Shown: piece after piece, positions 1 to 43,329 of the stretch
Layout of the letters: the number at the start of each line of letters is the position of its first letter
Position numbering within the stretch: the stretch's first letter is position 1
Origin: a virus
Direction: 5' to 3' (one strand)
IMG/VR virus record: IMGVR_UViG_3300009156_000012
DNA length: 43,329 nt
Notes under the pieces: model-generated
Told to the model about the DNA's origin: nothing
The model's database searches: none
Seen by the model: the letters and a program-made list of their open reading frames with translations, nothing else
Made by a program: the position numbers and the translations under genes

Positions 1-123
1 ATCAACCACATCATGCAGAACGAGACCGCGCTGCGCCAGCAGCTCGAAGACGCGAACAGCTTAAACGAGCGCCTTGAAAAGGAGTGCATTCTCCTGAAGC
101 GCCAGCTCGACGCCGAGCATATG
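1..123. repeat. Terminal overlap, identical to 43207..43329
   Basis: Base-by-base comparison of both ends. The repeat lies inside a CDS. Confidence 0.95.
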
Positions 124-201
124 GCACGCGCCTCGCTCGAAACGACAATCCGCCAGATCGCCGAGATCGTGGTCAACGGCAGCAAGGCGCCGGGAACATG
201 A
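1..201 (+). CDS. 3' part of the junction-spanning hypothetical coiled-coil protein (starts at 42961)
   Basis: Frame continuous with the open ORF 42961..43329. TGA at 199-201 overlaps the next ATG (ATGA). Heptad-like sequence LRQQLEDANSLNERLEKECILLKRQLD. Confidence 0.75.
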   Translation: MNHIMQNETALRQQLEDANSLNERLEKECILLKRQLDAEHMARASLETTIRQIAEIVVNGSKAPGT

Positions 202-602
202 TCAGGGGATTTTACGCATTGGCAGTTGCGCTTGTGGCGGCATTGCTGGTCACGCTGGCCAGCACTCCGCTGCCGGTGCCTCGGCCGGTTGAAGTGTCCC
301 CGCAACCGGCCGAGCGCGAGCTGACCTTCGAGGAACGCTGGGAGCCGGTGCGGCGCATGCCGCCGATGATCCGGATGAACGAGCTGGAACCGCGCACCAT
401 CCCGGTGAAGACCATCTCGATCCGCGCCGAGCCTGCGGTCTATGTCGAGCCTGCCGAGCAGGTTGCGACAGCCGAGCCAATTCCAAAACCACGTCCGGCA
501 ATCAGACCCAAGATCGTCTTCCGGCCAAGGGACATCTGTGCCAGCCACGGCATGCACAAGCAAATCACGCGCGGCGGAAAGTCATGGCGTTGCCGAAGAT
601 GA
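198..602 (+). CDS. Membrane-anchored Pro-rich hypothetical protein (134 aa)
   Basis: Internal ATG at 198 overlaps the upstream stop. N-terminal hydrophobic helix FYALAVALVAALLVTLA, then a Pro-rich region. The ORF-track N-terminal extension is Arg-rich out-of-frame-like sequence. Confidence 0.65.
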   Translation: MIRGFYALAVALVAALLVTLASTPLPVPRPVEVSPQPAERELTFEERWEPVRRMPPMIRMNELEPRTIPVKTISIRAEPAVYVEPAEQVATAEPIPKPRPAIRPKIVFRPRDICASHGMHKQITRGGKSWRCRR

Positions 603-790
603 AGGAGAACTGGGAAAGGAAAAAACAAGCTTGGCTGCTGCGCGCTGAAGGAGCGACCTACAAGGAGATTGGCAGGCAACTTGGTGGAGTATCCCGCTCA
701 CGGGCATACCAGCTGGTTGGTCGCTTCGATCGTCAATTGAAACGCATGATCGAGCCGGAACGAGATGCCGCAATAGCGCAGGAAAAATGA
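584..790 (+). CDS. Small HTH DNA-binding protein (sigma-70 region 4 / LuxR-like helix-turn-helix)
   Basis: Sequence AEGATYKEIGRQLGVSRSRAYQLVGRF resembles a region-4 type HTH. An alternative start at ATG 599 forms an ATGA overlap with the upstream stop. Confidence 0.6.
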   Translation: MALPKMKENWERKKQAWLLRAEGATYKEIGRQLGGVSRSRAYQLVGRFDRQLKRMIEPERDAAIAQEK

Positions 791-815
791 GTGTTGCCAA
801 AAAGTGAGTATCAAC

Positions 816-932
816 ATGAAATGCGAACGATGTGGATTAAGGCGCGGACGCTGGTGGCACGACATGTTCGGCCTGATCTGCAGCTGGTGCCGCACGTCGC
901 TCGCAATGACCGCAGGCAAGAGCAATGTCTGA
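816..932 (+). CDS. 38-aa Cys-rich mini-protein (CxxC...CxxC zinc-ribbon-like)
   Basis: Hand translation gives MKCERCGLRRGRWWHDMFGLICSWCRTSLAMTAGKSNV. It fills a gap and overlaps the next gene by 8 nt. It is below the ORF-track size cutoff. Confidence 0.4.
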   Translation: MKCERCGLRRGRWWHDMFGLICSWCRTSLAMTAGKSNV

Positions 933-1362
933 ACTGCACGACAAGATCAACGACCTGACGGCGCGCATGCTCACCTGCGCAGCGCATATCACGGTTCTGA
1001 TGAGCCACAACCGGGATGACGACCTGATCACGGTGAACCCGCCGCTGGTGATTGACGCTGGCAACCTGCTGACCGAAGCTGCCGCCATGCTCAAGAGTTT
1101 TCAGCCTGCGCAAGAGCCGATGGAGATCATCGAAGCGCGCCAGATATATCGCGCAGCAGCAGACCGCATCAACAAAGCAACTGACAAGGACATCTGGACC
1201 GATCCCGGCCCGCCGATCACGCCGAACGCGCCGAGCCCGCGTGCCTGCCCGAAGTGCGACAGCCGCGCCAACAAGACGATGCGCCGCATCAACAAGGTCT
1301 TTGTGCTGGAATGCCCGGTGTGCGGCGAACTTTGGCCATACACCAAGCCATCGTGGGTCTAG
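925..1362 (+). CDS. Hypothetical protein with C-terminal zinc ribbon (145 aa)
   Basis: ORF with normal composition. C-terminal CPKCDS...CPVCG pairs. Last gene of the rightward arm. Confidence 0.7.
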   Translation: MSELHDKINDLTARMLTCAAHITVLMSHNRDDDLITVNPPLVIDAGNLLTEAAAMLKSFQPAQEPMEIIEARQIYRAAADRINKATDKDIWTDPGPPITPNAPSPRACPKCDSRANKTMRRINKVFVLECPVCGELWPYTKPSWV

Positions 1363-1517
1363 CGCTTGGACTTACGCCTCGGCAGCTTGCCGCCCTTGTC
1401 GCCCTTGACGAATTCCTTGCCAACCTTCCTCGGAATGCCGAGCGTCGATTTTCCCTCGGCGGCAGCGTGCATGGCGGCACGCTGCGCCTGTGATTTCGGT
1501 TTTGGCCAAGGCGGCAT
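1359..1517 (-). CDS. Small basic protein, DUF3008-like (52 aa)
   Basis: Internal ATG at 1517 is preceded by AAGGAGGATTGAAC. KSQAQRAAMHAAAEGKSTLGIPRKVGKEF matches my memory of the DUF3008 pattern. Confidence 0.6.
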   Translation of the reverse strand: MPPWPKPKSQAQRAAMHAAAEGKSTLGIPRKVGKEFVKGDKGGKLPRRKSKR

Positions 1518-1519
1518 GT

Positions 1520-1750
1520 TCAATCCTCCTTCTTCGGTGTCGGTGTCGTGCAGTCCTTGATCAGCTGCATCATCAGCGCATCGCGCCGGATGTTTCCCGC
1601 ACTCACGGTATCGGTGACATCCTTGAGGAACCAGATCGAGGCGCTGAGGAACAGCACGTTGATGCACACCAGCGCCAGTCCCAGCGGCTGCGACGCCAGT
1701 CCGGCTATGGCTGCACTGGCAGCCTTGCCGCCTTCCTCGATCGCACCCAT
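1520..1750 (-). CDS. 76-aa single-pass membrane protein (holin candidate)
   Basis: ATG at 1750 lies 5 nt after the fibre stop. TM segment LGLALVCINVLFLSASIWFL. Sits at the end of the late arm. Confidence 0.55.
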   Translation of the reverse strand: MGAIEEGGKAASAAIAGLASQPLGLALVCINVLFLSASIWFLKDVTDTVSAGNIRRDALMMQLIKDCTTPTPKKED

Positions 1751-1755
1751 GGCAT

Positions 1756-3714
1756 CTATTGCGCCTCCAGTGCCTCGATGCGCGCCATTGCTTCCTGTAG
1801 CGCCTTGGTCAGTGCCGCGATCACGGTCCACGGGTTCGGGCTTTGCACGGCATCCGGCGCGTCCTTGTACGCGCTCGCCGCGCTCTGGATCAGCGTTGCC
1901 TGCAGCTCGTGCGCGATGAAGCCCCACCGCTCGATGTCGTCGGCGACATACATCGGCTCGACCGCCAGCTTGTCTTCCTTGATGCCCTGCTCGGCCCGGT
2001 CCTTGGCTTCCTTGAGCTTGCGCTCCACCTCGATGGTTGGCGTGTATTCGGCCTGCGTGTAGCTGATCGGGCGCAGTGCCTTGACCACGTCCCATGTCCC
2101 ATGAAGGTCCGCGACATCCTTTTTTATGCGGTAGTCACTGGTGTAGGCGATCTGGCCTTGGTTGGTCAGATCGATCCACATCTGCGCGGCACCGGAGAAG
2201 CCGATGTTGTGGATGTTGCCTCCATACGCGCCCGCCGCGCCCGGCCTGCAGCGCATCCCGGTGCCAACCTTGACGCCGCCGCTCGCTTCGACCGTGACGC
2301 CATAACCGGCGACTGCGTTGTGGAAGTAGACCTCGTTGTTGGCAGGCTCCCACAGGAAATATCCCTTGTTGTTGCCGCCAGCGTCGCGCATCCAGAGGAC
2401 CGGATTGGCCGCCTGACAGATGAAGTTCGCGCTGGCGTTGATCGAGCCGCCATAGATGGGGTTATTACTGGTGGTTAAGGGACCATTAACGATAAGCTGC
2501 GCGCCGACAAATTGAAAATTGCTGCCGTCGAACGTGAGATACTTGCCGCCGCTCAGACCGAATTGATATGTGCCGCTGGTCGAATTGCTCGCACTCCAGA
2601 CAGCGCCATTGACGATGAGCGGCGCGCCGTTGAATTGAAAATAGGTCCCGTCATACGTGAGAATTTTAGTGCCCGTGTTGCCGAAATAAATAGTGCCTTG
2701 GGTCGGAGTGCTGCCCATCACCACCAGATACCCACCGTTCACGACGACAGGGGCGTTAAACTGCAACGCGCCGCTTGAGCGAGTGACGGAGAACGCCACG
2801 CCAAGATAGGCACCGTTGTCGGCGTAGCGCAGCAGGGCAAAGTCCGATCCGGCGTTGGCACCAGTCTCGGCCGCACCCTGCGCCATCAGGATGGCCCAAC
2901 GGTTCACGCTGTTACGATTTCCGTAAATTGTAGCTTCGTCGCTGGCACCTACTCCCTTGTTCAGGATCAATTGTGGAGATGCTTTCACAATTGACAGATT
3001 TCCGTTCAGCGCAGCAGCACCATTTGCACGAGTGATGTTAAGCGCCTGCCCAATCAATGTTCCATTATCGTCAAAGCGTGTAACCACAAAATCCGATCCG
3101 GAGTTGCTGCCGCTCTCAGGCGAAGCATCACCGAGATTGAGCACCCAGCGCGGCTTGGTTGCCATGTCTCCTTCGATGGCGGAAAGCTGTCCGCTCGCGG
3201 CCTTGTCGAGGCGCAGGGCGGGGTTTGCCTTGGAGATCCTGATGTCGCCGTCAAATCTGGCTTGGCCGCTCGCGCGGTTGATGTCGAGCACGGCGCCAAT
3301 GAGCGTGCCAGCATCGTCGTAGCGATAAAGCGTGAAGTCCGATCCGGCATTGCTGCCGCTCTCAGGCGTGGCGTTCCCCAGCGCCATAACCCAGCGCGGC
3401 TTGTCGACGAGGTATGAAGTAATCCCGGCGGCCTGACCGGCAGCGGGCTTCTTGAAAATCAGCGAAGGGCTTGCCTTGCTGATGGTGAGGTCGCCGGTCA
3501 TCGTGTCGCCAGCCTTGGCGACCGCACCGAGCGCGACAAGGGCGTCGGGCGCCGTGGTCGATCCCGTGCCGCCCTTGTTCACCGGCAACGGGGCATTGAG
3601 CGTGGCGGCGATGTCATTGACCCAGTTGTTGTAGCGCGCGCTGTAGATGGTCTGGTTGGCAGACCCGTAGGTGCCGTCGGGAATGACGTAGTTGCCGTCA
3701 GGTTGCCGTCCCAT
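1756..3714 (-). CDS. Tail fibre with C-terminal peptidase S74 intramolecular chaperone domain
   Basis: N-terminal NKGGTGSTTAPDALVALGA fibre motif. Three ~82-aa tandem repeats (aa ~75-321). C-terminal SDYRIKKDV...WGFIAHELQ...ALTKALQEAMARIEALE, typical of S74 domains. Confidence 0.85.
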   Translation of the reverse strand: MGRQPDGNYVIPDGTYGSANQTIYSARYNNWVNDIAATLNAPLPVNKGGTGSTTAPDALVALGAVAKAGDTMTGDLTISKASPSLIFKKPAAGQAAGITSYLVDKPRWVMALGNATPESGSNAGSDFTLYRYDDAGTLIGAVLDINRASGQARFDGDIRISKANPALRLDKAASGQLSAIEGDMATKPRWVLNLGDASPESGSNSGSDFVVTRFDDNGTLIGQALNITRANGAAALNGNLSIVKASPQLILNKGVGASDEATIYGNRNSVNRWAILMAQGAAETGANAGSDFALLRYADNGAYLGVAFSVTRSSGALQFNAPVVVNGGYLVVMGSTPTQGTIYFGNTGTKILTYDGTYFQFNGAPLIVNGAVWSASNSTSGTYQFGLSGGKYLTFDGSNFQFVGAQLIVNGPLTTSNNPIYGGSINASANFICQAANPVLWMRDAGGNNKGYFLWEPANNEVYFHNAVAGYGVTVEASGGVKVGTGMRCRPGAAGAYGGNIHNIGFSGAAQMWIDLTNQGQIAYTSDYRIKKDVADLHGTWDVVKALRPISYTQAEYTPTIEVERKLKEAKDRAEQGIKEDKLAVEPMYVADDIERWGFIAHELQATLIQSAASAYKDAPDAVQSPNPWTVIAALTKALQEAMARIEALEAQ

Positions 3715-3717
3715 CGT

Positions 3718-5514
3718 TCACTCCGTTTCACCACGCAGCGCGCGTGCAGCCGAACCCGGACCATAGCGCCTCTCGAACATCTGTACTTCCTGCGGACGTG
3801 GCGCCCCGCCGAACCGCTTCATCTCATTAACGTCAGCCGGATCGAACTGGATCGGAACAGTATATTGCTGCAACGCCTTCTGGTCATATTGCGGATTGAA
3901 TGTCTCGCGCACCTTCCTGTTGTGATCTTGGATCATCCTGACTGCATCTTCGCGCAAGCCGTTCACGATCCGCTGCTGCGAGGAAAGATCGAGGTTCGGA
4001 TCCAGACCGATGGCCTTCGCGGCGTTCGCACCTTCCTTCTCGGTGACGTTGCCCCTGCCCGTCGTCATGGCCAGCATCTGGCCAACCAGCGGGTACAGCT
4101 TGGCATGCAGATGCTCGGTGTCGCGCACTTCTTCGGAAGCCCGCTGACTGCCAAAAGCCGATGCCACTTTCGACAGGGTCATTCCGCTCGGGAGCGGAAC
4201 ATTCCCGACGCCCGGGATGGGAAGGTTCACATCAGTGCCAATGCCAGCGATGATGTTTCTGCTGTTGAGCAGGCGCACCGCCTCGTTCACACGGTTCAGG
4301 TTGTCAGCCAGCATCTTGGCCTGATCCATGCTCTTGGCCGCGCGCTCGTTCGCCGCCTTGTAGTTCTCGGGCGACCTGAAGTCGCGATTGATCGCGGCCT
4401 CCCGAGCCTTCTCTTCCAGCTCGGACTGCTGCTTCGGCAATTGGCGAATGTTCTCGTCGTACTCCTTGCGCCGCGTGAGGATGTCGTCGCGCTTCTTCTG
4501 CCAGATCTCCTGCTGCTGGCTGTCGATCTTGTCGCGCCTTGCCTCCTCGCGCTTGTAGTCGGCTTCCAGCTCCGCGCGCGCTCTCTCGCCCAGACGATTG
4601 AGGTTCCTCGGATCGTCCAGCACCGAACGCAAGCGCTGCATTTCAGGTGTCGGAATGCCAACCTTCGGCTCGGGCGGCAACGCCTCGACCGGCTTGGGCA
4701 TGTTGATGCGAGCCCCGCCCGGCCCCAGCTCGGGACCCGGCTTGATCGGTGTCCCCTGCGGCGGGAACGGCCCGGGGGCAGGCGTTGGCGCAGGTCCCGA
4801 GCCCGGTTGGCCGCCGGGCATTGCCCCGGTTGGCCCGCCGGGTGGTCTTCCCGTCGGTGTCGGCCGAACCTCGACATTGCCACGCTGGCCAGCCTGCGCC
4901 AGCATGGTCGGGACCAGACTGTCGCGGCCTGCCGCGATCGACTGATCGGGAGAGGTAACGTCGGGACGCTCGGCGATCGTGGCGCCCGGACCTGCCGCTT
5001 GCGGCCCGCCATAGGTCGCGCCGGGCTGGCCAGCATCCGACACCGTGCCAGTGTCAAGGGCTGCCATCTGCAACAGCCCGGGGCGTTCAGCCGCCGTCTG
5101 CGCAATCGCGCTGCGTCCGGCATCGACTTCGGGCGGCATGTCTGCGCTGGCCAAGGAAGCCGTGGGCACCGGGGCCGATGGCATGTCGAGCAGAGCGCTG
5201 CCACCTGCAGGACCGGCGGGAGGGGTAGGGACTGCTGGCGGCGTAGCACCACGCCCCTTCGCGATCTGCGCCTCGTCACGCCTCTGCTGCGCGCGCTCGG
5301 CTTCCAGCAGCTGCCGGTCATAGAGCCCCTGCGTGATGCCCTCGGCCGCAGACGACAGACCCTCGCCGAACGTCTTCGGGTAAGGGCGCGAGCGTGAGGC
5401 AAGCGCTGCCGCAACAGCGCGGCGCGCCTTGAGCTGATCGATGGTCATGCCATTGGCGGCATCGGCCCAGAAGAAGTTCTGAACATTTGGATCAACGCCG
5501 GATGTGTCGGACAT
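3718..5514 (-). CDS. Internal virion / ejection-type structural protein (598 aa; Pro-rich centre, coiled-coil C-half)
   Basis: Position between the fibre genes. Low-complexity PG-rich core and charged helical region. No recognisable enzymatic motif. Confidence 0.6.
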   Translation of the reverse strand: MSDTSGVDPNVQNFFWADAANGMTIDQLKARRAVAAALASRSRPYPKTFGEGLSSAAEGITQGLYDRQLLEAERAQQRRDEAQIAKGRGATPPAVPTPPAGPAGGSALLDMPSAPVPTASLASADMPPEVDAGRSAIAQTAAERPGLLQMAALDTGTVSDAGQPGATYGGPQAAGPGATIAERPDVTSPDQSIAAGRDSLVPTMLAQAGQRGNVEVRPTPTGRPPGGPTGAMPGGQPGSGPAPTPAPGPFPPQGTPIKPGPELGPGGARINMPKPVEALPPEPKVGIPTPEMQRLRSVLDDPRNLNRLGERARAELEADYKREEARRDKIDSQQQEIWQKKRDDILTRRKEYDENIRQLPKQQSELEEKAREAAINRDFRSPENYKAANERAAKSMDQAKMLADNLNRVNEAVRLLNSRNIIAGIGTDVNLPIPGVGNVPLPSGMTLSKVASAFGSQRASEEVRDTEHLHAKLYPLVGQMLAMTTGRGNVTEKEGANAAKAIGLDPNLDLSSQQRIVNGLREDAVRMIQDHNRKVRETFNPQYDQKALQQYTVPIQFDPADVNEMKRFGGAPRPQEVQMFERRYGPGSAARALRGETE

Positions 5515-5515
5515 C

Positions 5516-7480
5516 TCAGGCAGCCCTCCTCATGCCGAAGATCGAACCCAAGCGCGCCACGTCGATGTGCTTGACCTCGTCGATCTCCTTCACCGCGCTC
5601 GGATCGATGTCCTCGACGTCCTGCGCCATCGGGCCGACGTGGCGGCGGTCTTCCGGATCGTCCTTGTAGCTGTACTGGTAGATCGGCAGCTTGTCGCCCT
5701 TGGCAGAGAAGACGTCGCCCATGCGAATGATGTTGTCCTTCACCCTGCGATCAGACGCCAAGATGGCGGATCCGCCGAGCTTGCCGCCAGCGCCGAGAAT
5801 TCCGCCCATCAGGTCGTTCCAGCTCGACAGGCCAGTCTTGTAGATGTCGTTCTGCTGCGAGAAGCCCTGATTGATCAGCCCGGCCACATCGGTCGTCGGG
5901 ATCTGGTTGCGCGGCGCATTGACGAAGTTGGGCTGCGACACCTGCGAGCCCGACATCAGCGCGGCGATCTCGTTGATCGGCTGCGTGCGCTGCTGATAGC
6001 CCTCCTGCAGTGCCTGATTGCGCTGCTGGTTCTGCGCATTGAAGATCGCATTTTGCCGGGCAAGCGCCTGCTGCTGTGCGGCGTTGTAGAACCCGGCACG
6101 CGCCTGCGCCTGCTCGTACTGCTGCTGCTGAGCTTGATTGAAGAATGCACCGCGTGCGGCAGCCTGCCCCTCGGCCTGCTGCTGAGCCTGATTGGAGAAC
6201 GCACCGCGCTGCATTGCCTGCTGCTCGGCCTGCGCCTGAGCCGTGTTGGCGAACGCTCCACGTTGACGCGACTGCTCCATCCCTTGCTGCTGCGCCATGT
6301 TGTAGAACGCGGCGCGCGCCTGCGCCTGCGTGAAGCCCTGCTGCTGCGCGGCGTTCTCGAAGGTCGCCTGCGCGCGTGCCATCTCGGTCAAGCGCTGCTG
6401 CTCGACGCCTCCGCGCTCGATCGCGCCGTAGCGCGCATCGTTGGCCTGCCTGTTGTAGACATCCATGGCCTGCGTGTAGGCGGGCGAGCCGTAGCGAATG
6501 CCCTGATCGGCGAGCTGCTGGCGTAGCCTGTCCTGCTCCACCTGCAGCTGCGGGTTCATCCGCTGCATCAGCGCGTCTTCGACACGCGCGCGGTCTGCAC
6601 TGAAGTTGTCCTGCGGCCCGTAGCTGCGCGTAATGTCCCAGTTCGGGTCCTGATACTGGTCGAACCCGTACATGACATCATGCCCAGTGCCATAGTCGCG
6701 CTGGATGTCGCCGCCCGAGCCGTAGCCATACTGTATTGAAGGACGACTGTTTGCAGCACGTCCTTCGGTCTGCCCGAACTCGCGCCAATGTTGCGCGGCA
6801 AATGCCTGCGGATCCTGCCCCGATGCACGAGCGGCGGCAGCAACATCCGGATAGGTCTGAAGGTACGCAATTGGATCAAAATTATAGTCGGACTGCACGG
6901 CAGGTTGATCGGCAAAACTCGAAACGGGCATGCCTGCCGCGTCGAACAGGTTAAGGTTCGCCATCGGGGGCGGAGCGGTCCCGCCGCTCGAACGCCCCTC
7001 GTTGTATCCCCACTGCTGCCAGTGATTGGCGGCGAATTCGTTCGGATCCCATCCACGATCGAGCGCGTACTGCTTCACGTCCGGATTGGCGGCGAGATAG
7101 CCAGCGACGTTGAAGTTGCCGCGCGAAGGATCGAACGGCGCGCCGAGCAGATCGCCGAGCGCACCACTCTGCTGCTTCGCCATGTCGGACAGGTTCAGCT
7201 GCGCCGCTTGCGAGTTGTCGAATGTCTGCTGTCCCTGCGGCGTCAGCGTCTGCGTCGCGGTCCAGCGTGGAATGCTGAACGTCTGCTGCGTCGTCGGATC
7301 GGTGTAGGTGAACGGATTTCCGGCGGTGTAAGTCAGATTGCCCTGTGGCGTCTGCTGGTTGACGTTGCCGAGATACGAGTTGGCGATCGCGGTCGAGACG
7401 TTGGTGCCGGTCTGCGCGGCAGCCGTCTGCATCGGGTTCGGCGGCGTCGGAGGATCCGGAGCGAGCCCACTGTAAGCCAT
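5516..7480 (-). CDS. Second fibre/spike-like protein with C-terminal S74 chaperone domain (654 aa)
   Basis: Last 79 aa read SDRRVKDNIIRMGDVF...HVGPMAQDVEDIDPSAV (S74 pattern). Q-rich degenerate repeats (GAFxNxAQQQ). Two YLxxxPDV...HWxxxGxxEGR repeats. Confidence 0.75.
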   Translation of the reverse strand: MAYSGLAPDPPTPPNPMQTAAAQTGTNVSTAIANSYLGNVNQQTPQGNLTYTAGNPFTYTDPTTQQTFSIPRWTATQTLTPQGQQTFDNSQAAQLNLSDMAKQQSGALGDLLGAPFDPSRGNFNVAGYLAANPDVKQYALDRGWDPNEFAANHWQQWGYNEGRSSGGTAPPPMANLNLFDAAGMPVSSFADQPAVQSDYNFDPIAYLQTYPDVAAAARASGQDPQAFAAQHWREFGQTEGRAANSRPSIQYGYGSGGDIQRDYGTGHDVMYGFDQYQDPNWDITRSYGPQDNFSADRARVEDALMQRMNPQLQVEQDRLRQQLADQGIRYGSPAYTQAMDVYNRQANDARYGAIERGGVEQQRLTEMARAQATFENAAQQQGFTQAQARAAFYNMAQQQGMEQSRQRGAFANTAQAQAEQQAMQRGAFSNQAQQQAEGQAAARGAFFNQAQQQQYEQAQARAGFYNAAQQQALARQNAIFNAQNQQRNQALQEGYQQRTQPINEIAALMSGSQVSQPNFVNAPRNQIPTTDVAGLINQGFSQQNDIYKTGLSSWNDLMGGILGAGGKLGGSAILASDRRVKDNIIRMGDVFSAKGDKLPIYQYSYKDDPEDRRHVGPMAQDVEDIDPSAVKEIDEVKHIDVARLGSIFGMRRAA

Positions 7481-7935
7481 CAGGCTGCCTCCTCTATTGC
7501 CGGTCTGCCATGGCTGAATTTGCCATCGTACCAGTCATCATCGGTCAGCGTGCAGATCACGCCATCGAGATCACGGCCGAACAGGCGCGGCACGAGCGTG
7601 AACGCGAAGCCGACGGCGGCGAGCAAACGCAAAACGTGCTCGTCGCTCTTGCGGACATGAACGAGCAGCATCTGGCAGCTGCATTCGCGGAAGACAAAGT
7701 CGCCGATGCGGTTGAGCGTGCGGCGCGACAGCCAAGCAGGGCTGAGAGCTGAAGCCGTCATCTCGATGATGCCGGTCCCCGGGTTCCAGTTGTAGAAGAC
7801 GACGCCACCCAAGAAGCGGTCATGCTCGTCGACCACGCCAAGAGCCTTGCAGTTCCGGTAGCCGGTCTCCTCGCCTTGGAGCTTGGCCACGAAAGTGCTG
7901 ATCGCCTCATCCTGCCCGTAGACGAACCGGATCAT
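7480..7935 (-). CDS. GNAT-like N-acetyltransferase fold protein (151 aa)
   Basis: Size and beta/alpha pattern (GGVVFYNWNPGTGIIEMTAS...RLLAAVGF) resemble GNAT proteins. ATG at 7935 overlaps the upstream TGA; the track start at 7938 is TTG. Confidence 0.5.
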   Translation of the reverse strand: MIRFVYGQDEAISTFVAKLQGEETGYRNCKALGVVDEHDRFLGGVVFYNWNPGTGIIEMTASALSPAWLSRRTLNRIGDFVFRECSCQMLLVHVRKSDEHVLRLLAAVGFAFTLVPRLFGRDLDGVICTLTDDDWYDGKFSHGRPAIEEAA

Positions 7936-8927
7936 CAACCAACTCCGCTGGACCCGAAGTCGCCACTGCTGAAGCCGCCGAAACCGCTGTTGCCAGCAGC
8001 ATCAAAGCCGCCCCATCCGCCAAAACCGCCAAAACCGCCGGGATCGCTGTAGCCAGAACCAAAGTCATAGCCGCCCTGTCCGGAACCGAAACCAGCTGCT
8101 CCTTGGCCCGGACCAGTTGGTGATGGGCCTCCGGGTGCCTGATCGCGGCCCGTCTGGAAGTCCTGCTGGGCCTGATCTACCGTCCTGCCGCCCGGAGGTG
8201 CGCCCGGAGGTGCGCCCGGAGGTGCGCCCGGAGGTGTGTTACCAAAATCATAGATCCCGGCATGCGTCGTCATCGCACCCGGAGTATTGGTCGCAACCGG
8301 CCCACCAAAACCAAAATTGCCCGGGCTCGGCTGCGAACCGGCATATCCACCAAAACCGCCGCCGCGCCCACCTTGCCCAGTATTGAAGCCTGCAGGTGTA
8401 TCGCCGCCGAACATCTGCGCCCCGCCCTGCATGGCATTGCTCATGGCGGCCCCATAGCTGGCATTACCGGGGCCGAAATCATTCAAGGATGCATTCGACG
8501 TCGTCATTGCCCCACCGGGCATGCCCGGGCTCGGCTGACCCTCGTTGAAGCTTGGCGTGTTGGCGCCGAACAGCGCACCGATGTCGACCGAAGAAGCGTC
8601 CCCTGCCTGCGTGCCACCAACGCCTTGGCCGCCTTGACCGTACATCCATGCATTCGGGTCCGGGCCGCCTTGGAACGTGCCGAGCGCATAGCCGCCTACG
8701 CCCCCTTGCCCGGGCGTCGGCATGCCGCCGCCCAAGTTCTGGTCCGGTCCACGCGCGACGTCGAAGCCACCGCCACCGCCCCCGCCGCCCATGCCGCGCT
8801 GTGCCATCATGGACTGCACAATGGCGTCGCGCCCGGCGTTCGGGTCCGGGCCACCTTGGAACGATCCAAGAGCGTAACCACCCCTGCCGCCAGCGAGCGT
8901 CGGGTCATATCCATCGTAGAACGCCAT
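7935..8927 (-). CDS. Gly/Pro-rich structural protein (330 aa)
   Basis: Repeated GGYALGxFQGGPDPNA, (PGAP)4 and poly-Gly tracts. Lies in the tail/internal-protein block. Confidence 0.6.
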   Translation of the reverse strand: MAFYDGYDPTLAGGRGGYALGSFQGGPDPNAGRDAIVQSMMAQRGMGGGGGGGGFDVARGPDQNLGGGMPTPGQGGVGGYALGTFQGGPDPNAWMYGQGGQGVGGTQAGDASSVDIGALFGANTPSFNEGQPSPGMPGGAMTTSNASLNDFGPGNASYGAAMSNAMQGGAQMFGGDTPAGFNTGQGGRGGGFGGYAGSQPSPGNFGFGGPVATNTPGAMTTHAGIYDFGNTPPGAPPGAPPGAPPGGRTVDQAQQDFQTGRDQAPGGPSPTGPGQGAAGFGSGQGGYDFGSGYSDPGGFGGFGGWGGFDAAGNSGFGGFSSGDFGSSGVG

Positions 8928-8938
8928 TGGAATTCTCC

Positions 8939-10861
8939 CTAGACGGCAACGCCTGCCTGTTCGGCGATCAGTGAAACGCCAAGCATTTCGACATCAGGCT
9001 TGGAAGCCTGATTGATCTGCACCTGCACGATCGGAGCGTGCGAGTATCCGGTCTCGCCGATCGACACCCACAGCGTCGATCTCGTGTTCGGCGCGGGTGG
9101 CGAAGCCTGATCCCAGCGCACACCGTCTCCCGGCGGAGCAGGATCCGGAAACGGCAGCGCATGATCGCTGCCCCACAATCCCTGATCCCACACTTCGGCA
9201 ATACCGGGATCCCCGCCGACTTCGGGCGGAGGCGGAAGCGGATCATAGACGTAGTTCACCGCGCAGGTGAGCTGCGGGATGAACGGCTCGATTGCGCGCG
9301 TGTTGAACGAGCAGCGACCCTGCCGCACCGTGAATACGTTCGGCGGCGAACCGAACACTTCCCATCCACCGACACAGGTTGCCGTGTAGGGCACGCGCTG
9401 ATCGACGTCGGCGCCATCCGTTATGGTGTCATAGCCTCCAATGTCGGCCTGCATGATGCGGCCTTTCTGCGTGCCGAAGTACATCACATCCGACAGCACG
9501 GCAAAGCACATCGCATCCCACGCGGTGAAGCGGCACCAAGCGCCGGTCATGGTGTTGACGACGCCACAGCGCCGATCACCCGGACCACCTCCGGGCCAAG
9601 TCACGAACAGCGCGCCAAGCCCGCCGAACTGGTCCCACTTGCACATCGACCACGGCAGATTGTTTTTTGCCATGATCTCGGACATCCACATGGGGTGGAT
9701 GGATGCCGAAACTGCGCTGAATTCGAGCTGGCTCACGTCCTTCACGAGGGCTTGGCTTATTGGAACGATGCCATCCACCGTCGCGATCAGGACATCGCCT
9801 CCCACCCTGATCCATGAGTTCTTCCCCATTGGCCGCGTGATCTGGTAGCGACCTTCCTGCCGCCAGTTGGCTGCATCGGCCGGATTGGTGCCGGTGAAGA
9901 TCGCGATCTCGCCTTCGGTCGTGACGAAGACGCACTTGTCGTCGATGCCGTCGCCCGCCGAAACTGACCAAGCGCAACCGAACAGCAGTGATCCGCCAAG
10001 CGTGAACGCACCCGAGAGCGGGATCTGCTGCAGCGCGCCGCCGACAGCGTCGAGGTCGAGATACCAAGCATTCATCGTGCCGCCCTGAATGAAGAACAGG
10101 CGACGGCGATACTTCCAGACCTGCGTCAGTCCCCTGCCAGCAATGACCGGAGATCCGGTTGGCCCGGTAATCCACGAGGCGCCATCAGCTGGCGCATTGG
10201 CCCAGAAGGTCGGGTTCGCTGCGCGTGCCGCCGCAAAGGTCCCGCTGGCGGGACTGGTATGGGCAACCGCACAGCGCCAGATCGAGTTGTCGGTATCCTT
10301 CGCCAGCGCCGCAACCGCATATGCGGTGCTGTTCGCCCAAGATGCCAATGTGCTCAGGTCAAGACTGACCCAGATCGTTCCGTTGAAGCGCAGGACCGCG
10401 TCGCCATTATCATTGACGGCGACCAGATAGGTCGCGCCACCCGTTGTTGCCATTATCGCAGTCGAGAAATTGCCGTTGGTGATTGCCGGTGTCACCGCGA
10501 CCGGAACGCCGAACGTCCCGGCAGCAGTGACGTCGTGCAGCGACGTCGCATTGGCAGCGAACATCTTCTTGATGGCGCCGGCGATGTAAGTGAACATCGA
10601 AATGATGGGACGATTGTCCGGCGTCCCGGTGACACCGATCCGCGTCCACTTCTGTGACCCACCGCGCAGCCTGATCGTGTTGGTGGTCGGAAACCAGTTG
10701 TCGAGCACGAGCGCGGCACCCGGGCTCATGAATGCCGGGTTCTCGATCAGCACCAAGCCGCGCGTCGGAGCTGGCAAGGTCTTCGGAATGACCTGCATCT
10801 GCACCTGAGCCGGTGCAGCGAAGCGGCGGAATTCGCGATAGTGGGGAAGGGCACGGCTCAT
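8939..10861 (-). CDS. Tail tubular protein B-like / nozzle protein (640 aa)
   Basis: Large beta-rich ORF directly after the tubular-A-like gene (ATGA overlap). Function assigned by T7-like synteny only. Confidence 0.5.
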   Translation of the reverse strand: MSRALPHYREFRRFAAPAQVQMQVIPKTLPAPTRGLVLIENPAFMSPGAALVLDNWFPTTNTIRLRGGSQKWTRIGVTGTPDNRPIISMFTYIAGAIKKMFAANATSLHDVTAAGTFGVPVAVTPAITNGNFSTAIMATTGGATYLVAVNDNGDAVLRFNGTIWVSLDLSTLASWANSTAYAVAALAKDTDNSIWRCAVAHTSPASGTFAAARAANPTFWANAPADGASWITGPTGSPVIAGRGLTQVWKYRRRLFFIQGGTMNAWYLDLDAVGGALQQIPLSGAFTLGGSLLFGCAWSVSAGDGIDDKCVFVTTEGEIAIFTGTNPADAANWRQEGRYQITRPMGKNSWIRVGGDVLIATVDGIVPISQALVKDVSQLEFSAVSASIHPMWMSEIMAKNNLPWSMCKWDQFGGLGALFVTWPGGGPGDRRCGVVNTMTGAWCRFTAWDAMCFAVLSDVMYFGTQKGRIMQADIGGYDTITDGADVDQRVPYTATCVGGWEVFGSPPNVFTVRQGRCSFNTRAIEPFIPQLTCAVNYVYDPLPPPPEVGGDPGIAEVWDQGLWGSDHALPFPDPAPPGDGVRWDQASPPAPNTRSTLWVSIGETGYSHAPIVQVQINQASKPDVEMLGVSLIAEQAGVAV

Positions 10862-11595
10862 GGGTATGGCGTCGCGGGCGCATCAGGCGTCGGATACGGA
10901 TAGCTGCGGTTTGTTGCAGCGCTCGAATTCTGCCTGCCAATGATGATCGGCGAAGGCTTGTCGGATCCGGCAATGGTCGAAAGCGCATCCTCGTAGTTCG
11001 CGATGTCCTCGGCGTAGGTGCCGCCCTTGTTTGCCTTCCATTGCCAGATCATCCCGAGCTTGAGCAGGCGCTCGGGGAGACGATAGACGTCGGTGTCGGA
11101 GAGGAAAATATCGCTCGGCCCGCCGCCAACGCTGGATCCGAGCGTGATGCAGTTCTTGTGCATGTACCAGAACTTCATCAGCGCGCCGGATGCAGGCGCC
11201 GGACGAAAATTGATCTTGCCGCCAAAGATCGTCCACGATCCGGCGGGATCGATCCAGCCGTTCATCTCCTTGGTCAGCCACTCATCAGGATCGGAGATGA
11301 AGGTCAGCGGGATCGTCGGCTGAGCCGTCGAGTAGATGCTCGACGTCAGCAGCATGCGCTGCCAGTCAGTCGGCAGGTCGAACGCAGTCTTGACACCGTC
11401 ACCACTGAGCGATGCGAGCGAACGAAACAGCTGCCATTCGCGCGTGTTGTAGGCAATGCGCTGCGCCATCTCGTTGGCGAGGTTGACCATCTCCCACGCA
11501 GTGCGATCCTGCGACGGCAGCACGAAGATCGAGCTAGCCGGTGGCCTGACGCCGACAACGGCACAAACCTCCTTGACCACCGACTGAACCGTCAT
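10858..11595 (-). CDS. Tail tubular protein A-like / adaptor (245 aa)
   Basis: N-terminus VVKEVCAVVGVRPPASSI...LANEMAQRIA parallels the T7 gp11 N-terminal pattern. Synteny places it after the capsid. Confidence 0.5.
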   Translation of the reverse strand: MTVQSVVKEVCAVVGVRPPASSIFVLPSQDRTAWEMVNLANEMAQRIAYNTREWQLFRSLASLSGDGVKTAFDLPTDWQRMLLTSSIYSTAQPTIPLTFISDPDEWLTKEMNGWIDPAGSWTIFGGKINFRPAPASGALMKFWYMHKNCITLGSSVGGGPSDIFLSDTDVYRLPERLLKLGMIWQWKANKGGTYAEDIANYEDALSTIAGSDKPSPIIIGRQNSSAATNRSYPYPTPDAPATPYP

Positions 11596-11598
11596 GGA

Positions 11599-12390
11599 TC
11601 AAGTCCTCGCGTCCTCTGCCATGCGCAGCAGCGTCCTGATCGACGGATTGCCGATTGGCCGTTTGCCAGTGTTCTCGGTGATGTAGGCACGCAGCTGGTC
11701 GCTGTTCATGCCAACGAACTCCTCGCTCACATTGGCAGCCGCAACAACAACGCCGCTCAAATCGGCCCCGACACCATCCTCGCTTTCGGCTTCCTCTCCA
11801 TCATCATCCGGCGGCAACGGCAGTATCTCGTCGTGTTTCGGAGGGCTGGCCAGATACTGGCGTTCCTCCTTCATCACGCCAAGCTGCGCGGTGAGCGCTT
11901 CGATCTGCTGCTGCATGCGGATAACCACGGCATTGTGGTCGCTCGACGCAAGATAATCGGTGGCGAGGTTCTTCAGGTCGCGCCCGCCCATGCCAAGGTT
12001 CTTCAGCGGCTGGCCTTCCAGCTCGGCGAGTGCCTCGGCGGTATAGATCGAGAGCGCACGCAGCTCGGCGCGTTTGCCCTCGGTCAGGAATGGCAGGTAG
12101 TCGAGCGGCGTACCTTCCTTGGTCTGCGCCGTCTTCGCCTTGAACTGCTGATACTGCTTGGGCCAGCGTTCCGCATAGCTGACCCTGATCCGCTCGCCCG
12201 TTTCCTCATCCTCTTCGAAGTGCGAAAACTCGGTCGAATGGAAAACATAGACATCGCGTGATCCGGCAAAGCGGATCTCCACCACCTCGACGTCGTCGAA
12301 GATCGGTCGACCGGCTTTCGCGGTCTTGCCGGGGTTCTTCATCGCGATGTGCTTGAACAGCGGCGTGATGACCGCAGCCTGTCTGGCCAT
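11599..12390 (-). CDS. Hypothetical head/neck-module protein (263 aa)
   Basis: Well-formed ORF between the capsid and tubular-A-like genes. Acidic C-terminal third. Confidence 0.6.
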   Translation of the reverse strand: MARQAAVITPLFKHIAMKNPGKTAKAGRPIFDDVEVVEIRFAGSRDVYVFHSTEFSHFEEDEETGERIRVSYAERWPKQYQQFKAKTAQTKEGTPLDYLPFLTEGKRAELRALSIYTAEALAELEGQPLKNLGMGGRDLKNLATDYLASSDHNAVVIRMQQQIEALTAQLGVMKEERQYLASPPKHDEILPLPPDDDGEEAESEDGVGADLSGVVVAAANVSEEFVGMNSDQLRAYITENTGKRPIGNPSIRTLLRMAEDART

Positions 12391-12408
12391 GCCCTTCTCC
12401 TTGAATTC

Positions 12409-12437
12409 GGAGGCTGACCAAGTGCTGGCCAGCCTCC
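12409..12437 (-). terminator. Stem-loop immediately after the major capsid gene (attenuator/terminator candidate)
   Basis: GGAGGCTG (12409-12416) pairs with CAGCCTCC (12430-12437), with an inner CCA/TGG pair. No U-tract. Contains one GCTGGCCAGC copy. Confidence 0.45.
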
Positions 12438-12448
12438 ACGATCGATCG

Positions 12449-13489
12449 TTACGCTGCCGCGTTGCTGTCGAAGAAGCGCCAGTTGAACATCGGATTGACC
12501 TGCGTCAGCTCGCCCATCCATCCGATAAACTGGGCAATTGCATCTTTGTCGATCGGCTGCTGCCCGTCACCGCTGAACAGCTTGTCGAAATTCCGGTTGG
12601 CGTTGTAGCGCAGCCGGAAGCTGTCGGTATTCAGTCCGAAGGTGGTGTCGTCCGGCATGTTTGAGCCAATGCCGCCGTCGAGCACGATCTCTGCCCGCTT
12701 GCCGCCGCCGATGTACTCCAGCGTCGAGAAGCCGAGCTTGCCGAGCGTGCTCTCGTTGGTCTGCCGCTGGATCGCGACAGTCGCCGCATCATAGGCCGCA
12801 TAGTGCTGCGTGCTCATCACCAGCAGGTCGGCATAGCTTCGCCCGCGCGACTGCTTGGTCATGATGTAGTTGAGCTGCGGCCTGATCGTGTCCTTGGTCA
12901 CCTGCGTGAGAAGTGCAGCAGGCCACGGCTCCGCTCCCGCACCAGAGCTTGGATCGTAGGTCTTGGTACGCCAGATCGCGTTGGCGTTGCGATCGATGCC
13001 GCCATAGATCCCGGTGTTCGGCAGCACCGGCACCGCCGTCGCGAGCCCGGTCAATTGCTTGCCGCCGTTCGCGGTCCCTGCGCTGTACATGGCGACGTCC
13101 ATGCTGTCTTCGAGCGAGCGCTCTGCCGCATCCATGTAGCTTTCCAGCGTGTCCATGATCTGCGCTTCACCCTCGTTGTTGAGGATTTCCTGCATGGACA
13201 GGATGATCGGCACGACCACCATCTTCGGGGAGAAGAAGGCATCGTTGAAGATGTCGATTGCCGGGTTGAGCAGCTGATCATAGCCGCTGTACCACTGTGC
13301 ATCGGCCTTGCCGATCTGCAGCGTCTGGCGAATGCGCGGGCCTGAGTAGGTCCGCCACAGTCCCTTCTTGCGCATCAGCGCAAGCAGGGCGTTGTTGTTG
13401 GAGACGAGGTCCTCGTAATCCGCCGAGCGATCCTCAAGTGCCATCGAGAGCACCTGCTGGTAGACGACGTCCGCATTGACGTTGGGCAT
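12449..13489 (-). CDS. Major capsid protein (346 aa)
   Basis: Size and position after the scaffold-like gene. Followed by a hairpin. Sequence style is typical of T7/P22-class HK97-fold capsids (my recognition, not searched). Confidence 0.75.
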   Translation of the reverse strand: MPNVNADVVYQQVLSMALEDRSADYEDLVSNNNALLALMRKKGLWRTYSGPRIRQTLQIGKADAQWYSGYDQLLNPAIDIFNDAFFSPKMVVVPIILSMQEILNNEGEAQIMDTLESYMDAAERSLEDSMDVAMYSAGTANGGKQLTGLATAVPVLPNTGIYGGIDRNANAIWRTKTYDPSSGAGAEPWPAALLTQVTKDTIRPQLNYIMTKQSRGRSYADLLVMSTQHYAAYDAATVAIQRQTNESTLGKLGFSTLEYIGGGKRAEIVLDGGIGSNMPDDTTFGLNTDSFRLRYNANRNFDKLFSGDGQQPIDKDAIAQFIGWMGELTQVNPMFNWRFFDSNAAA

Positions 13490-13492
13490 TGG

Positions 13493-14737
13493 CTAAACTC
13501 CTGATCTGACCTTGCGCATTGCATTGGTGAGCGCTTCGCGGTTCGTCACCCTCTTCTTGGGGTCACGTGCTCGCGTTGAAGGTGTGCCGCCATTGGGGGC
13601 ACCGGAAATCGAACGATCGACTTCCTCGGATCGGGTCTGAGCCGTCGTGTCGCGGGTCTGAGCCGCACGTGGTGCCCCGGACCTGCCGGGGCGAAGTTTC
13701 ATGGCCCGCTCATAAGCAGCTTGGAGCGGCCAGCCATGATCCATCTCCTGCTTGATGAGGTCGAGCCTGTCATCGAAGCCGGGATGCGCGTCGGCGAACT
13801 TGTCGATCTCCGAGCGCGTACTCTTGAACTCCTGCTGATATTGCAGCTGCTGAAAACCGTTGGCAAGTCTTTCCACCTGCTGATAGAGCTTGCCGATCTG
13901 CATGTTCTGCGCCTGAGCATGGTTCTGGTGCTGCACCAGACGATGCTGCTCGGGGCTCAGGCGCAGTACGTCGCGGGCAAAATCATAAACGTTGTAGCGA
14001 CCGCCATTACGGCCGGGCAGGCGCAGATTGTTGATGATCAGGTCGACGCCACCGAACAGATCACTGCGCAGCCTGTTCTCGATGCTGGTATAGTTGGTGA
14101 GCGCTTCCTTCAGCGATGTTCCGGTCCTCTGCGCCATCTCATGGAATTCACGCAGCTCGTGAAAGGCTTCTGCGGCTCCGCGATACTGCTGGATGCCACG
14201 CTCCATCTGCTGATGCGCCTGATGCACGGCACCACGCACGCTCTCGGGCACACCGTTCCAGTCTGCCTTGGCAGCCTCGCTGAACCGGGGCGGGGGTTCA
14301 CGATAGGGCGCATCATCCGCCAGCGGTGCATGCTTGACCGGGGCAGGCTTGACGCCTTCGCGATACTCGTCTCCTTCCGGCGTGCGCGCGACGAACTTGC
14401 CCTTCTCGCGCGGCTGCGGTTCCTTGGCAGGCTGCTTCTCCTGAGCCTTTGCTTCGGGTTTTCCCCGATCTTCACCGTCGGTTTTCCCCAGATCCTCGGC
14501 CGCCTTCTTGTTGGCCCCCTGAATGAGCGCGGACTTGGCGAAGGCACGCTCGATCGCCTCGCGGCGGCCGACGGCACGATCGTGCGCGATGCGCTCGGGC
14601 GACTTGTCCGGCGCCTGTACCCCCGTGCTGCCATGCTGCGCGTCGGGAGACTGCTCAGGTATCGTTACTTCGGTCTGGCCGGTCTGCGGTGGAGGCGTGC
14701 TGCCGACGTCTGCCGTCTGGATGGTAGTATCGTTCAT
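13493..14737 (-). CDS. Scaffolding protein candidate (414 aa)
   Basis: Highly charged, helical, low-complexity N-half. Lies immediately upstream of the capsid gene. Confidence 0.5.
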   Translation of the reverse strand: MNDTTIQTADVGSTPPPQTGQTEVTIPEQSPDAQHGSTGVQAPDKSPERIAHDRAVGRREAIERAFAKSALIQGANKKAAEDLGKTDGEDRGKPEAKAQEKQPAKEPQPREKGKFVARTPEGDEYREGVKPAPVKHAPLADDAPYREPPPRFSEAAKADWNGVPESVRGAVHQAHQQMERGIQQYRGAAEAFHELREFHEMAQRTGTSLKEALTNYTSIENRLRSDLFGGVDLIINNLRLPGRNGGRYNVYDFARDVLRLSPEQHRLVQHQNHAQAQNMQIGKLYQQVERLANGFQQLQYQQEFKSTRSEIDKFADAHPGFDDRLDLIKQEMDHGWPLQAAYERAMKLRPGRSGAPRAAQTRDTTAQTRSEEVDRSISGAPNGGTPSTRARDPKKRVTNREALTNAMRKVRSGV

Positions 14738-15041
14738 AGTGCCCTGACTTGACCTTCTCGATCGCGTCCTTGATCACACGCTGGCGCGCGATGCGCTCCC
14801 GTGCAGGGGCTGATCGTGTTTTCAGTCGCGGCTTTTCATTGCCCACCTCGGTCAGTCCGAGCGCGCGACCGACAGCCCGGAATTGCCGCTTCGAGGTGTA
14901 GAATTTTCCGTCAACCTGCTCGGTCGGTTCCATCACGTCCGAGATCACGTATGGCATCGGCAGCGTCGAGCGCGCGGGAGCCGTCTGCTCGCGCACGAAG
15001 CGCCAGCGGTTCGGTGCGATCTCGACCAGCGTTGCGTTCAT
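14655..15041 (-). CDS. Hypothetical protein (128 aa)
   Basis: ATG at 15041 follows the upstream stop by 1 nt. The last ~27 codons overlap the scaffold gene and look Arg-rich, so the C-terminus is uncertain. Confidence 0.5.
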   Translation of the reverse strand: MNATLVEIAPNRWRFVREQTAPARSTLPMPYVISDVMEPTEQVDGKFYTSKRQFRAVGRALGLTEVGNEKPRLKTRSAPARERIARQRVIKDAIEKVKSGHYERYYHPDGRRRQHASTADRPDRSNDT

Positions 15042-15042
15042 G

Positions 15043-15621
15043 TCACGAGTAGGTCAACGCACGCGGTGCGTTCAATGGAACGTCGGCAAGGCTGATGCCG
15101 ACGCTGCGCGCTCCAGCCAGTGCGCGCTTCGGCACGTTCGCGGTGATCGAGGTTGCCGACACGAAGGTCGAGCCAATCACGACGCCATCCACCGTGACCT
15201 TGGTCTGCGGCGTGAAATTGGTCCCGGTCAGCGTCACGGCAGTCACGCCAGTGCCCACGGTGTCAGTGTTCGGCGAGATCGAGGCGAGTGCCGGGTTGGT
15301 GACTGGAGACATCGACGAGGGATGATCCCTGTTCGGAAACTCGGTGTAGGCACCATTGGTGCTGTGCATGACGGCGCGCGGGTTGGTGGTGACATGCACC
15401 TCGGTGCCGGACCCTTCGGCACGACCGGCGGGAAGTGCAGCATCGAGCGGCGTCAGAAAGATGCCCTTGCTCGCTTCATCCGGCGCCGCTGCCTGAGACG
15501 GCACCTTGCCAGCGGGTGTCGGGGGCGTGCCCTGCCAAGCAGCAGCGACGTTGGTTGGCGGCGTCGGATTGGCAGCCGTCGTGGTGGTGGTGCGATCAAG
15601 TGCAGTGGTCGGCGCAGCCAT
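15043..15621 (-). CDS. Ig-like (IPT/TIG) domain protein, head-decoration candidate (192 aa)
   Basis: C-terminal ISPNTDTVGTGVTAVTLTGTNFTPQTKVTVDG...ITANVP matches the IPT/TIG pattern. ATG at 15621 is preceded by AGGAGG; the track start is TTG. Confidence 0.65.
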   Translation of the reverse strand: MAAPTTALDRTTTTTAANPTPPTNVAAAWQGTPPTPAGKVPSQAAAPDEASKGIFLTPLDAALPAGRAEGSGTEVHVTTNPRAVMHSTNGAYTEFPNRDHPSSMSPVTNPALASISPNTDTVGTGVTAVTLTGTNFTPQTKVTVDGVVIGSTFVSATSITANVPKRALAGARSVGISLADVPLNAPRALTYS

Positions 15622-15623
15622 GG

Positions 15624-16175
15624 TCAATCCTCCTTTTTGCGCTTGCGCGCGTCCTTGCGAAGCAGGTCGATGACCTCGTCCTTGTTGCTGGCACTGCTGA
15701 CGTCGACACCACGTGCCGCAGCAAGTTCATCCAGCTCGCTGCGCCGCATGCCATGCAGCTCATCGTTCGAGGGAAGCGGATCAAGGTGCGGCCCTGCCGG
15801 ATCCGGCGCGGTCGAAGCAGTCGGAGCAGTCGGTGCAGTCGGAGCAGTCTCCGCTTCCTTGGCGAGTTGCTCAGTGCGCTCGGCATCGGCCTTGCGGTCC
15901 TGCTCGGCAAGCTGCTCAGGCTCAGGAGCGGGCTCGCCTGCGTTCTCGGCAAGCTGCTGGTTGAGGTTGGCGTTGTAGACGGCAGTCGGCATCAGGTCAG
16001 CATCCTCGGGTGGAGGCGGCTCGGTTATCTGTGCCTCGGTCTGCTGCACCTGAGCTGGAGCTGGCTGCGGCTGATCCTCCTCAACCCAGTCCTCTTCCTG
16101 CTCGTCGGTGTCATCGTAGACCTCTGCACCCTTGAACAATCCACTCTCGACGGTCCCCTTCGCCTTCTTCGTCAT
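15624..16175 (-). CDS. Acidic protein with C-terminal HeH/SAP (Rho-N-like) motif (183 aa)
   Basis: ATG at 16175 has a GAGGA RBS (alternative ATG at 16235 overlaps the upstream gene). (TAP)n tract. C-terminus reads SELDELAAARGVDVSSASNKDEVIDLLRK. Confidence 0.6.
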   Translation of the reverse strand: MTKKAKGTVESGLFKGAEVYDDTDEQEEDWVEEDQPQPAPAQVQQTEAQITEPPPPEDADLMPTAVYNANLNQQLAENAGEPAPEPEQLAEQDRKADAERTEQLAKEAETAPTAPTAPTASTAPDPAGPHLDPLPSNDELHGMRRSELDELAAARGVDVSSASNKDEVIDLLRKDARKRKKED

Positions 16176-16185
16176 GTCGGCATCC

Positions 16186-19047
16186 TCACTGTTGATAGCC
16201 ACTTTGGTCTGCAATGCTGCCAAGAGCGGCGCCACCTCCGATCACACCTGCGGCACCATACAACGGGATCTCGGCACGCACCAATCCGCGCCTGACGATC
16301 TCGTCACGCGGCATGCCGGTGATCCGATGCGTGCGCTCGATCGCCTCATTGACGATCTGGATCATCGGCTTGGCGGCAAAGCCACCCTTGGTCTTTTCAT
16401 CCTTGGCGCCAGCCCAAGCAACCTCCTGATAATAGCGCGGATCGACGCCAGCATTCTTCGCCGCCTGATGCACCACGTCCTCGAAGTGACCATACGATCC
16501 AGAAGGCGGCATCTGCAGAACCTTGCCCTTTTTATCCAAGGCTCCGATCAATCCCATCATCTGCTCGTCGATGGTCGCGCCCTTGCCATAGCCGGTGAAG
16601 TTGCCGGAAAAATTGTAGCGCTTCGGATTGATGGTCGGCGAGATGCCCTGTCCCTGCATAATCATCTTGTCGAACTGATCCATGTTCGATCCGGCATAAC
16701 GCCCGCCAATCGGGAACGGGAAGGCATGGCTCGGCGGGACCTGCTCGCCACGCGCCTTCAGCCAGTTGCCGTAATGCGCCATCATCAGGTTCGAGGTCGG
16801 ATCAGCGCCGCCGGTCGTTGCCGCCATGGCGTCGGCAAAGCGTTCCTTGAACATTGCACTGCCCTTCGTCGCGCCATACTCCTTGATGAATTCATCCTCC
16901 AGTTGTTTCATGAAGTACCAGTTCTCCGAGCCTGCCTTCTGCTTCAGGCCGCGCTCGTAGGCGCTGGCCAGCCTCGCCTTTGCTTCCGGCGTATTGGCCA
17001 TCTCTTCGTACTTCTGGCGCGTTGCCTCCTTGGCCGGGCGCACCACATCCTTTGTGCTCGTCATCGCGGGATAGTTCGCCGGATTGACGTCGGCACGCTT
17101 GGCCGGATCGAAGTAGGGCGTGTAGTTCCCGGCATCGATGTCGCGCTGCGCCGCCGCGCGCGCCTTCTGCACGCGCTGCGCCTCCTCGCTCAGCGTTTTT
17201 TGCGGGAACCAGTTCTCGGTCTTCGGATCGTAGGTGTTCACCGGAGGAATGACCTCCGGGTAGCGCTCGGCGACCTCGGGAACGGCACCAGAACGCGGCG
17301 CGACGGCTGAAGGGACAGACGGGGAACGCTTCCCGGGTGTCGCCATCTGCTGCGACTGACGCATCTCGCGCGGCACGGGATTGAGCACGCCGCCCATCTC
17401 GGCAAACGGCTCATTGAACTCGACGATCTGCTGCGAGGACGGGATCTTCATCTGCTTGATCGGATCGATCGCGTCGCGCTCGGCCTGAGTGAGATCCCTG
17501 CGCAGGTAATTGAGGTTCGCCCTGTTCTCCCCGGCACTGCGATTGTAGTTCGCAAGCGCAGCCTGATTGCGCGCGTACATCTCCATGACCTGACGCTGCG
17601 CCGGTCCCATCTTTGCCATCTCTGGCGCGAACTCCGTCATGATCTGCTTGTAGATCCCCTCGGCAGGCGAGCCGGGAGCAAAGTTGGTCGAGGTGTTCGA
17701 GCCGCGCGCGCCACCCTCGACAAAGTCGATCGCATGCTGCGGCTCATGCAGGCCCACCTCCAGCATCTTGCCGCGTGGCTTGTGCCTTCCGCCGGGGATC
17801 AGGACGCTCTCATCAACGTTCTGGCTCGGATTGATCGCCATGAACGGACGCTCGTGCTTGGTCGCTGGCGGATAATAAGCAGCACGCCATGAACCTTCAT
17901 TGTCGATGTAGACCGGCATGTCGCGCAGATAGGGAAACGCTTCGAGCGCGTCCGGGTGATCGTAGAGATCGGCCCACGTCAACGGTCCCTGTTTCTGGAT
18001 GCGCTCGGTCGCTTCCTGACGCGCCTTCAGCATCTCGGTGCGGTAACGAGCGCTGCCTTCCTTCGGCGGCTTGATGCCGGTCGTCTGCCCAAACAGATTG
18101 AGGCCCTGCTCGGGATTGTTCTCGCGGAAGATCTGCTGCGTGACCTTGTCGATGTCGTGACTGTCGGGCAGGCCTTTGAAGCGCGCATTCTGGTCCGACA
18201 CCTCGAAGTAGAACTTGCCATCGGGAAAGCGGCGCAGCTTGGTGGCCTGAAAGATCTGCTCATCGGAAAAACGCCCGCCCGCCCGCGCCATCGCTTCGGC
18301 GAGATCAAAGGCAGCCTGATCGGCCTTCGGCGACATGCGCGAGCCGAACATGCCTGCGCTGGCGCCGGGACGTGCATAGCCAGCAGGAGCGCCGCCGCCC
18401 ATCAAATTGAGCGCGGTATCGATGCCGAACTTGTCGAGCGCCTGCTGGCGCCTCATCTCGCGTCCCACCCGCTGCGAAGTGAGCGGCTCATTCGGATCGG
18501 GATAGCGGTCGAGGATGGAACGCTGCTCAACCGGCGGCGCGAACATTGCACCAGCAATCTGGCCAGCAGCTCGCAACGGTGCAGTGATCGGGCGCGTCGC
18601 ATACTCGAACGGGGTCTCTGCCGGTGGTTGTGTCGAGGCGAGGCCCGGGCGCGGGCGATCCGGGTCCCACGGCTGCGTCGGCTCGACGGCACGAGCGCCG
18701 CCGAACAAATGTCCCACAAGGCCGGGGCGATCGTAGCGCTCGCGCGCGGCGCGCGCCGCCGGAAGCTCGAAGCTCTCGCGATCGGGCTGCCCCGGCTCCT
18801 GCACCGTCGTCATGTAGCGGTTGCGAAGGTTCTGATCGATGGTCGCGGGGGCAGCGGTCGAACCCATGGCGGGGGAGAGATCCGGCTCGAACAGCCGCCC
18901 TTCCGGTCGACCGGCGGTGCCTCCCGGACGGCCCCATCCGGCGTCATCCGGGGGAGGCACCGGGATGTCGCTCGGACGCACCGTGATGCGCGGGATGCCA
19001 CGGCTCTGCAGCTCAAGATCGGTCAGCTCGTCATAGGGGTCAGGCAT
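16186..19047 (-). CDS. Large virion-associated protein with HExxH motif (953 aa), polyvalent/ejected protein candidate
   Basis: Contains LEVGLHEPQHAIDFVEG (HExxH). Lies right after the virion lysozyme and portal. No other motif recognised. Confidence 0.6.
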   Translation of the reverse strand: MPDPYDELTDLELQSRGIPRITVRPSDIPVPPPDDAGWGRPGGTAGRPEGRLFEPDLSPAMGSTAAPATIDQNLRNRYMTTVQEPGQPDRESFELPAARAARERYDRPGLVGHLFGGARAVEPTQPWDPDRPRPGLASTQPPAETPFEYATRPITAPLRAAGQIAGAMFAPPVEQRSILDRYPDPNEPLTSQRVGREMRRQQALDKFGIDTALNLMGGGAPAGYARPGASAGMFGSRMSPKADQAAFDLAEAMARAGGRFSDEQIFQATKLRRFPDGKFYFEVSDQNARFKGLPDSHDIDKVTQQIFRENNPEQGLNLFGQTTGIKPPKEGSARYRTEMLKARQEATERIQKQGPLTWADLYDHPDALEAFPYLRDMPVYIDNEGSWRAAYYPPATKHERPFMAINPSQNVDESVLIPGGRHKPRGKMLEVGLHEPQHAIDFVEGGARGSNTSTNFAPGSPAEGIYKQIMTEFAPEMAKMGPAQRQVMEMYARNQAALANYNRSAGENRANLNYLRRDLTQAERDAIDPIKQMKIPSSQQIVEFNEPFAEMGGVLNPVPREMRQSQQMATPGKRSPSVPSAVAPRSGAVPEVAERYPEVIPPVNTYDPKTENWFPQKTLSEEAQRVQKARAAAQRDIDAGNYTPYFDPAKRADVNPANYPAMTSTKDVVRPAKEATRQKYEEMANTPEAKARLASAYERGLKQKAGSENWYFMKQLEDEFIKEYGATKGSAMFKERFADAMAATTGGADPTSNLMMAHYGNWLKARGEQVPPSHAFPFPIGGRYAGSNMDQFDKMIMQGQGISPTINPKRYNFSGNFTGYGKGATIDEQMMGLIGALDKKGKVLQMPPSGSYGHFEDVVHQAAKNAGVDPRYYQEVAWAGAKDEKTKGGFAAKPMIQIVNEAIERTHRITGMPRDEIVRRGLVRAEIPLYGAAGVIGGGAALGSIADQSGYQQ

Positions 19048-19861
19048 ACCAGTCCCCGTCCTCGTAGGACGCGATGTCGCCGAGCGCTCCCATCTTGGCG
19101 CCCGGCAGCGAGCCGACAGCGTCCGAGCCCGGGGTCAGTGGGCTCGGAGCCGTCTCCGGGCGAGGGGAAGGCATTGGCACGATCCCGCCCGGAAAGGCTG
19201 GAGGCTGCGCCGCAGGAGGCGCTGACGCAGCCGTTCTCGACGGGCGAAAAGCCATGCTAAGCCCTTCGCCGAGCGTCTCGAGCCCGCCCCGGATGCCGCG
19301 CCGCTGCGAATTCAGCAGCCCGTATGGCCCGGACACCCCGGACACCCCGGACAGCCCATACCTGTCGTTCCGGTCACGTGTTTCACGTGAAACATTCCCC
19401 GGTGCAGATCCGGTCGCCTGCTGCGAAATTGCACCGGGTTCGAGAGGCTGGCCAGCATCTGCCTCGTAAAGAGCACGCGCGTGCTGCTGGCGCTCGGGCA
19501 GCGACTTGTCACCGAAGCGCACGACCTGATTGCCGAACGCCTTGGTCGCGGCATCGATGTCCTGCGCGGCATAGAAGTCCTGCGCGTTGCCACGCTCGGT
19601 CGTGCTCAGCTCATGCCCGATGAAATCGGTCTGCGCACCCGGATCGTTCCACGGCTTGCCCTGCTGGTTGGCGAAGTTCTGCAACGCCTGAAAGCGCGGC
19701 CCGCGCCACTGCATCATGCCATAGGCGCCTTCGTCGGAATTGTATGCGTTCGGATCAAGGCTGCTCTCGCGCTTCAGATTGCCGACAACTGCCGCAGCAT
19801 GCATCTTCGACATGCCGCCGCGCATCAGACGCTGCATCAGGAAGTTCGGATCGACGGGCAT
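19040..19861 (-). CDS. Phage tail lysozyme family (Phage_lysozyme2-like) cell-wall hydrolase
   Basis: AAAVVGNLKRESSLDPNAY...YGMMQWRGPRFQAL matches the family pattern. ATG at 19861 is preceded by GGAGGG; the track start at 19864 is TTG. Confidence 0.7.
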   Translation of the reverse strand: MPVDPNFLMQRLMRGGMSKMHAAAVVGNLKRESSLDPNAYNSDEGAYGMMQWRGPRFQALQNFANQQGKPWNDPGAQTDFIGHELSTTERGNAQDFYAAQDIDAATKAFGNQVVRFGDKSLPERQQHARALYEADAGQPLEPGAISQQATGSAPGNVSRETRDRNDRYGLSGVSGVSGPYGLLNSQRRGIRGGLETLGEGLSMAFRPSRTAASAPPAAQPPAFPGGIVPMPSPRPETAPSPLTPGSDAVGSLPGAKMGALGDIASYEDGDWYA

Positions 19862-20013
19862 CAAACCCTCCGATAAGCGTCAACATTCTCGCCGACATGC
19901 CTGAACGAGAACCAGCGGTCGAGCCGATGATCGACGATGGCGATTGCCGGAATGATGCGGCCGATCCGGCAGCGTGCCTTCCAGCGGCGCAGCGAAGTGC
20001 GCTTGCGTCTCAT
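19861..20013 (-). CDS. 50-aa basic mini-protein
   Basis: Hand translation gives MRRKRTSLRRWKARCRIGRIIPAIAIVDHR... Its TGA overlaps the next ATG (TGATG). It fills the gap. Confidence 0.35.
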   Translation of the reverse strand: MRRKRTSLRRWKARCRIGRIIPAIAIVDHRLDRWFSFRHVGENVDAYRRV

Positions 20014-20018
20014 GGCGT

Positions 20019-20153
20019 TCACCAATCATCTGGAACGAACAGCGTCGGGAAAATATTGCGCGTGAACCAAGCCAACGCAATAACACCGGCAATTCCGATC
20101 GTTCCTCCGATCGCCATCGACACCAGCATAATGATCATATCGCGCGCACTCAT
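20019..20153 (-). CDS. 44-aa membrane mini-protein
   Basis: Hand translation gives MSARDMIIMLVSMAIGGTIGIAGVIALAWFTRNIFPTLFVPDDW. ATGA overlap with the portal stop. Confidence 0.5.
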   Translation of the reverse strand: MSARDMIIMLVSMAIGGTIGIAGVIALAWFTRNIFPTLFVPDDW

Positions 20154-22540
20154 TGCGCCGGTCCCTTCGGCATCATCATCTGTCTCTCCTTCAGCTGCGA
20201 GGACTGCGCGAACTGCTGGTCCTTCTGGCGCGAGGCCTGATTGAACTGCGCCTGCTTCTGCTGGCGGCCGAGCGCGCTGTCCTGCGCCTTCATCGCCATG
20301 CCCTGACGCACGGCAGCGTTCTTGTCCATCTGGCCGCGCTGCTGGATCTGCGCCTTCTGCGTGTCGATCACGAAGTCGCGCTGCGACTTATCTGCATCCT
20401 GCGCGGCCTTCTCGCGATCGCGCTGCATCTGCGCGGCGATCTGCGCCATCTTGGCCCGACGCTCGCGCTCGGCGCCTTGGAATTCGAGCATCGCAACTTC
20501 CTTCTCGTTCTGCACCTTGGTCTGCTCGACGCGCATGCGCGACATGATCTCGGTCATCTGCAGATTGCGGTCCTTGTCGTTCTCCTGCGCGGCGTGCTGC
20601 ATCTTCATCTGCTCGATCTGCAGCTTGGTCTGCGGGTCTTCGCCCATCTTCTGCTGCTGGCCGCCCTGCGGCAGCTGGCCGGACGCTGCGAGCTGGCCGA
20701 GCTGGTCGACCATCTCGTCGATCGCACCGTCGAGCTGGCGACCCGCGCGATAGGGTGCGACCGCGAACTTGAGCACCTCGCCGCCGAACTTCGCGGTCTG
20801 CGGCATGGTCGTGATCATCACGCCAAGCTGCTGGATCAGGGTCGAGAGCACGGTGACGAATTCGCCGCGCTGCTCTTTCTCCTGCTGCTCGTCGATCATG
20901 ATCGTGCTGTCAGTCTCGATGTCGAGCACGAACGAGCGCGTGCGATTGTCGCGCAGGAACGCCAGCACGTCCTCGACCGTTGCCTTCTCGGACAGCTTCT
21001 GCACCTCCTGCTGCGCCTGCTGCATCATCTGCTGCGCCTGCTGCATCATCTGCGGATTAGCCTGCAGCTGCTGCATCATCTGCGGGTTCGCGCTGAGCTG
21101 CTGCGTCTGCTGCTGCACCTGCTGCGTGATCTGCTGGATCTGCTGCTGGATCTCCATCTTGCGCGGCAGCTGCATCTGCGCCATCGCAAGGATCGTCTCA
21201 TCGTCGAACTTCTCGGTGATGATCTCGACCGAGATCTGCACACAGTCCTTGGCAATGCGTGCCATCTCGCCCTGCTTGTCGCGGATGCGCACGGCACCGG
21301 ACTGCATCTTCATCTTCTGCGCGCCGAGCGTCTCCTGCGGATCAGTCGCACCACGCATGATGTCGGACAGGCCGACGATCTGGTAGATGTCCTGAATGAT
21401 CTCCTTGCGCAGCGCGACCAGCGAATTGACGGTGTTGGCGATCTCCTCGATCGGCAGCCAGACGATCACTTCCTTGCTGCCGCCGAACGCCGCCCAATTG
21501 TTGATCGGCACGAGAATGCGCCCGGCCGACTTCATCTTGATGGCCTTCTCGACCGCGTCGGCGATCTCGGTGCCGCCAGAGGGATAGAAGCCCTTCACCT
21601 CGATCGCGTCGGCGAGCGCGTGAATGCGCCCGGTGAGCGCGTTCAGTTCCTCCAGCTGGTCGCGATAATACTCGACGTCGGGGATCGGGATCAGCGAGCC
21701 GGGCTGCACCGTCGAATAGGCCGGTTGCGGACAGGGGAAGTAGCCCTGCAGGTCGAGATGCGGCTCGGCATAGTCGAGCAGCACTTCCGATCCCTCGCTC
21801 ACCCACGCGACAAGGCCGAGCGTGCGGTGCCACACTTCCCAGATCTTGGCGCGCTCGCGATCGTCGGTGCCGCCGACGTCCTTGCTGTCGCGCTGCACCT
21901 TGTAGTCGAGCTTGTCGTAGGCATCCTTGGAATATTTTTTGAAGCGCTTCTTCGCCTCGCGCCGCGTCAGGTAGCTCGCGGCGGCAACCCATTCGACCTC
22001 GTACCAGTTGCGGCAGATCGCGTGCAGGAAGTCGCGCCGGTCCTTGTGCTCGATGCAGACCTTCTCGGGCTTGCCGTTCCTGCCCTTCTCGTGACGGCAC
22101 CAGAGCACGCCACGCCCGTGCAGCGTCAGGCTGTCGCGCGTCTGCTTCAGCGCCGGATGCACGTAGGCGAGATCGAACGCGACGGTGGCGCAACGCTCGG
22201 CCATCTCGCTCGCGGTCTGCGGGACCGGCCTGCGATCCTTGAACTTCGGCACCACGACCGGGATCGGCGGGCGCGCATAGATCACCGGGGCAAGCACCTG
22301 AATGTTCGACCAGAACATCTGGAATTGCCGGTCGCGGTTGGCGGTGCGCAGCCGTTCGAGATTGCCGTAGAGCTTGTCAATGTTGTCGCAGGCATCATTC
22401 CACTCCTCGAAGGCGGTCTCGCTCTCGCGGATCAGCTCAAGCCACGTGGCGGCGTGCTTCGGCTCGGTGAAGACGTTGACTTCATCGCTCAGGCGACCGC
22501 GCGGTTCGGCTGCCTTGCCGGGAGGGCTTTCACTTGCCAT
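20150..22540 (-). CDS. Portal protein with long Q/K/E-rich C-terminal extension (796 aa)
   Basis: Largest head gene downstream of TerL. The N-terminal ~500 aa are portal-like (FWSNIQVLAPVIYARPPIPVVVP). The C-terminal ~300 aa are low-complexity coiled coil. Confidence 0.75.
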   Translation of the reverse strand: MASESPPGKAAEPRGRLSDEVNVFTEPKHAATWLELIRESETAFEEWNDACDNIDKLYGNLERLRTANRDRQFQMFWSNIQVLAPVIYARPPIPVVVPKFKDRRPVPQTASEMAERCATVAFDLAYVHPALKQTRDSLTLHGRGVLWCRHEKGRNGKPEKVCIEHKDRRDFLHAICRNWYEVEWVAAASYLTRREAKKRFKKYSKDAYDKLDYKVQRDSKDVGGTDDRERAKIWEVWHRTLGLVAWVSEGSEVLLDYAEPHLDLQGYFPCPQPAYSTVQPGSLIPIPDVEYYRDQLEELNALTGRIHALADAIEVKGFYPSGGTEIADAVEKAIKMKSAGRILVPINNWAAFGGSKEVIVWLPIEEIANTVNSLVALRKEIIQDIYQIVGLSDIMRGATDPQETLGAQKMKMQSGAVRIRDKQGEMARIAKDCVQISVEIITEKFDDETILAMAQMQLPRKMEIQQQIQQITQQVQQQTQQLSANPQMMQQLQANPQMMQQAQQMMQQAQQEVQKLSEKATVEDVLAFLRDNRTRSFVLDIETDSTIMIDEQQEKEQRGEFVTVLSTLIQQLGVMITTMPQTAKFGGEVLKFAVAPYRAGRQLDGAIDEMVDQLGQLAASGQLPQGGQQQKMGEDPQTKLQIEQMKMQHAAQENDKDRNLQMTEIMSRMRVEQTKVQNEKEVAMLEFQGAERERRAKMAQIAAQMQRDREKAAQDADKSQRDFVIDTQKAQIQQRGQMDKNAAVRQGMAMKAQDSALGRQQKQAQFNQASRQKDQQFAQSSQLKERQMMMPKGPAQ

Positions 22541-22988
22541 CGCGCTTATTCCACGGTTGGAAGCCTCTCAGCTTGACCGGATCCGGCCAAACTCCTTCGA
22601 AGCAGAACGCGCGGTCGTCGATCGTCATGAAAGCAGTCGGCTTCTCTGACGCGAATTTCACGTCTCCAAGACCGGGACCTGCCGGGCTTTCCCACCAGAC
22701 GCCATCGGCATGCTCGACAAGCCAAGCCCGCATCGCATCGATGCCCGCCTTCGTCTTCGAGCGCGAGGAGTAGATCACGACGTCAAAATGCTTGAGCGCT
22801 TCGAGCAGGAATTCGAACGCGCCGGGGACCGGACCATCCGAAATCGTGTACTCGTTGGTCCATGGCGACGTGTAGGCATGGATCACGCCATCGAAATCGA
22901 TGCACAGGATCGGCTTGGGCTTCGGCTTGGGCGGGTCACGCTTGATCCAGCCAGCATCTTCCATCAGCTTCTGCTTCATTGCGCCCAT
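22530..22988 (-). CDS. HAD-superfamily phosphatase/nucleotidase-like protein (152 aa)
   Basis: Motif I CIDFDGVIH, motif II VVIYSSRS, motif III/IV K...FMTIDDRA. RBS AAGAGG before ATG 22988. The alternative ATG at 22979 forms ATGA with a possible upstream mini-ORF. Confidence 0.7.
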   Translation of the reverse strand: MGAMKQKLMEDAGWIKRDPPKPKPKPILCIDFDGVIHAYTSPWTNEYTISDGPVPGAFEFLLEALKHFDVVIYSSRSKTKAGIDAMRAWLVEHADGVWWESPAGPGLGDVKFASEKPTAFMTIDDRAFCFEGVWPDPVKLRGFQPWNKRDGK

Positions 22989-23101
22989 GCGGCAAACCTC
23001 TTGTTGGTACAGACCAGCTCGCCGCACCAGAACAGCGCGGGCTTGAACACGACGAAGTGCCAGCGCCAGCGACCTTGGTGCAGGATGAAGAGCACACGCA
23101 T
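22976..23101 (-). CDS. Possible 41-aa Trp/Phe-rich mini-protein
   Basis: GAGGAG lies 6 nt before ATG 23101. Sequence MRVLFILHQGRWRWHFVVFKPALFWCGELVCTNKRFAAWAQ. The stop overlaps the HAD gene's alternative start. Confidence 0.3.
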   Translation of the reverse strand: MRVLFILHQGRWRWHFVVFKPALFWCGELVCTNKRFAAWAQ

Positions 23102-23111
23102 CGATCACTCC

Positions 23112-23411
23112 TCAGCTGTAGGCGTAGCGGTTGCGGATGTTGAAGTTGAAGAAGCGTCCGGGCGATCCCGCGCTCACGAGGCCGCGATAAATCGAGATCG
23201 GGACATCGTAGTAGGTGTAGGTGCGACCGCTATGCAGGAACGTGATCGAGAGCGTTTGGTCCTGCTCGCTGTAGCCGACGCGACTGATCGCGCTCGAATT
23301 GACGGCTTGACTGTACTCACCGAGCGCCTCGGCCCAACCGATGTTGCGACGCTGCGACCTTGCTGCAGCGAGCCTGCCGGATGCGCGGATCAGCTGCGGC
23401 GAGATCGCCAT
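23112..23411 (-). CDS. KTSC-domain protein (99 aa)
   Basis: SSAISRVGYSEQDQTLSITFLHSGRTYTYYDVPISIYRGLVSAGSPGRFFNFNIRNRYAY matches the KTSC domain pattern. Confidence 0.7.
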   Translation of the reverse strand: MAISPQLIRASGRLAAARSQRRNIGWAEALGEYSQAVNSSAISRVGYSEQDQTLSITFLHSGRTYTYYDVPISIYRGLVSAGSPGRFFNFNIRNRYAYS

Positions 23412-23578
23412 CAGTCATCTCCCGGGTCAGCCTGCGACGTGGCGTTGCCAATCGCGATCGTTCCGCCAGCGGGCACAGTGATGGTGATGGCAATCGTCTT
23501 CTCGGACGTGATCGTGATGACGACCACCTTGTCCATGACGACGCCAGCATCGTCAGCTGGGCTCAGTCTGTCCTTCAT
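23411..23578 (-). CDS. Small beta-rich hypothetical protein (55 aa; alternative start 23536)
   Basis: Sequence VVVITITSEKTIAITITVPAGGTIAIGN. TGATG coupling to the KTSC gene. The start codon is uncertain. Confidence 0.35.
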   Translation of the reverse strand: MKDRLSPADDAGVVMDKVVVITITSEKTIAITITVPAGGTIAIGNATSQADPGDD

Positions 23579-23801
23579 CAGCACGCGGGCTCCCATCCGC
23601 ATTGCGCGTGATCGCAACATTGACCCACATCGCAACATCGCGCAGCTTGCGCAGCGCGTAGGTCTTGTCGGCGCCGTCGGGAACGATCTCGGACAGCGTG
23701 CGTGCATACTGCGCGACTGCCTCATGACAGGCCCGAACGCTCTCCGCCTGATCATCCGTCAGCTCAAGATATTCAAACGTTTTCTCGTGCAGCTGCGTCA
23801 T
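23553..23801 (-). CDS. Small helical hypothetical protein (82 aa)
   Basis: Normal composition. Motif DKTYALRKLRDVAMWVNVAITR. Lies in the TerL-portal island. Confidence 0.6.
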   Translation of the reverse strand: MTQLHEKTFEYLELTDDQAESVRACHEAVAQYARTLSEIVPDGADKTYALRKLRDVAMWVNVAITRNADGSPRADEGQTEPS

Positions 23802-24112
23802 GCATGACCCTCGATATTGTCGTCGTTTTCCAGAAGCGCCTTGCGGATCTCGTCATCGACCACGAACGTGTTGGCCATGTCTTGCGCCATCGTATCGAGA
23901 TGCGCGGCGATCGTGCGCAGGTTGTCGGCACACTTGATGCCGGTGATGGTGTTGAGCCTGACGGTGTCATCGGCAGACGGACGCGCGACAATGAGAACGA
24001 ACTCGAACTTCGGATCACCGAAGATGCCGGTGAGCACGCCATGAATGCCATTGGCCAAGATCGACAGGCGCGCATCAGGATCAGTGGGCGCTTGGGGGTT
24101 CTCAACGTTCAT
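23798..24112 (-). CDS. Hypothetical protein (104 aa)
   Basis: ATGA overlap with the TerL stop. Plausible composition. Confidence 0.6.
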   Translation of the reverse strand: MNVENPQAPTDPDARLSILANGIHGVLTGIFGDPKFEFVLIVARPSADDTVRLNTITGIKCADNLRTIAAHLDTMAQDMANTFVVDDEIRKALLENDDNIEGHA

Positions 24113-25497
24113 AGCTCGATCCTCCCCGGGCGACGGGGGTTCGGCTCATCAGGAGGCGGGATGAACCATCCAGTCGGCCGACGTTCCTGCACCCTTACCA
24201 CCGGAAGCAGCTTCCACGCCAGCGATCCATAGCGGAAGGCATCGGCATAGTGCGTCGTCCAGTTGCGCTTTTCCTCCTGCTTGAAGGCCTTTAGCTCCTC
24301 ATCCCACGTGCGACAATACTGTTCGAGCGCCGCTACACCGATTTCCTCGCAGCGCGGGTGAAAGATCGAGAGCGGCAGCGTGCGGCGCGCGGCCTCGATG
24401 CCGTCGAGCTTGCTCATGTTCGGCACGAGGATCGGATGCAGACCGTGCTCGATCATGCTCTCGACGCGCGTGCGGCCAGATCCCCATTCGAGCACCTTGG
24501 CATCGTGCGGCACGTAGTCGTTGCCGTCCTTCCAGCCGTGCAGTGCGCGCTTCTGCTCGATCACACCGGCATAATGCTCGACGCCCGCCGTCATCGCGCC
24601 ATAGACATCGAGCCAGAGGATCTGCGCGCCGCGCATCTGGAAGAACCAGATCGCAGTGTCGTCGCGCACGCCGATGTCCCATGCGCGATGCACCGGCAGC
24701 TCGGGATCGTGCTCGACGTCGATGATGCGTTTCTCCTTGCGCACCTCCATCATTTCGAGCGCGAAGTAGGCGCCAAGGATCGCGGCGCTAAAGTTGCAAT
24801 TGTATTCCTGCTCGAACTGCGCCTGACCAACGTCGCGACCGAACAGCGCGATGTACTCGGCGAGCGCCTCGTCGAGCTGCGCCTGCGAGAGCGCTGCGGT
24901 GTCGCGCGCGGTGAGCAGCGAGGTGAACCAGTGCGGGCTCTTCATCGCCATGTCGAACATGGTCTTTGCGTGGTTGCGTCCGCGCGGCGTCGTGATGAAG
25001 AGCGCGTAGCCGTTGTTCTCTTCGAGGATGGGACGGTGATAGCCCCACGCACCGGGATGCGAGAGCGCCCACTCGCTGTACGTGATGCCCGCAACGCCCG
25101 AGCCGACAGTCGCATCGTATCGATCGCTGCCGATCACCTGCCACGTCGAGCCGTTGTGAAAGCGGATGAACATCTCATTGTCATTGATGTTGGCGCGCAG
25201 CTCGGGCGGGAACGCTTCATCAATGCGCCGCTTGCCGGTGTGCGAGTTGACCGCAGTCCATATGGCTTTTCGGCCCTGCTCATACTCGGGCAGGCAGTGC
25301 CAATAATTGCCGACGCGATCATGCGCGGAGCACGCGGCGAAGTGCAGCGCGACGTCATCCTTGCCTGCACGACGATGCCACACCGCCATCGCGCGCTTGC
25401 CGCCATCGATGAGGTGATAAAACAGCGCTTCCTGATACGGACGCGGTCGCCAGTTATTTGGAAGACGGATCGTCATGGCCATTGCCGTTGAGCGCAT
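24109..25497 (-). CDS. terL: Terminase large subunit
   Basis: Walker-A-like WHRRAGKDD. C-terminal RNaseH-like nuclease motif AWDIGVRDDTAIWFF. Adjacent TerS-like gene. Start ambiguous (25497, 25482 or 25476). Confidence 0.85.
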   Translation of the reverse strand: MRSTAMAMTIRLPNNWRPRPYQEALFYHLIDGGKRAMAVWHRRAGKDDVALHFAACSAHDRVGNYWHCLPEYEQGRKAIWTAVNSHTGKRRIDEAFPPELRANINDNEMFIRFHNGSTWQVIGSDRYDATVGSGVAGITYSEWALSHPGAWGYHRPILEENNGYALFITTPRGRNHAKTMFDMAMKSPHWFTSLLTARDTAALSQAQLDEALAEYIALFGRDVGQAQFEQEYNCNFSAAILGAYFALEMMEVRKEKRIIDVEHDPELPVHRAWDIGVRDDTAIWFFQMRGAQILWLDVYGAMTAGVEHYAGVIEQKRALHGWKDGNDYVPHDAKVLEWGSGRTRVESMIEHGLHPILVPNMSKLDGIEAARRTLPLSIFHPRCEEIGVAALEQYCRTWDEELKAFKQEEKRNWTTHYADAFRYGSLAWKLLPVVRVQERRPTGWFIPPPDEPNPRRPGRIEL

Positions 25498-25834
25498 GAC
25501 CGTTCGGCGTCACATCGATCGTCAACGGCTGCGACTGCACTGGCAACGGCTCGAAGCGGCGCACGATCTCGACGACAAGCTTGTTGGCTTGCACATCGAT
25601 CTGCAGCGGAATGATTTTCGAGAGCGCAGGCACGAACACCTGCGGATGCGAGAGTGCGACGGACTTCAAATAATTATGAAGTCCGTCGTCGCCTCCACCA
25701 CCTGCGCTGTTCGCCGCGCGCAGGAACGCCTCCTTCAGCAGGAGAGTAGGCATCGTAGGGCCGGGTGGCCTGCCCTTTGGGTTGCGAACTTCACCCTTCT
25801 TGATCGACGTGCGGTTTGCCTTGCCCACGTGCAA
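25454..25834 (-). CDS. terS: Terminase small subunit candidate (126 aa)
   Basis: N-terminal KKGEVRNPKGRPPG motif, common in small terminases. Lies directly upstream of TerL. The start is non-ATG (TTG 25834 or GTG 25828). Confidence 0.55.
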   Translation of the reverse strand: MHVGKANRTSIKKGEVRNPKGRPPGPTMPTLLLKEAFLRAANSAGGGGDDGLHNYLKSVALSHPQVFVPALSKIIPLQIDVQANKLVVEIVRRFEPLPVQSQPLTIDVTPNGHALNGNGHDDPSSK

Positions 25835-26288
25835 TCTCGTGCTTTTTCTGATCTGGCGCTCTTACCACGTCGGCGAGCCCGCGCCACCACACATCGTGAT
25901 CGAACGCGAGGGCGCGCGTGCAGAGTGTGAGCGAAACGAGCTGGAAGCGCTGCACGCGCAGGCTCTCGCGACTGCAGTCGTCGAGCACCCAGATCCGCCA
26001 GCCGCCATAGAGCGGGACGCCAAAAACAAAGCGCGCCCGGCCACCCGCACGGGCAAATGCGTCATGCCAAGCAATCTGCACGCTACGGATGTGACGGGGG
26101 TAAAGCCAGTCCCCGGTGACCTCTGCAAGCTTCACTTCAACCGGGAGGAGCAACTTCGCAGATTGCACCAAAACGAATAAATCGGGGCATCCGGCCGTGC
26201 CTCCGCGCGCCGTCTCCACCGGGAAAACGAACCCCGGGGGAGAGCTAAGTTGTTGGACGATATAGCGTTTCAGGGCATTCTCGTTCAT
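25791..26288 (-). CDS. VRR-NUC / PD-(D/E)xK nuclease (165 aa)
   Basis: GCPDLFVLVQSAKLLLPVEVK core motif. ATG at 26288 is preceded by GAGGAGG. The track extension MTFLTFLTFL is a translation of the repeat array. Confidence 0.7.
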   Translation of the reverse strand: MNENALKRYIVQQLSSPPGFVFPVETARGGTAGCPDLFVLVQSAKLLLPVEVKLAEVTGDWLYPRHIRSVQIAWHDAFARAGGRARFVFGVPLYGGWRIWVLDDCSRESLRVQRFQLVSLTLCTRALAFDHDVWWRGLADVVRAPDQKKHEIARGQGKPHVDQEG

Positions 26289-26305
26289 CGGAGCCTCCTC
26301 GGGCA

Positions 26306-26332
26306 GAAAGGTCAGGAAGGTCAGAAAGGTCA
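26306..26332. repeat. Three tandem 9-mers, GAAAGGTCA / GGAAGGTCA / GAAAGGTCA
   Basis: Read directly. They are the inverted complement of the 26406-26440 array. Confidence 0.9.
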
Positions 26333-26342
26333 CCCGTTCCTA

Positions 26343-26358
26343 CTCTCTCTCTCTCTCT
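26343..26358. repeat. (CT)8 dinucleotide microsatellite
   Basis: Read directly. Confidence 0.95.
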
Positions 26359-26365
26359 TCCCCTT

Positions 26366-26386
26366 CATCATCATCATCATCATCAT
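26366..26386. repeat. (CAT)7 trinucleotide microsatellite
   Basis: Read directly. It reads (ATG)7 on the transcribed minus strand. Confidence 0.95.
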
Positions 26387-26405
26387 TTCTCAAGTAAGAG
26401 GAGAC

Positions 26406-26440
26406 TGACCTTTCTGACCTTTCTGACCTTTTGACCTTTT
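26406..26440. repeat. Four tandem copies of TGACCTTT(C/T) spaced 9, 9 and 8 nt
   Basis: Read directly. Inverted relative to 26306-26332. Confidence 0.9.
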
Positions 26441-26443
26441 CAC

Positions 26444-27067
26444 TCAACTCCGCTCGCTCGGCATCAAAAGCCGCACACCATGCTCGGGACAGGTCAGCCG
26501 CCCGGCCGCCATCTGATCAAGCCGCACCTTGGCGACGAAGCCGCACTCCGGGCAGGCGACGTTGGTCATCTTGGGCGTCTTCTGCACCCGGAAGTCGACC
26601 GCCCGGCCATGGGTGTAGCGCCCCGCTGGAAGGGGTCCCAGTCGCGCCAGCGTGGCCGCCCAGAGGCGTTTGAACTCATCCCCTTCCGTTGTGGCCGTCA
26701 TCTTGCCGCGCAGCCCTGCGGCCGTCGCAAGCAGCCGGAACTCGCGCCCGTGCTTCACCTCGTGCGGCAGTGCGGCATGGCAAAGCTCATGCACGAGGAT
26801 CCCGGCCACGCGCACCGGGTCCGTCTCGGCCGACGTCACCCAGATCTCGCGCCCCTTGTCCTCGGTCACGTCGCCGGTCCAGCACAGGCCGATGGCGCGC
26901 ATCTTGCGGTGCGGCGGGCAGATCGCGGCGCGCAGGTTCCCCGGCAGGGGTGACCCGAGCGCGGCGAACGTGCCGCGCGCGTCGGCAATGAACTCGTTCA
27001 GCCACTGCTCGCGCGTGAGCTGGCCAGCTTGCGTCTTCTGCGTCTTGACAAGTGCGTTTTTCATCAT
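26444..27067 (-). CDS. SprT-like zinc metalloprotease with C-terminal zinc ribbon (207 aa)
   Basis: HELCHAALPHE (HExxH) plus CPECG...CPEHG. ATG-ATG at 27067 is preceded by GGAGAA. The upstream part of the track ORF is Arg/Gly-rich out-of-frame-like sequence. Confidence 0.7.
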   Translation of the reverse strand: MMKNALVKTQKTQAGQLTREQWLNEFIADARGTFAALGSPLPGNLRAAICPPHRKMRAIGLCWTGDVTEDKGREIWVTSAETDPVRVAGILVHELCHAALPHEVKHGREFRLLATAAGLRGKMTATTEGDEFKRLWAATLARLGPLPAGRYTHGRAVDFRVQKTPKMTNVACPECGFVAKVRLDQMAAGRLTCPEHGVRLLMPSERS

Positions 27068-27113
27068 GGTTCTCCGTTGGTTCCTGATTTGATGCCGTGA
27101 ACACTCATTTTCT

Positions 27114-27150
27114 GGACGGGCGGCAAATATCCGGTATTTGCCGCCCGTCC
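27114..27150 (-). terminator. Perfect 16-bp stem, 5-nt loop hairpin after the helicase gene
   Basis: GGACGGGCGGCAAATA-tccgg-TATTTGCCGCCCGTCC. T-run on the plus side only (TTTTCT upstream), A-run on the minus side. Confidence 0.5.
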
Positions 27151-27156
27151 CGCGCC

Positions 27157-28704
27157 CTAGCGCACGAACACCAGCGTGCTCATGGCCCGGGTGATCGCCA
27201 CGTAGGCGAGGTTGCGCTCCTGCAGCTGCTGCCACGGCAGCCGTGCCGCCTTGGACGGGCAGCGCGCCGCATGCTCCAGCAGCAGCACGCGCTGCCACTC
27301 GCGCCCCTTCGAGCGGTGGTAGGTCGCCAGCACGACCACGTTCGTCCCGACGTCGTCGCCGAACAGGTTCTCGATGAACGCAACCACGTCCTCGACCGTT
27401 TGCCTGCCCTGCAGCTGCACCGCAGTGCAGATCTCGCGCAGCGTGGCGACCTTGTCGGCGACTTCCTGCGCCTTCTGCTCGCTGCCCTTGGCCAGCGCCT
27501 TCTGCGTCTCGCGCGCCTCGTAGTCCTCCAGCCGGACCAGCAGGTCCTCGATCAGCTCGACCTTCCAGCGCCGCGCCAGCTTGGCGAGCCCGGTGCCGAT
27601 CGCGCGCCCCTCGACCTTGCACGCCACGCCCTTGCGGATCAGCGCGTATGCGGTCGAGACCAGCGGAGCGGTGTTGCGGCAGAGGATGGCGTCGCCCGGC
27701 GCAAGATCGGCGGGCAGCTCCTCGACGCGCAGCACCTCGCCTTCCGGCGCTTCCGCCGCCGCCTCGTAGTCGGGCACGATCTGCTGCGCGAGAGCGACCA
27801 CCTGCTTCGGGCAGCGGAACGTGACGGTGAGCGGGAACACCTCCGCGCCGAGCGCCTCGACCATGTTCGCCATCGCGTTGGTGTCGGCGCCCGAGAAGCC
27901 GTAGATCGCCTGCCGGTCGTCGCCGATGATGTGCAGGTTGCCGCCCGGCGCGACGAACTTGCGCACCAGCGCGAAGCGCGCGCGCGAGATGTCCTGCGCC
28001 TCGTCGACGAAGATCTCGTCGCGGGTGAACTTCACGCGGATGTTCTTGATCAGCGGGAACAGGATCATGTCGTCGAAGTCGACGATGTGCGTCATCTGCA
28101 GCGAGAGCTTGTAGAGCACCTGCGCGGCGGAAATCACCTGCTCCATCGCATCGGTCTCGTCGAGCCCGTTGACGTCATAGTGGTCAGCGAGATCCGCCCA
28201 CACCTGCACCGAGCCGATCGGCAGGTCGTCGAAGAAGCCGACGCCAGCCTGCTTGCCGAGCGAGACCAGCTGCATCACCTGCGCGCCATACTGGCGCAGC
28301 ACGTAGACCGGGATGGCGTCGCCGTAGGGCGAGGGGCGCCCGTCGGCGTCGGCGCCGTCGATGATCGTGCGCACGATGTCGCGCACCTTGTTGGCGTCGA
28401 TCTTCGGCGAGCGGAAGGCGAAGCGCACGAGGCCCCACCCCATCGCGTGCGCGGTCTGCGCGCCAACCGTCTTCCAGTCGTCGTGGCCGCGCCGCTTCAG
28501 CTTGCCCGCGACCTCGTCGGCGATCGCCTTGTTGTAGGCGCACACCGTGACGCTGCGCTCGGGATGCGCGGCGCGCAGCGCGTCGACCGCGCTCAGGATG
28601 GTGGTGGTCTTGCCCGTGCCTGCGCGCGCCTGCAGGGCCTTGTTGCCGTCGCAGCGCGCGACCGCGTCGATGAAGGCCTGCTGCTGGGTGGTGGGTGCGT
28701 TCAT
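27157..28704 (-). CDS. UvrD/Rep/PcrA-type superfamily-1 DNA helicase (515 aa)
   Basis: Motifs ARAGTGKTTT (I), IFVDEAQD (II), GDDRQAIYGFSGAD (III), ATYHRSKGREW (V), AYVAITRA (VI). Confidence 0.85.
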   Translation of the reverse strand: MNAPTTQQQAFIDAVARCDGNKALQARAGTGKTTTILSAVDALRAAHPERSVTVCAYNKAIADEVAGKLKRRGHDDWKTVGAQTAHAMGWGLVRFAFRSPKIDANKVRDIVRTIIDGADADGRPSPYGDAIPVYVLRQYGAQVMQLVSLGKQAGVGFFDDLPIGSVQVWADLADHYDVNGLDETDAMEQVISAAQVLYKLSLQMTHIVDFDDMILFPLIKNIRVKFTRDEIFVDEAQDISRARFALVRKFVAPGGNLHIIGDDRQAIYGFSGADTNAMANMVEALGAEVFPLTVTFRCPKQVVALAQQIVPDYEAAAEAPEGEVLRVEELPADLAPGDAILCRNTAPLVSTAYALIRKGVACKVEGRAIGTGLAKLARRWKVELIEDLLVRLEDYEARETQKALAKGSEQKAQEVADKVATLREICTAVQLQGRQTVEDVVAFIENLFGDDVGTNVVVLATYHRSKGREWQRVLLLEHAARCPSKAARLPWQQLQERNLAYVAITRAMSTLVFVR

Positions 28705-28732
28705 GGTGGTTCTCCGGGTTGCGCCAGCGCCT

Positions 28733-28778
28733 GCTGGCCAGCTCTTGTCCCATGTCCAAGGGGTAAAGGCAAGGCCTT
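28733..28778 (-). promoter_or_regulatory. Class II promoter-like module upstream of the helicase gene
   Basis: Minus strand reads AAGGCC-TTGCCT-N17-GACAAG-A-GCTGGCCAGC. Same architecture and leader (GGTTCTCCGGGTTGCGCCAG) as 29948-29993. Confidence 0.4.
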
Positions 28779-28898
28779 ATTTCGGGTTTGGAAAGGCCTT
28801 TTTAGCCTCTGGGAAGCCCGCTGGTGCGCTGTTTTTTCCCGGGCATCACCCTAGCGGGCACTCCGGAATAACGCACCAGCGCCCGTCTCTGGAGCGGC

Positions 28899-28931
28899 GC
28901 GAGATGTCCTAGAGTGGCAGGGACATCTCGC
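28899..28931 (-). terminator. 11-bp stem hairpin just after the 231-aa gene
   Basis: GCGAGATGTCC (28899-28909) pairs with GGACATCTCGC (28921-28931), with an 11-nt loop. Confidence 0.4.
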
Positions 28932-28946
28932 ACATCGGCAAGGCCT

Positions 28947-29642
28947 TTAGAGCCGGATCCAGAGGTCGCCGTCGCGCTTGTGCGTCTGCTTCCATCCCTC
29001 GTAGCGCACCACGCACTCGGCGAGGAACTCGGCCTGCATGCGGATCTTGCCGTCGCGGTGGCGCACGTCGCGCTTCTTGAAGCCGTCGAACGTGGCGTCG
29101 TCGCCGTAGAACCCCATGCGATAGTCCGAGCTGCCGATCACCTCGGCGAACGTCTCGCGCGTGAAGCTGAGCGTCTTGGTCGTCCGGCTGCAGTCCTGAC
29201 CGTACACGATGTAGCCGAACGAGACCGGCGCCAGCTCGGCGACCACCTCGTTGCGCGCCTTGCGCATGACTTCGAGGCTGTTCTTCAATCCCTCGATCAT
29301 GCGGCCGAGCGCGTCGCGCGACACTTCCCAAGGATCCTTGCGGGCGCCCGGGCAGCTCGACGTCTGCCACCCGGTGCCGGGGCGCTCGTAGCCGTGGTGC
29401 GCGATCAGCCCGCCCTTGGCGAGGATCGGACGGGCGCAGCACTGGCAGTGCATGCGCTCGTTGGTGTCGTCGGCCTTCAGCTTGCGCTGCTCGATCGAGT
29501 AGTTCTTGCGGCGTTCCTTGCGGTACGTCTTCTCGATGTAGCCGAGCGCTGCCTCCTTGCTCTCGAAGGCGAGCCCGCGTAGCGCGACGTAGCGCCCGCT
29601 GAGCGGCTTGAATTCGGTGATCACGTATTTGATGTCGCTCAT
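28947..29642 (-). CDS. Hypothetical Cys/His-rich protein (231 aa)
   Basis: Clean ORF with RBS GGAGAAC. HCQCCARP...HHGYERPGTGWQTSSCPG is a possible metal site. No family recognised. Confidence 0.65.
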   Translation of the reverse strand: MSDIKYVITEFKPLSGRYVALRGLAFESKEAALGYIEKTYRKERRKNYSIEQRKLKADDTNERMHCQCCARPILAKGGLIAHHGYERPGTGWQTSSCPGARKDPWEVSRDALGRMIEGLKNSLEVMRKARNEVVAELAPVSFGYIVYGQDCSRTTKTLSFTRETFAEVIGSSDYRMGFYGDDATFDGFKKRDVRHRDGKIRMQAEFLAECVVRYEGWKQTHKRDGDLWIRL

Positions 29643-29671
29643 GTTGGTTCTCCGGTTGTTGGGTTGTCGGC

Positions 29672-29920
29672 TCAGAACGGGATCTCATCGTCGAGCAGCG
29701 CGGGCACGTAGCCGAAGGCGCCAAACTGCGGGCCACGGATCTCGATGTCGTCCTGACATTCGATGCGCCATTCGGCCAGATCATGCGCTGCTTCCTGCGC
29801 CAGCATCGCAGGGCTTTCTGCGCCGTAGTACGCGCAGGCTTCCTCGTAGGTGTTGAAGTCGTCGGCCCAACCGCCGAAACGCGGGGAGGGCATGTCGTCG
29901 GGATGCATCGGGTAGCTCAT
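29672..29920 (-). CDS. Acidic 82-aa protein ending in SSB-type C-terminal tip LLDDEIPF
   Basis: ATG at 29920 is preceded by GGAGAACCGACAG. The upstream part of the track ORF looks out-of-frame. The C-terminal DDEIPF equals the bacterial SSB tail consensus. No OB-fold-like sequence is visible. Confidence 0.65.
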   Translation of the reverse strand: MSYPMHPDDMPSPRFGGWADDFNTYEEACAYYGAESPAMLAQEAAHDLAEWRIECQDDIEIRGPQFGAFGYVPALLDDEIPF

Positions 29921-29947
29921 CTGTCGGTTCTCCGGGTTGCGCCAGAA

Positions 29948-29993
29948 GCTGGCCAGCGCTTGTTTCACGGCTGGCCAGCAAAGGCAAGGCCTT
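29948..29993 (-). promoter_or_regulatory. Class II promoter-like module upstream of the SSB-tail gene
   Basis: Minus strand reads AAGGCC-TTGCCT-N17-AACAAG-C-GCTGGCCAGC. A second GCTGGCCAGC lies inside the spacer (29970-29979). Confidence 0.4.
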
Positions 29994-29997
29994 TTAT

Positions 29998-30267
29998 TCA
30001 GATGTCGTCCACGTCGTCGCCGTTCTCGGGCAGCTCGGCAGGCTCCTTTCCAGCGAGCACCTCGTAGCCGGTGAGCGAGAAGGGAAAGGTCATCTTTTTG
30101 CGTCCACCTCCCGCCTTGATCCGCTCGTAGCGCGACAGCTGCTTCTCGATCGCCTTGAGCTTGAGCGCGATGCGGGTGAGCTTGTCGATCGTGTCGTCGC
30201 GCTGCTCGACGAGGCGACCGTACTGCGCGGCGAGGGCCGCCGCGCGCTTGGTCTGGAGCTTGTTCAT
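29998..30267 (-). CDS. Coiled-coil protein with acidic tail (89 aa)
   Basis: ATG at 30267 forms ATGA with the upstream stop. Sequence MNKLQTKRAAALAAQYGRLVEQRDDTIDKL... ending ENGDDVDDI. Confidence 0.6.
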   Translation of the reverse strand: MNKLQTKRAAALAAQYGRLVEQRDDTIDKLTRIALKLKAIEKQLSRYERIKAGGGRKKMTFPFSLTGYEVLAGKEPAELPENGDDVDDI

Positions 30268-30386
30268 GAGAGCACCCACATTGCTGCAACGCCAATGAGC
30301 ATGCTCACCCAAGCGCAGGCCAAGATCACGAACGGGGCTGCGATCGCGAACAGGATGAGGCTGGCCAATCTGTTGATCGGGTTCAT
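30264..30386 (-). CDS. 40-aa hydrophobic membrane peptide
   Basis: AGGAGGA lies 6 nt before ATG 30386. Sequence MNPINRLASLILFAIAAPFVILACAWVSMLIGVAAMWVLS. Confidence 0.55.
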   Translation of the reverse strand: MNPINRLASLILFAIAAPFVILACAWVSMLIGVAAMWVLS

Positions 30387-30562
30387 TTTGTTTCCTCCTT
30401 GCTGATGACTTCGACGTCGCGGATGAACATCGTCTGGCGCAACGTGCGCGCCAGCGCCTCTGCATCCTCGCTCGTGATGCAATAGGCGTGGCGCCGTTTC
30501 CCATGCGGGTGCTCGTGCAGGGTCACGTTGAAATCGGTCCATCGCACTTCGAACCTGCTCAT
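30383..30562 (-). CDS. 59-aa hypothetical protein
   Basis: Hand translation gives MSRFEVRWTDFNVTLHEHPHGKRRHAYCITSEDAEALARTLRQTMFIRDVEVISKEETK. Coupled at both ends (TGATG, ATGA). Below the track cutoff. Confidence 0.5.
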   Translation of the reverse strand: MSRFEVRWTDFNVTLHEHPHGKRRHAYCITSEDAEALARTLRQTMFIRDVEVISKEETK

Positions 30563-30834
30563 CAGATCACCACCTTCACGGTGGGCACCACCTTGGTGGT
30601 GGTGTGCGCGGCGATGAACTGTGGCGACAGCTTGGCGCGCACCGCCTTCATGTCGAGCGTGTTGCGCTCGGGCATGGTGATCTCGACGGCATAGAGCACG
30701 CCACGGTGGCGGCCTGCGCCGAGCGTGAGCACCTCCTCGCGCGCGAGCTTTTCCTCCGCTTCGAGATCCGCGATGCGGCTGCGCAGGACCGCGAGCTTGT
30801 CGATCGCGTTGATGGTCTTGGCCTGAATGTTCAT
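30562..30834 (-). CDS. Hypothetical protein (90 aa)
   Basis: Clean ORF with RBS GGAGAAC 6 nt upstream. Confidence 0.65.
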   Translation of the reverse strand: MNIQAKTINAIDKLAVLRSRIADLEAEEKLAREEVLTLGAGRHRGVLYAVEITMPERNTLDMKAVRAKLSPQFIAAHTTTKVVPTVKVVI

Positions 30835-30856
30835 GTCAGTTCTCCGGTTGGTTGGG

Positions 30857-30896
30857 GTTTCAGTCAGTTTCAGTCAGTTTCAGCTAGTTTCAGTGA
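30857..30896. repeat. 4 x 10-bp tandem array GTTTCAG(T/C)(C/T/G)A
   Basis: gtttcagtca gtttcagtca gtttcagcta gtttcagtga, read directly. Lies in the 55-nt gap between two genes, and the last unit overlaps the upstream stop codon. Confidence 0.9.
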
Positions 30897-31117
30897 TTGT
30901 CGGCGAAGGGCGTCTCTGCCCCGCGCCACACGCAGTTGGTCAGCTCCTCGCGCGCGCGGGTCCATGTCTCGACGACGTCGACCAGCATGCCGTCACGCAC
31001 CAGCTCGACTTCGACGTCCCAGCTGTTGCAGCAGGAAAAGTAGGTCGTGCTCGGAACGGCGACCATCTTCTGGCGCTTGCAGGTGGGGCAGGAGAGGGTG
31101 TGGTAGCGGGTGATCAT
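30890..31117 (-). CDS. Small Cys-rich hypothetical protein (75 aa)
   Basis: LSCPTCKRQ...FSCCNSW is a possible zinc site. RBS GGAGGA. Confidence 0.6.
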   Translation of the reverse strand: MITRYHTLSCPTCKRQKMVAVPSTTYFSCCNSWDVEVELVRDGMLVDVVETWTRAREELTNCVWRGAETPFADNH

Positions 31118-31155
31118 GGGCAGTCCTCCGGTTTCCGGCCGCAGCCGGTACCGGA

Positions 31156-31190
31156 GTTAAATCAGGTTTTAACTCGTGTGGCAAGGCCTT
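31156..31190 (-). promoter_or_regulatory. Class I sigma-70-like promoter candidate
   Basis: Minus strand reads AAGGCC-TTGCCA-N17-TTTAAC. It aligns almost position-for-position with 33117-33151, including the downstream ACCGGCTG. Confidence 0.5.
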
Positions 31191-31479
31191 TCTTTTTCTC
31201 CTTGATCATGAACTTGCGCCAGTCCCGCCCGACGATTGACCAGCCGGTTGGCGCCAGTCTGGCGTTGATCTGGTTGACGTGGACATTGAGCGTGCGCAGG
31301 CGCCGCTCGGGCGCCCCGCCAATCCCGCACATCTCGATCAGGCTGGTGCTGGTGACACCATCGGCGCCGCCAAGATTGATCAGATCGAAGATGCGCGCCT
31401 TGAGCGGTGACAGCTCGACGCCCATGCGCTTCGGCTTCAGCAGCTGGCCGCAGACGCGACAGTGCGTTCGATCTTTCAT
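31162..31479 (-). CDS. OmpR/PhoB-type winged-helix DNA-binding protein with N-terminal CxxC (105 aa)
   Basis: LSPLKARIFDLINLGGADGVTSTSLIEMC...RTLNVHVNQINARLAPTGWSI resembles the trans_reg_C pattern. ATGA overlap with the upstream gene. Confidence 0.5.
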   Translation of the reverse strand: MKDRTHCRVCGQLLKPKRMGVELSPLKARIFDLINLGGADGVTSTSLIEMCGIGGAPERRLRTLNVHVNQINARLAPTGWSIVGRDWRKFMIKEKKKGLATRVKT

Positions 31480-32435
31480 TTGGAAACCTCCCGCTCGGTG
31501 AACGTGACGCCGATGCTCGGGTCACCGCGATAGTGCGGCTCGATCCACGTCGTGTGCGGATTGTCACCGTGCAGGTAATGGCGGAAGTGCCCCATCACCT
31601 TGTGATAGCGGCGGTGCTGGATCGCGCGCTCGCTGTCCAGATCGCCGATGCTGGTGAGCTTGCGCCCGCTCAGCTGCGCGTGGCTGTAGACCTTGCGCGT
31701 GCCGCCGATGCGCACCTTGAGCCGCCGGTACTCGAACAGCGGAGGCTTGCCCGCCGCCGCGCGCGAGCGCTGCAGCTTCGCGCTCGGCTGCACCTGCACC
31801 TCTTCGAGCACCTTCGGCTGCGTCACGAGGAACGAGGCGAACAGCATGTCCATCACGCAATTGTACAGTCCGTCAGTCATATCGAGGGCTGCTGGCGTGT
31901 TCATCTTGCCCTTTGTGGCCAGCTGGAAATCGTCGAACGCCCATTCGAGATCGAAGGCGAGGCATTCACTCCTGTCGCTCGGCCATATTCCAACCGGCGG
32001 CCAATTGACGAACTGGACCACGTAGACCAGCGAGGCGTGGATTTCGCCGTCGCCCTTCGGGATGCCAGCGGCGATGTACACCCACGTCGATCCTCCCCGC
32101 TTCTCGAACAGCGCGCCCCAGTACCAAGCGCCCCCGTCATCGGGATCGCTCATGTCAGTGGCGACGGTGCGGTACTCCACCCAATAGCAGTCGAACGGCA
32201 GCTTCATCGTGCGCACCATGCTGGCGCGATCGATCTGCCTGTTCTCCTCAAGCTCCATGCTCAGTGACGGGATGTCGTCGAGATAGACGATGCGCTCTGC
32301 CACCCGGTGCAGCATCTCGATCGAGAGATGCTTGGTCAGCTCCGGGCTCGGCACGGTCAGCAGGCTCGCCACATGCCCGTCATATGGTGTGTGCTTCAGG
32401 CGCCGATGCAGGAAGGCCTCCGCGAGCTTGGTCAT
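31476..32435 (-). CDS. Hypothetical protein (319 aa)
   Basis: Long clean ORF, coupled at both ends. No motif recognised. Confidence 0.7.
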   Translation of the reverse strand: MTKLAEAFLHRRLKHTPYDGHVASLLTVPSPELTKHLSIEMLHRVAERIVYLDDIPSLSMELEENRQIDRASMVRTMKLPFDCYWVEYRTVATDMSDPDDGGAWYWGALFEKRGGSTWVYIAAGIPKGDGEIHASLVYVVQFVNWPPVGIWPSDRSECLAFDLEWAFDDFQLATKGKMNTPAALDMTDGLYNCVMDMLFASFLVTQPKVLEEVQVQPSAKLQRSRAAAGKPPLFEYRRLKVRIGGTRKVYSHAQLSGRKLTSIGDLDSERAIQHRRYHKVMGHFRHYLHGDNPHTTWIEPHYRGDPSIGVTFTEREVSK

Positions 32436-32752
32436 GCGTCACCCGCAGGCGTGACGGGCGTCAGCTTGCCTTCCTCACTGATGCTGTAGTTGACCGGATC
32501 GTCGCTCTCGGTCGCGCGCCAGTCGCGCACCGACGTCCAGCGCATCGACAGGTCCATCGCGCTGAGTTCGGCCTCGCGCTGGGTGGCGAAGCGCAGCGCG
32601 TTGCCGTACCATTTGCCAGTGTCGTCGGTGATCACTTCGGGTTTCCAGCTCATTGACCTTTCCTTTCCTGTGCTGAGCCCGACACCGTTGCAATCGTGCG
32701 GGCAATCAAATCGAGGGAGTTCCCAACCGCAGCGTGTGCAGCGCTTGCTCAT
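32432..32752 (-). CDS. Hypothetical protein with N-terminal Cys cluster (106 aa)
   Basis: ATGA overlaps at both ends. Sequence CTRCGWELPRFDCPHDC. Confidence 0.6.
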   Translation of the reverse strand: MSKRCTRCGWELPRFDCPHDCNGVGLSTGKERSMSWKPEVITDDTGKWYGNALRFATQREAELSAMDLSMRWTSVRDWRATESDDPVNYSISEEGKLTPVTPAGDA

Positions 32753-33078
32753 GCCTCACCTCCGCAGAACTCCTTGAACAGCTCGCGCTTGGAGAGGCCG
32801 AGATCCTCCCAGACGCCACGCGGCGCGGGCGTCGTCTTCTCGGCACGACGCACCACCTTGATGATCTGGTAGAACTCAACCCAGCGCTGGGAGAACAGGT
32901 CGCGCCGGTCCTCGTAGGCCTTGAGCTTGTCGGCGCTCGACAGCCGCCAGTCGTAGGCGCCCAGCTCGCGCTTGGCCTGCTCGGCCTTGCCCGCGTAGTG
33001 CAGCGCGGCGACGTTGATGCAGTCGAACAGGTCTTCGGCCTGCTCGCGGGTCAGCTCGATGGCGATCTTGTCAGTCAT
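32749..33078 (-). CDS. Hypothetical protein, first gene of the leftward arm (109 aa)
   Basis: ATG at 33078 is preceded by GGAGG plus 5 nt. The track start at 33114 has no RBS. Confidence 0.6.
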   Translation of the reverse strand: MTDKIAIELTREQAEDLFDCINVAALHYAGKAEQAKRELGAYDWRLSSADKLKAYEDRRDLFSQRWVEFYQIIKVVRRAEKTTPAPRGVWEDLGLSKRELFKEFCGGEA

Positions 33079-33116
33079 GGAAACCTCCGGGTTGCCGGGC
33101 TCAGCCGGTGTCAAGA

Positions 33117-33151
33117 GTTAAAACATGCATTAACAAGGAGTGCAAGGCCTT
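33117..33151 (-). promoter_or_regulatory. Class I sigma-70-like leftward early promoter candidate
   Basis: Minus strand reads AAGGCC-TTGCAC-N17-TTTAAC. Lies in the divergent intergenic region. Confidence 0.5.
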
Positions 33152-33156
33152 TTTTC

Positions 33157-33191
33157 AAGGCCTTTATTTTTCCGCTTGCAAATCATTTGAG
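33157..33191 (+). promoter_or_regulatory. Possible rightward early promoter, back-to-back with the leftward one
   Basis: Plus strand reads AAGGCC-TTTATT-N17-TTTGAG. Same spacing logic as class I but weaker hexamers. Confidence 0.3.
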
Positions 33192-33264
33192 CCGGGCGCA
33201 GCCTGAGTGTTCCGGACGACCATGCGAGCGTGCATGGCGCCGGTCACCGCCCAAGGAGGGCATC

Positions 33265-34134
33265 ATGGCAAAGAAGTACGTCCCCGCAGAAATGCGCCAA
33301 GCAGCCGCGAAGAAAGCCGCCGCGCCCGAGAAGTCAGTCCCGGTCCCCGAGAAGTCCGGTCTCCCTCTCCCTCTCCCCGCCACCGCGATCACCGCATTCG
33401 ACGTTGCCGACACCGGCTACGAGAACGTCGGTGCCTACGATCTGCTGATCCCGCGCCTGACCATCCTGCAAGGCCTTTCGCCACAGGTCACCAAGGGCAA
33501 GCCGGAATTCGACGAGGATGCCCGCGTCGGCAACATTTATGATGTCGGGCTGCAGGAGAACTTTGGCGACAGCCTGCACTTCCTGCCCGTCTACTACACC
33601 AAGGTCTGGCTTGAATGGGCACCACGATCGAGCGGCAAGGGTCTCGTCAAGATGCACGAGACGAGCGAGATCCTCGTCCAGACGACGGTGGACCAGAACG
33701 GACGGCAGGCGCTGAAGAACGGCAATTACATCGTCGATACCGCGCAGTTCTTCGGCTTCAACCTCGATGCCCGGATGCGCCGCTCGTTCATCCCGATGTC
33801 GAGCACGCAGATGAAGAAGGCAAAGCGCCTGCTCACGCTGGCTACAGCTGAGGAGGTTGTGCGTCCGAACGGCACCACGTTCACGCCGCCGATCTACTTC
33901 CGCACCTACCGGCTCGGCACTGTCCCTGAGAGCAATGCCGAAGGATCGTGGGTTGGGTGGAAGATCGAACGTGACGTCGCACTGCACGAGCTGCCCGACT
34001 GGGAGCGCATCCGCGAGATGGCGGTGTCGTTCCGCAACTCGCTCACGGTTGGCAGGGTGAAGGGTGACATGCGTGACCTTGAGAGCGAGCATCCGGCGCA
34101 GCGTGCGCACAACGCGCAGGGTGAAGCGCTATGA
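33265..34134 (+). CDS. Hypothetical protein, first gene of the rightward replication arm (289 aa)
   Basis: AAGGAGG RBS before ATG 33265. Beta-rich. No family recognised; a recombination or ssDNA-binding role is only a positional guess. Confidence 0.7.
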   Translation: MAKKYVPAEMRQAAAKKAAAPEKSVPVPEKSGLPLPLPATAITAFDVADTGYENVGAYDLLIPRLTILQGLSPQVTKGKPEFDEDARVGNIYDVGLQENFGDSLHFLPVYYTKVWLEWAPRSSGKGLVKMHETSEILVQTTVDQNGRQALKNGNYIVDTAQFFGFNLDARMRRSFIPMSSTQMKKAKRLLTLATAEEVVRPNGTTFTPPIYFRTYRLGTVPESNAEGSWVGWKIERDVALHELPDWERIREMAVSFRNSLTVGRVKGDMRDLESEHPAQRAHNAQGEAL

Positions 34135-34688
34135 GCGACATCGTCAAGGCGTTCGACGTCGAGCCGATGTCCGGCAAGGAGGTCCTTGCCGAGATCGTCG
34201 CCAAGGCAGAGCGTGCCGTCATCCTCGAACGGCGCATCATCGATCGCGAGGAAGAGCTGAACATCCTGCGCAAAGAGTTGAATGATCTGCGCTTCTCGCA
34301 GATCCCCGACGCCATGGCGGAAGCAGGCCTGACGTCCTTCGCGCTCAAGGACGGCTCGAAGGTGAAGGTCGAGGACTACGTGCAGGGCTCGCTGCCGAAG
34401 GACGTTGCCCTGCGCGCTGCCGCGATCGTCGTGCTCGAAACTCACGACGGCGCAGCCCTGATCAAGAACCAGATCATGGTGCCGTTCGAGAAGAAGGAGC
34501 ACAACAAGGCGATCAGTCTTGCACGCGAGCTGCAGGATCGCGGCCTGCAGGTCTCGGTCACGCAGGACGTGCATGCGCAGACCCTGCAGGCGTTCGTGCG
34601 CGAGAAGCTGCGTGCAGGCGAGCAGCTCCCGTGGGAGAAGCTCGGCATCTTCGTCGGCAGGCGCGCCAAGATCACGCCAGCCGAATAA
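34131..34688 (+). CDS. Hypothetical coiled-coil protein (185 aa)
   Basis: ATGA overlap with the upstream gene. N-terminal heptad region. Confidence 0.7.
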   Translation: MSDIVKAFDVEPMSGKEVLAEIVAKAERAVILERRIIDREEELNILRKELNDLRFSQIPDAMAEAGLTSFALKDGSKVKVEDYVQGSLPKDVALRAAAIVVLETHDGAALIKNQIMVPFEKKEHNKAISLARELQDRGLQVSVTQDVHAQTLQAFVREKLRAGEQLPWEKLGIFVGRRAKITPAE

Positions 34689-34987
34689 GGTTCGTGGCGC
34701 GGACAAGCGCGGGCTCGACGGCAAGCGAGGATAAACCCGGGTGGCACGCAAGCCGGTCGCCACCCCACGATCCAGCAGTTACCGCAGCGGGGAGGTACTC
34801 CGGATGCGGCTGGACCAGCGCCGGGCAAGGCAGCCCTAAATAATGGTTCGATGCGCGAATGCGGGATACGCCACTGATCATAGGTCCCGCCAAGCGTTAA
34901 AAGTCCGGTCCCCGCTGCGGTGAGGCGTTCATACCGGACAAATCGGATCATCCCGGCATTCTTAAAACCCCAACCAATGGAGAACCG
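34689..34987 (+). other. 299-nt non-coding, highly structured spacer (ncRNA or origin candidate)
   Basis: No credible ORF on either strand. Several stems seen: 34739-45/34759-65, 34783-94/34908-19, 34861-66/34885-90, 34903-08/34934-39. Confidence 0.4.
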
Positions 34988-35521
34988 ATGAAACATCTCA
35001 TCTTCGACACCGAGACAACGGACCTGCTGGCCAGCAGCTCAATGTCGATCGAGCGCAAGCCGCACGTGATCGAGTTCGCCGCGATCCTGTGGAACGACCA
35101 GACCGGCGACGAGCAGGAGTTCGACTGGCTGTTCAATCCGGGCACCCCGATCAAGCCGAAGGCTGCGGAGGTGACGCGCATCACCGATGACATGGTGAAG
35201 GATGAGCCGTCCTTTTCCCACAGGGCGCCAGCGATCCGCGCGCTGCTCGTGCTCGCCGACGTCGTCGTAGCGCATAATCTGTTCTTCGACATGCATATGC
35301 TCGCGTGCGAGTTCAGGCGCGCCGACACGGCAGACGTCAAGTGGCCGAAGGGCATCTGCACGGTCGAGGCGACCGAGCACATTCTTGGGCGGCGCATGAA
35401 GCTCGCCGAGCTGCACCGCTACCTGTTCGCGGAGGACTTCCACGGCGCGCACCGCGCCATGGTGGACGTGCGCGCACTGCTGCGCTGCTATCGCGAGCTG
35501 ATCAAGAGGGGCGAGCTATGA
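34988..35521 (+). CDS. dnaQ: DnaQ-like DEDDh 3'-5' exonuclease (177 aa)
   Basis: Exo I FDTETTD, Exo II VVAHNLFFDMHML, Exo III HRAMVDVRAL. Confidence 0.85.
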   Translation: MKHLIFDTETTDLLASSSMSIERKPHVIEFAAILWNDQTGDEQEFDWLFNPGTPIKPKAAEVTRITDDMVKDEPSFSHRAPAIRALLVLADVVVAHNLFFDMHMLACEFRRADTADVKWPKGICTVEATEHILGRRMKLAELHRYLFAEDFHGAHRAMVDVRALLRCYRELIKRGEL

Positions 35522-35533
35522 TGGAGAACAGGA

Positions 35534-35707
35534 ATGGCAATCGCACTTGAACCAAAGCAGAAGCTGATCGCGGCCTATGCACATCTGTGTCGCAACGTGC
35601 CGCAGGACGTGCTTGCCTCGATCATGGAGGTGAACCAAGCCCGCATCAATGAGGCGGTGCAGGCTGCCCGTCTGGCATTCGAGTTTCCCTCGAAGGAAAC
35701 CCCATGA
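35534..35707 (+). CDS. 57-aa helical hypothetical protein
   Basis: GGAG lies 7 nt before ATG 35534. ATGA overlap with the next gene. Hand translation begins MAIALEPKQKLIAAYAHLCRNVPQDVLASIMEVNQARINEAV... Confidence 0.45.
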   Translation: MAIALEPKQKLIAAYAHLCRNVPQDVLASIMEVNQARINEAVQAARLAFEFPSKETP

Positions 35708-35898
35708 GCATCGAGCGCAACAGGAACAGGGAAACCGTCACGATCATCTGTGACACGTGCGGCGAGGAATATCCCGGCGAGGCCGGTCAGGAATTCGGCG
35801 AGGTATGGAACATGGCCAAGCGCGACGGTTGGCGCGTGCGCAAGATCGCAGGCGAGTGGATGCACGGCTGTCCCAAGCCGCGCTGCGTGCCGACATGA
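35704..35898 (+). CDS. Small Cys-containing hypothetical protein (64 aa)
   Basis: CDTCG...HGCPKPRC. Coupled at both ends. Confidence 0.55.
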   Translation: MSIERNRNRETVTIICDTCGEEYPGEAGQEFGEVWNMAKRDGWRVRKIAGEWMHGCPKPRCVPT

Positions 35899-38690
35899 GC
35901 GCACGCATCCGCACCGGCTACTCGTTCCGCAAGGCGGCAGGCCACCTCACCGCCGTCGCTGCCGTGCTCAAGGAGCAGGGCCGCACGCACGCGCCGATTA
36001 CCGACACGGCATCCACCTATGGGTGGGTGCAGTGGGATCGCATCGTGCGTGCCTCCGGGATGAAACCCTGCTTCGGTGTCGAGCTGGCCGTCTCGCACGA
36101 CATCAAGGCGAAGCGGCCGACAGTTGACTACTGGACTTTCCTCGCGCGAGATGATCTGCGGCCACTGCACGAGATCATCGGCGTAGCAACCGAGCAGTTC
36201 CGCTATGAACCGCTGCTGACCGTCGAGCAGGCGACAAGTGCCGCGTCCGCTCTCAACGTCATCATGGGGCATCGGAGTGCGGTCGCGGACATCGAGCCGC
36301 GACCGCATCTCTGGTTCGGTGTCGGCCCGGCGATCAGCATCGGGCAGATCCGCCGCGTGCTCAAGACCGCGCACCGCTTCGTCGCCGTCAGTGACAACCG
36401 CTTCCCGCGCGAGGGCGAGCGTTCGCTCTACGAGCTTGCCTGCGGCAGGCGCAGCGACACGCAGAGCTATCCGCAGTGGATCCTGAGCGATGATGAGTGG
36501 CGCATCAACATTGCAAACCATCTCGAAGAATTCAGCGGTGTTGCCTTCAGCGAGATCGCGCTCGACAACCGCGATGAGATCCTCGAAGCGTCCACCGCAA
36601 CGTTGCAGCGTGCCGAGATGGCGCATCCGGATCGTCCTTATGGACTGCTCGAAATGTGCCAGCTGGGAGCGCAGCGGCTCGGTATCGATCTCGGCCGTCA
36701 GCCCTACGCAGCACGTCTGCGGCGCGAGCTGGAGCTGATCGTTGCCAAGAAGTTCGAGGACTACTTCTACATGGTCGCCGACATCGTCAACGTCGCGCGA
36801 TCGAGCATGATGGTCGGGCCTGCGCGCGGATCGTCGTGCGGCTCGCTGGTCTGCTACCTGCTCGGCATCACATCGGTCGATCCGATCCCGTTCGGCCTGC
36901 TGTTCGAGCGCTTCATCGACGTCAATCGCGCCGACTTGCCCGACATCGACATCGACTTTTCCGAGCAGCACCGCGAGGTCATCTTCCGCTATGTGCGCGA
37001 CAAGTACGGCGCGCACCGGGTGGCGCGGCTCGGCACCGTCAACCTGTTTCAGGCGCGCTCCGCGCTGAAGGCCGCAGCGCTCGCGCTCGACATTCCGCCA
37101 TGGAGCATCGCAAGTGTTGCCGATCAGGCGGAAGCCGTCGGCATCGAGCAGGCGCTCAAGGGTCACCTGCTCGCGCGCACCTATCCCGAGCTTGCGCTCG
37201 CTGCCAAGCTCGAAGGCCACCCGAGCCATGCTGGCCAGCATCCGGCAGGCATCGTGATCACGGCAGGCGCCGTCTCCGACGTCGTGGCGATCGATCGCCG
37301 TACCGGCGCGACGATGTGCGATTACCGCGATGCCGAAGCGCTCAACCTGCTCAAGATCGACATGCTCGGCCTCACCCAGCTCTCGGTGTTCGAGGATGCG
37401 CTAGAGCTGGCCAATCTCGATCCCAAGGCGCTCGGCCAGCTCAATCCCTACAACGACCAGAAGGCACTGCACGTCATCAACAGCAGGCGCTATGCGGGCA
37501 TCTTCCAGTTCAACGGGCAGGCCCAGCAGAACCTTGCCAACCAGATCACCATCACGTCGATCGACGACATCGTGGCACTGACCGCGCTTGCCCGGCCCGG
37601 CCCGCTCGACAGCGGCGAGGCGCAGCGCTGGGTGCGCATCAGGCTCAACAAGGAGGCGCCGAGCTACATTCAGGAGTTATTCGAACCGATCCTGAAGCCG
37701 ACGCTGGGCGTCGTGATCTATCAGGAACAGATCATGCAGATCTGTCGCGCTGTTGGCATGAGCTGGGAGGACGTATCGTCGATGCGGCGCCTGATCAGCA
37801 AGAGTGCTGGCCCGGAAGCGCTCGACGCACATCGTGTCGTGTTCATTGGCAATGGCCTGAAAGCTGGCCTTCATCAGCTTGCTCTGGAGAATATGTGGGA
37901 CGTGCTGCGCGCTTCCGGCGCCTACTCGTTCAACAAGTCCCACGCGGTCGCCTACGGCATCATCTCCTACTGGTGCTGCTGGCTGAAGGCACACTATCCG
38001 CTGGAGTTTGCCGCAGCGACCTTGTCGCACGCCAGCGACGACACGCAGATCAAGCTGCTGCGCGAGCTGGAACGCGAAGGCATCGGATACGTCCCGGCCG
38101 ACAAGAATGTGTCGATCGACAAGTGGACGGTGGGGAACGTGAACGGACAGCGCAAGCTGGTAGGTCCGCTCTCGAACATCATCGGCATTGGACCGAAGCA
38201 TCAGGCCGCGATATTGTCGGCGCGTTCGCGCCCGATGGAGAAGCTTCCCGATCGCATCGGCAAGCTGCTGGCCAGCCCGCGCACCAAGATCGACAACCTG
38301 TATCCGGTGCGTACCGAGATCAACCGGCTCATGCCGGATCCAAAGAAGCTCAACATCACTTCGCATCCGATCGAGATCTCGAAGGTTCAGACCAACGGTG
38401 AGAAGCAGCTCGTGCTGGTTTTCGGTCGCGTCGATGAGCTGCGCGAGAAGATCGTCGATGGCATTCATTCGCTCAACCTGTGGATCGAGGACGACAGCGA
38501 TCGCATCTTCGCCAAGGTCGGGCGCTACGACTTCGATCAAATCGGAAAAGAGATCATGCAGCATGGCGAGGGCTACTATGCCCTCAAGGGCACCGTGCCC
38601 GCAGGCTTCCGCATGATCTGGATCGAGGGATATCGTTTCATCGGGGCAGGTCATGGAAAACAAGCCGACAAAAATCCAGACGCTGAATGA
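35895..38690 (+). CDS. dnaE: DNA polymerase III alpha subunit (DnaE-type C-family replicase, 931 aa)
   Basis: GPARGSSCGSLVCYLLGITSVDPIPFGLLFERFIDVNRADLPDIDIDF closely parallels the E. coli DnaE palm motif. Also HPAGIVIT and LKIDMLGL. Start ATG 35895 forms ATGA with the upstream stop. Confidence 0.9.
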   Translation: MSARIRTGYSFRKAAGHLTAVAAVLKEQGRTHAPITDTASTYGWVQWDRIVRASGMKPCFGVELAVSHDIKAKRPTVDYWTFLARDDLRPLHEIIGVATEQFRYEPLLTVEQATSAASALNVIMGHRSAVADIEPRPHLWFGVGPAISIGQIRRVLKTAHRFVAVSDNRFPREGERSLYELACGRRSDTQSYPQWILSDDEWRINIANHLEEFSGVAFSEIALDNRDEILEASTATLQRAEMAHPDRPYGLLEMCQLGAQRLGIDLGRQPYAARLRRELELIVAKKFEDYFYMVADIVNVARSSMMVGPARGSSCGSLVCYLLGITSVDPIPFGLLFERFIDVNRADLPDIDIDFSEQHREVIFRYVRDKYGAHRVARLGTVNLFQARSALKAAALALDIPPWSIASVADQAEAVGIEQALKGHLLARTYPELALAAKLEGHPSHAGQHPAGIVITAGAVSDVVAIDRRTGATMCDYRDAEALNLLKIDMLGLTQLSVFEDALELANLDPKALGQLNPYNDQKALHVINSRRYAGIFQFNGQAQQNLANQITITSIDDIVALTALARPGPLDSGEAQRWVRIRLNKEAPSYIQELFEPILKPTLGVVIYQEQIMQICRAVGMSWEDVSSMRRLISKSAGPEALDAHRVVFIGNGLKAGLHQLALENMWDVLRASGAYSFNKSHAVAYGIISYWCCWLKAHYPLEFAAATLSHASDDTQIKLLRELEREGIGYVPADKNVSIDKWTVGNVNGQRKLVGPLSNIIGIGPKHQAAILSARSRPMEKLPDRIGKLLASPRTKIDNLYPVRTEINRLMPDPKKLNITSHPIEISKVQTNGEKQLVLVFGRVDELREKIVDGIHSLNLWIEDDSDRIFAKVGRYDFDQIGKEIMQHGEGYYALKGTVPAGFRMIWIEGYRFIGAGHGKQADKNPDAE

Positions 38691-40887
38691 CGTTCCCTCG
38701 ATCGCAGCCTATCTGGCGCGCATCAATGCAAGGCCGCGATCGATCCGCTCGGCGGTGGTCGAGGAAGTGCATGGGCGCTACTGGAAGGACCTGCACGTCA
38801 TCCGGTTTCACCCGGGCGACAAGAAGCACCCGGTCAATGCGCCGGAAGAGCTGGCCCCGACAGATGCCGAGCTGGAGGCGATCCTCAAGGATATCGACAT
38901 CTATCAATGGCCAGCCTCGAAGCTCTTGGGCAAGGTCTACGAGCTGCCGACGCAGCTGAAGAAGGTTGACCCGGAGAACCTGTTCGAATTTCGCAACCGG
39001 GAAGGGCAGCTGGTCATGCTGCAGCAGCGCACCGAAGAAACCGATCGTGGCAAGTATCGCCCGTGGACGCCGTTCGACGACTACCTGTGGCGGATGTGCG
39101 AGCCGGACGGGCAGCTGCCGATCTGGGGCATGGAGCATCTCGGCGAGCACACCACCGTGTTCATCCACGAGGGTGCCAAGGCGGCGCGCGCAATGCATCG
39201 TCTGGTCAACCCGACAAACCGCGCGGGACGCGACCAGCTCGCGCGTCATCCATGGGGGCTCGATCTGGTCAATGCCGCACACCTTGGATGGATCGGCGGT
39301 GCGCTCAATCCTGACCGCACCAACTGGGTGGAGCTGGCCAAGTGCGGCGTCAAGCAGGCCTTCATCGTCGCCGACAATGACGCGCCCGGCCTCACTGCGG
39401 TCCCGACGATCGCGCGCTACCTGCAGGGCGTCACGGTCTTTCTGGTCCGCTTCAACCAGCTGTTCCCGCCGTCATTCGACATGGCCGACGAATGGCCCGA
39501 GCAATTCTTCATCGAGAAGGATGGCGAGCGGATCTATCAGGGGCCGACGTTCAACGACCACCTGCGCCCGGCAACGTGGGCAACCGATCTGGTCAAGGTC
39601 GGCAAGAAGAACGTCGCCAAGCTGCGCGACGAATTCAAGAAGTCTTGGGGATGGGTTTCCGAAGTCGACCTGTATGTCTGCCTGCAGCGTCCGACGCTGC
39701 GCTTTCCCGACAAGGTGTTCGAGGGGCACGTCGCCGCGTTCAGCCATCACAACAGCAAGGTCGCCGAGCTGGTGAAGCGCGATCTGGTCTGCCACTTCGG
39801 CAGGATGGCGTATCGTCCGGACAGGACGGAATTCATCATCGGCCATTTCGGCGAAGCAGCGACCATCAACCTGTTCACGCCATCCGGCATCACGCCATTG
39901 CCCGGCGACGCCACGCCATGGATCGAGTTCCTGACCTACCTGATCCCCGACAAGGAAGAGCGCCGCGAGATGATGCGATGGGTTGCGACGCTGATCGCAC
40001 GCCCCGACATCCGCATGAGCTATGCGGTGCTGATGGTGAGCGAGACGCAGGGCGTCGGCAAGAACACGCTCGGCGAGAAGATCCTCGCCCCCCTCGTCGG
40101 CATGCACAACTGCTCGTTCCCCGACGAGCAGCAGGTCGTCGACAGTCAGTTCAATTCTTGGCTTGTCAACAAGCGCTTCGCCTTCATTGCCGAGATCTAC
40201 AGCGGCAGGTCGTGGAAAGCGACCAACAAGCTCAAGAGCCACATCACCGATCGCACCGTCCACGTCAACGAGAAGTACATCAAGCCGCACGACATCGACA
40301 ACTGGATCCACGTCATGGCCTGCAGCAACTCGCTGCGTGCGCTCAAGCTCGACGCAACCGATCGCAGGTGGTTCGTTCCGACACTGACCGAGACGCCATG
40401 GCCGCGCGAGAAGTGGATCGCGTTCAATGAGTGGATCGAGGGCAACGGGCTGCGCATCATCCTGCACTGGGCCAAGCAGTTCGGGGACTACGTCAAGACC
40501 GGCGAGCACGCGCCGATGACCGAGCGCAAGGGCGTCATGCAGCGCGAGAGCGAGAGCGATGCGATGCAGCTGCTGCGCAGCTGGTGCGAGGCGAACGAGG
40601 ATATCCCGATCACTGTCGTCGAGCGCGCGATGCGCGACTTTCTCGAACGCTCGTCATCCGAGCGCAGGATCTACGAGAGCAGCACCGAGCTGCGCAGGAT
40701 CATGGCCAGCCTTGGATGGGAGACGTTCAACGAGCGGCTCAGGATTGACGGACTGAAGCAGTGGGTCATCATGTCGCCACAGGTCAGCAAGGAGCTGGCC
40801 AGCCTTCCTCAAGACATTGTCGTGCATCGCAAGTTCGTCCGCGCGACGATCAAGTTGCCGGTGGACAGCAAACAGGCAATGCTGTAA
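38653..40887 (+). CDS. Bifunctional primase-helicase (Toprim primase + D5/P4-alpha-type SF3 helicase, 744 aa)
   Basis: Toprim-like IHEGAKAARA and FIVADNDAPG. Walker A SETQGVGKNTLGEK and Walker B-like FAFIAEI. Overlaps the dnaE end by 38 nt. Confidence 0.8.
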   Translation: MENKPTKIQTLNDVPSIAAYLARINARPRSIRSAVVEEVHGRYWKDLHVIRFHPGDKKHPVNAPEELAPTDAELEAILKDIDIYQWPASKLLGKVYELPTQLKKVDPENLFEFRNREGQLVMLQQRTEETDRGKYRPWTPFDDYLWRMCEPDGQLPIWGMEHLGEHTTVFIHEGAKAARAMHRLVNPTNRAGRDQLARHPWGLDLVNAAHLGWIGGALNPDRTNWVELAKCGVKQAFIVADNDAPGLTAVPTIARYLQGVTVFLVRFNQLFPPSFDMADEWPEQFFIEKDGERIYQGPTFNDHLRPATWATDLVKVGKKNVAKLRDEFKKSWGWVSEVDLYVCLQRPTLRFPDKVFEGHVAAFSHHNSKVAELVKRDLVCHFGRMAYRPDRTEFIIGHFGEAATINLFTPSGITPLPGDATPWIEFLTYLIPDKEERREMMRWVATLIARPDIRMSYAVLMVSETQGVGKNTLGEKILAPLVGMHNCSFPDEQQVVDSQFNSWLVNKRFAFIAEIYSGRSWKATNKLKSHITDRTVHVNEKYIKPHDIDNWIHVMACSNSLRALKLDATDRRWFVPTLTETPWPREKWIAFNEWIEGNGLRIILHWAKQFGDYVKTGEHAPMTERKGVMQRESESDAMQLLRSWCEANEDIPITVVERAMRDFLERSSSERRIYESSTELRRIMASLGWETFNERLRIDGLKQWVIMSPQVSKELASLPQDIVVHRKFVRATIKLPVDSKQAML

Positions 40888-40897
40888 GGCCTTTTCA

Positions 40898-42556
40898 ATG
40901 ATCAGTATCATCATCGGTTCAGACAGTGCCGTTTTGTCCGGTCCCTATTACCAGCGTGGCCTGTCCTTTCTGCAAGGTCTGGAAGGGCGCAAGCATTGCG
41001 GTGTCGACCGGCTCACGTTCGAACCAACACCGCACAATCTGCGCATCGTGCGCGATAATTTCCCCGAGCTTGGGATCACCCCTGAAAATGTCAGCGAGCC
41101 CGCCTTCAAACGATCGCTGATCGGTCCTGCCTTCCGCATGCCGCCGCGCGACTATCAGCTGGAGAACTACGAGCGCTTCAAGGACGCGCCGGTCTGCGCG
41201 ATCTTCTCCGATCCCGGCACCGGCAAGACCAAGACCGCGCTCGACATCGTGTCCTACCGCTGGCATGCGTTCATGATCACGGGCGTGCTGATCTTCTCCT
41301 CGCCCAAGGGCGTGCATGCACAATGGGTGGAGGAACAGATCCCGCTGCACCTGTGGGAAAACGTCCCGGTGCAGGCCACCTACTGGCGCGGCAGCGCAGG
41401 CCCGGTGCCGAAGTGGCTTGCCTTTACGGCGCCGTGGAACGAGCTGCGCATCTTCTCGGGCAACATCGAGATGCTGATCAGCGATCGCGCGTGCATGATC
41501 CTCGAAATGTTCATGGCCGCGCACGGTGACATGCTGCTGATCATCGTGGACGAGAGCGACAGCATCAAGAACTTCAGTGCCAAGCGCTCGAAGAAGCTGC
41601 GCGAGCTGGCACACAAGCATGGCGTCAAGCAGCGCATGATCATGACCGGCACGCCGATCGCCAAGGACCTGACCGATGAATGGTCGCAGTTCTACTTCCT
41701 CAATCCGAACATCATCGGGCACAAGTACAAGACCAGTTTCCAGTCACAGTTCTGCATCATGGGCGGCTTCGAGAACCGCAACGTTGTTGGTCACCGCAAC
41801 ATCGAGCAGTTCAAAAAGATCACGGCACCGTTCATCTTCCGCGCGCGGAAGGAGGAGTTGAACCTGCCCGAGAAGGTCCATGACACCGTGCAGTTCGAAA
41901 TGACCGATGAACAGAAGCAGATGATCAAGGATATTCGCGATACCTGCATTGCCGTTCTCGACGTCGAGAAGGACAAGCGCGTGCTGGCCAGCACCTCTGT
42001 CGGCGCGATCCTGCGCATGCAGCAGATCTCCTGCGGCTTTGCCGTCGTCGACGGCGAGCGCGCGCACGAGCTGGCGAACCCGCGCATGGACGTTCTGCTC
42101 GACCTGCTCAACCAGCTCGGTGACCGCAAGGTGGTCGTCTGGTGCCGCTTCCGCCACGACGTCGAGGCGATTTGCCGGGCATTGCCGGAAGACGCGCACG
42201 TCAGGATCTACGGCCCATCATCCGCTGCCGAGCGCGTCGAGGCGAAGCGCTTTTTCATCGACGATCCGGAGACCCGGTATCTGGTCGCGACGCCGGACGC
42301 GGCGGGCAAGGGCATGGACGGGCTGCAGCACGTCTGTTCGACGGCGGTCTACTATTCCAACTCCTACAACGCCATCCTGCGCTGGCAGAGTGAGGATCGC
42401 ATTCACCGCATCGGTCAGCAGGGCACCGCGTCCTATTTCGACCTGATCGCACGCGGCTCGCCCGACAAGGCGATCCTGAAGAACCTGCGCAACAAGAAGG
42501 ACCTGTCGACCATCGTGCTCGACGACCTGCGGCGCATCATCGAGGGGAAGGATTGA
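40898..42556 (+). CDS. SNF2-family helicase/translocase (552 aa)
   Basis: Motif I DPGTGKTKTAL, II IIVDESDSIKN, III MTGTPIAKD, VI QSEDRIHRIGQ. The ATG at 40898 is in frame with the longer track ORF, whose N-terminus is Ser/Arg/Cys-rich and looks out-of-frame. Confidence 0.85.
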   Translation: MISIIIGSDSAVLSGPYYQRGLSFLQGLEGRKHCGVDRLTFEPTPHNLRIVRDNFPELGITPENVSEPAFKRSLIGPAFRMPPRDYQLENYERFKDAPVCAIFSDPGTGKTKTALDIVSYRWHAFMITGVLIFSSPKGVHAQWVEEQIPLHLWENVPVQATYWRGSAGPVPKWLAFTAPWNELRIFSGNIEMLISDRACMILEMFMAAHGDMLLIIVDESDSIKNFSAKRSKKLRELAHKHGVKQRMIMTGTPIAKDLTDEWSQFYFLNPNIIGHKYKTSFQSQFCIMGGFENRNVVGHRNIEQFKKITAPFIFRARKEELNLPEKVHDTVQFEMTDEQKQMIKDIRDTCIAVLDVEKDKRVLASTSVGAILRMQQISCGFAVVDGERAHELANPRMDVLLDLLNQLGDRKVVVWCRFRHDVEAICRALPEDAHVRIYGPSSAAERVEAKRFFIDDPETRYLVATPDAAGKGMDGLQHVCSTAVYYSNSYNAILRWQSEDRIHRIGQQGTASYFDLIARGSPDKAILKNLRNKKDLSTIVLDDLRRIIEGKD

Positions 42557-42696
42557 TGCCGAAGAGAAAGCGCAAGGATGACGATCCCGACGACATCGAG
42601 ATCGAGAGAAGACGGCGCCTGCGCCGCCTCATCGAGCAGGATGCGCCACCAGAGATCATCGAAGAGCAAACCGGCTTCCTACCAGAGGACTATTGA
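42556..42696 (+). CDS. 46-aa highly charged mini-protein
   Basis: The TGATG overlap places ATG 42556 on the last base of the SNF2 stop codon. Sequence MPKRKRKDDDPDDIEIERRRRLRRLIEQDAPPEIIEEQTGFLPEDY. Confidence 0.4.
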   Translation: MPKRKRKDDDPDDIEIERRRRLRRLIEQDAPPEIIEEQTGFLPEDY

Positions 42697-42700
42697 GCAG

Positions 42701-42961
42701 ATGAACGAGGAACTGAGCGAACGCGAGGAGATCATCTTCAACCTGCTCAAGCGGCGCAAGAGGGTGCCGGTGGACGACATCATCCAGAAACTGGCTGAGG
42801 AAGGCCTGCCGCTGACTGCCGTGCGCTCGACGCACAGTCTCGCGGGCATGATGAAGTACCTGACCGCGAAGGTGTGTCAGGAAGGCTGGATCATCTCGAT
42901 GATCGATGGCGGGCGCGGCGCCGGGAACAAGGCCGCATACAGCATGAAGAGGATGTTCTGA
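42701..42961 (+). CDS. Winged-helix-like DNA-binding protein (86 aa)
   Basis: Internal ATG of the track ORF 42578..42961. EEIIFNLLKRRKRVPVDDIIQKLAEEGLPLTAVRSTHSLAGMMKYL resembles a wHTH. Confidence 0.5.
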   Translation: MNEELSEREEIIFNLLKRRKRVPVDDIIQKLAEEGLPLTAVRSTHSLAGMMKYLTAKVCQEGWIISMIDGGRGAGNKAAYSMKRMF

Positions 42962-43329
42962 TGGACGACGAACAAATCAATCCACTTCTGGATCCTGCCC
43001 GGCAGGGGCGCGTTCGCGATAACCTGATCGAAAACCTGCGCCCAGTCAGGGCTAACATTGGCAGGATCATTGGCGCGCGCCCTGACGGCACCATGGGGCC
43101 TGCCACAGACGACAACAGCGCAGCCAAGCGTGGTCAAGCCAGCGCTCAAATCATCGGTGTCGAGCGCGGACAGGCGCTCGGCCCGCTGCAGAAGACGCAT
43201 GATGCGATCAACCACATCATGCAGAACGAGACCGCGCTGCGCCAGCAGCTCGAAGACGCGAACAGCTTAAACGAGCGCCTTGAAAAGGAGTGCATTCTCC
43301 TGAAGCGCCAGCTCGACGCCGAGCATATG
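42961..43329 (+). CDS. 5' part of the junction-spanning coiled-coil protein (148 aa in total, continues at 124..201)
   Basis: ATG 42961 overlaps the upstream TGA. No stop before the window end. In frame with the 13..201 ORF through the repeat. Confidence 0.75.
   Translation, partial: MDDEQINPLLDPARQGRVRDNLIENLRPVRANIGRIIGARPDGTMGPATDDNSAAKRGQASAQIIGVERGQALGPLQKTHDAINHIMQNETALRQQLEDANSLNERLEKECILLKRQLDAEHM
43207..43329. repeat. Terminal overlap, identical to 1..123
   Basis: Direct comparison. Confidence 0.95.

Follow-up and report, generated by a model that had tools for sequence, protein, structure and literature searches.

An exact ten-base palindrome under DNA-level selection in an uncultured phage clade and its possible reading as a genome-wide operator

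Phage genomes are usually shaped by the loss of palindromes. The IncP plasmid RK2 carries 12 OB sites, the binding sites of KorB. KorB, a plasmid-encoded dimeric CTPase of the ParB family, serves alone as the global repressor; some of its sites lie directly upstream of a −35 element, while others are far from promoters (PMC11790492). In the cluster A mycobacteriophages L5 and Bxb1, more than twenty repressor sites, called stoperators, are spread genome-wide; those at promoters are operators, and the rest block elongation (PMC9283540; PMC6550527). In cyanobacteria, the GC-rich palindrome HIP1 (GCGATCGC) is enriched tens- to hundreds-fold, is selected within genes, and varies at its outer bases (PMC4390886; PMC5861425). 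Finally, Chi sites are short exact words that occur free of gene context about once per 3–5 kb, and Chi-rich phages exist (PMC5959072; PMC12315714).

Here we analyze a viral DNA of 43,329 nucleotides (IMG/VR record IMGVR_UViG_3300009156_000012, below called the window), in which the palindrome GCTGGCCAGC is strongly over-represented. Like the OB site, it is an exact palindrome repeated around a mobile genome of ~40–60 kb, it lies directly upstream of a predicted −35 in two related lineages, and we propose one dimeric protein as a global repressor. Unlike the OB sites, its copies are mostly coding and are made by codon or amino-acid choice, searches of the phage revealed no ParB-like domain, and the element is a lytic-type phage. 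With the stoperators it would share a repressor site that is spread across a phage genome and lies in part at promoters. Stoperators, however, are asymmetric 13-mers, bound by a monomer and oriented with transcription in the short intergenic gaps of temperate phages, whereas we see a perfect palindrome with halves that are not convincingly enriched, 11 of 15 copies in coding sequence, and no detected repressor or integrase. The word resembles HIP1 in being a GC-rich, enriched palindrome that is selected within genes and varied at its outer bases. HIP1 is nevertheless a property of the host chromosome, tied to methyltransferases that recognize its core, while the enrichment of our word is documented only in the phage clade, in a window where no methyltransferase was found, and its enrichment is absent from all bacteria sampled here (522 kb). 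Chi differs in being asymmetric and strand-specific. What makes the case unusual is that palindrome loss is extreme in this genome, and yet selection builds and keeps one palindrome in genes and promoters across several uncultured lineages.

Copies of the word in the window

The sequence-only reading of this DNA had counted 15 exact copies of GCTGGCCAGC. This count and 14 of the start positions stand; the remaining start has to be moved from 35025 to 35026. GCTGGCCAGC is the top-count 10-mer of the whole window. Dinucleotide shuffles give only 0.21 ± 0.54 copies (maximum 3) and an order-3 Markov model 0.27, an enrichment of at least 50-fold. Two further CTGGCCAG cores, at 11846 and 18559, are present as claimed. 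TGGCCA occurs 36 times, and the share that carries both flanks, put at about half by eye, is 15 of 36 (42%). The density amounts to roughly one copy per 3 kb.

Eleven of the 15 copies are coding, six as Leu-Ala-Ser and five as Ala-Gly-Gln, the two readings already suggested from the sequence alone. The copy at 254, contrary to the earlier account, is one of them (T-L-A-S-T, in the ORF that starts with the ATG at 198). The 11 mid-gene copies have no common flanks. The four intergenic copies (12424, 28733, 29948, and 29970) compare with 1.0 expected (P = 0.016), and three of the four fall within two conserved promoter-like regions, P1 and P2. For comparison we used relatives of the phage, here called R (~83% nucleotide identity; 11 copies), T (5 copies in 21 kb), and D (3 copies). 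The sites are as follows.

254–263, ORF 198–602 (+): copy 1, coding, ACG CTG GCC AGC (T-L-A-S); R has ACTGGCCAGT, which differs by two synonymous changes.
4884–4893, 598-aa tail-region gene 3718–5514 (−): copy 2, GCT GGC CAG C (A-G-Q-R).
5025–5034, same gene 3718–5514 (−): copy 3, coding, A-G-Q-P.
11845–11854: near-copy GCTGGCCAGA, 9 of 10 bases, in a Y-L-A-S context; identical in R.
12424–12433, intergenic, after the major capsid gene: copy 4, 5′ arm of a 13-bp RNA hairpin at 12408–12438 (−); R has ACTGGCCAGC.
16963–16972, 953-aa virion-region gene 16186–19047 (−): copy 5, coding, R-L-A-S.
18558–18567: near-copy TCTGGCCAGC, 9 of 10 bases, in an A-G-Q-I context; the word is complete in R.
19447–19456, tail-lysozyme gene 19040–19864 (−): copy 6, A-G-Q-P; exact in R.
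27019–27028, near the start of the SprT-like gene 26444–27160 (−): copy 7, A-G-Q-L; kept in R, N-E-P in D.
28705–28781 (−), upstream of a UvrD-type helicase gene: promoter-like region P1, with the word at 28733–28742.
29921–29996 (−): promoter-like region P2, with two copies (29948–29957 and 29970–29979) whose centers are 22 bp apart.
35026–35035, DnaQ-like exonuclease gene (+): copy 11, L-L-A-S; kept in R, L-S-A-G in D.
37230–37239, DnaE-type DNA polymerase gene (+): copy 12, H-A-G-Q-H; kept in R, D, and T, and also found in some distant polymerases, at a similar offset.
38267–38276, DNA polymerase gene: copy 13, L-L-A-S in the window only; R has L-L-A-N and D has L-L-A-R.
40794–40803, near the end of the primase/DUF5906 gene: copy 14, E-L-A-S; kept in R within strongly diverged flanks, E-L-A-N in D.
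41983–41992, SNF2 helicase gene: copy 15, V-L-A-S; kept in R, ACTGGCCAGC in T.

Selection on the symmetric 10-mer

The selected unit is the symmetric 10-mer. After removal of the palindrome, TGGCCA is found 21 times where 21.6 are expected. The 8-mer half-extensions GCTGGCCA and TGGCCAGC outside the palindrome are barely or not enriched (6 vs. 2.2–2.6 and 5 vs. 2.8–3.9), while the symmetric 10-mer reaches 10–11 against 0.6–1.3 expected. The window holds only two one-mismatch variants, GCTGGCCAGA and TCTGGCCAGC, both changed at the outermost bases, and the variants in R (ACTGGCCAGC and ACTGGCCAGT) and similar ones in T show the same bias, although the numbers are small. Next to the half-sites, 13 of the 30 flanking bases are A (P = 0.0017). 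Such a pattern, rigid in the core and more relaxed at the edges, is typical of a protein site.

Could the enrichment be a by-product of codon usage and restriction-site avoidance, with no function at all? CTG, GCC, AGC, GGC, and CAG are indeed preferred codons. The NaeI-type site GCCGGC is nearly purged from the genome (1 observed vs. 47 expected), and because GCC-GGC would create it, GCT-GGC has become the most frequent Ala-Gly codon pair (27 of 112). This bears directly on the argument that a rare Ala codon betrays selection on the DNA word. GCT is minor overall, with 10.8% of Ala codons, but its use here is largely accounted for by the avoidance of GCCGGC, and the argument is weaker than had been stated. 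Moreover, six of the eight AGQ tripeptides in our gene calls read GCT-GGC-CAG, not seven as had been stated; all five AGQ contexts followed by a codon that starts with C contain GCTGGCCAGC. As a separate observation, most restriction-type palindromes are purged from this phage genome, while GCTGGCCAGC is kept.

Codon effects do not, however, yield the observed number. Against the 11 coding copies, a codon-order shuffle gives 0.27, a synonymous shuffle 0.62, and a codon-pair Markov chain, although trained on the genome including the copies themselves, 1.32; none of 1000 codon-aware simulations attains 11. Similar counts in codon-aware shuffles, which had been named as fatal to the idea, are thus not seen. 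Four copies are in any case intergenic, exact copies are kept amid diverged flanks, and some were made by amino-acid replacement, so that we consider an absence of function scarcely credible.

The relatives lead to the same result. When the window is aligned with R, nine of the 12 alignable copies are exact, compared with 26% of all aligned 10-mers (P = 5e-4), while the flanks have diverged. Compared with D, amino-acid changes created the word at three sites: S replaced N or R at 38267 and 40794, and AGQ replaced NEP at 27019. At the near-copy at 11845, the Tyr codon of the Y-L-A-S context blocks the extension to the full word. Selection therefore acts on GCTGGCCAGC as DNA and not on the encoded protein, as the sequence-only reading had argued; this is carried by the codon-aware and codon-pair nulls, by conservation in relatives, and by the replacements that create the word.

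Unrelated phages that have the portal or polymerase module in common show no general enrichment of GCTGGCCAGC. Cultured relatives are only distant and at the protein level, namely, Brucella Tb-like and Rhizobium phages for the portal and DnaE-type polymerases of at most 35% identity; a megablast of 20 kb against cultured phages gave no match. A search of the literature with the 10-mer and the 8-mer yielded primers and unrelated operators and nothing else. We also considered a link to GANTC avoidance across related loci and dropped it (Spearman −0.22, P = 0.12; several GANTC-free phages are without the word).

Promoter-like placement and a putative regulator

The two promoter-like regions have a common layout. 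P1 consists of AAGGCCTTGCCTTT, 22 nt ending in GACAAGA, the palindrome, the leader CTGGCGCAACCCGGAGAACC that it has in common with P2, and an ATG. This architecture, palindrome included, is also present in R/L119, in lineage L354, and in D. In P2 one copy (29970–29979) sits in the spacer after TTGCCT and the other (29948–29957) directly after AACAAG, followed by the same leader. R retains both P2 copies and their 22-bp spacing, although five of the 12 spacer bases have changed. Across five related lineages the word recurs in promoter-like placement, where it abuts the −35, sits in the spacer, or follows just after the −10. In T and lineage L359 it abuts a near-consensus promoter (PAL-N-CTTGAC/CTTGTC-N17-TTATAT) or lies in the spacer (TTGTCA-atat-PAL). 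From this conservation we infer that P1 and P2 are promoters. The conserved architecture described from the sequence alone is thereby borne out, but not the promoter identity, since a sigma-70 scan finds no promoter in the region of 25–36 kb, P1 and P2 included. Sigma-54 and CtrA boxes, as promoters read by eye, were rejected because their spacings misfit; TTAAA-N6-TTTAA corresponds to TTAA-N8-TTAA and not to the N7 form.

One may ask if the word is itself an RNA-level or core signal, that is, a hairpin arm, a processing or dimerization site, or part of a promoter or terminator. The copy at 12424 does lie, as had been noticed, inside a post-capsid hairpin, and three copies stand in promoter-like regions. 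The remaining copies have no partner arm, though, and the word alone cannot fold stably; its offset from −35 and −10 varies among lineages, which leaves no fixed core element, and the 11 mid-gene copies without common flanks do not fit either. We consider such a role very improbable. A placement that varies but remains within the polymerase footprint is more in keeping with an operator than with a core promoter element. As to RNA genes, neither an Rfam nor a tRNA scan of the window gave a match.

Among the three options offered by the sequence-only reading, the protein-binding site is indeed the best supported. Its most likely role is to dock a putative symmetric DNA-binding protein at sites all over the genome. 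That it is, more specifically, the recognition site of a dimeric, highly specific transcription regulator in this phage clade is a proposal that we hold with about equal belief and doubt. A two-fold symmetric protein would bind GCTGGCCAGC, and the promoter copies would serve as its operators. These copies are predicted to lie inside the RNA polymerase footprint, where they touch the −35, occupy the spacer, or cover the predicted start, and because they stand where the polymerase must sit, a bound dimer would most simply repress; the regulator is thus probably a repressor. With its spacing of about two helical turns, the P2 pair may let dimers bind cooperatively on the same face of the helix. 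Selection would have multiplied the word genome-wide, with enough force to fix particular codons and even to replace amino acids, which implies that each extra copy must be useful wherever it is placed. Most economically, the same protein would use the extra copies for loading, as roadblocks, or as a reservoir, so that the whole set could form a global operator of the kind formed by the KorB sites or the stoperators. The operator reading has several points against it. Sites of ordinary transcription factors tend to be degenerate, and they are not pushed into coding sequence. In addition, in a genome that looks lytic-type, with no integrase or repressor detected in the window, stoperator-style silencing has no obvious place. 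If a regulator does bind, we would be dealing with a lytic-type phage that has a plasmid-like global operator, and with a regulatory handle on a clade whose early genes all have no known function.

The search for a cognate binder, another point against this reading, covered Pfam, PHROGs, NCBIfam, and PDB sequences and revealed no helix-turn-helix, ribbon-helix-helix, ParB, or methyltransferase domain in any ORF of the window. Three candidates were inspected and set aside. The 57-aa ORF 35534–35707, 96% conserved with R and absent from D, gave a two-helix model without an informative structural match and has only two homologues. The 231-aa CxxC..HH..C protein behind P2 (model pLDDT 90) matches only uncharacterized phage proteins, and the family of a conserved 82-aa early protein also occurs in phage L360, which is without the word. 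The lineages that carry the word have few early genes in common, and hence a host-encoded factor would fit at least as well as a phage-encoded one.

Host-shared and Chi-like readings

A possible involvement of the host leads to the second option, in which some process of the host (for example, the action of an orphan methyltransferase, biased repair, or signalling in uptake or recombination) would make the word hyper-abundant in the host chromosome, and the phage would mirror or exploit it. The exact copies, the codon-level selection, the density of about one per 3 kb, and the one-base variants confined to first and last positions all agree with HIP1 (PMC4390886). The word is common to lineages that differ in their early genes, and no binder encoded by the phage came to light. 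By polymerase identity D is the closer relative and T the more distant one, yet T has more copies, which suggests that ecology or the host is the determinant. Counting in candidate hosts speaks against it: 522 kb of alpha- and beta-proteobacterial replicons contain three copies, as the Markov model predicts, and the word is thus no general feature of GC-rich DNA. This small sample comprises 50-kb pieces of ten candidate replicons (Bradyrhizobium, Sinorhizobium, Rhizobium, Methylorubrum, Nitrobacter, Azospirillum, Ralstonia, and Cupriavidus) and one Bradyrhizobium MAG contig with a related portal gene. Among the matches listed, which were selected for a pair of copies and are weak evidence, none of 120 metagenome contigs has a HIP-like density; the pair spacings are multiples of 3, which marks them as coding coincidences. 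This option also leaves the conserved promoter placement and the 22-bp phasing unexplained. With no support from either data set, we judge the host-shared reading to be fairly unlikely.

According to the third option, the copies would modulate a helicase–nuclease, either RecBCD/AddAB of the host or one from the phage, or some other machine that tracks along DNA from either end, and would thereby shield replicating or packaged phage DNA or stimulate recombination. The benefit appears to be independent of location and orientation, the density is Chi-like, and the word begins with GCTGG as do the E. coli Chi GCTGGTGG and the Pseudomonas Chi GCTGGCGC (PMC5959072). The phage furthermore carries UvrD- and SNF2-type helicases, a VRR-NUC-like nuclease, and an exonuclease. 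Known Chi sites, however, act on one strand, and the half-words that would correspond to them are the ones barely or not enriched above. None of the Chi words of E. coli, Pseudomonas, Bacillus, Lactococcus, and Staphylococcus exceeds its expected count, and the conserved promoter positions have no explanation. The option is weakened by these counts, and we find it distinctly improbable.

A related and, in our view, unlikely idea is that the word serves the clade as an orientation-free, genome-wide "self" tag, a palindromic counterpart of Chi and uptake sequences, of which the promoter copies would be one use. A phage or host machine might read it to tell phage from host DNA, for nuclease protection or for recruitment in replication, recombination, or transcription, and selection for tag number could then be what rewrites codons and amino acids in a genome that eliminates palindromes. 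If the word should prove to be linked to the host or to a nuclease, it would add a new palindromic type to the Chi/HIP/uptake-sequence class and would provide a sequence marker from which the host could be predicted.

Under either the regulatory or the host- or nuclease-linked reading, the word is short and exact and can readily be tested in vitro.

Copy number and the selected unit

The 10-bp palindrome GCTGGCCAGC occurs 15 times in the window, which is the count of an earlier sequence-only reading; 14 of its coordinates are correct, and the copy placed at 35025 in fact starts at 35026. The two additional CTGGCCAG cores that it listed are also present. Dinucleotide shuffles and an order-3 Markov model predict only 0.21 and 0.27 copies, and the word tops all 10-mers of the window, the runner-up among unrelated 10-mers having 7 copies. 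Eleven copies are genic, five read as GCT-GGC-CAG-C (Ala-Gly-Gln) and six as G-CTG-GCC-AGC (Leu-Ala-Ser), and none uses the Trp-Pro frame. The codon-aware shuffles that had been proposed as a check clearly reject chance: against these 11 copies, 0.62 are expected after synonymous-codon shuffling within genes, 0.27 after codon-order shuffling and 1.32 from a codon-pair Markov chain that keeps the protein sequences fixed and was trained on the genome itself without taking the copies out. Because none of 1000 simulations matched the genic count and even the codon-pair null falls this short, a by-product of codon usage or restriction avoidance is effectively rejected.

The argument from a rare Ala codon stands only in part. 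Only 10.8% of the Ala codons are GCT, yet Ala-Gly is encoded most often as GCT-GGC (27 of 112 pairs), because GCC-GGC would create GCCGGC, which is purged here (1 observed, 47 expected). Six of the eight AGQ tripeptides use GCT-GGC-CAG, not seven as claimed for GCT, and the full word is present in all five that precede a C-starting codon. The observation itself is thus confirmed and strengthened. It stands out against a genome-wide purging of palindromes, as the window avoids those of the restriction type to an extreme degree.

Restriction-type palindromes in the window
GANTC: 0 observed, about 148 expected
CCWGG: 0 observed
CCGCGG: 0 observed, 34 expected
GAGCTC: 0 observed, 16 expected
GCCGGC: 1 observed, 47 expected
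ACGCGT: 0 observed, 15 expected
ACCGGT: 0 observed, 12 expected
GTGCAC: 0 observed, 13 expected
CTCGAG: 1 observed, 18 expected
CGTACG: 0 observed, 9 expected
GGGCCC: 0 observed, 9 expected

Sub-words were counted with the palindromes removed first and codon usage respected. TGGCCA, found 36 times in total, is not enriched outside the palindromes (21 versus 21.6 expected), and the 8-mer half-extensions are barely enriched or not at all (6 versus 2.2–2.6 and 5 versus 2.8–3.9). Only two one-mismatch variants exist, each altered at an outermost base, where chance predicts about 4 exact and one-mismatch copies combined, and A is the flanking base at 13 of the 30 half-sites (P=0.0017). Together, these counts mark the selected unit as a symmetric site, with a strict core of 8–10 bp and a softer 12-bp periphery. 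Such symmetry argues for a dimeric reader of double-stranded DNA and against an asymmetric signal read on a single strand such as Chi. The bidirectional Chi-like element suggested earlier, or a self-tag signal, is weakened by the half-extension counts and appears improbable to us, because none of the known Chi words that were counted, those of E. coli, Pseudomonas (GCTGGCGC; PMC5959072), Bacillus, Lactococcus and Staphylococcus, exceeds its expected count in the window. In a distant phage with a 44% identical DnaE polymerase (IMGVR_UViG_3300049733_000144, 22.8 kb), we found six CTGGCCAG cores where about 0.6 would be expected; their outer bases differ (CCTGGCCAGG-like), so the core may be targeted recurrently, with flanks that vary by lineage.

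Conservation and turnover in related phages

Relatives were found by scanning viral contigs for two copies at most 30 bp apart, which recovered contigs about 82–85% identical to the window. The relative R (IMGVR_UViG_3300009157_000026, 44.8 kb, of which 40.4 kb were pieced together; L144/L225/L145) carries 11 copies versus 0.30 expected. In alignable DNA, 9 of 12 window copies are exact in R, compared with 26% of all aligned 10-mers (P=5e-4), and many of the conserved copies, such as those at 40794 and 19447, lie between strongly diverged flanks. R has the full word at the position of the window's TCTGGCCAGC and one copy absent from the window; copies therefore turn over while the total is maintained. 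The more distant D (26.5 kb, L146/L001; 70–75% amino-acid identity) has 3 copies versus 0.24 expected. Compared with D, several copies of the window and R arose through amino-acid replacements, namely N or R to S (38267, 40794) and N-E-P to A-G-Q (27019), and the LAS tripeptide is three-fold over-represented (17 versus 5.4 expected). Selection on the DNA word thus overrode weakly constrained protein positions. The earlier proposal of selection on DNA rather than on protein is hence supported by the codon nulls, the exactness in R and the copies made by replacements.

Enrichment extends to two other lineages. In T (IMGVR_UViG_3300044742_000159; polymerase 58% identical), 21 kb contain 5 full copies and 9 cores; in L359, a 43-kb Logan contig, 17 kb contain 2 full copies and 3 cores. 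Phages having only the portal or only the polymerase family in common show no general enrichment; Brucella phage Tb has no copy and Rhizobium phage RHph_I3_18 has one. For the copy at 37230 (H-A-G-Q-H), the same 10-mer lies at about +1350 nt of the DnaE polymerase gene in the distant phages L191–L193, L153, L176 and L181, some with only 40% GC; if these sites are homologous, its persistence may come partly from protein conservation.

The avoided palindromes partly differ between relatives. R additionally purges CTGCAG, GGATCC and GTCGAC, and D retains GAWTC and GCCGGC, so members of this one clade may face different restriction landscapes or have different hosts.

The phage and its probable host

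The window is the complete or near-complete genome (62% GC) of an uncultured tailed phage, whose capsid gene is also found on two metagenome contigs of 43,186 and 43,335 bp (ENA ERZ27258587, ERZ27258601). PHROGs and Pfam identify structural genes (portal, major head protein, large terminase, tail proteins, tail lysozyme) and replication genes (DnaE-type polymerase with a separate DnaQ-like exonuclease, DUF5906 primase/helicase, SNF2 and UvrD helicases). Between about 1.5 and 33.1 kb the genes lie on the minus strand; from 33.3 to 43 kb they lie on the plus strand. No close DNA-level match was found among cultured phages. The portal is 36% identical to that of Brucella phage Tb and 50% to that of a Rhizobium phage, and GANTC is scarce in related phages, likewise in sampled alphaproteobacterial replicons. 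From the portal relatives, the Bradyrhizobium homologues of an early protein and the scarcity of GANTC, we infer that the host is probably alphaproteobacterial. An 82-aa ORF at 23553–23801 (minus strand) matches the Acb2/Tad1 hairpin domain (Pfam PF24729, E 1.5e-9); that family comprises cyclic-nucleotide sponges active against CBASS and Thoeris defence.

A HIP1-like palindrome shared with the host had been offered as another explanation. Ten 50-kb alpha- and betaproteobacterial replicon samples (59–69% GC) and one Bradyrhizobium MAG contig, 522 kb in all, contain 3 copies, in line with the Markov prediction and a density 60-fold below that of the window. A metagenome scan for close pairs gave at least 120 contigs; the matches listed carry 4 copies at most, and their pairs are spaced by multiples of three, which indicates coding coincidences. 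Since nothing in these small samples of replicons, in the listed metagenome contigs or in phages Tb and RHph_I3_18 supports a host origin, we regard it as unlikely.

Promoter-like regions and the operator reading

Four of the 15 copies are intergenic (1.0 expected; P=0.016), three of them within two conserved promoter-like regions.

Features discussed in this section
28705..28781, minus strand: P1, putative promoter of the UvrD helicase gene, copy at 28733
29921..29996, minus strand: P2, copy at 29948 and an extra spacer copy at 29970, the two separated by 22 bp, about two turns of the helix
28947–29642, minus strand: 231-aa protein, encoded directly behind P2 in R
32749–33114, minus strand: 82-aa-family protein, first early gene
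28771, 28793, 28940, 29986, 31183, 33144, 33157: copies of AAGGCCTT, mostly intergenic

P1 and P2 have a common layout of AAAGGCCTTGCCTTT, 22 nt ending in (G/A)ACAAG(A/C), GCTGGCCAGC, the leader CTGGCGCAACCCGGAGAACC and the start codon. The P1 copy is retained in R, D and the related contig L354; the P2 pair is retained in R with its 22-bp spacing, even with differences at 5 of the 12 intervening bases, and the second promoter of D carries GCTGGCCATC. The placement noted earlier is thus borne out as conserved, whereas the promoters are putative, judged from conservation and position, with no sigma-70-like site in the window's early region by consensus scan. In T and L359 the promoters are of another type nearer to consensus, where the word either abuts the -35 (GCTGGCCAGC-N-CTTGAC/CTTGTC-N17-TTATAT) or fills the spacer (TTGTCA-atat-GCTGGCCAGC-cc-TTATCT). 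Because it recurs at promoters in varying registers, always inside the polymerase footprint, the word seems to fit a repressor operator better than a core promoter element or an activator site of fixed position. The fourth intergenic copy, at 12424, lies in the post-capsid hairpin described before, in which it forms the 5' arm of a 13-bp stem; an element acting at the RNA level or as a core signal is nevertheless very unlikely, the register relative to the promoter differing between lineages.

Among the explanations, a protein-binding site is the one we judge most likely on account of symmetry, exactness and varied promoter registers, and we give an even chance to GCTGGCCAGC being the operator of a symmetric, very specific DNA-binding regulator. 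A dimeric protein would read the word at sites that have multiplied genome-wide, in the manner of the KorB OB sites of RK2 (PMC11790492) or the stoperators of mycobacteriophages (PMC9283540). The site belongs to neither family, because no ParB-type protein was found in the phage, the site is palindromic whereas stoperators are asymmetric, and, unlike in both families, most copies are in coding sequence.

The main weakness of the operator reading is that no convincing binder, which may be a phage or a host protein, was found: no window ORF has a recognisable DNA-binding, ParB, methyltransferase or nuclease-specificity domain. A 57-aa ORF, 96% conserved with R, absent from D and with only two homologues, was dropped as a lead since its two-helix model gave no structural match. 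The 82-aa early protein is common to all enriched lineages but occurs also in L360, a phage that lacks the word. Its family is highly conserved (invariant ED.FD..N.A.L.Y and RRD.F..RW.EF), and has no Pfam match. Since phages that differ in their replication modules have it, its probable target is a conserved protein of the host. The 231-aa family (invariant CxxC..HH..C) counts over 240 homologues, some of them on Bradyrhizobium chromosomes; its confident AlphaFold model (pLDDT 90) resembles only uncharacterised phage proteins, with no PDB relative, and was likewise set aside.

A second palindrome, AAGGCCTT, is also enriched (10 versus 0.7 expected). In the form AAAGGCCTTGCC, it occupies mainly the -35 position of promoter-like regions of early genes in the window, R and D, in some cases as pairs with a spacing of 13 or 22 bp; T lacks it. 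A second early promoter-like class at 31140–31190 and 33100–33150 (minus strand) reads AAGGCCTTGC(C)-N6-8-TTAAA-N6-TTTAAC; its inverted repeat overlaps the -10 position, is kept in R and D and is similar to a CtrA box, but has the wrong spacing (N8 rather than N7). Finally, 240 nt without genes (28705–28946) between the 231-aa gene and P1 have no Rfam match and form strong hairpins (GAGATGTCC...GGACATCTC and GGTGCG...CGCACC), conserved in L354 and the R-type sequence L119; this stretch may encode a small RNA.

What the first reader, a model, noticed from the sequence alone, without database searches (positions are those of the whole stretch)
26304..26443. Iteron-flanked double microsatellite at the early/late boundary
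The 155-nt gap between the SprT-like gene (stop 26444) and the VRR-NUC/terminase late operon (start 26288) has an unusual layout. Three copies of GAAAGGTCA sit at 26306-26332. They are followed by (CT)8 at 26343-26358 and (CAT)7 at 26366-26386. Four copies of the inverse 9-mer TGACCTTT(C/T) sit at 26406-26440. The two arrays could pair as a ~22-bp stem around a ~70-nt loop, or could bind a protein as inverted iteron clusters. Clustered direct and inverted short iterons are how the P4 alpha primase-helicase recognises its ori, and this phage encodes a P4-alpha-like primase-helicase (38653-40887). T7-type genomes also carry short repeat arrays next to their physical ends, and the small terminase gene lies about 450 bp downstream. 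Two perfect microsatellites inside a phage regulatory region are slippage-prone and could vary promoter spacing. This is the strongest candidate for an ori, pac site or late switch element.
Basis: partly seen in the sequence, partly recalled or inferred. Interest (0 to 1): 0.8.

Follow-up and report, generated by a model that had tools for sequence, protein, structure and literature searches.

The report
Iteron-type phage replication origin
The repeat-filled gap between the early and late genes of this uncultivated soil phage is most likely its replication origin, built like the origins of staphylococcal pathogenicity islands, so it is a recognisable kind of element with a few unusual details.

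Summary
Window 26306-26440 holds 3 + 4 copies of a 9-mer (core AGGTCA) in opposite orientation. They flank a 73-nt spacer carrying (CT)8 and (CAT)7, in the lowest-GC stretch of the genome.

About 25 related phage contigs share this architecture: at least 2 short iterons on each side, pointing in opposite directions, around an AT-rich or low-complexity core. The iteron words differ between lineages.

In most relatives the element directly follows the stop codon of the replicative primase/helicase gene, whichever of five helicase families that is. In L205 and L222 that gene is a homologue of the window's own primase-helicase, and it is followed by element, then nuclease.

The window's primase-helicase model (pLDDT 92.7) matches the SaPI5 primase-helicase and ends in a winged-helix-like fold.

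Between close relatives all iteron copies switch together (GGTCA to GGGCA) and the spacer is flipped. The small terminase stays 92% identical across that change.

Best reading: a SaPI/PICI/P4-type iteron origin, displaced here from its initiator gene and linked to a PD-(D/E)xK nuclease gene. The pac-site, promoter-spacing and RNA-hairpin readings are not supported. Nothing has been tested experimentally.

The parts
26406..26440 (-). Left iteron set in coding orientation: 4 tandem copies of (A/G)AAAGGTCA, spaced 9, 9 and 8 nt.
26333..26405 (.). 73-nt spacer, the predicted unwinding region. It is relatively AT-rich and strand-asymmetric. It carries (CT)8 at 26343-26358 and (CAT)7 at 26365-26386 on the + strand, which read as (AG)8 and (ATG)7 on the coding strand.
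   Evidence: lowest GC in the genome. Searches show it inverted in relatives L219 and L220.
26306..26332 (-). Right iteron set: 3 tandem copies of TGACCTT(T/C)C on the coding strand, in the opposite orientation to the left set.
25791..26288 (-). PD-(D/E)xK (VRR-NUC-like) nuclease gene. Its true start is the ATG at 26288, after GAGGAGG. Among close relatives it is present or absent together with the element.
   Evidence: (phrog_93 endonuclease).
38653..40887 (+). Primase-helicase (DUF5906, SF3 helicase), the predicted trans-acting initiator. Its C-terminal winged-helix-like domain, about aa 636-707, corresponds to nt 40558-40773.
   Evidence: pLDDT 92.7; SaPI5 primase-helicase 7ola, E 8e-10.

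Best explanation
The element is the phage's origin of replication, of the type used by self-loading SF3 primase-helicase initiators (SaPI/PICI Rep, P4 alpha).

Inferred mechanism:
1. The winged-helix domain at the C-terminus of the primase-helicase (38653-40887) binds the AGGTCA iterons.
2. Two oligomers assemble on the two oppositely oriented sets.
3. The low-GC, purine/pyrimidine-asymmetric 73-nt spacer between them melts.
4. The enzyme's primase domain primes, and the phage DnaE-type polymerase extends.

What is shown here: the architecture, its uniqueness in the genome, its conservation with changing iteron words, its position directly 3' of helicase genes in relatives, its orientation-independence, and the fold of the candidate initiator.

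What is inferred: binding, melting and initiation.

In this lineage the origin sits about 12 kb from the initiator gene. It stays next to a PD-(D/E)xK nuclease gene, as it does in L205 and L222.
For: 1. Architecture. The element has 7 short iterons, at least 3 on each side in opposite orientation, around the lowest-GC segment of the genome. This matches published descriptions of SaPI and Gram-negative PICI origins (PMC9371898, read; PMC6092414).

2. Uniqueness. It is the top-scoring word cluster in the whole window.

3. Conservation. The same architecture, with different words, occurs in about 25 relatives.

4. Position after helicase genes. It lies directly after the stop codon of the replicative primase/helicase gene in lineages that use five different families:
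- VapE-like: L135, L149, L151, L167, L199
- AAA_25: L136, L140
- Prim-Pol + AAA_25: L178
- DUF5906: L187, L190
- DUF3987: L198
In L136, L140, L178 and L190 it is 2.5-4 kb away from TerS and TerL.

5. Link to the window's own proteins. L205/L206 and L222 carry primase-helicases 44-49% identical to the window's. Each is followed at once by an iteron/(AG)n element and then a homologue of the window's nuclease.

6. Initiator fold. The window's primase-helicase model has pLDDT 92.7 and ends in a helix-strand-helix-helix-hairpin (winged-helix) topology. Its helicase and C-terminal part match the NrS-1 helicase (E 3e-18), the SaPI5 primase-helicase 7ola (E 8e-10, about 410-450 aligned columns) and PriRep1 7pds.

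7. Orientation-independence. The spacer is reverse-complemented in L219 and L220 relative to the window and L217.

8. Concerted change. All copies read GGTCA in the window and GGGCA in L217, L235 and L220, while TerS stays 92% and TerL 96.7% identical between the window and L220.

9. Same-contig pairing. The window pairs winged-helix 'RRIMAS..NERLR' with GGTCA. Contig SRR26290488_60772 pairs 'RRTMAN..PERLN' with GGGCA. Positions 683, 686, 693 and 697 vary in all three near-identical alleles.
Against: - There is no experimental or read-depth evidence.
- In the window the element is 12 kb from the initiator gene and on the other transcription arm, unlike the canonical arrangement.
- L120, L212, L213 and L216 lack the element at this junction. 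Their contigs are too short to show whether an origin lies elsewhere.
- L129 and L130 differ by replacement of element plus nuclease as one block inside otherwise 89%-identical DNA. That would separate an origin from a distant initiator.
- Enrichment of substitutions in the winged helix is significant in only one of three allele pairs (P = 7e-4; the others 0.16-0.21).
- The comparison rests on only two same-contig initiator/iteron pairs among near-identical genomes.
- GC skew shows no inflection at this position.
Confidence: 0.6

Rival explanations
1. The element is the recognition, cleavage or operator site of the adjacent PD-(D/E)xK nuclease, making a self-contained 'nuclease plus site' cassette. 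For example, the nuclease might cut a cruciform extruded from the 26-bp inverted repeat, or repress its own gene through the iterons.
For: - Among close relatives, element and nuclease are present together (window, L121, L122/L208, L125, L127/L128, L129, L130, L217-L220, L235, L237) or absent together (L120, L212, L213/L216).
- They are exchanged as one block between L129 and L130.
- They are adjacent again in L205 and L222.
- Stand-alone viral VRR-Nuc proteins are Holliday-junction resolvases (abstract of PMC4103454, listed).
Against: - VapE-, AAA_25- and DUF3987-type relatives have the element without a nuclease gene next to it.
- In the four-taxon comparison the nuclease shows no residues tracking iterons. 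One informative column fits the iteron grouping, against 1 and 2 for the two other groupings.
- Several relatives have mostly direct iterons that cannot extrude a cruciform (L149, L167).
- Conserved gene order within a replication module explains the linkage more simply.
Confidence: 0.14
2. The element is a packaging signal: a pac or cos site, or repeat arrays flanking a terminal repeat, recognised by the small terminase encoded 450 bp downstream. The model would be P1 pac (4 + 3 hexamers) or the T7 SRL/SRR arrays.
For: - It lies about 470 bp upstream of the TerS gene.
- In VapE-type relatives it is 90-170 nt upstream of TerS. In L157 and L161 it stays next to TerS while VapE lies 1.6-2.6 kb away.
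- The 4 + 3 layout recalls P1 pac (my own recollection, not verified in the paper library).
Against: - TerS is 91.9% identical between the window and L220, with an almost identical N-terminal half, yet the iterons differ and the spacer is flipped. TerS alleles group window with L220, while iterons group window with L219.
- The two clades use unrelated TerS families but the same architecture.
- In L136, L140, L178, L190 and L173 the cluster is 2.5-4 kb from TerS and TerL.
- L120, with TerS 83% identical, has no element.
- The assembly overlap lies elsewhere, inside an ORF.
Confidence: 0.08
3. The element is a late-operon promoter or operator, possibly an invertible or slippage-tuned switch. It would control the nuclease, terminase and structural genes.
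For: - It sits at the replication/packaging boundary of a long co-directional gene array.
- A TATAG/TATATAG-like motif follows the polypurine tract in many relatives.
- The spacer is found in both orientations, as in invertible promoters.
Against: - No sigma-70-like site is present in 25500-27500.
- No recombinase or invertase was found among the 33 ORFs scanned.
- Both orientations occur as consensus sequences of related phages, so neither can be an obligate 'on' state.
- Microsatellite numbers are identical in L221, L237 and L238 from other samples.
- In many relatives the element is followed by non-late genes.
- The iterons occur nowhere else in clusters.
Confidence: 0.07
4. The element works as RNA. 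A 26-bp hairpin in the polycistronic transcript would act as an RNase III site, terminator or attenuator, or translational control of the nuclease gene.
For: The sense strand folds to -60.2 kcal/mol (z = -4.3) and the antisense strand to -58.0 kcal/mol (z = -6.1). The arms differ between relatives but stay complementary in many of them.
Against: - The arms are always built of tandem 7-9-mers, which a helix does not need.
- Extra unpaired copies exist (4 against 3 here).
- Sets in direct orientation occur in L149 and L167.
- Arm mismatches show no G-U bias: 6 on the sense strand, 10 on the antisense strand, 14 neither.
- The loop is inverted in relatives.
- No U-tract follows the hairpin.
- No Rfam family reaches its threshold.
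Confidence: 0.04

Closest known systems
SaPI and PICI replication origins (Rep / Pri-Rep self-loading SF3 helicases)
   Same: - Six to twelve short iterons, with an AT-rich region at the centre.
- At least two iterons on each side, pointing in opposite directions (PMC9371898; PMC6092414).
- The initiator is an SF3 helicase with a C-terminal winged helix, and the window's protein matches SaPI5 PriRep by fold.
- In relatives the element directly follows the helicase gene.
   Different: - It belongs to a phage with its own DnaE-type polymerase, not a satellite.
- In the window the element is 12 kb from the initiator gene.
- The repeat units are 8-9 nt, head to tail.
- The spacer carries (AG)n and (ATG)n microsatellites rather than plain AT-rich DNA.
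- It is linked to a PD-(D/E)xK nuclease gene.
pRN1 plasmid and Bordetella phage BIP-1 origin stem-loop (PMC4234260)
   Same: - A stem-loop of about 100 nt (21-nt stem, 58-nt loop) lies downstream of a primase + SF3 helicase + winged-helix replication gene.
- It still works when moved elsewhere on the replicon, which parallels the displaced position in the window.
- Its sequence is not conserved, but its structure is.
   Different: pRN1 has no iterons and no demonstrated specific binding by the replication protein. Its primase is of the AEP type. Here the conserved feature is the tandem iterons, not the stem.
Satellite phage P4 ori/crr with alpha protein
   Same: A primase-helicase binds short repeats, in direct and inverted orientation, through a C-terminal winged helix (as summarised in PMC4234260).
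   Different: P4 needs two separate cis elements, ori and crr (my own knowledge). The window has a single cluster. The iteron sequences are unrelated. No sequence match to P4 alpha was obtained.
Phage P1 pac site
   Same: Short repeats are arranged 4 + 3 around a central region of similar size (my own knowledge).
   Different: The P1 hexamers carry GATC and are read by PacA. Here there is no GATC, no covariation with TerS and no constant linkage to the terminase genes.

Membership tests
SaPI/PICI-type iteron origin | At least 2 short iterons on each side of a central AT-rich region, with the two sets pointing in opposite directions | tested here: met
   There are 4 + 3 copies in opposite orientation, with a 73-nt spacer in the lowest-GC window of the genome.
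SaPI/PICI-type iteron origin | 6-12 iterons in total | tested here: met
   The window has 7 copies. Relatives have 4-11.
SaPI/PICI-type iteron origin | Located immediately downstream of the rep (helicase) ORF | tested here: not met
   In the window the primase-helicase gene lies at 38653-40887, 12 kb away on the other strand, and is followed directly by another gene. The feature is met in relatives L135, L149, L151, L167, L199, L136, L140, L178, L187, L190, L198, L205 and L222.
SaPI/PICI-type iteron origin | The genome encodes an SF3 helicase initiator with a C-terminal winged-helix domain | tested here: met
   - The protein carries DUF5906.
- The AF2 model has pLDDT 92.7, with a helix-strand-helix-helix-hairpin topology at aa 636-707.
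- Foldseek hits are NrS-1 at 3e-18, SaPI5 PriRep 7ola at 8e-10 and PriRep1 7pds at 8e-8.
SaPI/PICI-type iteron origin | The initiator binds the iterons, melts the AT-rich region, and replication starts there | not testable with these tools
   The support is indirect only. Winged-helix alleles differ between the GGTCA genome and the GGGCA genome.
P4 ori/crr system | Two separated cis elements (ori and crr) carrying the same iterons | tested here: not met
   The window has one cluster only. The other exact 9-mers are 3 singletons.
Terminase pac/cos site | Specificity resides in TerS, so site and TerS co-vary and stay linked | tested here: not met
   The window and L220 share 92% identical TerS but have different iterons. 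The element lies far from TerS in L136, L140, L178 and L190.
Terminase pac/cos site | Physical genome ends or packaging-series start at the site | not testable with these tools
   Only assembled contigs are available. The window's 123-bp terminal overlap lies inside an ORF elsewhere.
Invertible promoter switch (inverton) | A promoter inside the invertible segment and a dedicated recombinase | tested here: not met
   No promoter-like site was found. No recombinase was found among the ORFs scanned. Inversion is seen only between lineages.
Structured RNA (Rfam families, RNase III site or terminator) | A helix kept by compensatory and G-U changes on one strand, or a match to a known family | tested here: not met
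   No Rfam family reaches its gathering score. Mismatches show no G-U bias. The helix is absent in L149 and L167.

The most novel reading that the evidence does not exclude
The origin and the adjacent PD-(D/E)xK (Holliday-junction-resolvase-like) nuclease would form one portable replication module. It would move between phages as a block. Its iteron specificity would be re-set by concerted change of all copies. Its core would flip by recombination between the inverted arrays. The nuclease would act on the origin itself, for example by cutting the extruded cruciform or the opened bubble, to switch from theta to rolling-circle or recombination-driven replication. The conserved (ATG)6-7/(AG)n tracts could serve as dense primase start sites.
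Probability: 0.12. Interest if true: 0.7.

Novelty: new member of a known kind. Interest (0 to 1): 0.42.

Why it matters
Replication origins are almost never annotated in uncultivated phages. This result gives three things.

- A concrete, testable origin for a widespread soil phage group with DnaE-type polymerases.
- A simple recognition rule for finding such origins elsewhere: opposed tandem iterons around a low-GC core, usually right after the primase/helicase stop codon.
- Natural allele pairs for studying how initiator and origin specificity co-evolve: GGTCA versus GGGCA iterons, with four variable winged-helix positions.

If the element does work as an origin, it would also provide a minimal replicon for engineering these phages.

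Tried and rejected
- **16-mer scan.** A scan of viral contigs for the exact 16-mer AAGGTCAGAAAGGTCA returned more than 119 unrelated loci, often with several in-frame copies. I took these for coding repeats without checking. The scan was uninformative.
- **Cultured phages.** megablast of the region against cultured phages found nothing. The nearest cultured relatives by portal or TerL are Rhizobium phage RHph_I3_18, Bradyrhizobium phage ppBjS10J-1 and the Brucella Tb/Pr group. RHph_I3_18 and ppBjS10J-1 show no comparable element upstream of their terminase genes; for Brucella phage Pr only the annotation was read.
- **Nuclease as a search query.** A pattern search of viral contigs with the nuclease found no relatives.
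- **Nuclease structure.** Prediction from 4 sequences gave pLDDT 40, so no fold search was run.
- **Promoter/terminator scan.** No promoter was found. The one terminator-like site lies outside the element.
- **RNA searches.** Rfam gave only sub-threshold miRNA-like hairpin matches. No tRNAs were found.
- **GC skew.** Uninformative.
- **P1 pac and P4 primer specificity.** I could not verify either in the paper library. They are marked as my own recollection.
- **Specificity determinant among neighbours.** I looked for one among the neighbouring proteins. The nuclease and TerS do not track iterons. Four SprT C-terminal columns do, which is probably linkage to the adjacent array.

Full report
**1. 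The observation**

The window is a 43.2-kb phage genome assembled as a circle. Bases 1-123 equal 43207-43329 and lie inside an ORF.

Genes around the finding run on the minus strand:
- UvrD-like helicase, 27157-28704
- SprT-like protein, stop at 26444
- a 155-nt gap
- a 165-aa PD-(D/E)xK nuclease, 25791-26288 (phrog_93 'endonuclease'; motif PD...EVK)
- a DUF5681-type small terminase, 25454-25834
- TerL, 24109-25497
- portal, 20150-22540

In coding orientation the gap reads: 4 x (A/G)AAAGGTCA, a 73-nt spacer with (ATG)7 and (AG)8, 3 x TGACCTT(T/C)C, GAGGAGG, ATG.

AAAGGTCA occurs 8 times against 0.53 expected, and no shuffle reaches that count. The two sets form a 26-nt inverted repeat that is 96% complementary. 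The element holds the lowest-GC 100-nt window of the genome, 0.42 against about 0.62. It is also the top-scoring word cluster in the genome.

**2. Relatives**

Cultured phages have nothing alike. IMG/VR holds 140 contigs with related TerL, of which 80 were retrieved.

Syntenic relatives all carry two opposed sets of 2-3 tandem 7-9-mers after the SprT-like gene, or in L127 after one small extra ORF that follows it. The sets flank a low-complexity core. These relatives are L121, L122/L208, L125, L127/L128, L129 and L130. The words differ between them: AAAGTCA, AGAGTTC, AAGCTCA/AAGATCA, AGGGTCA, AGGCTCA. The cores contain tracts such as (GAG)6, G10+(AG)6, (AG)20 or A9.

More distant relatives (TerL 60-68% identical) have the same design with other words. 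These include GTGACG, TGACGG, GGTGACA, TATCCA, CGTACC, GGCGCA, ACGAAA, AGGACC, CAGCAC, CAGTCA and GTTAGTGC. There are often 7-11 copies in more than two sets. In L149 and L167 the copies are mostly direct.

So the conserved feature is an array of short protein-sized sites around an easily melted core. It is not a particular sequence or a hairpin.

**3. What the element travels with**

In eleven distinct lineages the cluster begins within 0-100 nt of the stop codon of a large gene. Pfam identifies that gene as a replicative primase/helicase of five different families:
- VapE-like: L135, L149, L151, L167, L199
- AAA_25: L136, L140/L179
- Prim-Pol + AAA_25: L178
- DUF5906: L187, L190
- DUF3987: L198

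In L136, L140, L178 and L190 the terminase genes are 2.5-4 kb further on. So the constant neighbour is the helicase gene, not the packaging genes.

The link to the window comes from L205/L206 and L222. Their DUF5906 primase-helicases are 44-49% identical to the window's protein at 38653-40887. Each is followed at once by an iteron element, and then by a homologue of the window's nuclease with motifs GHPD...EFK and RPAQISWH. In L205 the element is TTTCCAC x4 opposite GTGGAAA x2, with a spacer containing TTTTAGAGAGAGAGAAAATT.

The window lineage has therefore kept the origin-nuclease pair in front of the terminase genes. Meanwhile the polymerase/primase-helicase block sits on the other arm.

**4. 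The candidate initiator**

The window's primase-helicase carries DUF5906 and matches the NrS-1 helicase by sequence.

With 84 homologues it folds at pLDDT 92.7. It ends in helix 636-647, strand 654-656, helices 657-667 and 677-686, and a beta-hairpin at 696-707. That is a winged-helix topology.

Foldseek ranks the NrS-1 C-terminal region first (3e-18). The SaPI5 primase-helicase 7ola follows at 8e-10 with 410-450 aligned columns, then PriRep1 bound to DNA, 7pds.

Published descriptions of SaPI origins read almost like a description of this element. They report 6-12 penta- or hexanucleotide iterons just downstream of rep, an AT-rich centre, and at least two iterons per side pointing in opposite directions, bound by the Rep C-terminal winged helix (PMC9371898). 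Gram-negative PICIs 'always' have two iteron sets flanking an AT-rich region (PMC6092414).

The pRN1 plasmid origin is a 21-nt-stem, 58-nt-loop structure downstream of a primase/SF3/winged-helix gene. It still works when displaced (PMC4234260).

**5. Very close relatives discriminate between the hypotheses**

These were found through nuclease, SprT and helicase homologues.

- **L221, L237 and L238** come from other samples. Their elements are identical to the window's, including (ATG)7 and (AG)8. So there is no sign of slippage-driven variation.
- **L217, L218 and L235** carry AAAGGGCA in all six copies, with the spacer in the window's orientation.
- **L219** keeps AAAGGTCA, but its spacer is reverse-complemented.
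- **L220** has AAAGGGCA and the flipped spacer.

Alignment confirms the flip. Flipped alignments score 35-42, against about -3 in the same orientation.

A core that functions in either orientation argues against a promoter, a 5'-UTR or a coding role. It fits a symmetric origin.

The window and L220 share 96.7% identical TerL and 91.9% identical TerS, yet differ in iterons and in spacer orientation. TerS alleles group window with L220, whereas iterons group window with L219.

The nuclease shows no residues that follow the iteron type.

The primase-helicase does differ between iteron types. On the window the winged helix reads ELRRIMASLGWETFNERLRIDG, with GGTCA iterons. On contig SRR26290488_60772 (loci L229 and L235) it reads ELRRTMANLGWETFPERLNIDG, with GGGCA iterons.

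A third allele, P0130, comes from the same sample as L220 and changes the same four positions: 683, 686, 693 and 697. These lie on the third helix and the wing.

The clustering of substitutions is statistically clear only for P0005 versus P0130: 5 of 19 differences fall within aa 677-707, P = 7e-4. For the other pairs P is 0.16-0.21. I treat this as suggestive only.

**6. Rivals**

- **RNA hairpin.** Both strands fold well. However, arm mismatches show no G-U bias (6, 10 and 14). The tandem build and the unpaired extra copy are unexplained by a helix. The helix is missing in some relatives. Rfam finds nothing.
- **Promoter or switch.** No sigma-70-like site is present. No recombinase was found among the 33 ORFs scanned. 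Both orientations occur as consensus sequences of related phages.
- **pac site.** See section 5. In addition, the element is absent from L120, whose TerS is 83% identical.
- **Nuclease site.** Close relatives have element and nuclease together or neither, and L129 and L130 exchange them as one block. This rival keeps some weight. Against it, VapE-type lineages have the element without the nuclease, and conserved gene order is the simpler explanation.

**7. Open points**

- The block exchange in L129/L130 would uncouple an origin from a distant initiator.
- Some relatives lack the element at this junction.
- (ATG)6-7 is retained in either orientation although the neighbouring nuclease is only 55-75% identical between these phages.
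- Bacterial-type primases start at defined trinucleotides (PMC2532735, from the abstract listed). The tracts might therefore be primase start sites. This is speculation.

**8. Verdict**

The element is most likely (about 0.6) an iteron-type replication origin served by the phage's SF3 primase-helicase. It is a new member of the SaPI/PICI/P4 kind.

Its unusual details are its displacement from the initiator gene, a microsatellite-bearing core that has flipped between lineages, concerted iteron switching, and linkage to a PD-(D/E)xK nuclease gene.

Binding, melting and initiation are inferred, not shown.

Noticed in passing
window 30857-30894: Four tandem 10-nt units (CTGAAACTGA on the minus strand) sit between the stop of gene 30890-31117 and the RBS/ATG of gene 30562-30834. 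This is a second, direct-only repeat array of unknown role.
   Followed up: partly
window 1-123 and 43207-43329: The two ends are identical over 123 bp, inside an ORF. This is an assembly overlap of a circular or permuted map, so contig ends say nothing about physical termini.
   Followed up: yes
window 26288-26333: The database gene call for the nuclease (P0001, 180 aa, GTG at 26333) reads through the right iteron set ('VTFLTFLTFLPEEAP'). Relatives start at the position equivalent to the ATG at 26288, after GAGGAGG.
   Followed up: yes
L132:4035-4176 (also L133): Eight TATCCAA words occur in both orientations around an AT-rich core, 0.8 kb upstream of TerL. They resemble DnaA boxes (TTATCCACA). 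This relative's origin may recruit host DnaA.
   Followed up: partly
L134:3300-3380, L150:3842-3900, L170:4297-4378, L182:3733-3791: Dense alternating GTNAC-type words lie in GC-normal, apparently coding DNA, 0.6-1.6 kb upstream of TerL. They may be a different kind of site embedded in a gene.
   Followed up: no
L129:3789-4498 versus L130:3458-4124: Two contigs from one metagenome are 89% identical on both sides, but the element plus nuclease gene is replaced as one block.
   Followed up: partly
L212:1700-1830, L213 and L216 (same junction): Relatives without the iteron element carry another inverted repeat (CGCTGGTGCGTT ... AAACGCACCAGCG) and a small Cys-rich ORF between SprT and TerS. L120 has no intergenic space there at all.
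   Followed up: partly
window 34988-42556: The replication arm encodes an RNase T/epsilon-like exonuclease, a DnaE-type Pol III alpha (35757-38690), the primase-helicase and an SNF2 helicase. Pam3 gp33/gp34-like genes lie upstream. No phage RNA polymerase was found, so 'T7-type' does not describe this genome.
   Followed up: yes
window 33115-33264: A divergent intergenic region separates the two transcription arms. It has low GC and a hairpin, AAGGCCTTTTTTCAAGGCCTT. It is the likely early promoter region.
   Followed up: no
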